The notes under the pieces are model-generated. The model saw nothing but the letters and a program-made list of their open reading frames with translations. It was not told the DNA's origin and did no database searches. A DNA stretch of 64,000 nucleotides from Mustelus asterias (lineage: Eukaryota). Made by a program: the position numbers and the translations under genes. The stretch's first letter is position 1, and every line of letters starts with the position of its first letter. The stretch lies in assembly GCF_964213995.1 (NCBI RefSeq), contig NC_135808.1, positions 12,090,001-12,154,000 of the forward strand. Reading direction: 5' to 3'. This document shows, one piece after another, positions 1-64,000 of the stretch.

Positions 1-189
1 ACAAAATGGTTAGCCACATTCTTGAACAGATTAGCCGGGACCAGCTGCTGGTCTTATCTGTTCTTGGTACATGAGCATGAAAACACCCTAACGTAAACAT
101 GAGTTCTACAGTGTTTCTCACACAATCTCGAAATAGCACAGAGTTCACTTTGTCACTTTGAGTGTTAGAATTCATTAACCCATTCCCGT

Positions 190-340
190 CTTCACTCTCC
201 CAGGTATCCATTATTCTATACATAAACCATCTGAACCCCTCGATTAGATTCCAGTCTGTAACTCACTCCCAGGTATCCCTTATTCTATATATAAACCATC
301 TGAACCCCTCGATTAGATTCCAGTCTGTAACTCACTCCAG
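190..340 (+). repeat. 69-bp satellite, ~2 units (intron 2 of copy A)
   Basis: Unit CCCAGGTATCCATTATTCTATATATAAACCATCTGAACCCCTCGATTAGATTCCAGTCTGTAACTCACT. Confidence 0.9.
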
Positions 341-499
341 TGCACCCAGTGTTCCATCAGACAGTTGAACCTGCAGTGAGCTGTTATTATTTGTTATCAG
401 AATTGGAGACATTTTTAATCCTGTAACCCAGCGGGCAGAGACCAGGGACAGTGGGATTAGAGACGTTGTTTATTCCGCTCTGTATTCAATCTGTTCCAG

Positions 500-3400
500 A
501 CTGAAGTTGAGAGACTGAGAAATGAAATCCGCAGTGAATTTGAAAAGATGCACAAGTTCCTGTTTGAGAAGGAAGAGCTGATGAAAACAGAGTTGGAGCG
601 AAAAAGCAATAAAATATTTGAGGAAGTGGAGAACAATTTAAAGAAAACCTTGGATGAAATGTCTTCTGTTGAAGGAGCAATAAGAGATCTTCAATCCAGG
701 CTGGAGATACAAGAGGCTCCAGAGTTCCTCAAGGTACAAAACCTCTTTGCCTTGTCCAGGAGAATATTGCGGGACTGAGGGCTGACACACTGACCTTTAA
801 CCTCTGGGCCTGGGTTTGGCCTCAGTCTGATTGGGTGGATGATTATCTCTTGCTGCTGTCAGTGAGGGTGCAGTGGGAGATGGGGTGAGGTAATCTCAGT
901 GTGATTCCTATACACAGTGTAACCACAGCACTGAGTGATGTTTGGATTCAGAGAGCACTGGGCTGTGAGCTGGAGGGATTTACTCTGGGGCAGATGGGGC
1001 TGTTCTGAGGATGGGGTTAAGGGGCATTGTTGAAGTGTAGAAGGTAGATCTTTATTGTGCTGCGGGTTCTGCTGTTCCTGACCCTGCAAACGCTTGATTC
1101 AACTGAAGACACAGCCAGCAATGGGGTTGGGATTGAAATCGAGGATTCAGAGAAGACACAAATTAGAGGAGTGCAGATGTCTCCGAGCGTTGTGGAGCTG
1201 GAGGAGATCACAGAGACAGAGAGGAGTGAGGCCAGGGAGGAATTTGAAAACAAGGTTGAGAATGTTTTCAATGAATACGTTGTTGAGCTGGGAGCCAGTG
1301 GAGGTCACCAAGCACCGGGGTGATGGGGGCTACGATCAGATAGATAAGAATGTAAGCTGCTGAGGACAGGACATCCAGCTGGACATGGGCACCGGGAGGG
1401 GTGGTTGGGTGATCAGGAATTTTTGGGAATGGGATAGAGGGACACAAGAGATGGGTCACATGGAGATAATGAGCTCAGAGTGGGAATGAAAGGAAAATGG
1501 AAATGTTATTTTCTCAATGATTCCTCGGTGTCTCCATTCTGTTCCTCCTGATAATTTCTCCCTGAGTTCGACAGCAACAGATCTTGAACAGGAACATAGA
1601 AACAGTGGATTTGGAGCAGAAGTCGGCAATTCAACCCTTCGAGCTGCTTCGCCCATTCAAACACTTCCTGGTCTGAAATCCACCTCCCGATCTGTTCCCC
1701 ATATCCCCTGAACTCATTTTGTATCAGAAATATGTCTATCTCCTTCTTGAAACCATTTGGGTCAGCATGGTGGCACAATAGTTAGCACTGCTGCCTCACA
1801 GTGCCAGGGACCCGGGTTTGATTCCTGACTTGGGTGACTGTCTGTGTGGAGTCTGCTTGTTCTCCCCGTGTCCATATGGGTTTCCTCCAGGTTCTCCGGT
1901 TTCCCCCCACAGTCCGAAAGATGTGCTGGTTTGGTGAATTGGCTACGCTAAATACTCCCTCAGTGTACATAAACTGATGCAGGAGTGTGGCGATGAGAGG
2001 ATTTTCACAGTAACTTCATCGCAATGTAAGCTTACTTATGATGCAAATATACTTTAAAACTTTTACTTTAATGATTCCGACTCCACCGCGCCACGGGGCA
2101 GCGAGTTACACAGATTTACCCCCCTCTGCGAGAAGTCGTTCCTCCTCATCTCAGTTTTAAATCTACCGCCACTCAACCTATACCTGTGACCCCTTGTTCT
2201 AATCAGACTCAATAATATCTATTCTGTTTCTGTCCCCTCAGGATATACAAGACCTTGTGAAGAGGTAAGCAGATTTAAAGGAACAGTTTTGCGATGTGAT
2301 CGCTGCTGTCTCTCTCACACAGACTGATTTGTGGACCTGTTTTTACAGGAGTCAGATGGAGTTTCACGAGGCTGGAACTGTCTCCACTCAGTTACCTGTG
2401 GGTATCGATGGTGGACCATTCAAATACATCAATGTGTGGAGGGAAATGAGAGCAGTGATTTCACCAGGTATCATTCTCTGTATATTGCCATCTCCGTACT
2501 GTTATCCACGTGACTAATGGGCTTTGACACACTGATGGAATGACCATAAGAAAGAAGAGCAGCAGTGATCCAGCCCAGTGAACCTGCTCTGTTTTTGGAT
2601 CAGATTATGACTGATCTGCTTGTGGCCTTCACTCTACTTACCCTCCGTACCCCACATAACCCTTAACCCCCTTGTTGATCAAAAATCTATCCAACTCAGC
2701 CTTGTAGTCAATGAGGCAGCCTCCACTGCTCTCTCTGTGGAAGAGAATTCCAAAGACTAATGACCCTCTCAGAGGAGAAATTCCTCCTCATCACCATCTT
2801 ATATCACCCTTTTATTGAAGCTTTGCTGCCTCGATCTAGATTTCCCCAGGAGATGAAACACCCTCCCAGCATCTACCCTGTCAAAGGGACCCCCTCAGAA
2901 TCTCACATGTTTCGAGAAGATCACCTCTTATTCTTCTAAACTTCAATGAGTTTTGACCCAACTTGCTCAACCTTTCCTCAGGAGACAATCCCTTCATCTT
3001 AGGAATCAACCTCGTGAAGCTTCTCTGAACTGCGTCCAATGAAAGTATCTCCCTCCTGATGTAAGGTGACCAAATCTGTACACAATACTCAAGCTGCAGT
3101 TTCACCAGTGAACACAGGAGGAGATCATTCGGCCCATTGTGTTCCTGCTAGCTCACTGTAGAATGCTGTAGATTTATGTGTCATTCCAGAATCTGGAGTG
3201 GGATTTCCAGACTGACACACCCAGCGCCGCACTGAGGAAGTGCGGCAGTGTTGGAGGAGCCGTCTTTCAGCTGAGACTTCACACCTTCTCAGTTGGAGGT
3301 CAATGATTCCGTGGCATGGGTTTGAAGAAGAGTTGGAGAGCTCTCCCCCCTTGTCCTGCCTGAGATCTCCGAGGTGGTGGTATGGCTGGAGGAGTTTCCA

Positions 3401-4352
3401 GAGATACAGAGAGGGGAGTCTGTGGAGACACGGGATTGAGAATTTTAATTTGAAGCATTCCTGTACCAAGGAAGTGTTGTGGCGCAGTGGGTAGCATCCC
3501 TGCCTGTGAGCCAGCAGCTCCGGATTTGAGTCCCAATTCAGGACATAGTGGCCATGGAAGGTGCGTTCATAATGTGGCCGACACAGGTAGAGTCTCAATT
3601 TGCAAAATCCCACCTACAGCTGGCAGTAAGAGTGGGAGAGAATCCTGGTCAGCCACACTTGATGTGCCCCTGGAGCTATAAGCCCCTGGTGACAGACCGA
3701 GTGACTCGGTACAGAAACAACAAACATTGCTGGGTCAGAATCCGATACTGTCTGTACACGTCTCTGATTCACTCCGATTTTTCTTATAGTAACAGCTTCC
3801 CGTTTATGTTCCCTCCCAGTTCCAGCATCTCTCACCCTGGATCCAGACACAGCTTACAAGCAACTCATCATTTCCCAGGATCTGAGCAGTGTGAGGTTCG
3901 GAAATGTGAATAAAGATCTTCCTGATAATCCAGAAAGATTTGAATTATACTGTTATGTTTTGAGCTGCCAGAGTTTCACATCAGGGAGACATTACTGGGA
4001 GGTGGGACTTGGAAACAAGACTGCCTGGATTGTGGGTGTCTGCAGAGAGTCTGTCAACAGGAAAGGAAACATCATTCTTTCAACTGAGAATGGATTCTGG
4101 GTCATCGCCCGGTATCCTGACTGCAAATCATTGAAAATCCCGGATGTCATCTCCCAGCTGAAAGTGAAACCCCGGAAGTTAGGAATTTCCCTGGATTATG
4201 AGGGGGGACAGGTGTCATTTTACGATGCTGAGGACATGTCTCACCTGTACACATTCACTGACACATTCACCGAGAAACTCTACCCCATCTTTAATCCTTG
4301 TAGGAATGCCTATGGTGATAACTCTCAGCCACTCACACTGCTCACTCGCTAA
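500..4352 (+). CDS. TRIM gene copy A (5'-partial): coiled-coil + PRY/SPRY(B30.2) exons of a RING-B-box-CC-SPRY E3 ligase (TRIM39/TRIM27/NF7-like class)
   Basis: Exons 500-733 (234 nt, TEVERL..EFLK), 2242-2264 (23 nt), 2349-2467 (119 nt) and 3820-4352 (VPASLTLDPDTA..GRHYWEV..LDYEGGQVSFY..LYPIFNP, TAA). All have AG/GT sites and compatible phases. Exons 1-2 lie upstream of the window. Confidence 0.9.
1130..1325 (-). mobile_element. Decayed L2-type LINE fragment in intron 3 (paralogues ~14290, ~27910, ~50700)
   Basis: Minus-strand translation PITPVLGDLHWLPAQQRI, typical of the L2 RT C-terminus. Confidence 0.7.
1759..2069 (+). mobile_element. tRNA-derived V-SINE-type SINE, private to copy A intron 3
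   Basis: A/B-box head, central GGGTTTCCTCC..CCCACAGTCC core and (ACTTT)n tail; empty site in copies B-D. Confidence 0.85.
2545..3110 (-). mobile_element. Decayed CR1 fragments in intron 5 (paralogues ~15410-16210, ~29030-30110, ~52750-53960)
   Basis: Minus-strand translation QLEYCVQIWSPY..AVQRSFTRLIP..RGDLLE. Confidence 0.8.
3185..3360 (+). mobile_element. Decayed Deu-domain SINE fragment
   Basis: GACTGACAC..CTGAGG..GTCTTTCAGCTGAGAC..GAAGAAGAG..TGTCCTG resembles the DeuSINE core (recognised from memory, not aligned). Confidence 0.5.
3474..3665 (+). mobile_element. tRNA-derived SINE fragment
   Basis: A box TGGCGCAGTGG and B-box-like GATTTGAGTCCC followed by a non-tRNA body. Confidence 0.55.
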
Positions 4353-5066
4353 CACACTCAGACATGGTTTTTGATGTCAGGATGGTGCTGTGTGCTGTCT
4401 AACCCACTGCCCAAGCAAGTCACATTGTCCCAATTCTCTGCTGCGCGATATTGGGGGTGTGGCCGGGTGTTTGAGTGTGTTTGCAGTTTGGAGTTTACTG
4501 TAAAGTTAACTCAGCTTCTCAAACTGTCCCGTTCTCAATCTGTGACAACCCAGACACATTGGGCTGTAATGAAATGAATTTGATAACTGTGCCCAGTCTC
4601 GAACAATTCATTGTAAAGCCATTTCCATTTGCTCCATTTAATTAAGGTTTTATTTGCAGACTGGACTGTGCAGATTGTTGATTCAGAGAATGTGTAGAAT
4701 GAATTAGGAATAAGAATATCAGAATAGGTTCTGGAGGAGGAGACATCAACATCAACTCCACTTTCCCACCCTATCCCTTCACTCCCTTTGTAGACAAGAA
4801 GATATCGATCTCTGGGTTGAATATTCTCGCTGACAGCTCACCGAGGTAGAGAATCCCAAAGATTCACAACTCTCTCTGAGTGAAGACATTTCTCCTCGTC
4901 TCAGTCTTAAATGGCCGACCCCTTATCCTGATTCTGTGACTCCGAGTTCTAGAGCAGTCTCAGCATCGACTCTGTCAGGATCCCGAACAATTGGGTCTGT
5001 CTCAATAAGATCACCCCTCATTCTTCTAAACTTTAAAGATTACAGATCCATTGTACTCACTCTCTC

Positions 5067-5300
5067 TATTCTCCTCGTGTCTGCGTGGGTTTCCTCCGGG
5101 TGCTCCGGTTTCCTCCCACAGCCCAAAGATGTGCGGGTTAGGTTGATTGGCCAGGTTAAAAATTGCCCCTTAGAGTCCTGGGATGCATAGGTTCGAGGGA
5201 TTAGCGGGTAAAATGTGTGGGGGTAGGGCCTGGGTGGGATTGTGGTCGGTGCGGAGTCGATGGGCCGAATGGCCTCCTTCTGCACTGTAGGGTTTCTATG
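5067..5300 (+). mobile_element. 5'-truncated HE1-type SINE
   Basis: V-core plus CR1-like tail; TSD ACTCTCTC at 5059-66 and 5301-08; empty site in the paralogues. Confidence 0.88.
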
Positions 5301-5985
5301 ACTCTCTCCTCATATAGAACAACCCTTTCACCCCAAGAATCTATTCAGTGAACCTTCATTGCAGCCTTTGAGGTAAGTCTAGGTTTCCTTAGGTAAGGAG
5401 ACTAAAACTGTGCCCAGTCCCCCAACTGTGACCACACCCAGTCGCTGTTTCATTGCAGCAAGACTTATACTCTTATACATCAGCCCCATTGTAATAAAGG
5501 CTAACATAACATTTACCGTCCTAATTGTTCACTGTATCTGCTTGTTAACTTTCTCTGCTTCACCCCAAATCCCTCTGACTCCCAACATTTACAAGTCTCC
5601 CATCTTTCAAATAAATTATCCTGATATCCTCATCGAGTCATAGTGGTTTACAGCATGGAAACAGGCCCTTCGGCCCAACTTGTCCATGCCGCCCAGTTTT
5701 TAACCACTCAGCTCGTCCCGATTACCCTCATCCTGATGGGCACTTTTCCCATGTTGGCAGGAAGGGCTTTACATGGAGCAGCCCCGCCATCTGCTGGCAG
5801 CGCTGTGAATGGCCACTTGCTCTGTCAGCTGCCTTTAAACTGGAGGCTGGATTTAGTGAGGCCGTCAATATAAGATAGTCATTAACAAATCCAATCGGGA
5901 ATTCGAGACCAACATCTTTACCCAGAGAGTGGTTAGAATGAGGAACTCCCTCCCATTCAAGGAGATCAGGAATGGGGAAGGGGTT

Positions 5986-6848
5986 TGATGTGGGAAATTT
6001 CTCACAAATCAATCCGGTTTTACGATAGTCGAGACTCAGACACTGAGAGGGTTAATAGCAAAGGGTTAAACGATTCTGAAAACCAGATTGTCGGCTAATG
6101 AGAGAGTAGATTACACACATGTGAATGTAGTAAAAGAATTAAACAAGTAATTATGATTTAAACATATATGCTGATATATTAAATGTATTTTAAGTGTTGT
6201 ATGAATTATTCACTTCAGCCGAAGGCAGGTTACCGCAAGGTATGATGGGAAAGGTGAATAGTTCAGAACCAAAGGCCTGGGAATCCTGCACTTTGCAAAA
6301 TTCATCTCCGGAAGTTTCTTATGCAGCAACACATGTTGCAATTTTATGAATAGGTGTTTTCCTTGTCCAGACTCAAGATGGAAATGTGCCCGGATGCGGG
6401 ATCACCTGTCAATCCAGTTTGGCAATGATTGGGTGGGAACATTCACTTTGACCCCTATAGTGAGTGTCTTGGGTAACCTGGCAACGGGGAAGTGGCTTTA
6501 GCCAAGATGGGAGATAGTGTCTGGATTTCATGGACAAATGAGATATCATTATGCTGGATGGTGAGATGCAATTGGCTGAGGTACATGACAGGTATTATTA
6601 TTGATATGTGTACATTAAAGATGATTGATTTTAAGCTAAGATACGGCGGGAATGATTGATAGGAAAACCTATAACTGTTCTGTTCAGAATTGTAAAGGTC
6701 AGATCTATTCGGAGAGTTCTGGCTGCTCGATCCGAGAGCTGACTCCACCCTCTGATGATCTCCTAGCAGCTGCTAATTAAATAAAGTTACATCTTTGGTT
6801 CAGAAACACTGTCTCCGTGAGTCTTGGATTGTCTAAGTTTTCCTGACA
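5986..6848 (+). mobile_element. Putative ERV-like solo LTR
   Basis: TG..CA block of ~860 bp with AATAAA ~65 nt before the 3' end; repeated in the spacers after copies A, B and C; no clean TSD seen. Confidence 0.45.
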
Positions 6849-7380
6849 GTTCTGGTCACCTCGGGTCCCTCACAACAGTCTTAAAATAGAGAGAGAGGCT
6901 CCGTGGCCAGCAGTTCAGTGCTGTACTCACTGTGACTGGGTTTGGTGAGGGGTTCCAGACCCTTGTTTCAGCTGAAGCAATATTTTAAAGTGGGGGCTGG
7001 ATGGCAGTATATGTGCTCACAGTGACACCCAGTGGCAGGCAATGGAAAGGCACATTGCGCAGAGTGTTCAACAAGAGGCTGATTCACTACCTCCCATTGC
7101 GTGCTGCCACCCCAGTCGAATATCCTTCTCACCAGCATTACTGTCTCAGTAACATGTCTCACAAGATGATTGCAGACTGTGGGGGAGACAATAGCAGATT
7201 CAGCATCACGATTTGTTTAAACGGAACATGAACAAACTGATGGAGCAGGAGGTGAGCAGGAATTTAAAGATGTTATTGTGCAGTCGATGTCCCAGTTCCT
7301 GGTGTGTTAATGTGATCCAGTGAGCTGACAGAGGCTGTCCATTCAACACTCTCCAGTAACTGGAGGCTCAGCCCAGGTAG

Positions 7381-7482
7381 GGTGTGTGTGTGAGAGTGAG
7401 TGTGTGTGTGTGTGTGTGTGTGTGAGTGAGAGTGAGTGTGTGTGAGAGTGAGCGTGAGTGTGTGTGTGTGTGTGTCTGTGAG
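7381..7482. repeat. (GT/GA)n microsatellite
   Basis: Directly visible. Confidence 0.95.
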
Positions 7483-7508
7483 TAGGTCTCTGACTGGGAC
7501 TGAAGATT

Positions 7509-7826
7509 CATACATACAATCCCTACAGTGCAGAATGAGGCCATTTGGCCCATCGAGCCTGCACCAGCAACAATCCCATCCAGGCCTGATCCGCAGGACG
7601 CCGCATATTTACCCTGATAATCCCCCTGACACTAAGGTGCAATTTAACAGGGCAAATCCCCCTGGTCCACACAGCTTTGGAGTGTGGGAGGAAACCGCAG
7701 CACTTGTAGGAAAACCCCGCAATCACGGGGAGAATGTGCAAACTCCACACAGACAGTGACCCGAGCTGGGAATTGAACCCAGGTCCCTGGCACTGTGAGG
7801 TAGCCGTGCTAACCACTGTACCACCC
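7509..7826 (-). mobile_element. HE1-type SINE
   Basis: Reverse complement shows tRNA head + V-core + tail; a partial paralogue is at ~23230-23355. Confidence 0.85.
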
Positions 7827-8319
7827 GTAGGACTCCCGTCAGGACGCTTTGCAACAGAGACACTTTGATTCAGTCTGAGCCAACAAACAAATTACATTTA
7901 TATAGCGCCTTTCATGCAGTGAAACATCCAGAGGGACAGGGACGGAAATCAGACAAAAATAATTGAGCCTGAATGTGATCTTCCAGAGCCAATCTCCCCA
8001 CAGTGAGATACTGTGCAGCAGCTGAGGAATGAGAAGCTGGAACACAGGATTGTTCCTGTTCATCGAGTTAATGATAACCCCAAAGCCCAGATAGAAACAA
8101 ATCCAATCTTTAACCGGGGAGGGTGCCTGGATTGTGGAGGGAGATCAGTCCTGGGAGCCGGAGGAGAAACCTTCCTCCCCGCTCTCCACTGATGTCCCAG
8201 TTTCAGCATCCCGGATCCTGGATTCTGATCCCAATTTGCAGAGTAAAGGGGCGAAGGAATTTGCAAAGTCAGAGGCATCAAAAGTTATTTATTGAAGAAT
8301 TGACGGGGGTGTGGGGGTT

Positions 8320-9533
8320 AACATGGAAGTTGGATAAAGGAGAACCAGTGGACGTGATTTATTTAGATTTCCAGAAGGCCTTTGACAAGGAGCCACGTAG
8401 GAGACTTAAATCAGTCAAGAGCCCATGGTGTTAAGGGCAAGATCCTGGCATGGAGAGAGGATTGGCTGACTGACAGAAGGCAGAGAGTGGGGATAAAGGG
8501 GTCTTTCTCAGGATGGCAGCCGGTGACTAGTGGTGTGCCTCAGGGGTCAGAGCTGGGACTCCATCTTTTCACAATATACAGGAACAATTTGGAGGAAGGA
8601 ATTGAAGGCACTGTTGCTAAGTTTGCAGATGATACAAAGATATGCAGAGGGACAGGTCGTATTGAGGAAGCAGGGAGGCTGTAGAAGGACTTGGACAGGT
8701 TCGGAGAGTGGGCAAAGAAGTGGCAGATGGAATACAATGTGGAAAAGTGTGAGGTTACACACCTTGGAAGGAGGAATGGAGGCACAGACTATTTTCTAAA
8801 TGGGAAAATGCTTCGGAAATCAGAAACACAAAGGGACTTGGGAGTCCTTGTTCAAGATTCTCTTAAGGTTAACGTGCAGGTTCAGTCGGCAGTTTGGAAA
8901 GCAAATGCAATGCCAGCATTCATGTCGAGAGGGCTAGAATACAAGAGCAGGGATGGACTTCTGAGGCTGCATAAGGCTCTGATCAGACCCCATTTGGAGT
9001 ATTGTGAGCATTTTTGGGCCCCATACCTAAGGAAGGATGTGCTGGTCTTGGAAAGGGTCCAGAGGAGGTTCACAAGAATGATCCCTGGAATGAAGAGCTT
9101 GTCGTATGAGGAACGGTTGAGGGCTCTGTACTCATTGGAGTTTAGAAGGATGAGGGGGGATCTTATTGAAACTTACAGGATGTTGCGAGGCCTGGATAGA
9201 GTGGACGTGGAAAAGATGTTTCCACCAGTAGGAAAAACTAGAACAGAGAGCAGAACCTCAGGCTAAAGGGACGATCCTTTAAAGCAGAGATGAGGAGGAA
9301 TTTCTTCAGCCAGAGGGTGGTGAATCTGTGGAACTCTTTGCCGCAGAAGGCTGTGGAGGCCAGGTCATTGAGTGTCTTTAAGACAGAGGTAGACAAGTTG
9401 TTGATTAATAAGGGGATCAGGGATTATGGGGAAAAGGCAGGAGAATGGGGATGAGAAAAGTATCAGACATGATTGAATGGCGGAGCAGACTCGATGGGCC
9501 GAGTGGCCTAATTCTGCTCCTATGTCTTATGGT
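8320..9533 (+). mobile_element. 5'-truncated CR1 LINE (RT 3' half)
   Basis: YLDFQKAFDK, SGVPQGS, KFADDTK and LERVQRRFTR with a frameshift and a stop; CR1 3' tail. Absent from the paralogous site at ~40370. Confidence 0.93.
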
Positions 9534-9664
9534 CAGATTGTGACGGGCGTGGAGTGAGGATAGGGAGGGTCTCAGAGATGAGATGGAATTGAAAAGGTTT
9601 TGGGGATGAGAAAGAGGAGAGAAACCAGAGAAAGATGTGGGGGTGGAGGGGCAGTATTTGATCA

Positions 9665-10958
9665 GTGGGCTGGGGGAGGGGGGATTGGGTCAGGGGGCTG
9701 GGGGAGGGGGGATTGGGTCAGTGGGCTGGGGGAGGGGGGATTGGGTCAGTGGGCTGGGGGAGGGGGGATTGGGTCAGGGGGCTGGGGGAGGGGGGATTGG
9801 GTCAGTGGGCTGGGGGAGGGTGGATTGGGTCAGTGGGCTGGGGGAGGCGGGTATTGGGTCAGTGGTCTGGGGGGATTGGGTCAGTGCGCTGGGGGGAGGA
9901 GGGATTGGGTCAGTGGGCTGGGGGAGGAGGGATTGGGTCAGTGGGCTGGGGGAGGGGGGATTGGGTCAGTGGGCTGGGGGGGGGGGATTGGGTCAGGGGG
10001 TGGGGGAGGGGGGATTGGGTCAGTGGGCTGGGGGAGGGGGGATTGGGTCAGTGGGCCGGGGGAGGGGGGATTGGGTCAGTGGGCCGGGGGAGGGGGGATT
10101 GGGTCAGGGGGCCGGGGGAGGGGGGATCGGGTCAGGGGGCCGGGGGAGGGGGGATCGGGTCAGGGGGCCGGGGGAGGGGGGATCGGGTCAGGGGGCCGGG
10201 GGAGGGGGGATCGGGTCAGTGGGCCGGGGGAGGGGGGATCGGGTCAGTGGGCCGGGGGAGGGGGGATCGGGTCAGTGGGCCGGGGGAGGGGGGATCGGGT
10301 CAGGGGGCCGGGGGAGGGGGGATCGGGTCAGGGGGCCGGGGGAGGTGGGATCGGGTGAGGGGGCCGGGGGAGGGGGAATCGGGTCAGTGGGCTGGGGGTG
10401 GGGGGATCGGGTCAGGGGGCTGGGGGAGGGGGGATCGGGTCAGTGGGCTGGGGGAGGGGGGATCGGGTCAATGGGCTGGGGGAGGGGGGATCGGGTCAGT
10501 GGGCTGGGGGAGGGGGGATCGGGTCAGTGGGCTGGGGGAGGGGGGATCGGGTCAGGGGGCTGGGGGAGGGGGGATCGGGTCAGGGGGCTGGGGGAGGGGG
10601 GGATCGGGTCAGGGGGCTGGGGGAGGGGGGATCGGGTCAGGGGGCTGGGGGAGGGGGTTCGGGTCAGTGGGCTGGGGGAGGGGGGATCGGGTCAGTGGGC
10701 TGGGGGAGGGGGGATCGGGTCAGTGGGCTGGGGGAGGGGGGATCGGGTCAGTGGGCTGGGGGAGGGGGGATCGGGTCAGTGGGCTGGGGGAGGGGGGATC
10801 GGGTCAGTGGGCTGGGGGAGGGGGGATCGGGTCAGGGGGAGGGGGGATTGGGTCAGGGGGCTGGGGGAGGGGGGATTGGGTCAGTGGGCTGGGGGAGGGG
10901 GGATTGGGTCACCGGGCTGGGGGAGGGGGGATTGGGTCAGGGGGCTGTGGGAGGGGGC
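9665..10958 (+). repeat. 28-bp G-rich minisatellite (GTGGGCTGGGGGAGGGGGGATTGGGTCA)n, ~46 units
   Basis: Directly visible tandem repeat with four G-tracts per unit; explains the Gly/Trp-rich ORFs in all three frames. Confidence 0.97.
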
Positions 10959-11104
10959 AGGAGGTCAGGAGCAGAGACAGCTGAAAGAATGGTCTCAATC
11001 TTAACTGAGAAATTGCTGAGTTCCTCACAAGTGTTGGGATTGAGGGGGGAGAGGGGGTTTTAAGGAGTGTGTTTGTCGAGGGGAAAGGGAGAATGTTCTA
11101 AAAC

Positions 11105-11250
11105 TGACTTTATAAAGTGAAAAAGGCTCCAGACACAATAACGGGGCTCAGTTTGATTGGATTACAGAATTCCTGGCACTGAGAGTGTCTCTGATCACGT
11201 GAAGTCAGATCCAGGAAGTGCAGCTCGGAACAAGAATTGAAAGTGAAAGA
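11105..11250 (+). promoter_or_regulatory. Proximal promoter module of TRIM copy B with ISRE/IRF-E
   Basis: AATTGAAAGTGAAAG at 11235-11249 (GAAANNGAAA), ETS CAGGAAGTG at 11212-11220, E-box TCACGTGA at 11195-11202, inverted CCAAT (GATTGG) near 11155, TTTATAAA near 11109. All lie 45-190 nt upstream of the ATG. Confidence 0.6.
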
Positions 11251-11294
11251 GGTGGAACAGGGAAGAGAGACAGAGAGAGACTCTGAGCACTGGG

Positions 11295-14200
11295 ATGGCA
11301 TCTCCGGATCTCACCCAGGAACTAACCTGTCCCATCTGCCTGGAGATATTCACCCAGCCCGTGTCTCTGGAATGTGAACATCACTTCTGCAGGAGCTGCA
11401 TCTCCCAGAGTTGGGAGAAGGTCCGGGGAGATGTTTCCTGTCCCCAGTGTCGACAGGTCTTCACCCAGAGGAACATCAGGCCCGCTCGCACCCTGGCTAA
11501 CATCGTGGAGAAGCTCAGAGTGCTGAAGGTGACACAGCCAGGGGAGGAGTTTTACTGTCAGGAACACGAGGAGAAGCTGAAACTGTTCTGTGAAGATGAA
11601 GAGAGAGCCATCTGTCTGGTGTGTGGCATGTCCAGTGCTCACAAGATGCACAGTGTGATCCCAATAAAGGAGGCAGCCCAGATATACAAGGTACTGGATC
11701 ACTGCCACTGACACAGACAGGGAGGGAAGAGGGACAGGGGGGTAAGTAACAGAGTGAGAGGGGGGCTTGTTGGATGAGGGAGGGGAGTGCTGCAGGGAGT
11801 GGGGGAGGGATGGGGAGAAGGAGGTGGAGAGGGTTGAGGGGAGGGGAAGGTTGAGGGGAGGAGAGGGTTGAGGGGAGGAGGGGAATGGACCTGGAGGAGG
11901 ATAATTGCAACAGGCGGAATTAACACAAAGTTCCTCCTAAATTTCTTCATCCTTTCATTCCAAACATTGAGAGTGACCAATCCTGGGAATATCTCCTTCC
12001 CTCCTTCACCAGTGTGAGTGGATTTAAAAACAGCAAACTCCTCCAGAAGGTGCCGTTAGCGGGTGTTCCCTTTCACAACCCTCTTTGTGTCCTTTCTGTC
12101 TGCCAGAACAAGTTAGAAACATCGTTGGAGACTCTGCAGAAGCAAATGGACCTCAGTCTTCACAGGAAAAGAGAAGGAGAGGATGGCATTTCACAGATGA
12201 AGGTAGGAGAGTGTCCTTTAGGCTTTGTGTAATGTTCCCTGTGTTTGTCATTGAGAGTGAGTGAGCTTCTCACACAGTGAGAGAGAGAGAGAGAGTTTTA
12301 CTGAATAAAATGCTGGGGTCCAAATCACATTGCAGCTGGAATATAAGGGAGCGTCTGTAAATTGCAAAATATGGTAACAATGTATAAAGGTCTAATTTTA
12401 CCGCTGCACCCAATTTCAACGATTGACAAAATAAATCTCGTCAGTAACTCACTCCCTGATATCCATTATTCGACATATAAACCATCTGAACCTCTCAATT
12501 AGATTCCCGTCTGTAACTCACTCTCAGGTATCCATTATTCTGTATATAAACCATCTGAACCCCTCGATTCGATTCCAGTCTATAACTCACTCCCAGGGAT
12601 TCATTTTCGATATATAAACCATCTGAACCCCTCGACTGGATTCCAGTCTGTAACCCACTCCCAGGTATGCATTATTCTATGTATGATCCATCATAACCTC
12701 TTGGTTAGAATCCAGTCTGTAACTCATTCCCAGGTATCCATTATTCTATATATAAACCATCTGAACCCCTCGATTAGATTCCAGTCTGTAACACAGACCC
12801 CATGCCATTATTCCAGATATAAACCATCTGAACCTCTTGATTAGATTCCAGTGTGTAACTCACTCCCAGGTATCCATTATTCTACATATAAATCATCTGA
12901 ACCCCTCAATTAGATTCCAGCCTATTTCTCTCTCCCAGGTATGCATTATTCTATATATAAACCATTATAACCGCTTGATTTGATTCCAGTCTGTAACTCA
13001 TTCCCAGGTATCCATTCTTTTATATGTCAAACTATCTGAACCTCTCGATTAGATTCCAGGCTGTAACTCACTCCCAGGCATCCATTATTCTATATATAAA
13101 CCATCTGAACCCCTCGATTAGATTCCAGTCTGGAACTCACTCCCAGGTATCCATTATTCTATATATAAACCATCTGAACCCCTCGATTAGATTCCAGTCT
13201 GTAACTCACTCCCAGGTATCCATTATTCTATATATAAACCATCTGAACCCCTCGATTAGATTCCAGTCTGTAACTCACTCCCAGGTATCCATTATTCTAT
13301 ATATAAACCATCTGAACCCCTCGATTAGATTCCAGTCTGTCAGTGACTCCCAGTTATTCATTTTTCTATATCTAACCATTTGAACCCTTGATTAGATTCC
13401 AGTCTGTAATTAACTCCCAGGTAAACATTGATCCATGTATAAATTTGAACCTCTCGATTAGTTTTCTCTCAGTAACTCACTCCTTGCTCTCTTATATTTT
13501 ATCATAAACCATTGGTATAATTTTACTGTGTTCAGCTGTAACTCACTCCCACACGCCGAATATTCCATCAAACAGCTGATCGTGCAGTGAATGGACAGAG
13601 ACCAGGGACACTGGGATTACAGACATTGTTTATTCCGTTCTGTATTAAATCTGTTCCAGACTGAAGTTGAGAGACTGAGAAATGAAATCCGCAGTGAATT
13701 TGAAAAGATGCACAAGTTCCTGTTTGAGAAGGAAGAGCTGATGAAAACAGAGTTGGAGCGAAAAAGCAATAAAATATTTGAGGAAATGGAGAACAATTTA
13801 AAGAAAACCTTGGATGAAATGTCTTCTGTTGAAGGAGCAATAAGAGATCTTCAATCCAGGCTGGAGATACAAGAGGCTCCAGAGTTCCTCAAGGTACAAA
13901 ACCTCTTTGCCTTGTCCAGGAGAACATTGCGGGACTGAGGGCTGACATACTGACCTTTAACCTCTGGGCCTGGGTTTGGCCTCAGTCTGATTGGTTGGAT
14001 GATTATCTCTTGCTGCTGTCAGTGAGGGTGCAGTGGGAGATGGGGTGAGGTAATCTCAGTGTGATTCCTATACACAGTGTAACCACAGCACTGAGTGATG
14101 CTTGGATTCAGAGAGAACTGGGCTGGGAGCTGGAGGGATTTACACTGGGGCAGATGGGGCTGTTCTGAGGATGGGGTTAAGGGGCATTGTTGAAGTGTAG

Positions 14201-16856
14201 AAGGTAGATCTTTATTGTGCTGCGGGTTCTGCTGTTCCTGACCCTGCAAACGCTTGATTCAACTGAAGACACAGCCAGCAATGGGGTTGGGATTGAAATC
14301 GAGGATTCAGAGAAGACACAAATTAGAGGAGTGCAGATGTCTCCGAGCTTTGTGGAGCTGGAGGAGATCACAGAGACAGAGAGGAGTGAGGCCAGGGAGG
14401 AATTTGAAAACAAGGTTGAGAATGTTTTCAATGAATACGTTGTTGAGCTGGGAGCCAGTGGAGGTCACCAAGCACCGGGGTGATGGGGGCTACGATCAGA
14501 TAGATAAGAATGTAAGCTGCTGAGGACAGAACATCCAGCTGGACATGGGCACCGGGAGGGGTGGTTGGGTGATCAGGAATATTTGGGAATAGGATAGAGG
14601 GACACAAGAGATGGGTCACATGGAGATAATGAGCTCAGAGTGGGAATGAAAGGAAAATGGAAAAGTTATTTTCTCAATGATTCCTCGGTGTCTCCATTCT
14701 GTTCCCCCCTCATAATTTCTCCCTGAGATTTACAGCAACAGATCTTTAATCTGAGCTCAGGAACAGAGGAATTAGGAGCAGGAGTCGGCAATTCAGCCCT
14801 TCGATCCTGCTCCGCCATTCAATCAGATCATGGCTGATCTCTCCCTGGTCCCAAATCCACCTCCCCACCTGTTCCCCATATCCCTTTAACCTGTTTTTTT
14901 TATCAGAAATATATCCATCTCCTTCTTGAAACTATTTAATGATTCTGACTCCACCACGTCGCGGGGCAGCGAGTTCCACAGATTTACCCCCCTCGGCGAG
15001 AAGTCGTTCCTCCTCATCTCAGTTTTAAATCTACCGCCTCTCAACCTATACCTGTGACCCCTTGTTCTAATCAGACTCAATAATATCCATTCTGTTTCTG
15101 TCCCCTCAGGATATACAAGACCTTGTGAAGAGGTAAGCAGATGTAAAGGAACAGTTTTGCGATGTGATCGCTGCTGTCTCTCTCACACGGACTGATTTGT
15201 GGACCTGTTTTTACAGGAGTCAGATGGAGTTTCACGAGGCTGGAACTGTCTCCACTCAGTTACCTGTGGGTATCGATGGTGGACCATTCAAATACATCAA
15301 TGTGTGGAGGGAAATGAGAGCAGTGATTTCACCAGGTATCATTCTCTGTATATTGCCATCTCCGTACTGTTATCCACGTGACTAATGGGCTTTGACACAC
15401 TGGTGGAATGACCATAAGAAAGAAGAGCAGCAGTGATCCAGCCCAGTGAACCTGCTCTGTTTTTGGATAAGATTATGACTGATCTGCTTGTGGCCTTCAC
15501 TCTACTTCACTCCCCACCCCACATAACCCTTAACCCCCTTGTTGATCAAAAATCTATCCAACTCCGCCTTGTAGTCAATGAGGCAGCCTCCACTGCTCTC
15601 TCTGTGGAAGAGAATTCCAAAGACTCATGACCCTCTCAGAGGAGAAATTCCTCCTCATCACCATCTTATATCACCCTTTTATTGAAGCTTTGCTGCCTCG
15701 ATCTAGATTTCCCCAGGAGATGAAACACCCTCCCAGCATCTACCCTGTCAAAGGGACCCCCTCAGAATCTCACATGTTTCAAGAAGATCTCGCTCTGCAC
15801 CTAGTTCCTCTTCAGATAATGATCCCATTCTCTTCGAAAGCTGTGGTTGAATCTGATTCCACCACAGTGCGTTCCACATCCTAAACACTGGCTGTGTGAA
15901 AAGGTTTTTCCTCGCGTTACTGTGGCTTCCTTTGTCAATCACTTATAATTCTGTCTCCTCTGGTTCTCCATCCTTCCACCAATGGGAACAGTTTCTCCCG
16001 ATCTACTCAGTCCAGACCCCTCATGATGTTGAACATCTCTGTCTAATCTCCTCTCAGTCGTCTCCTCTCTGAGTAGAACCACCCCAGTTTCACCGATCTA
16101 TCTACATACCTGAAGTTCCTATCCCAGGAACCATTCTGGTGAATCTTTTCTGCACTCTCTCTAATACCTTCACATCCTCCCTGAAGTGTGGTGCCCAGAA
16201 CTGGTGCAGAATGATAAACAACAGCAAACAATTCTGGGTCAGAATCCAATGCTGTTTGTACACGTCTCGTGATTCACTCTGCTTTTCTTATAGTAACAGC
16301 TTCCCATTTATGTTCCCTCCCAGTTCCAGCATCTCTAACCCTGGATCCAGATACAGCAAACAACCGACTCATCATTTCCCAGGATCTGAGTCATGTGAGG
16401 TTCGGAAATGAGAATAAACATCTTCCTGATGACCCAAAAAGATTTGATAATGGATATTATGTCTTGAGCTGCCAGAGTTTCACATCAGGGAGACATTACT
16501 GGGAGGTGGGGCTTGGAAACAAGACTGACTGGGTAGTGGGTGTCTGCAGAGAGTCTGTCAACAGGAAAGGAAAGATCATTGCTTCAACTGAGAATGGATT
16601 CTGGGTCATCGCCCGGCTTCGTGACTGCAAATCAGAGAAAATCCCGGATGTAATCTCCCAGCTGAAAGTGAAACCCCAGAAGTTAGGAATTTCCCTGGAT
16701 TATGAGGGGGGACAGGTGTCATTTTGCGATGCTGAGGACATGTCTCACCTGTACACATTCACTGACACATTCACCGAGAAACTCTACCCCATCTTTAATC
16801 CTTGTAATAATAAATCTGGTAACAACACTGAGCCACTCACACTGGTCACGTGTTAA
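11295..16856 (+). CDS. TRIM gene copy B, complete RING-B-box2-CC-PRY/SPRY protein, 466 aa
   Basis: join(11295-11690,12107-12202,13660-13893,15110-15132,15217-15335,16324-16856) = 1401 nt open frame. C3HC4 RING CPIC..CEHHFCRSC..CPQC; B-box2 CQEH..C..C..C..H..H; PRY LTLDPDTAN; SPRY GRHYWEV. Confidence 0.93.
12442..13485 (+). repeat. 69-bp satellite, ~15 units (intron 2 of copy B)
   Basis: Tandem 69-bp unit; it produces the spurious 23-aa repeat ORF RFQSVTHSQVSIILYINHLNPSI. Confidence 0.95.
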
Positions 16857-16989
16857 CATAGTGGAACGCACTTTCTGAGGTCAGGGCTTTGGGGAGAAGG
16901 CTGATTCACCGTGCAAACTGCTCACATTGCCCTGATTCTCTGCTGTGTGCTGTCAGGGGGTGAGTGTGTTTGAATTAGCAGTTTATTAG

Positions 16990-17694
16990 ACCACAAGACC
17001 ATGAGGCATCAGAGCAGAATTAGACCACTTGGCCCACCGAGTCTGCTCCGCCATTCAATCATGGCTGATATTTTTCTCATCCCCATTCTCCTGCCTTTTC
17101 CCGATAACCCCTGATCCCCTTATTCATCAAGAACCTATCTATCTCTGTGACCTGGCCTCCACAGCCTTCTGCAGCAAAGAGTTCCACAGATTCACCACTC
17201 TCTGGCTGAAGAAATTCCTCCTCATCTCAGTTTTAAAGGATCGTCCCTTTAGTCTGAGGTTGTGCCCTCTGGCTCTAGTTTTTCCTACTGGCGGAAACAT
17301 CCTCCATGTCCACTCTATCCAGGCCTCGCAGTATTCTGAAGTTTCAATAAGATTCCCACTCATCCTTCGAAACTCCAATGAGTACAGACCCAGAGTCCTC
17401 AACCATTCTTCATATGACAAGCTCTTCATTCCAGGGGTCATTCTTGTGAACCTCCTCTGGACCCTTTCCAAGGTCAGCACATCCTTCCTTAGATACGAGA
17501 ACCAAAACTGCTCACAATATTCCAAATGGGGTCTGACCAGAGCCTTATCCAGCCTCAGAAGTACATCCCTGCTCTTGTATTCTAGCCCTCTCGACATGAA
17601 TGCTAACATTGCATTTGCCTTCCTACCTGTCGACTGAACCTGCATGCTAACCTTAAGAGAATCTTGAACAAGGACTCCCAAGTCCCTTTGTGTT
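16990..17694 (-). mobile_element. CR1 3' fragment downstream of the copy B stop codon
   Basis: Minus-strand ORF LVRPHLEYC..LERVQRRFTR..NFFSQRVVNLWNSL plus a CR1 tail. Confidence 0.9.
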
Positions 17695-17865
17695 ATTCTG
17701 TCATTTTAACTCAGATTCTCTCACCATCTCACTGTCCCTATCCCAATCTAAAGGGACCCAGAAGCACTGAACAAGAATAGAATGAAGCATAATTTTCTGA
17801 ATTGTGGAAACTGTGCCCTACTCTCAAACAATTCATTGTGAATCTTTATTTTGTTTGCGCCCTTG

Positions 17866-17871
17866 AATAAA
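17866..17871 (+). terminator. Candidate polyadenylation signal of copy B (paralogue 32714-32719 for copy C)
   Basis: AATAAA in conserved non-TE sequence, followed by a T-rich tract. Confidence 0.4.
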
Positions 17872-17997
17872 TATTTTATTTCTAAACTGTTATCATGGAC
17901 CTGGCTGATGTTAACTGCGAGAGTGTGCCAATCTGGAACACGGTTTACGGTTGTGTATAATCTTGTTGATGAGAACGGTGTGAGGAACCTCGTGTGA

Positions 17998-18073
17998 TTG
18001 AATGGTGGAGTGGACTCGATGGGCCGAATGGCCTTACTTCCGCTCCTATGTCTTATGGTCTTATGGTCTTATG
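17998..18073 (+). mobile_element. Very short CR1 3'-end insertion
   Basis: CR1 terminal stem plus (TCTTATGG)n; absent from the paralogue at ~32845. Confidence 0.75.
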
Positions 18074-18231
18074 GAGACCCAGTGAGAAAGTAACCAGACC
18101 AGTTGTAGTATAACACTTACTAAAGATTATTCCAATAAAGAAAAGACACATAGACACAAACAGGACTATAATGATCTAAGACAGTTACATATAGGAACTA
18201 CCAAACATACCCCGCAGTTTCTGTAGAAATT

Positions 18232-18700
18232 CCCAGGATGCTGCCTGGATTAGAGGGAAGAAGCTGTAAGGAGAGGCTGGACGAACTCGGATTGTTTTCT
18301 CTGGAGCGGCAGAGGCTGAGGGGAGACCTGATAGAAGTCTATAAAATTACGAGAGGCAGAGATCGGGTTGAGAATCAGAAACATTTCTGAGTTGAAATGT
18401 CTAATACGAGGGGGCATGAACTTAAGGTGAGAGGGGGGGAAGGTTCAGGGGAGATGTGAGGGGCAATTTTCTTTACGCAGAGAGTGGTAGGTGTCTGGAA
18501 CGCGCTGCCAGGGGTGGTGGTGGTGCAGGAAGATACAACAGGGCACTTAAGGGGCTTTTAGATAAGCACATAAATATGCAAGGAATGGAGGGATATGGAC
18601 CAAGGGGAAGCAGAAGGGAATGGTTTAATTTAGCGTCATGTTCAGCACAACATCGAGGGCCGAATGGCCTGTTCCTGTGCGGTACTGTTCTATGTTCTAT
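18232..18700 (+). mobile_element. CR1 3' fragment (paralogue at 33002-33477)
   Basis: MLPGLEG..LGLFSLE..GDLIEVYKI; (TTCTATG)n tail. Confidence 0.85.
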
Positions 18701-19309
18701 GCACCCTTTTTGATCCAAATTGTATTTATGAGATCTGAACTCTTTGAGGACTTCCCTATTCCTAAACATCATCCAGTTCAATAGATCGATAAGTAGAGGC
18801 CAGCTTATAGTTACCGCACTGTGTACGATTGAGAAGTTACTCTGGGGAAGGTTTCTTCTTGGTTCAGCGATGATGTGGGTATTAACTGCCTCCACGAAGG
18901 TTTCTGCACTCTTGCCTCTGCTCTGCCTGCGAGAACTGGCTTATAGGCTGCTGGATGGAAACTGCCCAACGCTTCCACGAAAAGGTTGTCAATTATATCA
19001 TTGTTTCCCTTTGAAGGATCTCTCTGTATATTTGGCTGCCTGTCCCCTCAGCTTCTGTTCGTTCTAAAAGGTTAACATGTGTCCGTCTTCCCTGGACGGT
19101 GCAATCGTCGACTCAAAGGGATTGCGATTAGCAGGATGATGTGTTTCTTTTGGACTGTCGACAACAGCTAATCTCCTTGTTGGGAATCACATCCTGTGAA
19201 ATACCTTTGGAAATGCTGGTGGCTCTGAAGCTGCTGGAAACTTCATGACAACTGGACTGACACCTGGTGTGAGGATTATTGATTCAGAAAATGAGTGGAA
19301 AGAATTTAT

Positions 19310-19555
19310 TTCCATTCATTTGTGGGATGCGGATGTCGCTGGCTGGACCAGCATTTATTGCCCATTCCAAATTGCCCTTGAGAAGGTGGTGGAGAGCTGC
19401 CTTCCTGAACAGCTGCAGTCCCTGTGGTGTAGGTACACCCACTGTGCTGTTAGGGAGGGAGTTCCAGGATTTTGACCCAGTGACAGTGAGGGAATGGGGA
19501 TACATTTCCAAGTCAGGACAGTGAGTGACATGGAGCAGAGCTTCCAGGTGGTGGT
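19310..19555 (-). mobile_element. 3' end of a CR1-group LINE (paralogue ~34085-34330)
   Basis: Minus strand reads TVTGSKSWNSLPNS..LQLFRKAALHHLLKGN followed by a GGGCAATAAATGCTGG tail. Confidence 0.75.
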
Positions 19556-19572
19556 ATCAGGTATAAGAATAT

Positions 19573-19879
19573 CAGCACTGCTGCCTCACAGCGTCAGGGA
19601 ACCAGGGTCAATTCCCGGCTTGGGTCACTGTCTGTGTGGAGTTTGCACATTCTCCCCGCATCTGCGTGGGTTTCCTCCGAGTGCTCTGGTTTCCTCCCAC
19701 AGTCCAAAGATGTGCGGGTTAGGTGGATTGGCCATGTTAAATTGCCTCTTAGTGTCAGGAGGACTAGCTCGGTAAATATATGGGGTTATGGGGATAGGGT
19801 CTGGGTGGGATTGTGGTCGGTACAGACTCAATGGGCCGAATTGCCTCTTTCTGCTTTGTAGGATTCTATGATTCGATGA
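19573..19879 (+). mobile_element. HE1-type SINE
   Basis: Partial head, V-core and (ATTCTATG)n tail. Confidence 0.87.
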
Positions 19880-20927
19880 CTTATGACCATTCAGTCAGAA
19901 CCTGTCTAAACATCAACATCAACTCCACTTTCCCACCCTATCCCTTCACTCTCTTTGTAGACAAGAAGATATCGATCTCTGGGTTGAATATTCTCGCTGA
20001 CAGCTCACCGAGGTAGAGAATCCCAAAGATTCACATCTCTCTCTGAGTGAAGACATTTCTCCTCGTCTCAGTCTTAAATGGCCGACCCCTTATCCTGATT
20101 CTGTGACTCCGAGTTCTAGAGCAGTCTCAGCATCAACCCTCTCAGGATCCCGAACAATTGTGTCTGTCTCAATAAGATCACCCCTTATTCTTCTAAACTT
20201 TAAAGATTACAGATCCATTGTACTCACTCTCTCCTCATATAGAACAACCCTTTCCCCCCAAGAATCTATTCAGTGAACCTTCATTGCAGCCTCTAAATTA
20301 AGTCTAGGTTTCCTTAGGTAAGGAGACTAAAACTGTGCCCAGTCCTCCAACTGTGACCACACCCAGTCGCTGTTTCATTGCAGCAAGACTTATACTCTTA
20401 TACATCAGCCCCATTGTAATAAAGGCTAACATAACATTTACCGTCCTAATTGTTCACTGTATCTGCTTGTTACCTTTCTCTGCTTCACCCCAAATCCCTC
20501 TGACTCCAACATTTACAAGTCTCCCATCTTTCAAATAAATTATCCTGATATCCTCATCGAGTCATAGAGGTTTACAGCATGGAAACAGGCCCTTCAGCCC
20601 AACTTGTCCATGCCGCCCAGTTTTTACCACTAAGCGAGTCCCAATTGCCCCCATTTGGCCCATATCCCTCTACACCCATCTTACCCATGTAACTGTCCAA
20701 AAGCTTTTTAAAAGACAAATTGTACCCACCTCTACTACTGCCTCTGGCAGCTCGTTCCAGACACTCACCACCCTGTGTGTGAAAAAATTTCCTCTCTGGA
20801 CCCTTTTGGATCTCTCCCCTCTCACCTTAAAATGTGACCTCTAGTTTTAGACTCCCCTAACTTCGGTAAAAGGTGTGACTAGCTACCTTATCTCTCATTA
20901 ATTTATAGACCTCGATAAGATCTATAA

Positions 20928-21277
20928 GGGGCGGCACGGTAGCACAGTGGTTAGCACTGCTGCTTCACAGCTCCAGAGACCTGGGTTCGATTCCCGGCTT
21001 GGGTCACTGTCTGTGCGGAGTTTGCACATTCTCCTCGTGTCTGCGTGGGTTTCATCCGGCTGCTCCGGTTTCCTCCCACAGTCCAAAGACGTGCGGGTTA
21101 GGTTGATTGGCCATGCTAAAATTGCCCCTTAGTGTCCTGGGATGCTTAGATTAGAGGGATTAGCGGGTAAAATATGTAGGGATGTGGGGGTAGGGCCTGG
21201 GTGGGATTGTGGTCGGTGCAGACTCGATGGGCCGAACGGCCTCTTTCTGTACTGTAGGATTTCTATGATTTCTATGA
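20928..21277 (+). mobile_element. Full-length HE1-type SINE
   Basis: GGGGCGGCACGGTAGCACAGTGGTTAGC..GGTTCGATTCCC head, V-core and (TTTCTATGA)n tail; empty site at ~56595. Confidence 0.92.
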
Positions 21278-21795
21278 AGATCACCCCTCAGCCTCCTGGG
21301 CTCCAGGGAAACAAGTCCCAGTCTATCCAGCCTCTCCTAATAACTCAAACCATCAAGTCAGAGCAAAGAGGATAATTGTACAAAAGAGATCGGGGCAGTG
21401 AGACGCTCCAGTCTGTCCCACCGTTCAGTTGGATCATCGCTGATCTGTATCGAAACCACATTTACTGACCTTGGTTTTATAGTGCCGGAGCCTTTGTGTG
21501 AAGAAGCTTCTCCTGAAATCCCCCCCCTTGAACTCCCTCATCCTGATGGGCACTTTTCCCATGTTGGCAGGAAGGGCTTTACATGGAGCAGCCCCGCCAT
21601 CTGCTGGCAGTGCTGTGAATGGCCACTTGCTCTGTCAGCTGCCTTTAAACTGGAGGATGGATTTAGTGAGGCCGTCAATATAAGATAGTCATTAACAAAT
21701 CCAATCGGGAATTCGAGACCAACATCTTTACCCAGAGAGTGGTTAGAATGAGGAACTCCCTCCCATTCAAGGAGAACGGGAATGGGGAAGGGGTT

Positions 21796-22658
21796 TGATG
21801 TGGGAAATTTCTCACAAATCAATAAGATTTGAGAACAGTAGACGTTTAGATACTGACAGGATTAAGAGCAACGGGTTAATGATTCTTAAAACAATATTGT
21901 AGGCTAATGAGAGAAGAGATTACACACATGTGAACGCAGTGAGAGAGTTAAACAAGTAATTATGATTTAAACATATATGCTGATATTTTAAATGTATTTT
22001 AAGTGTTATATGAATTATTCACTTCAGCCGAAGGCAGGTTACCACAAGGTATGATGGGAAAGGTGAATAGTTCAGAACCAAAGGCCTGAGAATCCTGTAC
22101 TTTGCAAAATTCATCTCCGGAAGTTTCTTATGCAGCAACACATGTTGCAATTTTATGAATAGGTGTTTTCCTTGTCCAGACTCGAGATGGAAATGTGCCC
22201 GGATGTGGGAGCACCTGTCTATCCAGTTTGGCAATGATTGGGTGGGAACATTAACTTTGACCCCGACAGTGAGTGTCTCGGGTAATCTGGCAACAGGGAA
22301 GTAACTTTAGCCAAGATAGGAGTTAGCATCTGGATTTCATGGACAAATGAGATATCATTGTGCTGGAAGGTAAGATGCAATTGGCTGAGGTACATGACAG
22401 GTATTATTATTGATATGTGTGTCTGAAATATGATTAATTTTAAGCTAATGTAAGGCAAGAATGATTGATAAGAAAACCTATAATTGTTCTGTTTAGAATT
22501 GTAAAGGTCAGATCTATTCGGAGAGTTCTGGCTGCTCGATCCGAGAGCTGACTCCACCCTCTGATGATCTCCGAGCAGCTGTTAATTAAATAAAGTTACA
22601 TCTTTGGTTCAGAAACACTGGCTCCGTGAGTCTTGGATTGTCTTAAGTTTTCCTGACA
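21796..22658 (+). mobile_element. Putative ERV-like solo LTR (paralogue)
   Basis: As 5986-6848. Confidence 0.45.
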
Positions 22659-23436
22659 GTTCTGGTCACCTCGGGTCCCCCACAACAGTCTTAAAATGGA
22701 GAGAGAGGCTCCGTGCCCAGCAGTTCAGTGCTGTACTCACTGTGACTGGGTTTGGTGAGGGGTTCCAGACCCTTGTTTCAGCTGAAGCAATATTTTAAAG
22801 TGGGGGCTGGATGGCAGTATATGTGTTCACAGTGACACCCAGTGGCAGGCAATGGAAAGGCACATTGCACAGAGTATTCAACAAGAGGCTGATTCACTAC
22901 CTCCCATTGAGTGCTGCCACCCCAGTCGAATATCCATCTCACCAGCATTACTGTCTCAGTAAAATGTCTCGCAAGATGATCACAGTCTGCGGCGGAGACA
23001 ATAGCAGATTCAGCATCACGATTTGTTTAAACGGAACATGAACAAACTGATGGAGCAGGAGGTGAGCAGGAATTTAAAGATGTTATTGTGCAGTCGATGT
23101 CCCAGTTCCTGGTGTGTTAATGTGATCCAGTGAGCTGACAGAGGCTGTCCATTCAACACTCTCCAGTAACTGGAGGCTCAGCCCAGGTAGGGTGTGTGTG
23201 TGTGTGTGTCTCGCACTGGGACGGAAGATTCATACATACAATCCCTACAGTGCAGAACGAGGCCATTTGGCCCATCGAGCCTGCACCAGCAACAATCCCA
23301 CCCAGGCCTGATCCGCAGGACAGCACATATTTACCCTGATAGTCCCCCTGACACTGAGGGGTAATTGAACTTGGCCAGTCTGCCTGACAGAGGCTGTCCA
23401 TTCAGTAAATGAAGGCTCAACCCAGATAGTTTGTCT

Positions 23437-23438
<2 letters not shown>

Positions 23439-23481
<43 letters not shown>

Positions 23482-23693
23482 GGAGGGCCTGAGAGTAAGT
23501 GTGTGGGAATGTATGTGTGTCTGAGCGTAAGTTTACGAATGTGTGTGTGTGAGAGTGTCTGTGTCTATGTGTGTGTGTGTGTGAGAATGGGAGAGTGTGT
23601 GGGTGTGTGTGAGAGAATGGGAGAGTGTGTGGGTGTGTGTGAGAGAATGGGAGAGTGTGTGTGTGTGTGTCAGTGAATGGGAGAGTGTGTGTA
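23439..23693. repeat. (GT)n-rich compound microsatellite with a 30-bp higher-order repeat
   Basis: Directly visible. Confidence 0.93.
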
Positions 23694-23696
23694 TGT

Positions 23697-23920
23697 TATG
23701 ATTTGATTCGATTTATTATTGTCACATATTTTGGTCTGCAGTGAAAGGCATTGTTTCAAGCACACGAGGTGGACAAAGCATACCGTTCATAGAGAACGAA
23801 AGGAGAGGATGCAGAATGAAGTGTTACAGTCATAGCGAGGGTGCAGAGAAAGATCAGCTTAATATATATAGAATGTTCATTCAAAAGTCTGCTGTCAGCA
23901 GGGAAGAAGCTGCTCTTGTT
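23697..23920 (-). mobile_element. Probable Rex1/Babar-type LINE 3' fragment (another piece at ~39680-39810)
   Basis: TTTATTATTGTCACAT..CAGTGAAA..GGGAAGAAGCTG pattern recognised from memory; not aligned. Confidence 0.45.
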
Positions 23921-25394
23921 GGGGGAGGAGGATTGGGTCAGTGGGCCGGGGGAGGGGGGATTGGGTCAGTGGGCCGGGGGAGGGGGGATTGGGTCAGTGG
24001 GCTGGGGGAGGGGGGATTGGGTCAGTGGGCTGGGGGAGGAGGATTGGGTCAGTGGGCCGGGGGAGGGGGGATTGGGTCAGTGGGCTGGGGGAGGGGGGAT
24101 TGGGTCAGTGGGCCGGGGGACGGGGGATTGGGTCAGTGGGCTGGGGGAGGGGGGATTGGGTCAGTGGGCTGGGGGAGGGGGGATTGGGTCAGGGGGCTGG
24201 GGGAGGGGGGATTGGGTCAGTGGGCTGGGGGAGGGGGGATTGGGTCAGTGGGCTGGGGGAGGGGGGATTGTGTCAGGGGGCTGGGGGAGGGGGGATTGGG
24301 TCAGTGGGCTGGGGGAGGGGGGATTGGGTCAGTGGGCTGGGGGAGGGGGGATTGGGTCAGGGGGCTGGGGGAGGGGGGATTGGGTCAGTGGGCTGGGGGA
24401 GGGGGGATTAGGTCAGTGGGCTGGGGGAGGGGTGATTGGGTCAGGGGGCTGGGGGAGGGGGGATTGGGTCAGTGGGCTGTGGGAGGGGAGATTGGGTCAG
24501 TGGGCTGGGGGAGGGGGGATTGGGTCAGTGGGCTGGGGGAGGGGGGATTGGGTCAGTGGGCTGGGGGAGGGGGGATTGGGTCAGTGGGTTGGGGGAGGGG
24601 GGATTGGGTCAGGGGGCTGGGGGAGGGGGTATTGGGTCAGTGGGCTGAGGGGAGGGGGGATTGGGTCAGGGTCTGTGGGAGGGGAGTTTGGGTCAGTGGG
24701 CTGGGGAAGGGGGGTTTGGGTCAGTGGGCTGTGGGAGGGGGGATTGAGTCAGTGGGCCGGGGGAGGGGGGATTGGGTCATGGGCTGGGGGAGGCGGGATT
24801 GGGTCAGGGGGTTGGGGGAGGGGGGAGGGGGAGGGGGGATTCCGTCAGGGGGCTGGGGAGGGGGGATTGGGTCAGTGGGTTGGGGGAGGGGGATTGGGTC
24901 AGTGGGCCGGGGGAGGGGGGATTGGGTCAGTTGGCTGGGGGAGGGGGGATTGGGTCAGGGGGAGTGGGGAGCGGTGTTCGGGTCAGTGGGCTGGGGGAGG
25001 GGGGATCGGGTCAGTGGGCTGGGGGAGGGGGGATCGGGTCAGTGGGCTGGGGGAGGGGGTTCGGGTCAGTGGGCTGGGGGAGGGGGGATTGGGTCAGGGG
25101 GCTGGGGGAGGGGAGATTGGGTCAGGGGGCTGGGGGAGGGGGGATTGGGTCAGGGGGCTGGGGGAGGGGGGATTGGGTCAGTGGGCTGGGGGAGGGGGGA
25201 TTGGGTCAGTGGGCTGGGGGAGGGGGGATTGGGTCAGGGGGCTGGGGGAGGGGGGATTGGGTCAGGGGGCTGGGGGAGGGGGGATTGGGTCAGGGGGCTG
25301 GAGGAGGGGGCATTGGGTCAGTGGGCTGGGGAGGGGGGTTTGGGTCAGGGGGCTGGGGTAGGGGGGATTGGGTCAGGGGGCTGGGGGAGGGGGC
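23921..25394 (+). repeat. 28-bp G-rich minisatellite, ~52 units
   Basis: Same unit, upstream of copy C. Confidence 0.97.
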
Positions 25395-25541
25395 AGGAGG
25401 TCAGGAGCAGAGACAGCTGAAAGAATGGTCTCAATCTTAACTGAGAAATTGCTGAGTTCCTCACAAGTGTTGGGATTGAGGGGGGAGAGGGGGGTTTTAA
25501 GGAGTGTGTTTGTCGAGGGGAAAGGGAGAATGTTCTAAAAC

Positions 25542-25687
25542 TGACTTTATAAAGTGAAAAAGGCTCCAGACACAATAAAGGGGCTCAGTTTGATTGGATT
25601 ACAGAATTCCTGGCACTGAGAGTGTCTCTGATCACGTGAAGTCAAATCCAGGAAGTGCAGCTCGGAACAAGAGTTGAAAGTGAAAGA
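25542..25687 (+). promoter_or_regulatory. Proximal promoter module of TRIM copy C with ISRE
   Basis: Same module as copy B; GAAAGTGAAAG at 25676-25686. Confidence 0.6.
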
Positions 25688-25731
25688 GGTGGAACAGGGA
25701 AGAGAGACAGAGAGAGACTCTGAGCACTGGG

Positions 25732-28700
25732 ATGGCATCTCCGGATCTCACCCAGGAACTAACCTGTCCCATCTGCCTGGAGATATTCACCCAGCCCGTG
25801 TCTCTGGAATGTGAACATCACTTCTGCAGGAGCTGCATCTCCCAGAGTTGGGAGAAGGTCCCGGGTGATGTTTCCTGCCCCCAGTGTCGACAGGTCTTCA
25901 CCCAGAGGAACATCAGGCCCGCTCGCACCCTGGCTAACATCGTGGAGAAGCTCAGAGTGCTGAAGGTGACACAGCCAGAGGAGGAGTTTTACTGTCAGGA
26001 ACACGAGGAGAAGCTGAAACTGTTCTGTGAAGTTGAACAGAGAGCCATCTGTGTGGATTGCTGGGGTTCAGAACATCAAACTCACAAAGATCTGCACATC
26101 AAAGAGGCTGTCCAGCTCTACAAGGTACTGATTCACTGCTATGGACACAGACAGGGAGGGAAGAGGGGGAGGCGGTGGGGGTAACAGAGGGAGAGAGGGT
26201 TTGTAGAGTGAGGGGAGGGAGAGGAGGGGGGCAGGAGAGACTGGGCTGGGGATGTGTGAGGAGGTGGAGAGTGTTGGGAAGGGGGGATCATTGGGAGAAT
26301 GTTGTTGGAGGAGGGGAATGGACCTGGAGGAGGATAATTGCAACAGGCGGAATTAACACAAAGTTTCTACTTAATTTCTATATCCTTTCATCCCAAACAT
26401 TGAGAGGGACCAATCCTGGGAATATCTCCTTCCCTCCTTCACCAGTGTGAGTGGATTTAAAAACAGCAAACTCCTCCAGAAGGTGCCGTTAGCGGGTGTT
26501 CCCTTTCACAACCCTCTTTGTGTCCTTTCTGTCTGCCAGAACAAGTTAGAAACATCATTGGAGACTCTGCAGAAGCAAATGGACCTCAGTCTTCACAGTA
26601 AAAGAGAAGGAGAGGATGGCATTTCACAGATGAATGTAGGAGAGTGTCCTTTAGGCTTTGTGTAATGTTCCCTGTGTTTGTCATTGAGAGTGAGTGAGCT
26701 TCTCACACAGTGAGAGAGAGGGAGAGAGTTTTACTGAATAAAATGCTGGGGTCCAAATCACATTGCAGCTGCTCCCTGAACTGGACTGTAAGGGAGCGTC
26801 TGTAAATTGCAAAATATGGCAACAATGTATAAAGGTCTAATTTTACCGCTGCACCCAATCTCAACAATTCATTAAATAAATCTAGTCAGTAACTCACTCC
26901 CTGATGTCCATTATCCTATAGATAAACCATCTGAACCCCTCCATTAGATTCCAGCCTGTAACTCACTCCCAGGTATCCATTATTCTATAAATAAACCATC
27001 TGAACCCCACAATTAGATTCCAGTCTGTAATTAACTCCCAGGTAAACATTGATCTATGTATAAATTTGAACCCCTCGATTAGTTTTCTCTCAGTAACTCA
27101 CTCCTTGCTCTCTTATATTTTATCATAAACCATTGGTATAATTTTACTGTGTTCAGCTGTAACTCACTCCCACACGCCGAATATTCCATCAAACAGCTGA
27201 TCGTGCAGTGAATGGGCAGAGACCAGGGACACTGGGATTAGAGACATTGTTTATTCCGCTCTGGTTTCAATCTGTTCCAGACTGAAGTTGAGAGACTGAG
27301 AAATGAAATCCGCAGTGAATTTGAAAAGATGCACAAGTTCCTGTTTGAGAAGGAAGAGCTGATGAAAACAGAGTTGGAGCGAAAAAGCAATAAAATATTT
27401 GAGGAAATGGAGAACAATTTAAAGAAAACCTTGGATGAAATGTCTTCTGTTGAAGGAGCAATAAGAGATCTTCAATCCAGGCTGGAGATACAAAAGGCTC
27501 CAGAGTTCCTCAAGGTACAAAACCTCTTTGCCTTGTCCAGGAGAATATTGGGGGACTGAGGGCTGACACACTGACCTTTAACCTCTGGGCCTGGGTTTGG
27601 CCTCAGTCTGATTGGGTGGATGATTATCTCTTGCTGCTGTCAGTGAGGGTGCAGTGGGAGATGGGGTGAGGTAATCTCAGTGTGATTCCTATACACAGTG
27701 TAACCACAGCACTGAGTGATGTTTGGATTCAGAGAGAACTGTGCTGGTAGCTGGAGGGATTTACACTGGGGCAGATGGGGCTGTTCTGAGGATGGGGTTA
27801 AGGGGCATTGTTGAAGTGTAGAAGGTAGATCTTTATTGTGCTGCGGGTTCTGCTGTTCCTGACCCTGCAAACGCTTGATTCAACTGAAGACACAGCCAGC
27901 AATGGGGTTGGGATTGAAATCGAGGATTCAGAGAAGACACAAATTAGAGGAGTGCAGATGTCTCCGAGCGTTGTGGAGCTGGAGGAGATCACAGAGACAG
28001 AGAGGAGTGAGGCCAGGGAGGAATTTGAAAACCAGGATGAGAATGTTTTCAATGAATACGTTGTTGAGCTGGGAGCCAGTGGAGGTCACCAAGCACCGGG
28101 GTGATGGGGGCTACGATCAGATAGATAAGAATGTAAGCTGCTGAGGACAGGACATCCAGCTGGACATGGGCACCGGGAGGGGTGGTTGGGTGATCAGGAA
28201 TATTTGGGAATGGGATAGAGGGACACAAGAGATGGGTCACATGGAGATAATGAGCTCAGAGTGGGAATGAAAGTAAAAAGGAAAAGCTATTTTCTAAATA
28301 ATTCCTCGGTGTCTCCATTCTGTTCCCCCCTCATAATTTCTCCCTGAGATTTACAGCAACAGATCTTTAATCTGAGCTCAGGAACATAGGAATTAGGAGC
28401 AGGAGTCGGCAATTCAGCCCTTCGAGCCTGCTCCGCCATCCAATCAGATCATGGCTGATCTCTCCCTGGTCTCAAATCCACCTCCCCACCTGTTCCCCAT
28501 ATCCCTTTAACCTGTTTTTTTTATCAGAAATATATCCATCTCCTTCTTGAAACTATTTAATGATTCCGACTCCACCGCGCCACGGGGCAGCGAGTTACAC
28601 AAATTTACCCCCCTCTGCGAGAAGTTGTTCCTCCTCCTCTCAGTTTTAAATCTACCGCCTCTCAACCTATACCTGTGACCCCTTGTTCTAATCTGACTCA

Positions 28701-30759
28701 ATAATATCCATTCTGTTTCTGTCCCCTCAGGATATACAAGACCTTGTGAAGAGGTAAGCAGATTTAAAGGAACAGTTTTGCGATGTGATCGCTGCTGTCT
28801 CTCTCACACAGACTGATTTGTGGACCTGTTTTTACAGGAGTCAGATGGAGTTTCACCAGGCTGGAACTGTCTCCACTCAGTTACCTGTGGGTATCGATGG
28901 TGGACCATTCAAATACATCAATGTGTGGAGGGAAATGAGAGCAGTGATTTCACCAGGTATCATTCTCTGTATATTGCCATCTCCGTACTGTTATCCACGT
29001 GACTAATGGGCTTTGACACACTGATGGAATGACCATAAGAAAGAAGAGCAGCAGTGATCCAGCCCAGTGAACCTGCTCTGTTTTTGGATAAGATTATGAC
29101 TGATCTGCTTGTGGCCTTCACTCTACTTACCCCCCCTCCCCACCCCACATAACCCTTAACCCCCTTGTTGATCAAAAATCTATCCAACTCAGCCTTGTAG
29201 TCAATGAGGCAGCCTCCACTGCTCTCTCTGTGGAAGAGAATTCCAAAGACTAATGACCCTCTCAGAGGAGAAATTCCTCCTCATCGCCGTCTTATATCAC
29301 CCTTTTATTGAAGCTTTGCTGCCGAGATCTAGATTTCCCCAGGAGATGAAACACCCTCCCAGCATCTACCCTGTCAAAGGGACCCCCTCAGAATCTTCCA
29401 TGTTTCAAGAAGATCACCTCTTATTCTTCTAAACTTCAATGAGTTTTGACCCAACTTGCTCAACCTTTCCTCAGAAGACAATCCCTTCATCTTAGGAATC
29501 AACCGAGTGAACCTTCTCTGAACAGCGTCCAATGAAAGTATCTCCCTCCTGATGTAAGGTGACCAAATCTGTACACAATACTCAAGCTGCAGTTTCACCA
29601 GTGAACACAGGAGGAGATCGTTCGGCCCATTGTGTTCCTGCTAGCTCGCTGCAAGACAACTCAACTGCTCGCACTCCTCCACCTTCTCTCTCTCACTCTG
29701 CAGATATTTCCTCTTCAGATAATGATCCCATTCTCTTTGAAATCTGAGATTGAATCTGATTCCATCACAGTGCGTTCCACATCCTAAACACTGGCTGTGT
29801 GAAAAGGTTTTTCCTCGCGTTACTGTGGCTCCCTTTGTCAATCACTTTAATTTCTGTGTCCTCTAGTTCTCCATCCTTCCACCAATGGGAACAGTTTCTT
29901 CCGATCTACCCTGCCCAGACCCCTCATGATTTTGAACATCTCTATCTAATCTCCTCTTAGTCGTCTCCTCTCTCAGTAGAGCCACCCCAGTTTCTCCGAT
30001 CTATCTACATACCTGAAGTTCCTATCCCAGGAACCATTCTGGTGAATCTTTTCTGCACTCTCTCTGAGACCTTCACATCCTCCCTAAAGTGCGGTGTCCC
30101 GAACCGGTGCAGAATGATAAACAACAGCAAACAATTCTGGGTCAGAATCCAATGTTGTCTGTACACGTCTCGTGATTCACTCTGCTTTTCTTATAGTAAC
30201 GGCTTCCCATTTATGTTCCCTCCCAGTTCCATCATCTCTCACCCTGGATCCAGATACAGCAAACAACCGACTCATCATTTCCCAGGATCTGAGCAGTGTG
30301 AGGTTTGGAAATGAAGATAAAGATCTTCCTGATAATCCAGAAAGATTTGATATAAAATTGTATGTTTTGAGCTGCCAGAGTTTCACATCAGGGAGAATTT
30401 ACTGGGAGGTGGGTCTTGGAAACAAGACTGACTGGGTAGTGGGTGTCTGCAGAGAGTCTGTCAACAGGAAAGGAAAGATCATTCCTTCGCCTGAGAATGG
30501 ATTCTGGGTCATCGCCCGGCTTCGTGACTGCAAATCAGAGAAAATCCCGGATGTCATCTCCCAGCTGAAAGTGAAACCCCGGAAGTTAGGAATTTCCCTG
30601 GATTATGAGGGGGGACAGGTGTCATTTTACGATGCTGAGGACATGTCTCACCTGTACACATTCACTGACACATTCACCGAGAAACTCTACCCCATCTTTA
30701 ATCCTTGTAATAATGCCTCTGGTAACAACACTGAGCCACTCACACTGCTCACGTGTTAA
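25732..30759 (+). CDS. TRIM gene copy C, complete RING-B-box2-CC-PRY/SPRY protein, 465 aa
   Basis: join(25732-26124,26540-26635,27281-27514,28731-28753,28838-28956,30227-30759) = 1398 nt open frame with GT-AG introns. The C-terminal half of the B-box is divergent. Confidence 0.92.
26886..27105 (+). repeat. 69-bp satellite, ~3 units (intron 2 of copy C)
   Basis: Same unit. Confidence 0.9.
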
Positions 30760-30890
30760 CATAGTGGAACACACTTTCTGAGGTCAGGGCTTTGGGGAGA
30801 AGGCTGATTCACCGTGCAAACTGCTCACATTGCCCTGATTCTCTGCTGTGTGCTGTCAGGGGGTGAGTGTGTTTGAATTAGCAGTTTATT

Positions 30891-32544
30891 AGACCACAAG
30901 ACCATGAGGCATCAGAGCAGAATTAGACCACTCGGCCCATCGAGTCTGCTCCACCATTCAATCATGACTGATATTTTTCTCATCCCCATTCTCCTGCCTT
31001 TTCCCCATAACCCCTGATCCCCTTATTAATCAAGAACCTATCTATCTCTGTCTTAAAGACACTCAAGAACCTGGTCTTCACAGCCTTCTGCGGCAAAGTG
31101 TTTCTCAGATTCACCACTCTCTGGATGAAGAAATTACTCCTCATCTCTGTTTTAAAGGATCGTCCCTTTAGCCTGAGGTTGTGCCCTCTGGTTCCAGTTT
31201 TTCCTGCTCGTGGAAACATCCTCTCCATGGCCACTCTATCCAGGCCTCGCAGTATTCTGAAGTTTCAATAAGATCCCCGTTCATCCTTCTAAACTCCAAC
31301 GAATACAGACCCAGAGTCCTCAACCATTCCTCATACGACAAGCTCTTCATTCCAGGGGTCATTCTTGTGAACCTCCTCTGGACTGTCCAAGGACAGCACA
31401 TCCTTAGATACGGGGCCCAAAACTGCTCACAATATTCCAAATGGGGTCTGACAGCCTTATAAAGCCTCAGAAGTACACCCCTGCTCTTGTATTTGGAGGA
31501 AGATGTAGCTGGTGTGATCAATAAGTTTGCGGACGACACGAAGATTGCTGGAGTTGCGGATAGTGATGAACATTGTCAGAGAATACAGCAGGATATAGAT
31601 AGGCTGGAACATTGGGCAGAGAAATGGCAGATGGAATTTAATCCAGACAAATGCGAAGTGATGCATTTTGTTAGATCTAATGTAAGGGGGAGCTATACAA
31701 TAAATGGCAGAACCATCAGGAGTATAGACACACAGAGGGACCTGGGTGTACAAGTCCACAGTTCCTTAAAGGTGGCAGCACAGGTGGAGAGGGTGGTGAA
31801 GAAGGCATATGGCATGCTTGCCTTTATTGGACGGGGCATAGAATATAAAAGTTGGCATATGATGTTGCAGCTGTATAGAACGTTGGTTCGGCCGCATTTG
31901 GAATACTGCATCCAGTTCTGGTCGCCACACTACCAGAAGGACGTGGAGGCTTTGGAGAGAGTACAGAGAAGGTTTACCAGGATGTTGCCTGGTATGGAGG
32001 GTCTTAGCTATGAGGAAAGATTGGGTAAACTGGGGTTGTTCTCCCTGGAAAGACGGAGGATGAGGGGCGACCTAATAGAGGTGTGTAAAATTCTGAAGGG
32101 CATAGATAGGGTGAACAGTGGGAAGCTTTTTCCCCGGTCGGAGGTGACGAACACAAGGGGTCACAGGTTCAAGGTGAGGGGAACAATGTTCAACACAGAT
32201 GTCAGGGGGACGTATTTTACACAGAGGGTGGTGGGGGCCTGGAATGCACTGCCAAGCAACGTGATTGAGGCGGACACGCTGGGATCGTTTAAGACTTATC
32301 TAGATAGCCACATGAACAGACTGGGAATAGAGGGATACAAACGAATGGTCTCATTGGGCACATGAGCGGCGCAGGCTTGGAGGGCGAAGGGCCTGTTCCT
32401 GTGCTGTATTGTTCTTTGTTCTTTGTATTCTAGCCCTCTCAACATTAATGCTAACATTGCATTTGCCTTCCTAACTGCCGACTGAATCTGCATGTTAACC
32501 TTAAGAGAATCTTGAACAAGGACTCCCAAGTCCCTTTGTGTTAT
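30891..32544 (-). mobile_element. CR1 3' fragment (paralogue of 16990-17694), interrupted by a nested CR1
   Basis: Same sequence as in copy B, split at 31493/32423. Confidence 0.88.
31494..32422 (+). mobile_element. Nested 5'-truncated CR1 (family related to the 43466-47510 element)
   Basis: Open RT C-terminal frame from KFADDTK to the stop; (TTGTTCT)n tail; TSD TTGTATT at 31487-93 and 32423-29; empty site in copy B at ~17575. Confidence 0.92.
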
Positions 32545-32738
32545 TCTGTCATTTTAATTCAGATTCTCTCCCCATCTCACTGTCCCTATCCCAATCTAAA
32601 GGGACCCAGAAGCACTGAACAAGAATAGAATGAAGCATAATCTTCTGAATTGTGGTAACTGTGCCCTACTCTCAAACAATTCATTGTGATTCTTTATTTT
32701 GTTTGTGCCCTTGAATAAATACTTTATTTCTAAACTGT

Positions 32739-34025
32739 TGTCACGGACCCGGCTGATGTTAACTGCGAGAGTGTGCCAACCTGGAACACGGTTCACGGTT
32801 GTGTATAATCTTGTTGATGGGAACGGTGTGAGGAACCTCGTGTGAGACCCAGTGAGAAAGTAACCAGACCAGTTGTAGTATAACACTTACTAAAGACTAT
32901 TCCAATAAAGAAAAGACACATAGACACAAACAGGACTATAATGATCTAAGACAGTTACATATAGGAACTACCAAACATACCCCGCAGTTTCTGTAGAAAT
33001 TCCCAGGATGCTGCCTGGATTAGAGGGAATAAGCTGTAAGGAGAGGCTGGACGAACTCGGATTGTTTTCTCTGGAGCGGCAGAGGCTGGGGGGAGACCTG
33101 ATAGAAGTCTATAAAATTATGAGAGGCAGAGATCGGGTTGAGAGTCAGAAACATTTCCCTGAGTTAAAATGTCTAATACTAGGGGGCATGCACTTAAGGT
33201 GAGAGGGGGGGAAGGTTCAGGGGAGATGTGAGGGGCAATTTTCTTTACACAGAGAGTGGTCGGTGTCTGGAACGCGTTGCCGGGGGTGGTGGTGGTGGTG
33301 CAGGAAGATACAACAGGGGCATTTAAGGGGCTTTTAGATAAGCACATGAATATGCAAGGAATGGAGGGATATGGACCAAGGGGAAGGAGAAGGGATTAGT
33401 TTAATTTAGCGTCATATTCAGCACAACATCGAGGGCCGAATGGCCTGTTCCTGTGCGGTACTGTTCTATGTTCTATGCACCCTTTTTGATCCAAATTGTA
33501 TTTGAGATCTGAACTCTTTGAGGACTTCCCTATTCCTAAACATCATCCAGTTCAATAGATCGATAAGTAAAGGCCAGCTTATAGTTACCGCACTGTGTAC
33601 GATTGAGAAGTTACTCTGGGGAAGGTTTCTTCTTGGTTCAGCGATGATGTGGGTATTAACTGCCTCCACGAAGGTTTCTGCACTCTTGCCTCTGCTCTGC
33701 CAGCTAGAACTGGCTTATAGGCTGCTGGATGGAAACTGCCCAACGCTTCCACGAAAAGGTTGTCAATTATATCATTGTTTCCCTTTGAAGGATCTCTCTG
33801 TATATTTGGCTGCCTGTCCCCTCAGCTTCTGTTCATTCTAAAAGGTTAACATGTGTCCACTTTTCCGTGGACGGTGCAATCGTCGACTCAAAGGGATTGC
33901 GATTAGCAGGATGATGTGTTTCTTTTGGACTGTCGACAACAGCTAATCCCCTTGTTGGGAATCACATCCTGTGAAATAGCTTTGGAAATGCTGGTGGCTC
34001 TGAAGCTGCTGGAAACTTCATGACA
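32739..34025. mobile_element. Putative solo LTR (paralogue of 17891-19250)
   Basis: TG..CA termini with a short inverted repeat; flanks ACTGT/ACTGG. Confidence 0.6.
33002..33477 (+). mobile_element. CR1 3' fragment
   Basis: Paralogue of 18232-18700. Confidence 0.85.
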
Positions 34026-34347
34026 ACTGGACTGACACCTGGTGTGAGGATTATTGATTCAGAAAATGAGTGGAAAGAATTTATTTCCATTCATTTGTGG
34101 GATGCGGATGTCGCTGGCTGGACCAGCGTTTATTGCCCATTACAAATTGCCCTTGAGAAGGTGGTGGAGAGCTGCCTCCCTGAACAGCTGCAGTCCCTGT
34201 GGTGTAGGTACACCCACTGTGCTGTTAGGGAGGGAGTTCCAGGATTTTGACCCAGTGACAGTGAGGGAATGGGGATACATTTCCAAGTCAGGACAGTGAG
34301 TGACATGGAGCAGAGCTTCCAGGTGGTGGTATCAGGTATAACAATAT

Positions 34348-34654
34348 CAGCACTGCTGCCTCACAGCGCCAGGGAACCAGGTTCAATTCCCGGCTTGGGT
34401 CACTGTCTGTGTGGAGTTTGCACATTCTCCCCGCATCTGCGTGGGTTTCCTCCAAGTGCTCCGGTTTCCACCCACAGTCCAAAGATGTGCGGGTTAGGTG
34501 GCTTGGCCATGTTAAATTGCCTCTTAGTGTCAGGAGGACTAGCTCGGTAAATATATGGGGTTATGGGGATAGGGTCTGGGTGGGATTGTGGTCGGTACAG
34601 ACTCAATGGGCCGAATTGCCTCTTTCTGCTTTGTAGGATTCTATGATTCGATGA
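34348..34654 (+). mobile_element. HE1-type SINE
   Basis: Paralogue of 19573-19879. Confidence 0.87.
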
Positions 34655-35709
34655 CTTATGACCATTCAGTCAGAACCTGTCTAAACATCAACATCAACTC
34701 CACTTTCCCACCCTATCCCTTCACTCCCTTTGTAGACAAGAAGATATCGATCTCTGGGTTGAATATTCTCGCTGACAGCTCACCGAGGTAGAGAATCCCA
34801 AAGATTCACATCTCTCTCTGAGTGAAGACATTTCTCCTCGTCTCAGTCTTAAATGGCCGACCCCTTATCCTGATTCTGTGACTCCGAGTTCTAGAGCAGT
34901 CTCAGCATCGACCCTGTCAGGATCCCGAACAATTGTGTCTGTCTCAATAAGATCACCCCTTATTCTTCTAAACTTTAAAGATTACAGATCCATTGTACTC
35001 ACTCTCTCCTCATATAGAACAACCCTTTCACCCCAAGAATCTATTCAGTGAACCTTCATTGCAGCCTCTAAGGTAAGTCTAGGTTTCCTTAGGTAAGGAG
35101 ATTAAAACTGTGCCCAGTCCCCCAACTGTGACCACACCCAGTCGCTGTTTCATTGCAGCAAGACTTATACTCTTATACATCAGCCCCATTGTAATAAAGG
35201 CGAACATAACATTTACCCTCCTAATTGTTCACTGTATCTGCTTGTTAACTTTCTCTGCTTCACCCCAAATCCCTCTGACTCCCAACATTTACAAGTCTCC
35301 CATCTTTCAAATAAATTATCCTGATATCCTCATCGAGTCATAGAGGTTTACAGCATGGAAACAGGCCCTTCGGCCCAACTTGTCCATGCCGCCCAGTTTT
35401 TACCACTAAGCGAGTCCCAATTGCCCCCATTTGGCCCATATCCCTCTATACCCATCTTACCCATGTAACTGTCTAATAGCTTTTTAAAAGACAAATTGTA
35501 CCCACCTCTACTACTGCCGCTGGTAGCTCATTCCAGACACTCACCACCCTGTGTGTGAAAAAATTGCCCCTCTGGATCCTTTTGGATCTCTCCGCTCTCC
35601 CCTTAAAATGTGACCTCTAGTTTTAGACTCCCCTAACTTTGGTAAAAGGTGTGACTAGCTACCTTATCTATGCCCCTCATTAATTTATAGACCTCGATAA
35701 GATCTATAA

Positions 35710-36059
35710 GGGGTGGCACGGTAGCACAGTGGTTAGCACTGCTGCTTCACAGCTCCAGAGACCTGGGTTTGATTCCCGGCTTGGGTCACTGTCTGTGTGT
35801 AGTTTGCACATTCTCCTCGTGTCTGCGTGGGTTTCCTCCGGCTGCTCCGGTTTCCTCCCACAGTCCAAAGATGTGCGGGTTAGGTTGATTGGCCATGCTA
35901 AAATTGCCCCTTAGTGTCCTGGGATGCGTAGATTAGAGGGATTAGCGGGTAAAATATGTAGGGATGTGGGGGTAGGGCCTGGGTGGGATTGTGGTCGGTG
36001 CAGACTCGATGGGCCGAACGGCCTCTTTCTGTACCGTAGGGTTTCTATGATTTCTCTGA
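35710..36059 (+). mobile_element. Full-length HE1-type SINE
   Basis: Paralogue of 20928-21277. Confidence 0.92.
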
Positions 36060-37417
36060 AGATCACCCCTCAGCCTCCTCGGCTCCAGGGAAACAAGTCC
36101 CAGTCTATCCAACCTCTCCTAATAACTCAAACCATCAAGTCAGAGCAAAGAGGATAATTGTACAAAAGAGATCGGGGCATTGAGACGCTCCAGTCTGTCC
36201 CACCGTTCTGTTGGGTCATAGCTGATCTGTATCGAAACCACATTTACTGACCTTGGTTTTATAGTGTCGGAGCCTTTGTGTGAAGAAGCTTTTCCTGAAA
36301 TCCCCCCCTTGAACTCCCTCATCCTGATGGGCACTTTTCCCATGTTGGCAGGAAGGGCTTTACATGGAGCAGCCACGCCATCTGCTGGCAGTGCTGTGAA
36401 TGGCCACTTGCTCTGTCAGCTGCCTTTAAACTGGAGGCTGGATTTAGTGAGGCCGTCAATATAAGATAGTCATTAACAAATCCAATCGGGAATTCGAGAC
36501 CAACATCTTTACCCAGAGAGCGGTTAGAATGAGGAACTCCCTCCCATTCATGGAGAACAGGAATGGGGAAGGGGTTTGATGTGGGAAATTTCTCACAAAT
36601 CAATAAGATTTGAGAACAGTAGACGTTTAGATACTGACAGGATTAATAGCAACGGGTTCATGATTCTTAAAACAAGATTGTAGGCTAATGAGAGAAGAGA
36701 TTACACACATGTGAACGCAGTGAGAGAGTTAAACAAGTAATTATGATTTAAACATATATGCTGATATTTTAAATGTATTTTAAGTGTTGTACGAATTATT
36801 CACTTCAGCCGAAGGCAGGTTACCGCAAGGTATGATGGGAAAGGTGAATAGTTCAGAACCAAAGGCCTGGGAATCCTGTACTTTGCAAAATTCATCTCCG
36901 GAAGTTTCTTATGCAGCAACACATGTTGCAATTTTATGAATAGGTGTTTTCCTTGTCCTAGAACTGTATCTGCTTGTTAACTTTCTCTGCTTCACCCCAA
37001 ATCCCTCTGACTCCCAACATTTACAAGTCTCCCATCTTTCAAATAAATTATCCTGATATCCTCATCGATTCATAGAGGTTTACAGCATGGAAACAGGCCC
37101 TTCGGCCCAACTTGTCCATGCCGCCCAGTTTTTAACCACTCAGCTAGTCCCAATTACCCTCATCCTGATGGGCACTTTTCCCATGCTGGCAGGAAGGGCT
37201 TTACATGGAGCAGCCACGCCATCTGCTGGCAGTGCTGTGAATGGCCACTTGCTCTGTCAGCTGCCTTTAAACTGGAGGCTGGATTTAGTGAAGCCGTCAA
37301 TATAAGATAGTCATTAACAAATCCAATCGGGAATTCGAGACCAACATCTTTACCCAGAGAGCGGTTAGAATGAGGAACTCCCTCCCATTCAAGGAGAACA
37401 GGAATGGGGAAGGGGTT

Positions 37418-38279
37418 TGATGTGGGAAATTTCTCACAAATCAATCCGGTTTTACGATAGTCGAGACTCAGACACTGAGAGGGTTAATAGCAAAGGGTTA
37501 AATGATTCTGGAAACAAGATTGTCGGCTAATGAGAGAAGAGATTACACACATGTGAATGTAGTAAAAGAATTAAACAAGTAATTATGATTTAAACATATA
37601 TGCTGATATTTTAAATGTATTTTAAGTGTGGTATGAATTATTCACTTCAGCCGAAGGCAGGTAACCGCAAGGTATGATGGGAAAGGCGAATAGTTCAGAA
37701 CCAAAGGCCTGGGAATCCTGTACTTTGCAAAATTCATCTCCGGAAGTTTCTTATGCAGCAACACATGTTGCAATTTTATGAATAGGTGTTTTCCTTGTCC
37801 AGACTCAAGGTGGAAATGTGCCCGGATGTGGGAGCACCTGTCTATCCAGTTTGGCAATGATTGGGTGGGAACATTAACTTTGACCCCTCTAGTGAGCATC
37901 TCGGGTAACCTGGCAACGGGGAAGTAACTTTAGCCAAGATAGGAATTAGTGTCTGGATTTCATGGACAAATGAGATATCACTGTGCTGGATGGTGAGATG
38001 CAATTGGCTGAGGTACATGACAGGTATTATTATTGATAGGTGTATGTTAAAGATGATTAATTTAAAGCTAAGATATGGTGGGAATGATTGATAGGAAAAC
38101 CTATAACTGTTCTGTTCAGAATTGTAAAGGTCAGATCTATTCAGAGAGTTCTGGCTGCTCGATCGAGAGCTGACTCCACCCTCTGATGATCTCCGAGCAG
38201 CTGCTAATTAAATAAAGTTACATCTTTGGTTCAGAAACACTGGCTCCGTGAGTCTTGGATTGTCTAAGTTTTCCTGACA
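37418..38279 (+). mobile_element. Putative ERV-like solo LTR (paralogue; partial extra copy at 36577-36958)
   Basis: As 5986-6848. Confidence 0.45.
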
Positions 38280-38745
38280 GTTCTGGTCACCTCGGGTCCC
38301 CCACAACAGTCTTAAAATGGAGAGAGAGGCTCCGTGCCCAGCAGTTCAGTGCTGTACTCACTGTGACTGGGTTTGGTGAGGGGTTCCAGACCCTTGTTTC
38401 AGCTGAAGCAATATTTTAAAGTGGGGGCTGGATGGCAGTATATGTGCTCACAGTGACACCCAGTGGCAGGCAATGGAAAGGCACATTGCACAGAGTGTTC
38501 AACAAGAGGCTGATTCACTACCTCCCATTGCGTGCTGCCACCCCAGTCGAATATCCTTCTCACCAGCATTACTGTCTCAGTAACATGTCTCGCAAGATGA
38601 TTGCAGACTGACGGGGAGACAATAGCAGATTCAGCATCACGATTTGTTTAAACGGAACATGAACAAACTGATGGAGCAGGAGGTGAACAGGAATTTAAAG
38701 ATGTTATTGTGCAGTCCATGTCCCAGTTCCTGGTCTGTTAATGTG

Positions 38746-39677
38746 ATGATGTGGAGATGCCGGCGTTGGACTGGGGTAATTCCCAGTCCGGAAAGGACCG
38801 GAGCCTTCAACATGTCATTGATGAAGACGAACATCTCGCCAAGGCCATCCCCACTTCTTGCCTTCAAACAACCGCACAACCTCAAACAGACCATTGTCCT
38901 CAGCAAACTACCCAGCCTTCAGGAGAACAGTGACCATGGCACCACACAACCCTGCCACAGCAACCTCTGCAAGACGTGCTGGATCATCGACACGGATGCC
39001 ATCACCTCACGTGAGAACACCATCCACCAGGTACACGGTACCTACTCTTGCGACTCGGCCAACATTGTCTACCTGATATGCTGCAGGAAAGGATGTCCCG
39101 AGGCATGGTACATTGGGGAAACCATGCAAACACTACGACAATGGATGAATGAACACCGCTCGACAATCACCAGGCAAGACTGTTCTCTTCCTGTGGGGGA
39201 GCACTTCAGCAGTCACGGGCATTCAGCGTTGGATCTTCAGGTAAGCGTTCTCCAAGGCGGCCTTCACGACACACGACAGCGCAGAGTCGCTGAGCAGAAA
39301 CTGATAGCCAAGTTCCGCACACATGAGGACGGCCTAAACCGGGATGTTGGATTTATGTCACATTTTCAGTAACCCCCACAGCTTGCCTCCTGATCTTGCA
39401 GAATCTTACAAGCTGTTCTGTCTGGAGACAATACACATCTCTTTAACCTGTGTTTAATGTTCCCTCCACCCACATTATCTGTACCTTTAAGACCTGGCTG
39501 GCTGTAGAGATTTACATTCTAATTAGTATTCTGTAACTTGATTTCTGTGTCTCTGTGCACTGTTGGAGAACAGATTTTCACTCCATCTGACGAAGGAGCA
39601 GCGCTCCGAAAGCTAATGGTATTTGCTACCAAATAAACCTGTTGGACTTTAACCTGGTGTTGTGAGACTTCTTACTG
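38746..39677 (+). mobile_element. 5'-truncated Penelope-like element (GIY-YIG endonuclease + pseudo-LTR), with an inverted tail at its left end
   Basis: ORF with PCHSNLCKTC..NIVYLICC..WYIGET..EH..HF..EQKLI..GLN; 3' UTR carries a hammerhead motif and AATAAA. The empty site TGTGATCCAG is seen in paralogous spacers at ~7311 and ~23121. Confidence 0.92.
39583..39619 (+). ncRNA. Minimal type I hammerhead ribozyme motif (Penelope pLTR)
   Basis: CCAT-CTGACGA-A-GGAGC agc GCTCC-GAA-AGCT-A^ATGG: conserved core, 5-bp stem II, palindromic AGCU stem III, stem I CCAU/AUGG. Confidence 0.8.
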
Positions 39678-40479
39678 TCCAGAAGGAAGAACATGGAAGA
39701 GAGAATGTCCGGGGTGTGAGGGGTCCGCGATTTTGCTGGCTGCTTCTCCGAGGCAACGGGAAGTGTAGATGGAGCCACTGGACGGGAGGCTGGTGTGTGT
39801 GATGGACTGCGTGTGCGTGTAAGTGTGTGTGTAAGTGTCAGTGTGTTAGGGTGTTTGTGTCAGTGTGTGTGTCAGGGTCTCTGGGACTGAAGACTCACCT
39901 CAGGAGAGTTTGAAACAGAAACACTTTGATTCAGTAAGAGCTAACAAACAAATTACATTTATATAGCGCCTTTCATGCAGTGAAACATCCAGAGGGACTC
40001 GACAGGGATGTAAATCAGACAAAAATAATTGAGGTGAATGTGATCGTCCAGAGCCAATCTCCCCACAGCGAGATAATGTGCAGCAACTGAGGAATGAGAA
40101 GCTGGAACACAGGATTGTTCCTGTTCATCGAGTTAATGATAACCCCAAAGCCCAGATAGAAACAAATCCAATCTTTAACCGGGGATGGTGCCTGGATTGT
40201 GGAGGGAGATCAGTCCTGGGAGCCGGAGGAGAAACCTTCCTCACCGCTCTCCACTGATGTCCCAGTTTCAGCATCCCGGATCCCGGATTCTGATCCCAGT
40301 TTGTAGAGTAAAGGGGGGAAGGTGGAGATGGGGGTGGGACTTTGCAAAGTCAGAGGCGTCACATGTTATTTATTGAATAATGGGAGAGAGGGGAGTGAGG
40401 ATAAGGAAGGTCCCAGGGGGAAGCTGGATTTGGAAAGGTCTTGGGGATGACAGAGAGAAGGGAAACTAGAGAAAGATGT

Positions 40480-40768
40480 CAGGGGGATTGGGTCAGTGGG
40501 CTGGGGGGAGGGGGGATTGGGTCAGTGGGGCTGGGGGAGGGGGGATTGGGTCAGTGGGCTGTGGGGAGGGGGGATTGGGTCAGTGGGCTGGGGGAGGGGG
40601 GATTGGGTCAGGGGGCTGGGGGAGGGGGGATTGGGTCAGTGGGCTGGGGGAGGGGGGATTGGGTCAGGGGGCTGGGGGAGGGGGGATTGGGTCAGTGGGC
40701 TGGGGGAGGGGGGATTGGGTCAGGGGGCTGGGGGAGGGGGGATTGGGTCAGGGGGCTGGGGGAGGGGT
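40480..40768 (+). repeat. 28-bp G-rich minisatellite, ~10 units
   Basis: Same unit, upstream of copy D. Confidence 0.95.
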
Positions 40769-40907
40769 CAGGAGCAGAGACAGCTGGAAGAATGGCCTCA
40801 ATCTTAACTGAGAAATTGCTGAGTTTCTCACAAGTGTTGGGATTGAGGGGGGAGAGGGGGTTTTAAGGAGTATGTTTATAGAGGGGAAAGGGAGAATGTT
40901 CTAAAGC

Positions 40908-41052
40908 TGACTTTATAAAGTGAAAAAGGCTCCAGACACAATAACGGGGCTCAGTTTGATTGGATTACAGACTTCCTGCACTGAGAGTGTCTCTGATCAC
41001 GTGAAGTCAGATCCAGGAAGTGCAGCTCCGAACAAGAATTGAAAGTGAAAGA
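40908..41052 (+). promoter_or_regulatory. Proximal promoter module of TRIM copy D with ISRE
   Basis: Same module as copy B; GAAAGTGAAAG at 41041-41051. Confidence 0.6.
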
Positions 41053-41248
41053 GGTGGAACAGGGAAGAGAGACAGAGAGAGACTCTGAGCACTGGGATGG
41101 CATCTCCGGATCTCACCCAGGAACTAACCTGCCCCATCTGCCTGGAGATATTCATGATGTGGAGATGCCGGCGTTGGACTGGGGTAAACACAGTAAGAAG
41201 TCTCACAACACCAGGTTAAAGTCCAACAGGTTTATTTGGTAGCAAATA

Positions 41249-41285
41249 CCATAAGCTTTCGGAGTGCTGCCCCTTCGTCAGATGG
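41249..41285 (-). ncRNA. Minimal hammerhead ribozyme motif
   Basis: Reverse complement reads CCATCTGACGAAGGGGCAGCACTCCGAAAGCTTATGG; stem II is weakened. Confidence 0.7.
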
Positions 41286-41939
41286 AGTGGTTATCTGTTC
41301 TCAAACAGTGCAAACAGACACAGAAATCAAATTACAGAATACTTATTAGAATGCAAATCTCTACAGCCAGCCAGGTCTTAAATGTACAGACAATGTGGGT
41401 GGAGGGAGCATTCAACACAGGTTAAAGAGATGTGGATTGTCTCCAGATAGAACAGCCAGTGAAATTCTGCAAGCCAAGGAGGCAAGCTGTGGGGGCTACT
41501 GATAATGTGACATAAATCCAACATCCCGGTTTAGGCCGTCCTCATGTGTGCGGAACTTGGCTATCAGTTTCTGCTCAGCGACTCTGCGCTGTCGTGTGTA
41601 AGCGTTCTCCAAGGCGGCCTTCACGACACACGACAGCGCAGAGTCGCTGAGCAGAAACTGAGAGCCAAGTTCCGCACACATGAGGACGGCCTAAACCGGG
41701 ATGTTGGATTTATGTCACATTATCAGTAACCCCCACAGCTTGCCTCCTTGGCTTGCAGAATTTCACTGGCTGTTCTATCTGGAGACAATACACATCTCTT
41801 TAACCTGTGTTGAATGCTCCCTCCACCCACATTTTCGGTACATTTAAGACCTGGCTGGCTGTAGAGATTTGCATTCTAATCAGTATTCTGTAATTTGATT
41901 TCTGTGTCTGTTTGCACTGTTTGAGAACAGATAACCACT

Positions 41940-41976
41940 CCATCTGATGAAGGGGCAGCGCTCCGAAAGCTTATGG
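41940..41976 (+). ncRNA. Minimal hammerhead ribozyme motif
   Basis: CCATCTGATGAAGGGGCAGCGCTCCGAAAGCTTATGG; core intact, G.U pair in stem II. Confidence 0.78.
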
Positions 41977-43125
41977 TATTTGCTACCAAATAAACCTTTT
42001 GGACTTAAACCTGTTGTTGTGAGACTTCTTACTGGAGATATTCACCCAGCCCGTGTCTCTGGAATGTGAACATCACTTCTGCAGGAGCTGCATCTCCCAG
42101 AGTTGGGAGAAGGTCCCGGGAGATGTTTCCTGCCCCCAGTGTCGACAGGTCTTCACCCAGAGGAACATCAGGCCCGCTCGCACCCTGGCTAACATCGTGG
42201 AGAAGCTCAGAGTGCTGAAGGTGACACAGCCAGAGGAGGAGTTTTACTGTCAGGAACACGAGGAGAAGCTGAAACTGTTCTGTGAAGATGAAGAGAGAGC
42301 CATCTGTCTGGTGTGTGGCATGTCCAGAGCTCACAAGATGCACAGTGTGATCCCAATAAAGGAGGCAGCCCAGATATACAAGGTACTGGATCAGTGCCAC
42401 TGACACAGAAAGGGAGGAAAGAGGGACAGGGGAGTAAGTAACAGAGTGAGAGGGGGGCTTGTTGGATGAGGGAAGGGGGGCTGCAGGGAGTGGGGGAGGG
42501 ATGGGGAGAGGGAGGTGGAGAGGGTTGAGGGGAGGGGAAGGTTGATGGAGGAGGGGAATGGACCTGGAGGAGGATAATTGCAACAGGCGGAATTAACACA
42601 AAGTTTTTACTAAATTTCTTAATCCTTTCATCCCAAACATTGAGAGTGACCAATCCTGGGAATATCTCCTTCTCTCCTTCACCAGTGTGAGTGGATTTAA
42701 ACACAGCAAACTCCTCCAGAAGGTGCTGTTAGCGAGTGTTCCCTTTCACAACCCTCTTTGTGTCCTTTCTGTCTTCCAGAACAAGTTAGAAACATCATTG
42801 GGGACTCTGCAGAAGCAAATGGACCTCAGTCTTCACAGGAAAAGAGAAGGAGAGGATGGCATTTCACAGATGAAGGTAGGAGAGTGTCCTTTAGGCTTTG
42901 TGTAATGTTCCCTGTGTTTGTCATTGTGAGTGAGTGAGCTTCTCACACAGTGAGAGAGAGGGAGAGAGTTTTACTGAATAAAATGCTGGGGTCCAAATCA
43001 CATTGCAGCTGCTCCCTGAACTGGACTGTAAGGGAGCGTCTGTAAATTGCAAAATATGGCAACAATGTATAAAGGTCTAATTTTATCACAACACCCAATC
43101 TCAACGATTGACAAAATAAATCTCG

Positions 43126-43456
43126 TCAGTAACTCACTCCCTGATATCCATTATTCTATATATAAACCATCTGAACTCCTCGATTAGATTCCAGTCTGTA
43201 ACCCACTCCCACGTATCCATTATTCTATATATAAACCATCTGAACCCCTTGATTAGATTCCAATCTGTAACTCACTCCCAGGTTTCCATTATTCTACATG
43301 TAGATCATCTGAACCCCTCAATTAGATTCCAGTCTGGAACACAGACCCCATTCCATTATTCTAGATCGAAACTATCTGAACCTCTTGATGAGATTCCAGT
43401 CTGTAACTCGCTCCCAGGTATACATTATTCTACATGTAAATCATCTGAACCCCTCA
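43126..43456 (+). repeat. 69-bp satellite, 5' part (intron 2 of copy D)
   Basis: Same unit; interrupted at ~43456 by a CR1 element. Confidence 0.9.
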
Positions 43457-43490
43457 GAACCCCTCAAACCTATATAGGATAAGGGTAACT

Positions 43491-44510
43491 ATGAGTGATA
43501 GGCCAGTTCGGTGCTTCCGGTGTGGGATGTGGGAGTCCCTGGAAACACCTAGCCTCCCGGAGGACCACATTTGCGCCAGGTGCGTGGAACTGCAGCTCCT
43601 GAGGGACCGCGTCACGGAACTGGAGCTGCAGATTGCTGACCTTGGTCAAGTCAGGGAGAATGAGATAATAATTGACATGAGTTATAGGGAACTAGTTACA
43701 CCGGGGCATCAGGAGGAAGCCACGTGGGTCACAGTTAGGAGGAGTAAAGGTCAGAAGGGTAACGTACTAGAGAGTACTCCAGTGGCTGTCTCTCATAATA
43801 GGAAGGGCTCGGCGACAGGTGTGAGAGGGGAGGGGAGTGAGCAATTAGTGGAGGGGTCACCTGTGGTTGTCCCCCTCCAAAACAAGTATATTGTTTTGGA
43901 TAGTGTGGAGGAGGATGACTCTCCAGGGGTAAGCCACAGTGACCAGGTCACTGGCACAGAGTCAGGCTCTGTGTCCCAGAAAGGAAAGAGAGGGGTTAGG
44001 AGAGCAATAGTGGTGGGGGATGCGTCGGTTAGAGGCACGGACAGGCGATTCTGTGGGTGCGAACGGGACTCCAGGATGGTAGTCTGCCTACTTGGTGCTG
44101 GGGTAATGGATGTCTCCGAGCGGATAGGAGGCATCTTAAAAGGGGAAGATAAAGAAACGGATGTCATTGTACACATTGGTGCAAATGACGTAGATAGGAA
44201 GAGCAGGGGGATCCTACGAGAGCAATTCAGGGAGTTGGGAAATAGGCTAAAATGTAGGGCCTCCGGGGTGGCCATCTCTGGGCTGCTCCCAATGCCTCGT
44301 GCCAGTGAGGCTAAGAATAGGGAGATAGTACAATTGAACGCTTGGCTAAAGTACTGGTCCAGGAGGGAGGGCTTCATTTTCCTAGATCAATGGGAAGTTT
44401 TCAGGAGAGGATGGCACCTGTACAAGAAGGACGGGTCACAACTAAGTTGGAAGGGCACGAATATCCTGGCTGGGAGTTTTGCTAGTGCAGTTCGGGGGGG
44501 TTTAAACTAG
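43491..44510 (+). CDS. CR1 ORF1: zinc finger/leucine zipper + SGNH esterase-like domain
   Basis: CxxC..CxxC (CFRC, CARC) followed by heptad leucines; esterase blocks AIVVGDA, VIVHIGAND and DGSQL; ends GLN*. Confidence 0.88.
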   Translation: MSDRPVRCFRCGMWESLETPSLPEDHICARCVELQLLRDRVTELELQIADLGQVRENEIIIDMSYRELVTPGHQEEATWVTVRRSKGQKGNVLESTPVAVSHNRKGSATGVRGEGSEQLVEGSPVVVPLQNKYIVLDSVEEDDSPGVSHSDQVTGTESGSVSQKGKRGVRRAIVVGDASVRGTDRRFCGCERDSRMVVCLLGAGVMDVSERIGGILKGEDKETDVIVHIGANDVDRKSRGILREQFRELGNRLKCRASGVAISGLLPMPRASEAKNREIVQLNAWLKYWSRREGFIFLDQWEVFRRGWHLYKKDGSQLSWKGTNILAGSFASAVRGGLN

Positions 44511-47434
44511 TATGGCAGGGGGGTGGGGATCAAAATATTAGGTCTACAAGTGTAGAGGCTGGGGACGAGCTTGGGGCTGGGACAAGGCTGGCAAAGGAGA
44601 AGAGCACTCTGGGGGAGGATGACCTCACTGGGCCTAGAGGTCTGGAGTGCTTATACTTCAATGCAAGGAGCGTAGCAGGTAAGACAGACGAACTTAAGGC
44701 CTTAATGCTCACGAGGAATTTGGATGTGGTTGCGGTGACAGAGACTTGGTTGAAAGAGGGACAGGACTGGCAGCTGAATATTCCGGGGTACAAGTGTTTT
44801 AGGCGAGACAGAGGAGGGGCCAAAAGAGGTGGGGGAGTAGCAGTATTAGTTGGAGAGCATATTACAGCGGTGCAGAGGGAGGACAATTCAGAGGGGTCGT
44901 GTAACAAGTCACTTTGGGTGGAGTTTAGAAACAGGAAGGGCGCAGTCACTATGTTGGGGGTATACTACAGGCCCCCCAACAGCCTAAGGGAAGTGAAAGA
45001 ACGGATATATCAGGAGATACTGGATAGGTGCAGGAAATATAGGGTTGTTGTCGTGGGAGACTTCAATTTCCCTGGTATAGACTGGAAATCGCTGAGAGCT
45101 GGGATTCTGAATGGGGAGGAATTTGTAAAATGCGTACAGGAGGGTTCTTTGGAACAATATGTAGATAGCCCGACTAGAGAGGGAGCTATTCTGGACCTGG
45201 TACTGGGGAATGAGCCCGGTCAGGTCTTCAAAGTTTCGGTAGGGGAACATGTAGCAAATAGTGACCACAATTCTGTTAGCTTTAGGATAGTGATGGAAAA
45301 GGATGAGTGGTGTCCCAAGGGTAAGGTGTTGGATTGGGGGAAGGCTCACTTTAGTGGGATTAGGCAGAAATTGGCAGCTCTTGATTGGGAGAGGCTGTTT
45401 GAGGGTAAATCCACATCTGGCATGTGGGAGTCTTTTAAGGAACAGTTGTTAGGGCTGCAGGACAGGCATGTGCCTGTAAAAAAGAAGGATAGGAAGGGTA
45501 GGATTCGAGAACCGTGGATAACCAGGGAAATTGAGGGACTGGTCAAAAAGAAAAGAGAGGCGTATGTTAGGTCCAGGCAGCTAAAAACGGAGGGAGCTCT
45601 GGAGGAGTACAAAGAAAGTAGGAAAGAACTCAAACGGGGAATTAGAAGGGCAAAAATGGGTCACGAAATGTCCTTGGCAGACAGGATTAAGGAGAATCCC
45701 AAGGCATTTTATTCATACGTTACGAACAAAAGGGTTGTCAGGGAAAAAATCGGACCTCTCAGGGACAAAAGTGGGGAATTATGCTTGGAGCCCAATGAAG
45801 TAGGGGAGATCCTAAATGAATACTTTGCGTCGGTATTCACAAAGGAGAGGGATGTGTTGACTGGGAGTGTCTCGGAGGGGAGTGTTGGACTGTTGGAGAA
45901 AATCTCCATTACAAGAGAGGAAGTGCTAGGTTTGTTAGAGAATATAAAGACTGACAAATCCCCAGGGCCTGATGGAATCTATCCAAGGCTGCTCAGGGAG
46001 ACGAGAAATGAAATCTCTGGGCCTCTGACGCAAATCTTTGTCTTGTCACTGGACGCAGGTGAGGTCCCAGAGGATTGGAGGATAGCTAATGTGGTCCCGT
46101 TATTTAAGAAGGGTAGGAAGGATAACCCGGGTAATTATAGGCTGGTGAGCTTGACGTCCGTGGTGGGGAAGTTGTTGGAGAAGATTCTTAGAGATAGGAT
46201 GTATGCGCATTTAGAAAGGAATAAACTCATTAACGATAGTCAGCATGGTTTTGTGAGAGGGAGGTCATGCCTCACTAACCTGGTGGAGTTTTTTGAAGAA
46301 GTGACCAGAATGGTTGACGAGGGAAGGGCCGTGGATGTCGTCTATATGGACTTTAGTAAAGCGTTTGACAAAGTCCCTCATGGTAGGCTGGTGAAAAAGG
46401 TTGGATCTCATGGGATAAAGGGGGAGGTGGCTAGATGGGTGGAGAAGTGGCTTGGTCACAGAAGACAGAGGGTGGTAGTGGAAGGGTCTTTTTCCGGCTG
46501 GAGGCCTGTGACTAGTGGTGTTCCGCAGGGCTCTGTATTGGGAGCTCTGCTGTTTGTGATTTATAGAAACGATCTGGAAGAAGGTGTAACTGGGGTGATC
46601 AGTAAGTTTGCAGATGACACAAAATTGGCAGGACTTGCAGATAGTGAGGAGCATTGTCAGAAGCTACAGAAGGATATAGATAGGCTGGAAATTTGGGCAA
46701 AGAAATGGCAGATGGAGTTCAATCCTGATAAATGCGAAGTGATGCATTTTGGTAGAAATAATGTAGGGAGGAGCTATACGATAAATGGCAGAACCATAAA
46801 GGGTGTAGATACGCAGAGGGACCTGGATGTGCAAGTCCACAGATCCTTGAAGGTGACGTCACAGGTGGAGAAGGTGGTGAAGAAGGCATATGGCATGCTT
46901 GCCTTTATAGGATGGGGCATAGAGTATAAAAGTTGGGGTCTGATATTGCAGATGTATAGAACGTTGGTTCGGCCGCATTTGGAATACTGCGTCCAGTTCT
47001 GGTCGCCACACTACCAGAAGGACGTGGAGGCTTTGGAGAGAGTACAGAGGAGGTTTACCAGGATGTTGCCTGGTATGGAGGGGCTTAGTTATGAGGAGAG
47101 ATTGGGTAAACTGGGGTTGTTCTCCCTGGAAAGACGGAGGATGAGGGGAGACTTAATAGAGGTGTATAAAATTATGAAAGGCATAGATAGGGTGAACGGT
47201 GGGAAGCTTTTCCCCAGGTCGGTGGCGACGTTCACGAGGGGTCATAGGTTCAAGGTGAAGGGGGGGAGGTTTAACACAGATATCAGAAGGACATATTTTA
47301 CACAGAGGGTGGTGGGTGCCTGGAATGCGCTGCCAGGCAAGGTGGTGGAGGCGGACACACTGGGAACGTTTAAGATTTATCTAGACAGCCACATGAACGG
47401 AATGGGAATGGAGGGAGACAAAAGAATGGTCTAG
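44486..47434 (+). CDS. CR1 ORF2: AP endonuclease + reverse transcriptase
   Basis: The frame is open from 44486 (after TAG 44483-85) and the first ATG is only at 44705. APE motifs CLYFNARS, ETW, YRPP, GDFN and SDH; RT motifs QHGF, DFSKAFDKV, PQGSVLG and FADD. Confidence 0.93.
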   Translation, partial: CSSGGFKLVWQGGGDQNIRSTSVEAGDELGAGTRLAKEKSTLGEDDLTGPRGLECLYFNARSVAGKTDELKALMLTRNLDVVAVTETWLKEGQDWQLNIPGYKCFRRDRGGAKRGGGVAVLVGEHITAVQREDNSEGSCNKSLWVEFRNRKGAVTMLGVYYRPPNSLREVKERIYQEILDRCRKYRVVVVGDFNFPGIDWKSLRAGILNGEEFVKCVQEGSLEQYVDSPTREGAILDLVLGNEPGQVFKVSVGEHVANSDHNSVSFRIVMEKDEWCPKGKVLDWGKAHFSGIRQKLAALDWERLFEGKSTSGMWESFKEQLLGLQDRHVPVKKKDRKGRIREPWITREIEGLVKKKREAYVRSRQLKTEGALEEYKESRKELKRGIRRAKMGHEMSLADRIKENPKAFYSYVTNKRVVREKIGPLRDKSGELCLEPNEVGEILNEYFASVFTKERDVLTGSVSEGSVGLLEKISITREEVLGLLENIKTDKSPGPDGIYPRLLRETRNEISGPLTQIFVLSLDAGEVPEDWRIANVVPLFKKGRKDNPGNYRLVSLTSVVGKLLEKILRDRMYAHLERNKLINDSQHGFVRGRSCLTNLVEFFEEVTRMVDEGRAVDVVYMDFSKAFDKVPHGRLVKKVGSHGIKGEVARWVEKWLGHRRQRVVVEGSFSGWRPVTSGVPQGSVLGALLFVIYRNDLEEGVTGVISKFADDTKLAGLADSEEHCQKLQKDIDRLEIWAKKWQMEFNPDKCEVMHFGRNNVGRSYTINGRTIKGVDTQRDLDVQVHRSLKVTSQVEKVVKKAYGMLAFIGWGIEYKSWGLILQMYRTLVRPHLEYCVQFWSPHYQKDVEALERVQRRFTRMLPGMEGLSYEERLGKLGLFSLERRRMRGDLIEVYKIMKGIDRVNGGKLFPRSVATFTRGHRFKVKGGRFNTDIRRTYFTQRVVGAWNALPGKVVEADTLGTFKIYLDSHMNGMGMEGDKRMV

Positions 47435-47510
47435 TTTGGACCAGGGGGTGGCACGGGCTTGGAGGGCCGAAGGGCCTGTTCCTGTGCTGTATTGTTCTTT
47501 GTTCTTTGTT

Positions 47511-49895
47511 CTCAATTAGATTCCAGTCTGTAACTCACTCCCAGGGATCCATTCTTCTCTATATAAACCATCAGAACCCCTCGATTAGATTCCAGTCTGT
47601 AACCCACTTCCAGGTATCCATTATTCTGTATGTAAACCATCCGAACCCCTCGGTTAGATTCTAGTCTGTAATTAACTCCGAGATATCCACTATTCTATAT
47701 ATAACCATCTGAACCCCTCGATTAGATTCCAGTCAGTAACACAGACCTCATGCCATTATTCCAGATATAAACCATCTGAACCCCTCGATTAGATTCCAGT
47801 CTGTAATTCATTCCCAGGTATCCATTATTCTATATATAAACCATCTGAACGTCTTGATTTGATTCCAGTCTGTCACCCATTCCCAGGGATCCATTCTTTT
47901 ATATGTCAAACTTCCGAACCTCTCGATTATATTCCAGGCTGCAACTCACTCCCAAGTATCTATTATTCTGTCTATAATCCATTTGAACCCCCGATTAGAT
48001 TCCAGTCTGTAACTCACTCCCAGGTATCCATTATTCTATATATAAACCATCTGAACCCCTTGATTAGATTCCAGTCTGTAACTCACTCCCAGGTATCCAT
48101 TATTCTATATATAAACCATCTGAACCTCTTGATTAGATTCCAGTCTGTAACTCACTCCCAGGTATCCATTATTCTATATATAAACCATCTGAACCCCTCG
48201 ATTAGATTCCAGTCTGTAACTCACTCCCAGGTATCCATTATTCTATATATAAACCATCTGAATCTCTTGATTAGATTCCAGTCTGTAACTCACTCCCAGG
48301 TATCCATTATTCTATATATAAACCATCTGAACCCCTTGATTAGATTCCAGTCTGTAACTCACTCCCAGGTATCCATTATTCTATATATAAACCATCTGAA
48401 CCCCTCGATTAGATTCCAGTCTGTAACTCACTCCCAGGTATCCATTATTCTATATATAAACCATCTGAACCTCTTGATTAGATTCCAGTCTGTAACTCAC
48501 TCCCAGGTATCCATTATTCTATATATAAACCATCTGAACCCCTTGATTAGATTCCAGTCTGTAACTCACTCCCAGGTATCCATTATTCTATATATAAACC
48601 ATCTGAACCTCTTGATTAGATTCCAGTCTGTAACTCACTCCCAGCTATCCATTATTCTATATATAAACCATCTGAACCTCTTGATTAGATTCCAGTCTGT
48701 AACTCACTCCCAGGTATCCATTATTCTATATATAAACCATCTGAACCCCTTGATTAGATTCCAGTCTGTAACTCACTCCCAGGTATCCATTATTCTATAT
48801 ATAAACCATCTGAACCTCTTGATTAGATTCCAGTCTGTAACTCACTCCCAGGTATCCATTATTCTATATATAAACCATCTGAACCCCTTGATTAGATTCC
48901 AGTCTGTAACTCACTCCCAGGTATCCATTATTCTACATAGAAACTATCTGAACCCCTCAACTGAATTCCAGTCTGTAACTCATATAAATCATAGAAGAAA
49001 TCATAGAAACCCTACAGTACAGAAAGAGGCCATTCGGCCCATTGAGTCTGCACCGACCACAATCCCACCCAGGCCCTACCCCCATATCTACCCACTAATC
49101 CCTCCACCCTACACATCTCAGGACACTAAGGGCAATTTTCAGCATGGCCAATCAACCTAACCCGCACATCTTTGGACTGTGGGAGGAAACCGGGGCACCC
49201 GGAGGAAACCCACGCAGACACGAGGAGAATGTGCAAACTCCACACAGACAGTGACCCAAGCCGGGAATCGAACCCAGCTCCCTGGAGATGTGAAGCAGCA
49301 GTACTAACCACTGTGCTACCGTGCCGCCCTCATGCCGTACTCATTCCCAAGTATCCATTATTCTGCGTATAAACCATCTGAACCCCTCGATTAGATTCCA
49401 GTCTGCAACTCACTCCCAGGTCTCCATTATTCTATATATAAACCATCTGAACCCCTTGATTAGATTCCAATCTGTAACTCACTCCCAGGTATCCATTATT
49501 CCACATACAGATCATCTGAACCCCGCAATTAGATTCCAGTCTGTAACTCACTCCCATGGATCCATTATTCTATATATAAACCATCTGGACCCCTCGATTA
49601 GATTTCAATTTATAACTCACTCCCAGGTATATATTATTCTACATATAAATCGTCTGAACCCCTCAATTAGATTGCAGTCTGTAACTCATTCCCAGGTATC
49701 CATTATTCTATATATAAACCATCCAAACCCCTCGATTAGATTCCAGTCTGTAACTCACTCCCAGGTATCCATTATTCTATAAATAAACCATTTGAACCCT
49801 TGATTAGATTCCAGTCTGTAATGAACTACCAGGTAAACATTGATCCATGTATAAATTTGAACCCCTCGATTAGTTTTCTCTCAGTAACTCACTCC
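47511..49895 (+). repeat. 69-bp satellite, 3' part, ~30 units (intron 2 of copy D), interrupted by a SINE
   Basis: Same unit; highly homogeneous block at ~47990-48930. Confidence 0.95.
48984..49329 (-). mobile_element. Full-length HE1-type SINE inside the 69-bp satellite
   Basis: Reverse complement shows head, core and tail. Confidence 0.92.
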
Positions 49896-51482
49896 TTGCT
49901 CTCTTATATTTTATCAGAAACCATTGGTATAATTTTACTGTGTTCAGCTGTAACTCACTCCCACACGCCGAATATTCCATCAAACAGCTGATCGTGCAGT
50001 GAATGGGCAGAGGCCAGGGACACTGGGATTACAGACATTGTTTATTCCGCTCTGTATTCAATCTGTTCCAGACTGAAGTTGAGAGACTGAGAAATGAAAT
50101 CCGCAGTGAATTTGAAAAGATGCACAAGTTCCTGTTTGAGAAGGAAGAGCTGATGAAAACAGAGTTGGAGCGAAAAAGCAATAAAATATTTGAGGAAATG
50201 GAGAACAATTTAAAGAAAACCTTGGATGAAATGTCTTCTGTTGAAGGAGCAATAAGAGATCTTCAATCCAGGCTGGAGATACAAGAGGCTCCAGAGTTCC
50301 TCAAGGTACAAAACCTCTTTGCCTTGTCCAGGAGAATATTGGGGGACTGAGGGCTGACACACTGACCTTTAACCTCTGGGCCTGGGTTTGGCCTCAGTCT
50401 GATTGGGTGGATGATTATCTCTTGCTGCTGTCAGTGAGGGTGCAATGGGAGATGGGGTGAGGTAATCTCAGTGTGATTCCTATACACAGTGTAACCACAG
50501 CACTGAGTGATGTTTGGATTCAGAGAGAACTGTGCTGGTAGCTGGAGGGATTTACACTGGGGCAGATGGGGCTGTTCTGAGGATGGGGTTAAGGGGCATT
50601 GTTGAAGTGTAGAAGGTAGATCTTTATTGTGCTGCGGGTTCTGCTGTTCCTGACCCTGCAAACGCTTGATTCAACTGAAGACACAGCCAGCAATGGGGTT
50701 GGGATTGAAATCGAGGATTCAGAGAAGACACAAATTAGAGGAGTGCAGATGTCTCCGAGCGTTGTGGAGCTGGAGGAGATCACAGACACAGAGTGAGGCC
50801 AGGGAGGAATTTGAAAACGAGGTTGAGAATGTTTTCAATGAATACGTTGTTGAGCTGGGAGCCAGTGGAGGTCACCAAGCACCGGGGTGATGGGGGCTAC
50901 GATCAGATAGATAAGAATGTAAGCTGCTGAGGACAGAACATCCAGCTGGACATGGGCACCGGGAGGGGTGGTTGGGTGATCAGGAATATTTGGGAATAGA
51001 ATAGAGGGACACAAGAGATGGGTCACATGGAGATAATGAGCTCAGAGTGGGAATGAAAGGAAAAGCTATTTCCTCGGTGTCTCCATTCTGTTCCCCCCTC
51101 ATAATTTCTCCGAGATTTACAGCAACAGATCTTTAATCTGAGCTCAGGAACAGAGGAATTAGGAGCAGGAGTCGGCAATTCAGCCCTTCGATCCTGCTCT
51201 GCCATCCAATCAGATCATGGCTGATCTCTCCCTGGTCCCAAATCCACCTCCCCACCTGTTCCCCATATCCCTTTAACCCGTTTTTTAAATCAGAAATATA
51301 TCCATCTCCTTGAAACTATTTAATGATTCCGACTCCACCGCGCCACGGGGCAGCGAGTTACACAGATTTACCCCCCTCGGCGAGAAGTCGTTCCTCCTCA
51401 TCTCAGTTTTAAATCTACCGCCTCTCAACCTATACCTGTGACCCCTTGTTCTAATCAGACTCAATAATATCCATTCTGTTTC

Positions 51483-52416
51483 GTGGAGAAATTCTTCCGG
51501 AAACACACCTTTGACCACATGGCCATCAAGCAGTGGTCAGCACGTAATGTCCTTGAGGCCCTGAGAGAAAAGGAGACGGCAGATCCTGTCGGATGGTTCC
51601 CTGAGCGGACTGTCAATGTCATTTGGCAGAATGCCTCATCACCAGAACGCACAAACAAGCACCAAGACCTGGCTTGGCTGGTGGTGAGAAGGGCACTCCC
51701 CGTCAGATCCTTTATGCACGCTCGAGGTCTCAACCTCACCGCACGCTGCCCTCGAAGCGGCTGCGGGGGTGATGAGACGGTCGCACACCTCCTTGTGGAA
51801 TGTGCCTTTGCAAAGAAGGTCTGGAGTGAGATGTAGTGGTATTTGTCGCGGTTCGTACCGAGCAGCTCGGTGACGCAGGACTCTGTGCTCTACGGGCTGT
51901 TTGCGGGGACGCACACCGAGACAAATATCAACTGCTGCTGGAGGGTCATCAACTCGGTGAAGGACGCGCTTTGGTCCGCCCGAAACACGCTGATCTTCCA
52001 GTTGAAAGATTTGTCCTCGACTGAGTGTTGCAGACTGGCACATTCCAAGGTCCAGGACTACATGCTCAGGGACGCGCTCAAGCTTGGGGCAGCCAGCGCA
52101 AAGGCACAATGGGGAAAGGCCACCGTGTAAAGCCTTTCAACCGAGGCAGACCGAGGGCCCGGTAACTGTAGAATGCCCTCGGCCTGCGTAACTGTGTGCC
52201 AACCTGAAAAATAACGGCACACAGTAAACTCTGACACATGTATATAGTTTTAAGAAATGAAATGTAACAAAATGTAATGTTTTGTAAATAAGCACAGTAT
52301 TGTACTGTTAAAATGATTCTTTTTTGCACTGTTTATGACTTTTGGATCTGTAATTTTGCAATGTTTTATTGGAGAGTTTTTTTTTGTGAATAAAGTATAT
52401 TTTTGAAATTAAAAAA
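51483..52416 (+). mobile_element. 5'-truncated Tx1/L1-clade LINE (ORF2 C-terminus with zinc knuckle, 3' UTR, polyA)
   Basis: Translation ..AWLVVRRALPV..RCPRSGCGGDETVAHLLVEC..KVW..LWSARN.. with one internal stop; AATAAA at 52389-94 plus an A-tail; 20-bp TSD AATAATATCCATTCTGTTTC at 51463-51482 and 52417-52436. Confidence 0.88.
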
Positions 52417-55400
52417 AATAATATCCATTCTGTTTCTGTCTCCTCAGGATATACAAGACCTTGTGAAGAGGTAAGCAGATTTAAAGGAACAGTTTTGCGA
52501 TGTGATCGCTGCTGTCTCTCTCACACAGACTGATTTGTGGACCTGTTTTTACAGGAGTCAGATGGAGTTTCACGAGGCTGGAACTGTCTCCACTCAGTTA
52601 CCTGTGGGTATCGATGGTGGACCATTCAAATACATCAATGTGTGGAGGGAAATGAGAGCAGTGATTTCACCAGGTATCATTCTCTGTATATTGCCATCTC
52701 CGTACTGTTATCCACGTGACTAATGGGCTTTGACACACTGATGGAATGACCATAAGAAAGAAGAGCAGCAGTGATCCAGCCCAGTGAACCTGCTCTGTTT
52801 TTGGATAAGATTATGACTGATCTGCTTGTGGCCTTCACTCTACTTACCCCCCGCCCCCCCCCCCCCACCACCACCCCACGTAACCCTTAACCCCCTTGTT
52901 GATCAAAAATCTATCCAACTCAGCCTTGTAGTCAATGAGCAGCCTCCACTGCTCTCTCTGTGGAAGAGAATTCCAAAGACTAATGACCCTCTCAGAGGAG
53001 AAATTCCTCCTCATCACCATCTTATATCACCCTTTTATTGAAGCTTTGCCGCCCAGATCTAGATTTCCCCAGGAGATGAAACACCCTCCCAGCATCTACC
53101 CTGTCAAAGGGACCCCCTCAGAATCTCACATGTTTCAAGAAGATCACCTCTTATTCTTCTAAACTTCAATGAGTTTTGACCAACTTGCTCAACCTTTCCT
53201 CAGAAGACAATCTATTCATCTTCGGAATCTATCCAGTGAAGCTTCTCTGAACTGCGTCCAATGAAAGTATCTCCCTCCTGATGTAAGGTGACCAAATCTG
53301 TACACAATACTCAAGCTGCAGTTTCACCAGTGAACACAGGAGGAGATCATTCGGCCCATTGTGTTCCTGCTGGCTCGCTGCAAGACAATTCACCTGCTCC
53401 CACTCCTCCACCTTCTCTCTCTCACTCTGCAGATATTTCCTCTTCAGATAATGATCCCATTCTCTTCAAAAGCTGAGATTGAATCTGATTCCACCACAGT
53501 GCGTTCCACACCCTAAACACTGGCTGTGTGAAAAGGTTTCTCCTCGCGTTACTGTGGCTTCCTTTGTCAATCACTTCAATTCTCTCTCCTCTGGTTCTCC
53601 ATCCTTCCACCAATGGGAACAGTTTCTCCCGATCTACTCTGTCCAGCCCCCTCATGAATTTCAACATCTCTTTCTAATCTCCTCTTAGCCATCTCAGCTC
53701 CATGTAGAACTGCCTCAGTTTCACCAATTTATCTACATACCTGAAGTTCCTATCCCTGGAACCGTTCTGGTAAATCTTTCTGCACTGCATCTCATAACTT
53801 CACATTCCAGAAGTGTGGCTCCCAGAACTGGACACAATACTCCAATTCGGACTGAACCAGTGTTTTGTGCAGATATAGTATAATCTTCTTGCTTTTTACT
53901 CCCTATTCCCTATTAATACAGCTCAGGATGCTGTTGCTTTATTAACCGTGCTCTCAACCTGCCCTGTAATCCGCAGATTGTGAAATGATGCCCTGTACAT
54001 CAAGGTTTAGTCATTAATATACATCAGGAAGAGGCGGGATCCTAACACTGACCCTGTGGACCCCCCCACTATATATCTCCCCCTGTCTGAAGAAACAGCT
54101 GTCCACCACTTCTCTCAGTTTGCTGTCTCTCGATCAGTTTCAGATCCATGTTGCTGCTGTCCTCATTATTCTGTACATTTTCTATCTTTCTGTCTGTTAG
54201 TGGCAGGTCAGAGTTCTGTTCGTCAATATTCCTCACAAACTGGTTCCGAGTGAGTTCCACTGGTTTTGAGTGAATACCAATAATTCCACGTAGGAGTTGA
54301 AGAAGAGTTGGAGAGCTCGCCCCCCTGGCCTGAGATCTCAGAGGGGTTGCAGGGCTGGAGGAGGTGACAGAGATACAGAGAGGGGAGGATGTGGAGACAC
54401 GGGAGTCAGAATATTAAGTTTGAGAAGTTGCAGGGCCAGAACGTGATGTGGGTCTGGGAGTATGGGAGGGGGAATGGGTGAATGGGCCTTGAGCGAATGG
54501 AGAGAAATTCCTTCAGATGCTCTGTCCCTGAGGTTCTCCAGTTCCTGGGCTGAGGAAAGTGGGGATGTCCTATCACCTTCTGTACACGTCTCGTGATTCA
54601 CTCCTGTTTTTCTTATAGTAACAGCTTCCCATTTATGTTCTCTTCCAGTTCCAGCATCTCTCACCCTGGATCCAATCACAGCAAACAACCGACTCATCAT
54701 TTCCCAGGATCAGATCAGTGTGAGGTTTGTGGACAGGGTGCTTCTTATTTTTTTTTATCAACTGGTAAGATTTAATGAAAAATTGTATGTTTTGAACTGC
54801 CAAGGTTTCATATCAGGGAGACATTACTGGGAGGTGGGGCTTGGAAACAAGACTGACTGTGTAGTGGGTGTCTGCAGAGAGTCTGTCAACAGGAAAGGAA
54901 AGTTCATTCCTTCAACTGAGAATGGATTCTGGGTCATCGGCTGGTGTCCTCACTGCAAATTATTGAAAATCCCGGATGTCATCTCCCAGCTGAAAGTGAA
55001 ACCCCGGAAGTTAGGAATTTCCCTGGATTATGAGGGGGGACAGGTGTCATTTTGCGATGCTGAGGACATGTCTCACCTGTACACATTCACTGACACATTC
55101 ACCGAGAAACTCTACCCCATCTTTAATCCTTGTGATCATGACGCTGGTGATAACTCTGAGCCACTCACACTGCTCACTCGCTAACACACTCAGACATGGT
55201 TTTTGATGTCAGGATGGTGCTGTGTGCTGTCTAACCCACTGCCCAAGCAAGTCACATTGTCCCAATTCTCTGCTGCGCGATATTGGGGAGTGTGGCCGGG
55301 TGTTTGAGTGTGTTTGCAGTTTGGAGTTTACTGTAAAGTTAACTCAGCTTCTCAAACTGTCCCGATCTCAATCTGTGACAACCCAGACACATTGGGCTGT

Positions 55401-57106
55401 AATACAATGAATTGTGGTAACTGTGCCCAGTCCCGAACAATTCATTGTAAAGCCATTTCCATTTGCTCCATTTAATTAAGGTTTTATTTGCAGACTGGAC
55501 TGTGCAGATTGTTGATTCAGAGAATGTGCAGAATGAATTAGGAATAAGAATGTCAGAATAGGTTCTGGAGGAGGACATATCAACATCAACTCCACTTTCC
55601 CACCCTATCCCTTCACTCCCTTTGTAGACAAGAAGATATCGATCTCTGGGTTGAATATTCTCACTGACAGCTCACCGAGGTAGAGAATCCCAAAGATTCA
55701 CAACTCTCTCTGAGTGAAGACATTTCTCCTCGTCTCAGTCTTAAATGGCCGACCCCTTATCCTGATTCTGTGACTCCGAGTTCTAGAGCAGTCTCAGCAT
55801 CAACCCTGTCAGGATCCCGAACAATTGTGTCTGTCTCAATAAGATCACCCCTTATTCTTCTAAACTTTAAAGATTACAGATCCATTGTACTCACTCTCTC
55901 CTCATATAGAGTCAGAACAACCCTTTCACCCCAAGAATCTATTCAGTGAACCTTCATTGCAGCCTCGAAGGTAAGTCTAGGTTTCCTTAGGTAAGGCGAC
56001 TAAAACTGTGCCCAGTCCCCCAACTGTGACCACACCCAGTCGCTGTTTCATTGCAGCAAGACTTATACTCTTATACATCAGCCCCATTGTAATAAAGGCG
56101 AACATAACATTTACCGTCCTAATTGTTCACTGTATCTGCTTGTTAACTTTCTCTGCTTCACCCCAAATCCCTCTGACTCCCAACATTTACAAGTCTCCCA
56201 TCTTTCAAATAAATTATCCTGATATCCTCATCGAGTCATAGAGGTTTACAGCATGGAAACAGGCCCTTCGGCCCAACCTGTCCATGCCGCCCAGTTTTTA
56301 CCACTAAGCGAGTCCCAATTGCCCCCATTTGGCCCATATCCCTCTATACACATCTTATCCATGTAACTGTCCAAAAGCTTTTTAAAAGACAAATTGTACC
56401 ACCTCTACTACTGCCTCTGGCAGCTTGTTCCAGACACTCACCACCCTCTGAGTGAGAACAACTGCCCTTCTGGACACTTTTTTGTATCTCTCCCCTCACC
56501 TTAAACCTTTGCCCTCTCGTTTTAGACTCCCCTAAAATTGAGAAAAGACGTTGACTATCTAACTGATCTATGCCCTCATTATTTTATAGACCTCTATAAG
56601 GTCACCCCTCAGCCTCCTGGGCTCCAGGGAAACAAGTCCCAGTCTATCCAGCCTCTCCTAATAACTCAAACCATCAAGTCAGAGCAAAGAGGATAATTGT
56701 ACAAAAGAGATCGGGGCAGTGAGATGCTCCAGTCTGTCCCACCGTTCAGTTGGATCATCGCTGATCTGTATCGAAACCACATTTACTGACTTTGGTTTTA
56801 TAGTGCCGGAGCCTTTGTGTGAAGAAGCTTTTCCTGAAATCCCCCCCTTGAACTCCCTCATCCTGATGGGCACTTTTCCCATGTTGGCAGGAAGGGCTTT
56901 ACATGGAGCAGCCCCGCCATCTGCTGGCAGTGCTGTGAATGGCCACTTGCTCTGTCAGCTGCCTTTAAACTGGAGGCTGGATTTAGTGAGGTCATCAATA
57001 TAAGATAGTCATTAACAAATCCAATCGGGAATTCGAGACCAACATCTTTACCCAGAGAGTGGTTAGAATGAGGAACTCCCTCCCATTCAAGGAGAACAGG
57101 AATGGG

Positions 57107-58124
57107 GAACAAAGAACAATACAGCACAGGAACAGGCCCTTCGGCCCTCCAAGCCCGCGCCACCCCCTGGTCCAAACGAGACCATTCTTTTGTATCCCTC
57201 CATTCCCACTCCGTTCATGTGACTATCTAGATAAGTCTTAAACATTCCCAGTGTGTCCGCTTCCACCACCTTGCCCGGCAGCGCATTCCAGGCGCATTCC
57301 AGGCGGCCACCACCCTCTGTGTAAAATACATTCTTCTGATATCCGTGTTAAACCTCCCCCCCGCCCCCCCCTCACCTTGAACCTATGACCCCTCGTGAAC
57401 GTCACCACCGACCTGGGAAAAAGCTTCCCACCGTTCACTCTATCTATGCCTTTCATAATTTTATACGCCTCTATTAGGTCACCCCTCATCCTCCGTCTTT
57501 CCAGTGAGAACAACCCCAGTTTACCCAATCTCTCCTCATAACTAAGCCCTTCCATACCAGACAACATCCTGGTAAACCTCCTCTGCACTCTCTCTAAAGC
57601 CCTTCCCTCGTCAACCATTCTAGTCACTTCTTCAAAAAACTCCACCAGGTTAGTGAGGCATGACCTCCCTCTCACAAAGCCATGCTGACTATCGTGAATG
57701 AGTTTATTCCTTTCTAAATGCGCATACATCCTATCTCTGAGAATCCTCTCCAACAACTTCCCTACCACGGACGTCAAGCTCACCGGCCTATAATTTCCCG
57801 AGTTATCCTTCCTACCCTTCTTAAATAACGGGACCACATTAGCTATCCTCCAATCCTCTGGGACCTCACCTGTGTCCAGTGACAAGACAAAGATTTGCGT
57901 CAGAGGCCCAGCGATTTCATCTCTCGTCTCCCTGAGCAGCCTTGGATAGATTCCATCAGGCCCTGTCAGTCTTTATATTTCCTAAAAAACCTAACACTTC
58001 CTCCCTTGTAATGGAGATTTTCTCGAACGGGTCAACACTCCCCTCCGAGACACTCCCAGTCAACACATCCCTCTCCTTTGTGAGTACCGACGCAAAGTAT
58101 TCATTTAGGATCTCCCCTACTTCT
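57107..58124 (-). mobile_element. 5'-truncated, internally deleted CR1 (same family as 43466-47510)
   Basis: Minus strand reads EVGEILNEYFASV..PEDWRIANVVPLFKKG..VDEGRA|LERVQRRF.., with the tail at 57107. Confidence 0.92.
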
Positions 58125-58345
58125 GGAACTAAGAATTTACTGATGATCATGAAACCATTGTCGGAAAAACTCATCTGGTTCACGAATGTCCTTCAGGGAA
58201 GGAAATCTGCCGTCCTTGCCTGGTCTGGCCTACATGTGACTCCAGAGCCACAGCAATGTGGTTGACTCTCTATGGCTCTCCAAGTGCAACTATGGACGGG
58301 CAATAAATGCTGGCCAGCCAGCGACGCCCATGTACCATGAATGAA
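58125..58345 (+). mobile_element. SINE 3' part sharing its tail with the LINE at 19310-19555
   Basis: Non-coding body ending GGGCAATAAATGCTGGCCAGCCAGCGACGCCCA..ATGAATGAA. Confidence 0.65.
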
Positions 58346-58365
58346 AATAAGAAGCAGTTTGGTCT

Positions 58366-58606
58366 ATTGGGCCTGCACAGCAATCCCACCCAGGCCCTAT
58401 CCCAAAAACTCACATATCCCCCTGACTAAGGGGAAATTTAGCATAGCCAGTCCACCTAACCCACACAGCTTTGGAGTGTGGGAGGAAACCGGAGCACGTG
58501 GAGGAAATCCATACAGACACGGGGAGAACGTGCAAACTCCACCCGCGGCTGGAATTGAACCCGGGTCCCTGGTGAGGCAGCAGGGATAACCATTGTGCCA
58601 CCATGC
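58366..58606 (-). mobile_element. HE1-type SINE (decayed)
   Basis: Reverse complement shows V-core and head. Confidence 0.8.
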
Positions 58607-58786
58607 CACTGCTGCAGACCTGGCCCAGCAAAATCAAATCATTTGTGCCATTGTGGTTTCTCAAAGTGTGGGGTGGTCTGCCAACACCCAGCAGGGCAGC
58701 AACAGGACGGCTGGAGGCCAACAAGGTGAAAGAAGCCGGCTTGAGACCCGTGTCCAAAGCTGGTCTCCAACAGTTTGCTATCACAG

Positions 58787-59238
58787 AATTGTTACAGCAC
58801 AGTAGGAGGCCATTCGGCCCATTGTGTCTGCGCCAGTCTCTCCAAATGTGCATCATGACTTAGTGCCATTCCCCTGCCTTTTCCCCGTACCTCTGCGCAT
58901 TCAATAATCATCCAATGCCCTCTTGAATGTCTCGATTGAACCTGCCTCCACCACACTTCCAGGCAGAATATTCCCGACCCCAAACCACTCGCTGTGTGAA
59001 AAAGTTTCCTCTCACATCACGTTTACTTGTTTTACAAATAACTTTCAATCTGTGCCCTCGTGTTCTTGATCCTTTTATGGGAGGGAACAGTTTCTCCCGA
59101 CCTGCTCTGTCCCAGCCCCCTCGTCATTTTGAATATTTCCCTCTCATCTCCTCTCCACCTTCTCTCCAAGGAGAAAAGTCCTGACCTCTCCAATCAATCC
59201 TCATAACTGACGTTTCTGACCCCTTGAACCATTCTGCA
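58787..59238 (-). mobile_element. Decayed CR1 3' fragment
   Basis: CR1 tail GGCCATTCGGCCCAT and antisense RT C-terminal sequence. Confidence 0.75.
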
Positions 59239-59512
59239 GACAGAGAGGAACAGGCCGAATATGGGGTCTTCCAGTTTGGGCCAGATATCAACTCAATAAA
59301 GAGCAAATCTAACCTTCACAGTCATTCTGATGAGACCTTGCTTGGTGGAGGGTTGAAAGTGTGTGGAATGAGACTGGTAGGTGGCTCACATGGTCATTTG
59401 CCCCACTGAAATGCAGAGCCCAAAATGGAATTGGGTCTGGTTGTATAATATCAGAGATAGCGTAGCATGGACAATGACAACTTCTGCCGACTCCCTGTGA
59501 TGCTAGCTTCAC

Positions 59513-60345
59513 AGTAAGAAGTCTCACAACACCAGGTTAAAGTCCAACAGGTTTATTTGGTAGTTACAGAATACTGACTAGAATGCGAATCCCTACAGCC
59601 AGCCAGGTCTTAAAGGTACAGACAATGTGGGTGGAGGAAGCATTAAGCACAGGTTAAAGAGATGTGTATTGTCTCCAGACAGGACAGCCCGCAAGTCCAG
59701 GAGGCAAGCTGTGGGGGTTACTGATAATGTGAAATAAACCCAACATCCCGGTTTAGGCCGTCCTCATGTGTGCGGAACCTGGCTATCAGTTTCTGCTCAG
59801 CGACTCTGCGCTGTCGTGTGTCGTGAAGGCCGCCTTGGTTAGCAGTCGCGGGCATTCAGCCTCGGATCTTCAGGTAAGCGTTCTCCAAGGCGGCCTTCAC
59901 GACACACGACAGCGCAGAGTCGCTGAGCAGAAACTGATAGCCAAGTTCCGCACACATGAGGACGGCCCAAAACCGGGATGTTGGATTTATGTCACATTAT
60001 CAGTAACCCCCACAGCTTGCCCCCTGGACTTGCAGAATCTCACTAGCTGTTCTGTCTGGAGACAATACACATCTCTTTAACCTGTGTTTAATGCTCCCTC
60101 CACCCACATTGTCTGTACCTTTAAGACCTGGCTGGTTGTAGGGATTCGCATTCTAATCAGTATTCTGTAACATGATTTTGTGTCTCTGTGCACTGTTTGA
60201 GAGCACATTTCCACTCCATCTGACGAAGGAGCAGCGCTCCGAAAGCTTATGGTATTTGCTACCAAATAAACCTGTTGGACTTCAACCTGGTGTTGTGAGA
60301 CTTCTTACTGTGTTCACCCCAGTCCAACGCCGGCATCTCCACATC
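59513..60345. mobile_element. Penelope-like element, inverted pseudo-LTR pair
   Basis: Arms ~59511-59838 and ~59885-60312; 13-bp TSD ATGCTAGCTTCAC at 59500-59512 and 60346-60358; a related uninterrupted site is at ~62750-62790. Confidence 0.92.
60216..60252 (+). ncRNA. Minimal hammerhead ribozyme motif
   Basis: CCATCTGACGAAGGAGCAGCGCTCCGAAAGCTTATGG; core intact. Confidence 0.8.
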
Positions 60346-60754
60346 ATGCTAGCTTCACCCAGGGCAGGGCATGAATCATAGAATCCCTACAGCGCAGAAT
60401 GAGACCATTCAGCCCCCATTTACCCTGTTAATCCCCCTAACCTACACATGTTGGCCCACTAAGGGGCAATTTAGAATGGCCAATCCAATTTAGCATGGCC
60501 AATCCCCCTAATCTACACATGTTGGCCCACTAAGGGGCAATTTAGAATGGCCAAGATTGAAAGTTTCTGCTCTGAAGCAGAATGTGAAGCAGCGATCTTG
60601 TGACTCAGAGAGGTGAATTCCACTCAGGTCCAGGGCAGGAGGACTGAAAAGATAAAAATTGAATGGATACTGAGCAAGTGAAATGGGAGGGAAGAATAGA
60701 ATGGATGGCAGAGGGCAGCAATGAGACAATTGGAGAAGTTTTCCGAGTTGGAAA

Positions 60755-60948
60755 TGAAGGAGGGCGTATTTAAACTCGTCCCTGCCTATGAGGGCAGTGT
60801 GATTATACTTCCTTTGCGGAATCCGCGCCCTTTCCAAGCGGAAAGGCTTTTTCTATTCGTTATTCGCGCTGGATAATGTTCGCCACCAATTTGTGGAGTT
60901 TTCTCCAACTCGCCGTGTGTGTTGAACGAGCGGCGGCAGCAGGTAAGG
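60755..60948 (+). promoter_or_regulatory. Possible promoter / non-coding first exon of a downstream gene
   Basis: Local CpG enrichment outside repeats, TATTTAAA near 60766, ETS-like motifs and a strong donor CAG|GTAAGG after 60942. Confidence 0.35.
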
Positions 60949-61146
60949 CGGGGAGGGCGGAGAGGGGACTTTTTGTTGCTGTTGTGGGAATATCTCTGCC
61001 ATGGCCGGGAAGTGAATACCCCGAAGAGACCCTGGAATCGGACAAGCAGTGAAGTGGGAATGTCTGTGGGATTGGGGTGGGGGAAGGGGCTGCAGGGTGT
61101 CTGAACAAGGGGAGCAGTGGCCAGCACCTCTGAGAAAATTCAGTAG

Positions 61147-61480
61147 AAATCATAGAAACCCTACAGTACAGAAAGAGGCCATTCGGCCCATTGAGTCTGC
61201 ACCGACCACAATCCCACCCAGGCCCTACCCCCATATCCCTACATATTTTACCCACTAATCCACGCATCTCAGGACACTAAGGGGCAAATGTAGCACGGCC
61301 AATCAACCTAACCCGCACATCTTTGGACTGTGGGAGGAAACCGGAGCACCCGGAGGAAACCCACGCAGACACGAGGTGGATGTGTAAACTCCACACAGAC
61401 AGTGACCCAAGCTGGGAATCGAACCCAGGTCCCTGGAGCTGTGAGGCAGCAGTGCTAACCACTGTGCTACCGTGCCACCC
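61147..61480 (-). mobile_element. Full-length HE1-type SINE
   Basis: Reverse complement shows head, core and tail. Confidence 0.92.
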
Positions 61481-61560
61481 TCCTTATAGCAGTACTATTC
61501 CCACAGTACTGCTCCTTATCCCTCCATCTCACATCCACTCCCCCCCCCCCCCCCTACCCC

Positions 61561-61827
61561 CAGGGCATATAAAGACACAATACTTACAGCTAACCAAGTT
61601 TTAAGTCTTCAAGTATTTCGCATTCCAACCATTATTCATGCAAATTGAGTTTGTGTCTTTATATGCCCTGTTTGTGAACAGAATTCCCACTCACCTGAAG
61701 AAGGGGCTTGGGGCTCCAAAAGCTTGTGTGGCTTTTGCTACCAAATAAACCTGTTGGACTTTAACCTGGTGTTGTTAAACTTCTTACTGTGTTTACCCCA
61801 GTCCAACGCCAGCATCTCCACATCATG
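61561..61827 (+). mobile_element. Penelope pseudo-LTR fragment (second subfamily)
   Basis: Same 3' end (CCAAATAAACCTGTTGGACTTTAACCTGGTGTTG..CATCTCCACATCATG); perfect 20-bp inverted repeat at 61561-61580/61651-61670. Confidence 0.8.
61692..61728 (+). ncRNA. Degenerate hammerhead motif (catalytic G12 changed to A)
   Basis: CAC-CTGAAGA-A-GGGGC ttggg GCTCC-AAA-AGCT-T^GTG; stem I covaries (CAC/GTG). Confidence 0.6.
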
Positions 61828-62165
61828 AACACCCACCAGGGCAGCAACATGACGGCTGGAGGCCAACAAAGTGAATTAAGCTGCCGAGAGAGTCTAACAA
61901 ATGTCTTATATAAGTTCAGGATAACTTCCTTGCTTTTGTACTCTATGCCCCTATTAATAAAGCCCAGAATTCTTTCTTCACTGCTCTCCAATCAGTACTA
62001 TTATAGTCATCATTACTGAGGCTGGTTTATTTTCAAATTTATTAATGGAATTTAAATTTCACTTGTGGGATTTGATCCCAGGTTCGTCAAGAGTATTGTC
62101 TAATTATATTCGCATCTCATTGTACCACGCACCCTGAAAGAATAAACAACAAATGAATACAACCA

Positions 62166-62417
62166 GGTGGTGATGTGTGGTGGTGATGTGTGGTGGTGAT
62201 GTGTGGTGGTGATGTGTGGTGGTGATGTGTGGTGGTGATGTGTGGTGGTGATGTGTGATGGTGTGTGTGTGGTGTGTGTGGGTACTATGTATGCATGAGT
62301 GTGAGAATGTGTGTATATGTGAGTGTGTGCATGAGTATGTGAGAGTGTGTATCTGTGAGAGTGAGCATGCATGTGTGGGTGTACGTGGGTGTGTGTGCAT
62401 GTGTGGGTGTGTGTGTG
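62166..62417. repeat. 13-bp tandem repeat (GTGGTGATGTGTG)n, ~7 units, followed by GT-rich low-complexity sequence
   Basis: Directly visible. Confidence 0.93.
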
Positions 62418-62931
62418 GACTGAAATATAAGCAGGATTTATGTCAGTTATATTATACAATATCGTTATATTATACAATATCAGTCTTAAAACATTTTGAG
62501 ACTGTAGACAGAGAGGAACAGCTTTGGGCCAGATATCAACTCATGAAAGAGCAAATCTAACCTTCACACTCATTCTGATGCGATCTTGTTTGGTGGAGGG
62601 TTAAAAGCGTGTGGAATAAGACTGGTAGGTCGCTCACACGGTCATTTCCCCCACTTAAATGCAGCAACAAAAATTGGAATTGTTTGTAAACCACGGGTCT
62701 GGCTGTACAATATCAGAGATAGCGTAATGTGGACAATAACAAACTCTGCCGACTCCCTGTGACACTGGCTTCACCCAAGAGAGGACATGTAAGTAGTTTC
62801 TGATCAAAGTTTCAATAACGGCCCAAAATTAAAACTGCTCTGAAGCAGGGCCTGGAACAACGCCTTTCTGCTTCAGAGATGAGAGTACTGCCACCATCAA
62901 GTCATTGCTAACTCTCCTTATTACTTTGCAC

Positions 62932-63241
62932 TGTGGCAGAGTGGTTAGCACTGCTGCCTCACAGCTCCAGGGACCTGGGTTCGATTCCTGACTCGGGTCA
63001 CTGTCTGCGTGGAGTTTGCACATTCTCCCCGTGTCTGTGGGTTTCCTCCGGGTGCTCCGGTTTCCTCCTACAGTCCAAAGATGTGTGCGTTAGATTGATT
63101 GGCCACGCTAAATTGCCCCTTAGTGTCAGGGGGATTAGCTGGAGTAAATGCATGGAGTTACAGGGATAGGGCCTGGGAGGGATTGTGGTCGGTGCAGATT
63201 GGATGGGTCGAATGGCCTCCTTCTGCACTGTAGGATTCTAT
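62932..63241 (+). mobile_element. HE1-type SINE
   Basis: Head, core and tail visible. Confidence 0.88.
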
Positions 63242-63580
63242 TCAGCTTGTGCTGTAACTCCGAATGCCACCACTTTCTCCAACACTAATTTTACCATGAC
63301 TGTTAACTTGACAATGAGTGCCGTCTCTTCCATTGTGAGTATGACAACTTCTAGCTTAATTAGTTCAAAAAATATGCTTCTTTTGTAAAATGCATAAAAG
63401 TACACTTACGGTTCAAATTTATCATTGCACAAAGTGTGGCACGTTTCAGCTTAGCCAGTGGGACATGCATATCCTGTGAAACGATTGAGCAAGTAACTCT
63501 TTATAGACCCCTCCTTACTTTTGAACGCCTCTTATCAAATCTCCTCTCAACCTTCTCTTCCCAAAGGGAAACAACTCCAG

Positions 63581-63916
63581 GGGGTGGCACGGTGGCACAG
63601 TGGTTAGCACTGCAGCCTTACAGCGCCAGGGTCTCGGGTTCGATTCCTGGCTTGGGTCACTGTCTGTGCAGAGTTTGCACGTTCCCCCTGTGTCTGCGTG
63701 TGTTTCCTCCGGGTGATCCGGTTTCCTCCCAAAGATGTGCCGGTTAGGTGCATTGGCCATGCTAAGTTGCTCCTTCATGTCCTGGGATGCGTAGGTTAGA
63801 GGGATTAGCGGGGTAAATGTGTGGGGTAACGGGGATAGGGCCTGGGTGGGATTGTTGTTGGCGCAGTCTCGATGGGCCGAATGGCTTCCCTCTGCACTGT
63901 AGGAATTCTACGATTC
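63581..63916 (+). mobile_element. HE1-type SINE
   Basis: Head, core and tail visible. Confidence 0.88.
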
Positions 63917-64000
63917 TCCTCTCCAGCCACAAGTAACTCAAATTCCTTATTCCTGGAACCATTCTCATAAATCTTTTCTGCATCCTCTCTAACATCTTCG

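What the first reader, a model, noticed from the sequence alone, without database searches (positions are those of the whole stretch)
39583..61728. Five minimal hammerhead ribozyme motifs in Penelope pseudo-LTRs
Seen: motifs at 39583(+), 41249(-), 41940(+), 60216(+) and 61692(+) follow the pattern stem I - CUGANGA - A - stem II - GAA-AGCU-H - stem I'. N7 varies (C/U/A), stem I covaries (CCAU/AUGG vs CAC/GUG), and stem II keeps its pairing with different loops. Stem III is only the palindrome AGCU, so a monomer cannot fold. Known: Penelope-like elements carry minimal type I hammerheads that are proposed to cleave as dimers. Inference: these are self-cleaving RNA modules invisible to ORF annotation; the 61692 copy is probably dead (G12A).
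Basis: partly seen in the sequence, partly recalled or inferred. Interest (0 to 1): 0.72.

Follow-up and report, generated by a model that had tools for sequence, protein, structure and literature searches.

The report
Shark Penelope hammerheads with cut-site footprint
The five motifs are real copies of the tiny "hammerhead" RNA already known from Penelope-like jumping genes and are likely passive leftovers among an estimated 150,000 in this shark-like genome; the one notable extra is that a few percent of the family's copies start right at the predicted cut, which may record the RNA cutting itself in living germ cells.

Summary
All five motifs are present at the stated places, beyond chance (0 in 100 shuffles). 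Four have an intact core; 61692 has G12A at a CpG. They match the published minimal hammerheads of Penelope-like elements (PMC4209133) and sit in the 3' ends of four truncated insertions of one Neptune-type family. A full RT + GIY-YIG tandem copy exists elsewhere (L033). A blind 1.6 Mb sample gives about 147,000 (108,000-191,000) intact-looking motifs genome-wide. The core shows no change on internal tree branches (0 against 6.4 expected, P 0.005), although a per-position test was not significant. No two window motifs form a direct tandem from one insertion, and 41940 is predicted to be zipped up by its inverted arm. Two extras: most copies (108 of 138) read through the cut site, yet 5' ends are 2.5-3.5 times enriched at the predicted cut in two subfamilies; and 47 of 52 inverted pairs carry exactly one 'tail', usually within a roughly 12-nt duplication. 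Cleavage was not tested. The scan has noted this family, and the footprint, on other DNA. Verdict: new member of a known kind.

The parts
39583..39619 (+). Minimal type I hammerhead, intact core (C3 39587, predicted cut after 39615), subfamily F2; free of a complementary arm
41249..41285 (-). Minimal hammerhead, intact core (C3 41281, predicted cut after 41253), 4-bp stem II; tail-bearing arm of an inverted pair
41940..41976 (+). Minimal hammerhead, intact core (C3 41944, predicted cut after 41972); tail-less arm, predicted fully paired with the upstream inverted arm
60216..60252 (+). Minimal hammerhead, intact core (C3 60220, predicted cut after 60248); predicted free because the partner arm lost this region
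61692..61728 (+). Minimal hammerhead of subfamily F1 with G12A (61718) at a CpG
38746..39678 (+). Insertion 1: inverted tail-only arm (38746-38779) plus a 5'-truncated + arm with the endonuclease end of the ORF (stop at 39370-39372) and a tail-less 3' end; no clear target duplication
41154..42034 (.). Insertion 2: inverted pair, - arm 41154-41599 with tail, + arm 41600-42034 without tail
41142..41154 (+). Left copy of the 13-nt duplicated target (9-nt core plus bases shared with the element ends); right copy at 42032-42044
   Evidence: empty paralogous sites at about 11340 and 25777
41097..42382 (+). First coding exon (RING, B-box) of a TRIM paralog, interrupted after codon 19 by insertion 2, which brings an in-frame stop
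59510..60348 (.). Insertion 3: inverted pair, - arm 59510-59838 without tail and with the ribozyme region deleted (junction 59563/59564), + arm 59841-60348 with tail; 13-nt duplicated target (59500-59512, 60346-60358)
61611..61826 (+). Insertion 4: 5'-truncated F1 copy with tail

Best explanation
These are five copies of the minimal type I hammerhead motif carried at the 3' end (pseudo-LTR) of a Neptune-type Penelope-like retrotransposon with an estimated 150,000 intact-looking copies in this genome; in full tandem elements two motifs are predicted to pair through their AGCU palindromes and likely cut the RNA only slowly, and the five truncated copies here are likely passive passengers. SHOWN: the motif and its place about 215 nt after the ORF stop; its position 63-65 nt upstream of one fixed 3' end and about 100 nt upstream of the other (the tail end, at the ORF's ATG); a full tandem element with two motifs 3.0 kb apart; core conservation on internal branches; most copies reading through the cut site; an excess of 5' ends at the cut site. 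INFERRED: (1) a tandem transcript folds a strand-swapped double hammerhead, probably helped by the element's own protein, as for anole PAc; (2) reverse transcription starts at two internal sites downstream of the ribozyme, one on each nicked target strand about 12 nt apart, and the two cDNAs are joined at their truncated ends, giving inverted pairs with one tail; (3) most templates are uncut or re-joined, while a few percent are cut, so their cDNA runs off at the cut and leaves copies that begin there.
For: Descriptor and shuffles. Full element L033: inverted arm, truncated upstream copy whose tail ends at the ORF's ATG, RT (PF00078, E 3.6e-11 on sister copy L035), CX4CxxC linker, GIY-YIG (PF01541, E 4.6e-4, just below the curated cut-off). 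Copy number: 27,162 exact matches of one core pattern, reversed control 0; 157,190 of a 34-nt downstream word. Blind sample of 160 x 10 kb: 156 ends, 138 scorable, 75 with the core, 64 passing the strict descriptor, giving about 147,000 (bootstrap 108,000-191,000); calibration 71 seen against 68 expected. All 64 have the extra A and 61 of 64 the palindrome. Tree of 78 long copies chosen without regard to the ribozyme: 0 core changes on internal branches against 6.4 expected from base-matched flank columns (P 0.005). Pooled mismatch in 120 copies: core 1.1% against flank 3.4% at non-CpG sites. Stem pairs in 53 distinct motifs: 91.4% paired against 29-52% when slid; 4 of 9 pairs with two-sided changes. 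One tail in 47 of 52 scorable inverted pairs (P 1e-9); longest shared flank word of 12-14 nt in 25 of 44. Cut-site footprint: the nested-pattern loss is 9.0% across the cut against 4.7% and 3.1% on either side. Corrected 5'-end rates are 3.6% at the cut against 1.5% and 1.4% in F2/F4 and 5.6% against 1.6% in F1. 27 of 30 and 20 of 20 inspected cut-site loci lack the ribozyme upstream.
Against: No cleavage and no RNA ends were observed here. The per-position test of shared variants was not significant (core 2 of 38, flank 74 of 841, P 0.77). Terminal branches also show fewer core changes than expected (12 against 26), so part of the signal may be lower mutability or unresolved small lineages. 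The 53 motifs were picked by the core pattern and are related by descent; its count of pairs with two-sided changes was reached by 31 of 500 shuffles. The double-hammerhead fold is not the predicted ground state. Only 7 same-strand neighbours within 4 kb against 53 divergent pairs, so dimers in cis are rare. In the blind sample only 4 of 138 arms start within 3 nt of the cut, and a larger pile lies 30-40 nt upstream (21 of 138). The footprint has only two control positions in F2/F4 and one in F1, the control loci were not inspected, and an RT pause at the folded core would give a similar edge. For PAc, ribozyme mutants did not impair insertion and no RNA-seq reads ended at the cut.
Confidence: 0.7

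Rival explanations
1. The motif is kept mainly as a folded RNA element (protein binding, or placing the two internal RT start sites) and seldom or never cuts in vivo; the excess of 5' ends at +1 is an RT pause at the folded core.
For: 108 of 138 arms read through the site. The active dimer is not the predicted ground state. PAc ribozyme mutants insert normally, and no reads end at the cut. Naiad elements thrive without canonical hammerheads (PMC8557442 passages).
Against: What stays fixed across lineages are the catalytic positions (0 internal changes in 11 core columns), while stems and loops change freely. N17 is U, A or C, never G, in 64 strict motifs, though the descriptor required that. 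The 5'-end excess follows the cut in two subfamilies whose distance to the 3' end differs by 2 nt.
Confidence: 0.17
2. Cleavage is an obligatory step: tandem transcripts are cut to 3.0-kb units and ligated into circles, and RT then starts 63 or 100 nt downstream of the sealed junction and reads through it (the model proposed in PMC4209133). Copies starting at +1 come from units that were cut but not sealed.
For: In L033 the two motifs delimit a 3.0-kb unit whose 5' end would hold both RT start sites, so a cut linear unit could give only 63- or 100-nt cDNAs. That fits both the read-through majority and the +1 minority. The core is conserved.
Against: Uncut and re-sealed templates give the same DNA, so nothing here favours circles. 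PAc used unprocessed RNA as its main substrate in vitro.
Confidence: 0.1
3. The host has adopted these copies to cut or regulate transcripts of the TRIM gene cluster in which they lie.
For: Four motifs lie on the same strand as the TRIM genes; 39583 is 1.5 kb upstream of a TRIM start codon.
Against: Five motifs in 64 kb is near the genome average of 40-47 per Mb. One insertion breaks a TRIM exon, one motif is G12A, one arm has lost the motif, and paralogous TRIM units have empty sites.
Confidence: 0.02
4. The motifs are chance matches to a short, relaxed pattern.
For: The motif is only 37 nt, Rfam gives no hammerhead hit, and the five are two sequence types.
Against: 0 in 100 shuffles. The motif has a fixed place in the element, with features not demanded by the core pattern: the extra A in 64 of 64 and the palindrome in 61 of 64. 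It agrees with the published consensus.
Confidence: 0.01

Closest known systems
Minimal hammerheads (min-HHR) in pLTRs of metazoan Penelope-like elements (Cervera and De la Pena 2014, PMC4209133; read parts 1-2 of 4: abstract, results, discussion; supplement file 2 searched, file 1 not searchable)
   Same: Type I, 4-bp stem I, unpaired base between 9 and 10.1, G10.1-C11.1, palindromic 15.2/16.2, no stem III loop; mostly single motifs in truncated copies, some as close pairs on opposite strands, few in 3-kb tandems; reported in fish Xena, Poseidon and Neptune elements.
   Different: Stem II is 4-6 bp rather than the 7-8 bp of the Schistosoma type. The estimated count (about 147,000) is far above the 4,000 (coelacanth) and 9,000 (Xenopus tropicalis) reported there, by different methods. 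No shark is named in the text read or in the searched supplement.
PAc, Poseidon element of Anolis carolinensis (Frangieh et al. 2024, PMC11167929; read parts 1-2 of 4)
   Same: Two internal RT start sites that bound the 30-40-nt tail, downstream of the hammerhead; both target strands nicked; ribozyme in the pLTR.
   Different: In PAc the ORF starts inside the ribozyme; here the ATG lies about 100 nt downstream, at the tail end. This element has the CX4CxxC linker of Neptune/Nematis. PAc RNA-seq showed no ends at the cut, whereas here DNA 5' ends are enriched there.
Neptune-clade EN+ Penelope-like elements with partial tandems, inverted 5'-truncated copy and one-sided tail (Craig et al. 2021, PMC8557442; passages read, one supplement searched)
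   Same: Single ORF RT + linker + GIY-YIG, partial tandem, inverted truncated arm, tail at only one end.
   Different: That paper states the one-sided tail qualitatively; here it is counted (47 of 52) and comes with a modal 12-nt duplication. Clade placement here rests on the linker motif, not on a tree with named references.
Non-LTR retrozymes as non-autonomous PLE derivatives (bioRxiv 10.64898/2026.07.22.740005; part 1 of 5 and passages read)
   Same: Type I hammerheads related to PLE pLTRs; one chondrichthyan genome is included in that survey.
   Different: Retrozymes are head-to-tail tandem repeats of ribozyme units; the window's copies are dispersed, mostly inverted, 3' stumps of the coding element.

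Membership tests
Minimal type I hammerhead (min-HHR) of PLEs | Core CUGANGA ... GAAA ... UH closed by stems I and II | tested here: met
   4 of 5 window motifs; the fifth is G12A
Minimal type I hammerhead (min-HHR) of PLEs | Unpaired base between 9 and 10.1, and G10.1-C11.1 pair | tested here: met
   5 of 5 in the window; extra A in 64 of 64 strict motifs
Minimal type I hammerhead (min-HHR) of PLEs | No stem III loop; palindromic 15.1-16.1 segment | tested here: met
   5 of 5 in the window; 61 of 64 in the blind sample
Minimal type I hammerhead (min-HHR) of PLEs | Conserved core with compensatory changes in stems | tested here: met
   Tree test P 0.005 and pair counts; per-position test not significant
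Minimal type I hammerhead (min-HHR) of PLEs | Self-cleavage as dimer, not as monomer | not testable with these tools
   Folding allows the swapped dimer but does not favour it; the genomic 5'-end excess is indirect
EN+ Penelope-like element | One ORF with RT and C-terminal GIY-YIG endonuclease | tested here: met
   L033 and L035: PF00078 and PF01541, the latter below the curated cut-off; the inspected copies carry frameshifts; relatives with both domains in one protein
EN+ Penelope-like element | Partial tandem forming pLTRs, inverted truncated arm, 30-40-nt tail | tested here: met
   L033; 37-nt tail on one arm in 47 of 52 pairs
Neptune clade | CX2-5CxxC linker between RT and EN (shared with Nematis and Naiad) | tested here: met
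   CX4CxxC in the window ORF and in L033-L035; definition
Neptune clade | RT phylogeny with named Neptune references | not tested
   No named reference PLE proteins were returned by the tools (one search names are 'uncharacterized')
Non-LTR retrozyme | Head-to-tail tandem units, each with an intact hammerhead | tested here: not met
   No such array in the window; 7 same-strand neighbours within 4 kb among 156 ends

The most novel reading that the evidence does not exclude
The genome holds a fossil record of this ribozyme cutting in the germ line: thousands of insertions, in at least two subfamilies, begin at the predicted scissile bond because their cDNA ran off a self-cleaved RNA. Together with the one-tail rule and the 12-nt duplication, this points to a two-ended, dimer-driven target-primed insertion in which each nicked strand primes at a different internal site.
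Probability: 0.5. Interest if true: 0.62.

Novelty: new member of a known kind. Interest (0 to 1): 0.36.

Why it matters
The catch itself is of a described kind. The open question is whether PLE hammerheads cut in vivo and what for: PMC8557442 calls their function unclear, and PMC11167929 found cutting dispensable in vitro and no RNA ends at the site. A family with over 100,000 copies lets that be tested from DNA alone by a base-by-base map of 5' ends, and it supplies natural variants (G12A, several stem types) for assays. The count also makes this among the most abundant ribozyme-like motifs in the papers read here. One insertion knocked out a TRIM immune-gene paralog.

Tried and rejected
Rfam search at E<=1: no hammerhead; its five microRNA-like hits are below gathering score, and four of them fall on the fold-back junctions. 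Pfam on the window's endonuclease fragment: no family; the domain call rests on the sister copy L035. Sequencing runs: no RNA holder listed, contigs only; laying four runs showed no place where molecules begin or end and cannot show ends, so it was not used as evidence. A first look in the blind sample gave no step at the cut (4 of 138 within 3 nt); only genome-wide counts had the power to show the excess. The per-position conservation test was not significant. The uniform '243 aa open frame' comes from a frameshift shared with my query, not from a separate EN gene. Retrozyme array: rejected. Luense et al. 2017 on dimer cleavage is not held; I saw only its citation and a summary in PMC6765202 (passages). 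Literature searches for a shark report or a cut-site footprint: 0 papers; one search gave two whale-shark genome papers (listing only); two searches gave only papers cited here or unrelated; supplements searched name no shark. Subscription papers, Repbase, supplement file 1 of PMC4209133 and the bioRxiv supplements could not be seen and may already list a shark element.
Full report
OBSERVATION. C3 lies at 39587(+), 41281(-), 41944(+), 60220(+) and 61695(+); the predicted cuts fall after 39615, 41253, 41972, 60248 and 61725. Four have an intact core; the fifth has A for G12. All have one extra A after A9, a G10.1-C11.1 pair, and only the palindrome AGCU where stem III should be. In 100 dinucleotide shuffles no locus had a palindromic stem III with a stem II of 4 bp or more. 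Rfam does not detect them. The five are two sequence types: four F2 and one F1. F1-F4 are my labels.

SETTING. The window is G000:C8:12090001-12154000 of a 3.68-Gb genome. The element's closest named protein relatives are from sharks. The motifs lie in four insertions inside a TRIM gene cluster. Insertion 1 (38746-39678) is a tail-only inverted arm plus an arm with the endonuclease end. Insertion 2 (41154-42034) is an inverted pair that breaks a TRIM RING exon after codon 19 and brings a stop; its target is duplicated over 13 nt relative to empty paralogs. Insertion 3 (59510-60348) is an inverted pair whose minus arm has lost the ribozyme. Insertion 4 (61611-61826) is a lone F1 stump. No two motifs are a direct tandem from one insertion.

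THE ELEMENT. The endonuclease fragment has 108,445 first-look candidates in the genome. Among 20 fetched hits, L033 holds the complete textbook arrangement: an inverted arm, a 5'-truncated copy whose 37-nt tail runs into the ORF's ATG, the ORF, and a second end 3.0 kb downstream. The sister copy L035 scores PF00078 (E 3.6e-11) and PF01541 (E 4.6e-4, below the curated cut-off). The linker has CX4CxxC, which PMC8557442 gives for Neptune and Nematis (passages). I did not place it on a tree with named references.

ABUNDANCE. One exact core pattern has 27,162 matches, and a 34-nt downstream word has 157,190; reversed controls gave 0. In 160 blind 10-kb stretches I found 156 element ends. Of these, 138 had the 5' part of the anchor and enough flank (18 dropped); 75 had the core and 64 passed the strict descriptor. 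That gives about 147,000 motifs (bootstrap 108,000-191,000). The sample recovers 71 exact words against 68 expected. PMC4209133 reports about 4,000 in coelacanth and 9,000 in Xenopus tropicalis. Five motifs in 64 kb is thus ordinary here.

SELECTION. In 120 copies not chosen by ribozyme sequence, non-CpG mismatch to the subfamily majority is 1.1% in the core and 3.4% in the flank; at CpG sites it is 3.6% and 10.0%. These pooled sites are not independent. A per-position test was not significant (2 of 38 against 74 of 841). On a tree of 78 long copies the 11 core columns have 0 changes on internal branches against 6.4 expected (P 0.005); terminal changes were also fewer (12 against 26). Among 53 distinct motifs, 91.4% of stem cells pair, against 29-52% for slid controls, and pair 2.1-1.1 swaps C-G for U-A in 14 sequences. 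These motifs were picked by the core pattern and are related. G12 lies in a CpG and is A in 4 of 119 copies, so 61692 is ordinary decay. I read this as selection on the masters and drift in the copies.

FOLDING. Short monomers form stems I and II, but stem III cannot close. With 40-nt flanks stem I is mostly lost, except in 60216 (P about 0.6). The strand-swapped double hammerhead is possible, with two 4-bp stems I and a 4-bp stem III, but lies about 3 kcal/mol above two monomers and about 10 above the best duplex (no tertiary terms). In the fold of insertion 2 the 41940 motif is wholly paired with its inverted arm; in insertion 3 the 60216 motif stays free. This fits the low activity reported for such motifs and the protein dependence of anole PAc.

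HOW COPIES WERE MADE. In the blind sample 53 neighbouring ends form divergent inverted pairs and only 7 are same-strand neighbours. Of 52 scorable pairs, 47 have exactly one tail, 4 none and 1 two (P 1e-9 against independence). In 44 one-tail pairs with enough flank (3 dropped), the longest word shared by the two flanks is 12 nt in 17 and 12-14 nt in 25, counting bases shared with the element ends. PMC11167929 shows two internal RT start sites that bound the tail, and nicks on both strands. I infer that each nicked strand primes at one of the two sites and that the two truncated cDNAs are joined.

IS THE RNA CUT? Both 3' ends lie downstream of the cut (63-65 nt and about 100 nt), so any copy that holds the whole ribozyme came from uncut or re-sealed RNA. 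That is most copies: 108 of 138 start more than 20 nt upstream, and only 4 start within 3 nt of the cut. An earlier scan note on this genome (e1-9207248) claimed a few percent start at the cut, so I tested that genome-wide. Nested exact patterns in F2/F4 give 39,031, 37,194, 33,847 and 32,812 matches: losses of 4.7%, 9.0% across the cut, and 3.1%. Patterns demanding two mismatches just upstream give 761 at the cut, 214 three bases downstream and 261 five bases upstream. After correction for chance letters these are 3.6%, 1.5% and 1.4%. In F1, whose spacer is 2 nt longer, the counts are 1,587 and 459 of 50,385, or 5.6% and 1.6%. Of the first 30 F2/F4 cut-site loci, 27 have no ribozyme upstream, 3 are local indels, and two pairs of the 30 are not independent. 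All 20 F1 loci inspected lack it. Each test window covers two adjacent bases, the controls are few and were not inspected, and an RT pause at the folded core is not excluded. No raw RNA reads were available.

COMPARISON AND VERDICT. The motif meets every sequence criterion of the published min-HHR. The element meets those of an EN+ PLE with a Neptune-type linker. It is not a retrozyme array. Cleavage could not be tested. My searches found no paper on shark PLE hammerheads or on a cut-site footprint, but a 2026 preprint surveys one chondrichthyan, Luense et al. 2017 could not be read, and 261 earlier scan notes hold the same search words. The finding is correct and of a known kind. Its interest lies in the scale and in the 2.5-3.5-fold excess of 5' ends at the predicted cut, which makes the question of in vivo cleavage testable. 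Interest 0.36.

Noticed in passing
window 3768-55184: Tandem cluster of TRIM genes (RING, B-box, PRY-SPRY) in units of roughly 13-16 kb. G-rich minisatellites lie just upstream of the first exons at 11247, 25684 and 41097.
   Followed up: partly
window 41097-42382: The RING exon of one TRIM paralog is broken by the 881-nt inverted Penelope insertion; the paralogs at about 11340 and 25777 have the empty site. Whether the insertion is polymorphic was not tested.
   Followed up: partly
window 43449-47434: CR1/L2-type LINE (class name recalled) with an esterase-like ORF1 (PF13472 below cut-off) and a 982-aa stop-to-stop endonuclease-RT frame; looks young.
   Followed up: no
window 47510-49960 and 12434-13551: Long tandem arrays of a unit of about 69 nt (offsets), with a long spurious open frame.
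   Followed up: no
blind sample, e.g. L101, L106, L128, L169: 21 of 138 arms begin 30-40 nt upstream of the cut, at the 5' edge of the ribozyme. Many are short palindromic insertions of a variant whose spacer after the cut is 7 nt shorter. This could mark a transcript start or a pause; part may be an alignment edge.
   Followed up: partly
window 39617-39631 and equivalents: A 5-bp hairpin right after the cut site competes with the 3' strand of stem I in the predicted folds. F1 and F3 can form one in a different register, and the short-spacer variant lacks it. Possibly an off-switch; not tested for covariation.
   Followed up: no
G000 matches: Many minimal fold-back insertions join their two arms exactly on the AAGCTT palindrome of stem III, so junctions favour self-complementary words.
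   Followed up: partly
L033:4290-4330: The tail ends at the ORF's ATG, so one RT start site coincides with the start codon.
   Followed up: yes
L033-L035 near 6530: Many copies share a frameshift in a C-rich tract between RT and the linker; these were selected by my frameshifted query, so the frequency is unknown.
   Followed up: no

Follow-up and report, generated by a model that had tools for sequence, protein, structure and literature searches.

Candidate programmed -1 frameshifting at the ORF1-ORF2 junction of a shark CR1 LINE

A CR1 LINE of Mustelus asterias likely expresses its endonuclease and reverse transcriptase fused to ORF1, in a predicted protein of 1314 residues that would arise by programmed -1 frameshifting at the heptamer U_UUA_AAC just before the ORF1 stop codon. 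Since the same heptamer recurs in ten families, with ORF2 one base back and usually start-less, the enzyme is likely made by slippage; this reading of the junction is well supported by sequence comparison. The copy was analysed in a window of 64,000 nt, the whole stretch of DNA considered here (NCBI RefSeq GCF_964213995.1, contig NC_135808.1, 12,090,001-12,154,000 of the forward strand).

In the proposed mechanism, the majority of ribosomes would terminate at UAG and release ORF1p, and a minority, decoding UUA with tRNA-Leu and AAC with tRNA-Asn, would re-pair one base back (on UUU and AAA). The shifted ribosomes would read the C of AAC and the UA of the stop codon as Leu and proceed via the linker into the APE endonuclease and the reverse transcriptase (RT), giving a high ORF1p : ORF2p ratio, like that of gag : gag-pol. 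Two signals would jointly cause the pause: the stop codon next to the heptamer and an invariant G-rich motif 11-20 nt further on, which may act through a bound protein or in another way.

The CR1 copy and its slip site

The features of the copy, in window coordinates, are as follows.

43465..47514, + strand: CR1 LINE copy, 5'-truncated ~26 nt ahead of the ORF1 start codon, within a 69-bp satellite
43491..44510, + strand: ORF1, 339 aa (ATG at 43491, TAG at 44508-44510; C-terminus ...GLN-stop)
44486..47434, + strand: ORF2 frame, 982 codons, -1 relative to ORF1
44498..44504, + strand: overlapping heptamer G_GGU_UUA, strict, family-specific and not conserved
44501..44507, + strand: slippery heptamer U_UUA_AAC (TTTAAAC), in the X_XXY_YYZ phase of ORF1
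44507..44653, + strand: linker of 49 codons, where -1 is the only open frame, without ATG
44508..44510, + strand: ORF1 stop TAG, directly 3' of the heptamer, candidate pause signal
44518..44528, + strand: G-rich motif, candidate stimulator, Gly-x-Gly in the -1 frame
44648-44671, + strand: first APE motif CLYFNARS, upstream of ATG 44705
~44654-45268, + strand: APE endonuclease in ORF2 (PF03372, E 1e-14)
44705..44707, + strand: first in-frame ORF2 ATG, ~30 residues inside the endonuclease fold (placed by a weak alignment to the L1 endonuclease, E 0.06)
~46118-46771, + strand: reverse transcriptase in ORF2 (PF00078, E 8e-34)
47435..47514, + strand: short 3' UTR that lacks poly(A) and ends in a T-rich 7-nt unit repeated ~3 times

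Both ORF frames of the copy are intact. Satellite flanks it at 43125-43456 and from 47515 on; position 43465 is the starting point of 27 copy matches, and in contigs of DNA runs loose ends extend upstream at 43465. ORF1 has an N-terminal CX2C-X16-CX2C motif, a likely coiled coil and a C-terminal SGNH/GDSL esterase, which matches PF13472 at E 1.1e-6 (under the curated cut-off); the ORF1 family profile matches the ZfL2-1 ORF1 esterase 4c1b at E 3e-33. The element thus has the marks of the CR1 clade: an ORF2 with APE and RT, an SGNH esterase ORF1 with a Cys motif, and a short-repeat tail without poly(A). In a pairwise match, ORF2 and a swallow CR1 protein share 46% identity over 404 aa; the APE tree is one without named references. 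The domain search of the CR1 LINE proteins gave no protease domain.

A preliminary description of this DNA had placed TTTAAAC at 44501-44507 in the X_XXY_YYZ phase of ORF1, with the -1 frame of ORF2 open from 44486 across the slip site and its first in-frame ATG (44705) downstream of CLYFNARS; all of this was confirmed on the sequence. The ATG that it noted at 44512 does lie out of frame, with a reading frame of just 9 codons, but is not the only one nearby, as further out-of-frame ATGs lie at 44619 and 44661. Of the two extra heptamers that it reported overlapping the site, G_GGT_TTA (44498) is strict but is lost in other families, where the -3 codon varies, and G_GGG_GGT is not a strict heptamer; both were rejected as conserved slip sites. 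The junction heptamer exceeds chance: the window copy has only three strict in-phase heptamers across the 338 codons of ORF1, of which two fall at the junction, and none in the ~980 codons of ORF2.

Conservation of the junction

TTTAAAC at the end of ORF1 is retained in 140 of 151 copies at distinct places of the same genome and in all ten families, in a set retrieved with ORF1 protein queries that contain the Leu-Asn end and so favour copies that keep it; families and clades share ancestry (about four clades in a quick tree), so these counts are not independent. Both the heptamer and the frame relation proposed earlier thus held, ORF2 being -1 in 105 of the 151 copies and the rest having scattered private indels or lacking the motif.

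Conservation at the site goes beyond protein coding. When one natural copy per family was compared over the last 64 ORF1 codons (ten families), the only invariant codons were TTA, AAC and two Trp codons, and the remaining invariant residues (Asn, two Gly, Phe and two Leu) were encoded by 2-4 codons each. TTA accounts for 26 of 194 Leu codons in these ORF1s and AAC for 38 of 83 Asn codons. The -3 codon encodes seven different residues among the families, yet its wobble base is T in 10/10. After the heptamer, the ORF1 stop is TAA in three of the ten families.

The in-phase heptamer is accompanied by a usually start-less -1 ORF that is open from the site. By family, the linker to the first APE motif has 43, 44, 47, 49, 50, 59, 76, 89 or 95/120 codons; across families its -1 frame is open and the other two contain stops, and a shared subfamily indel of 72 nt is in frame. 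The -1 frame opens just 1-5 codons ahead of the heptamer in 8/10 families; hence, there is no room for upstream initiation. Of 97 open copies, 80 lack an in-frame ATG ahead of the first APE motif; the 17 exceptions are all copies of families L085 and L224 and two of the eight of L061. Seven of nine assessable families lack a fixed upstream ATG. Within 30 nt of the ORF1 stop, an in-frame ATG, which would have counted against the earlier claim, occurs in none of the 97 open shark copies.

Beyond sharks, Leu-Asn forms the C-terminus of 80 among 138 related esterase ORF1 proteins, including those of swallow, turaco, turtles, lizards, a snake and an eel, known here from proteins, and at the bird-like loci L124 and L128 the DNA reads TTTAAAC-TAG. 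In ORF1 proteins that end in Gly-Asn the heptamer is possibly G_GGA_AAC. At the strict threshold applied, searching with a bird ORF1 retrieved nothing, the related-locus search found no relatives in metagenome, viral and genome collections, and the APE pattern had 0 matches in viral contigs.

Distant CR1-like elements, retrieved by an ORF2 motif alone, carry ORF1s of other types, and most of those with a -1 ORF2 have another classic heptamer in the same phase. Among the 31 with a long upstream ORF, ORF2 is -1 in 20, in frame in five and +1 in six, and several of these 11 look broken. A strict in-phase heptamer lies within the first 30 overlap codons in 17 of the 20 -1 loci, compared to 1.0-2.0 expected from in-frame background heptamer rates; three lack one. 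These heptamers (12 A_AAA_AAC, four U_UUU_UUA and one A_AAU_UUU) vary by clade; hence, slipperiness is preserved although the residue pair that is encoded differs (Leu-Asn, Lys-Asn, Phe-Leu). Clades with A_AAA_AAC have it 170-440 nt upstream of the ORF1 stop, in a conserved Lys-Asn-Leu ORF1 motif. The APE tree is a quick one and omits L124, L148, L189 and the L097 family, whose sequences are short or broken.

With moderate confidence, we favour -1 frameshifting as the ancestral, general ORF2 route of two-ORF CR1-type LINEs across animals. This route would have survived replacement of ORF1 (esterase, PHD or other), switched among three classic viral heptamers, operated in vertebrates with no 3' structure via the adjacent stop and G-rich motif, and been replaced by UGA-C readthrough in one side branch. 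In that case, the lipid-related esterase would stay attached to CR1 ORF2p in an uncleaved fusion resembling gag-pol.

Downstream signals and rival explanations

The preliminary description had named the adjacent stop and/or the G-rich tract as a possible stimulator. The tract is conserved: G occupies positions +11, +12, +13, +15, +18 and +19 past the heptamer in 10/10 families, and the motif falls within the top 0.1-1.2% of G-rich windows in eight of ten. A G-quadruplex is not claimed, because the motif contains just two G3 tracts. Efficient viral -1 sites usually have downstream structure. Here, local folding and a duplex scan predicted no stem-loop or pseudoknot stem 3' of the slip site; a structure 5-9 nt downstream is usual, not universal, at frameshift sites. 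Local structure was not significant in the window copy (z +0.7 and -1.1) or in eight shark families (z between -1.1 and +1.8); consensus folds of the two A_AAA_AAC clades reached about -1 kcal/mol, and the 60-nt window had z < -2 in 3 of 26 distant loci, with no common fold. Long-range pairing of the G-rich motif was rejected, as it pairs best with C-rich parts of the ORF1 coding sequence whose location varies, without covariation. With no stem predicted, the adjacent stop and the G-rich motif acting together are the likeliest candidate source of the pause; this is the least certain part of the mechanism.

Termination-reinitiation, with a -1 restart at or near the stop, at an AUG where there is one or AUG-independent as reported for L1, would yield a separate ORF2p and make the heptamer a termination/reinitiation signal or a relic. 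It is how L1 and SART1 are generally accepted to express ORF2 (PMC2881922; PMC3708506), would likewise keep the linker open, and fits the failure to find a stimulatory structure; the in-frame ATG 2-5 nt past the stop in bird-like L128 and L154 would allow it there. Yet the shark families have neither a UAAUG stop-start nor, at a conserved place, a TURBS-type UGGGA upstream, and no in-frame ATG close to the stop (0/97 copies). Reinitiation also leaves unexplained the -3 wobble T, the exclusive use of TTA and AAC codons and the switches to other canonical heptamers, and it makes no sense at the A_AAA_AAC heptamers, which lie 170-440 nt before the ORF1 stop. We consider it unlikely.

The slippery look could also be a by-product of an ORF1 that needs a Leu-Asn end, with ORF2 starting at a near-cognate codon (e.g. 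CTG 44642) or by internal entry. Leu-Asn does close the last esterase helix in those 80 of 138 proteins, and the A_AAA_AAC site falls inside a conserved protein motif; however, codon choice is fixed and not the residue alone, and the solved ZfL2-1 esterase and many relatives have other ends. A CTG start, which the preliminary description had allowed for, is ruled against by the homologous codon, which is CTG in two of nine families and otherwise TTG, TTA or ATA, and a downstream start gives no reason to maintain a 43-120-codon linker open and in frame. This account appears very improbable, the codon-choice and CTG data having already largely refuted it. Equally slim are the chances of an RNA-level change (splicing, editing or polymerase slippage) that adds or removes bases to put ORF2 in frame. 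G-runs are known intronic enhancers and conserved ones lie just downstream, and the window sequence at the stop reads A-GT, resembling a weak 5' splice site. However, GT occurs there in just 3/10 families and AG is missing in the three TAA families, TTTAAAC contains no long homopolymer, and the 46 non -1 copies have scattered indels without the shared deletion expected from retroposed spliced RNA. No matching run is recorded as RNA; in contigs from one further run and from three that may be RNA, no GT-AG joint or indel was seen at the slip site among the matches listed. The TURBS motif, the CTG start and the splice sites were each rejected on family comparison.

Comparison with known systems and significance

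The candidate slip heptamers of these CR1-type elements include, in the same phase, those of coronavirus 1a/1b (U_UUA_AAC), retroviruses (A_AAA_AAC) and HIV (U_UUU_UUA), which likewise have a structural ORF upstream and a polymerase ORF in the -1 frame (PMC5009743). According to the same source, U_UUA_AAC and A_AAA_AAC belong to the heptamers at which mammalian ribosomes shift most readily, and shifting can depend on a stop that follows the site closely. Unlike the viral sites, the CR1 site has a conserved G-rich motif in place of a predicted 3' stem-loop or pseudoknot, its stop codon directly adjoins the heptamer in the vertebrate type, and its host is a non-LTR retrotransposon without a protease for cutting the fusion.

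L1 and SART1 resemble CR1 in having a bicistronic LINE RNA with ORF2 dependent on ORF1 translation, but yield a separate ORF2p (termination-reinitiation; UAAUG stop-start); the CR1 copy lacks a stop-start AUG, has ORF2 overlapping ORF1 in the -1 frame and is predicted to make a fusion. According to a review (PMC5911963), Dictyostelium TRE5-A and TRE3-A both need a -1 frameshift for ORF2 translation; they are APE-type non-LTR elements that differ from the CR1 copy in lineage and ORF1. Canonical vertebrate CR1 LINEs, like the one here, have an esterase ORF1, an APE-RT ORF2 and no poly(A) (PMC13343379; PMC4316615); both papers describe two ORFs without a junction signal, and the word 'frameshift' does not occur. 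The literature searched, whose coverage stops short of the founding CR1 papers, gave no report of -1 frameshifting for CR1.

CR1 is the dominant retrotransposon in most vertebrates, and the usual answer on LINE ORF2 translation rests on L1 and SART1. That translation is called an open, important question in PMC3894237, and the defined seven-base site makes it directly testable by reporter. CR1-group elements make up 22-34% of elasmobranch genomes (PMC13343379); if frameshifting is true, known -1 frameshifts would gain a very abundant cellular-genome class, and the real ORF2 protein would be a fusion and not an ATG-started fragment, with consequences for annotation and for the construction of active CR1 elements. 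The CR1 junction also suggests a structure-free stimulator worth characterising.

The CR1 copy and its ORF1-ORF2 junction

The LINE copy is truncated at its 5' end at 43465 and is surrounded by a 69-bp satellite. By Pfam, ORF1 contains a GDSL esterase, and ORF2 contains APE and RT domains. The ORF1 family profile matches the structure of the ZfL2-1 ORF1 esterase, sharks and rays supply the nearest named relatives of ORF1, and a swallow CR1 protein shares 46% identity with ORF2 over 404 aa.

Features of the LINE copy and of the rest of the window
43491 (ATG) to 44508-44510 (TAG), + strand: ORF1 (ORF list)
44486-47434, + strand: ORF2 frame, stop-free, 982 codons, -1 relative to ORF1 (ORF list)
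44501-44507, + strand: TTTAAAC heptamer in X_XXY_YYZ phase, adjoining the ORF1 stop (window sequence)
43125-43456, 47515-48982 and 49339-49500: 69-bp satellite array that holds the LINE insertion (main block: 21 copies)
42023-42403 and 42597-42905: exon-like frames of a RING plus B-box protein (TRIM-like, by eye), upstream of the LINE
5834, 21644, 36425, 37266 and 56964, all + strand: five near-identical repeat copies (dispersed or segmental), each with TTTAAACTGG
10001-12000 and 24001-26000: two G-rich blocks, GC about 0.64-0.65, GC skew >0.5

The preliminary description holds for the phase of the heptamer, with the ORF1 stop immediately 3', for the -1 frame of ORF2, open across the heptamer, for 44705 as the first ATG in that frame, and for the computed length of the predicted ORF1-ORF2 fusion (1314 aa). 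The ATG at 44512, said to be the only one nearby, is out of frame as described, but there are two others (44619 and 44661), also out of frame. By a weak L1 endonuclease alignment (E 0.06), ATG 44705 falls ~30 residues into the endonuclease fold, past the first strand and its conserved Asn, a catalytic residue. Within ORF2 itself, some 980 codons long, no strict slippery heptamer occurs in phase, possibly through avoidance.

An intron of the TRIM-like gene probably holds both the satellite and the LINE, and the satellite yields a spurious 455-codon repeat ORF. The two G-rich blocks are probably simple repeats, and the five-copy repeat has, as far as seen, no link to the LINE junction.

Conservation of the proposed slip site within the genome

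The initial DNA search gave 30 loci, the window copy among them, and TTTAAAC was kept in all 30, followed by TAG in 28 and TAA in 2. The set grew to 156 loci with 151 distinct contexts through protein searches that used four other ORF1s and through 40 lower-ranked matches picked by hand; anchored by a profile that excludes the last 11 ORF1 codons, 140 of the 151 have TTTAAAC at a fixed place. The copies form 11 clusters, treated as 10 families. When one natural copy per family was compared over the last 64 ORF1 codons, the only invariant codons were two Trp columns, TTA and AAC. Six further invariant residues near the ORF1 end use 2-4 codons each; in the same ORF1s TTA accounts for 26 of 194 Leu codons, and AAC for 38 of 83 Asn codons. 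The residue encoded just ahead of TTA is G, S, D, T, R, C or A, yet its codon ends in T in 10/10 families. The junction signal is real and strongly conserved.

The proposed -1 relation extends to most of the copies: the first APE motif of ORF2 is -1 in 105 of 151, frame 0 in 16 and +1 in 12, and it was absent from view in 18. Indels in the 46 copies other than -1 are scattered, and 20 fall in the G-run. We found the -1 frame open from the slip site to this motif in 97 copies, with stops in both other frames, and it begins 1-5 codons upstream of the heptamer in 8/10 families. Among these 97, linker length is family-specific (43 to 120 codons); an ATG occurs in 17 linkers (families L085 and L224, plus 2/8 of L061), and in none within 30 nt of the ORF1 stop. 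A start at CTG 44642, which the preliminary description had set against frameshifting, is not borne out: the homologous codon is CTG, TTG, TTA or ATA across families. One copy, L211 of family L208, has an apparent duplicate of the first APE motif in its linker and retains the -1 frame.

Candidate stimulators

The proposed stimulator fared unevenly: the G-rich tract is conserved in 10/10 families, but RNA downstream of the window heptamer folds no better than shuffles. The same was found for eight shark families, and two clades of distant loci with A_AAA_AAC, folded as alignments, had no significant downstream structure either. In all 10 shark families G occupies +11, +12, +13, +15, +18 and +19 after the heptamer. 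Read in the -1 frame, this stretch gives the codons GGG-NNN-GGG, although farther downstream GGG accounts for 103 of 276 Gly codons; the conserved positions suggest an RNA-level motif. No conserved pairing partner was found for it among the shark families, and its two G3 tracts fall short of a standard quadruplex. The ORF1 stop adjoining the heptamer is a candidate second stimulator beside the G-rich motif; according to excerpts of PMC5009743, pea enation mosaic virus requires a stop close behind its shift site.

Distant elements and competing explanations

The C-terminal ORF1 anchor was present in 138/197 proteins, of which 80 have Leu-Asn as their last two residues and 9 have Gly-Asn; at the protein level, named Leu-Asn relatives include those of a swallow, a turaco, four turtles, three lizards, a snake and an eel. 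Distant esterase ORF1s (P0107, P0108, P0110, P0111, P0115, P0117, P0118, P0154, P0175, P0160, P0177) terminate with Gly-Asn, Lys-Asn or Glu-Asn, at variable distance from the esterase domain; such ends would be compatible with G_GGA_AAC or A_AAA_AAC plus a stop.

A scan by ORF2 motif, which took no account of the junction, yielded at least 87 loci, and 60 of those listed were accepted by eye as real APE elements. Among the matches listed, two bird-like loci have TTTAAAC-TAG plus a G-rich tract, and three more have an in-phase TTTAAAC. Of the 31 listed loci with at least 150 upstream codons, ORF2 is -1 in 20, in frame in 5 and +1 in 6, and within the first 30 overlap codons a strict in-phase heptamer is present in 17 of the 20, where 1.0-2.0 would be expected; these counts are not independent events. 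In a quick APE tree the heptamer goes with clade: two clades carry A_AAA_AAC, a third has U_UUU_UUA, and U_UUA_AAC belongs to the vertebrate type and to two other loci. In the A_AAA_AAC clades the heptamer lies 170-440 nt upstream of the ORF1 stop, and several distant-locus ORF1s carry PHD fingers, not esterases.

We consider it most likely, from these comparisons, that tandem -1 slippage on U_UUA_AAC yields an ORF1-linker-APE-RT fusion: a minority of ribosomes would slip and so bypass the ORF1 stop. Reinitiation after ORF1 termination is unlikely, even though an in-frame ATG directly past the stop in bird-like L128 and L154 would help it; protein constraint on the ORF1 end combined with a downstream ORF2 start is much less likely still. 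The heptamer and its encoded residues change while the phase is kept, which selection on slippage predicts and neither of these does. Splicing or another RNA change joining the frames is just as improbable as protein constraint, with GT at the site in 3/10 families and a TAA stop in 3/10.

Our literature search found no report of CR1 frameshifting; the founding CR1 papers and Repbase reports lay outside its reach. Frameshift in the ribosomal sense is absent from the excerpts of PMC13343379, PMC4316615, PMC3708506, PMC3905857, PMC4120745, PMC2734521, PMC3894237 and PMC2881922; those of PMC5009743 lack CR1 and name non-LTR elements only as HeT-A/TART, and those of PMC5006619 and PMC4700185 hold nothing further on CR1. 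An excerpt of PMC5911963 states a requirement for -1 frameshifting in Dictyostelium TRE5-A and TRE3-A. The mechanism is known, and its setting in a CR1 LINE seems undescribed.

In three related CR1-like elements on one branch of the APE tree, L135 (1288-1293), L150 and L163, ORF1 and ORF2 share a reading frame, with one TGA between them and CTG directly after it, and ORF1 has a PHD finger in the two tested; stop-codon readthrough is a candidate alternative recoding route there. Among the distant-locus contigs, those of the genome collection probably represent host DNA that was placed in bacterial bins. Animal-type LINEs occur in contigs filed as bacterial genomes (L166, L167, L170, L173, L174, L181, L184-L186, L190, L194, L195), and a shark-type ORF1, P0029, bears a Pseudomonas protein name; both likely reflect host contamination of public bins.
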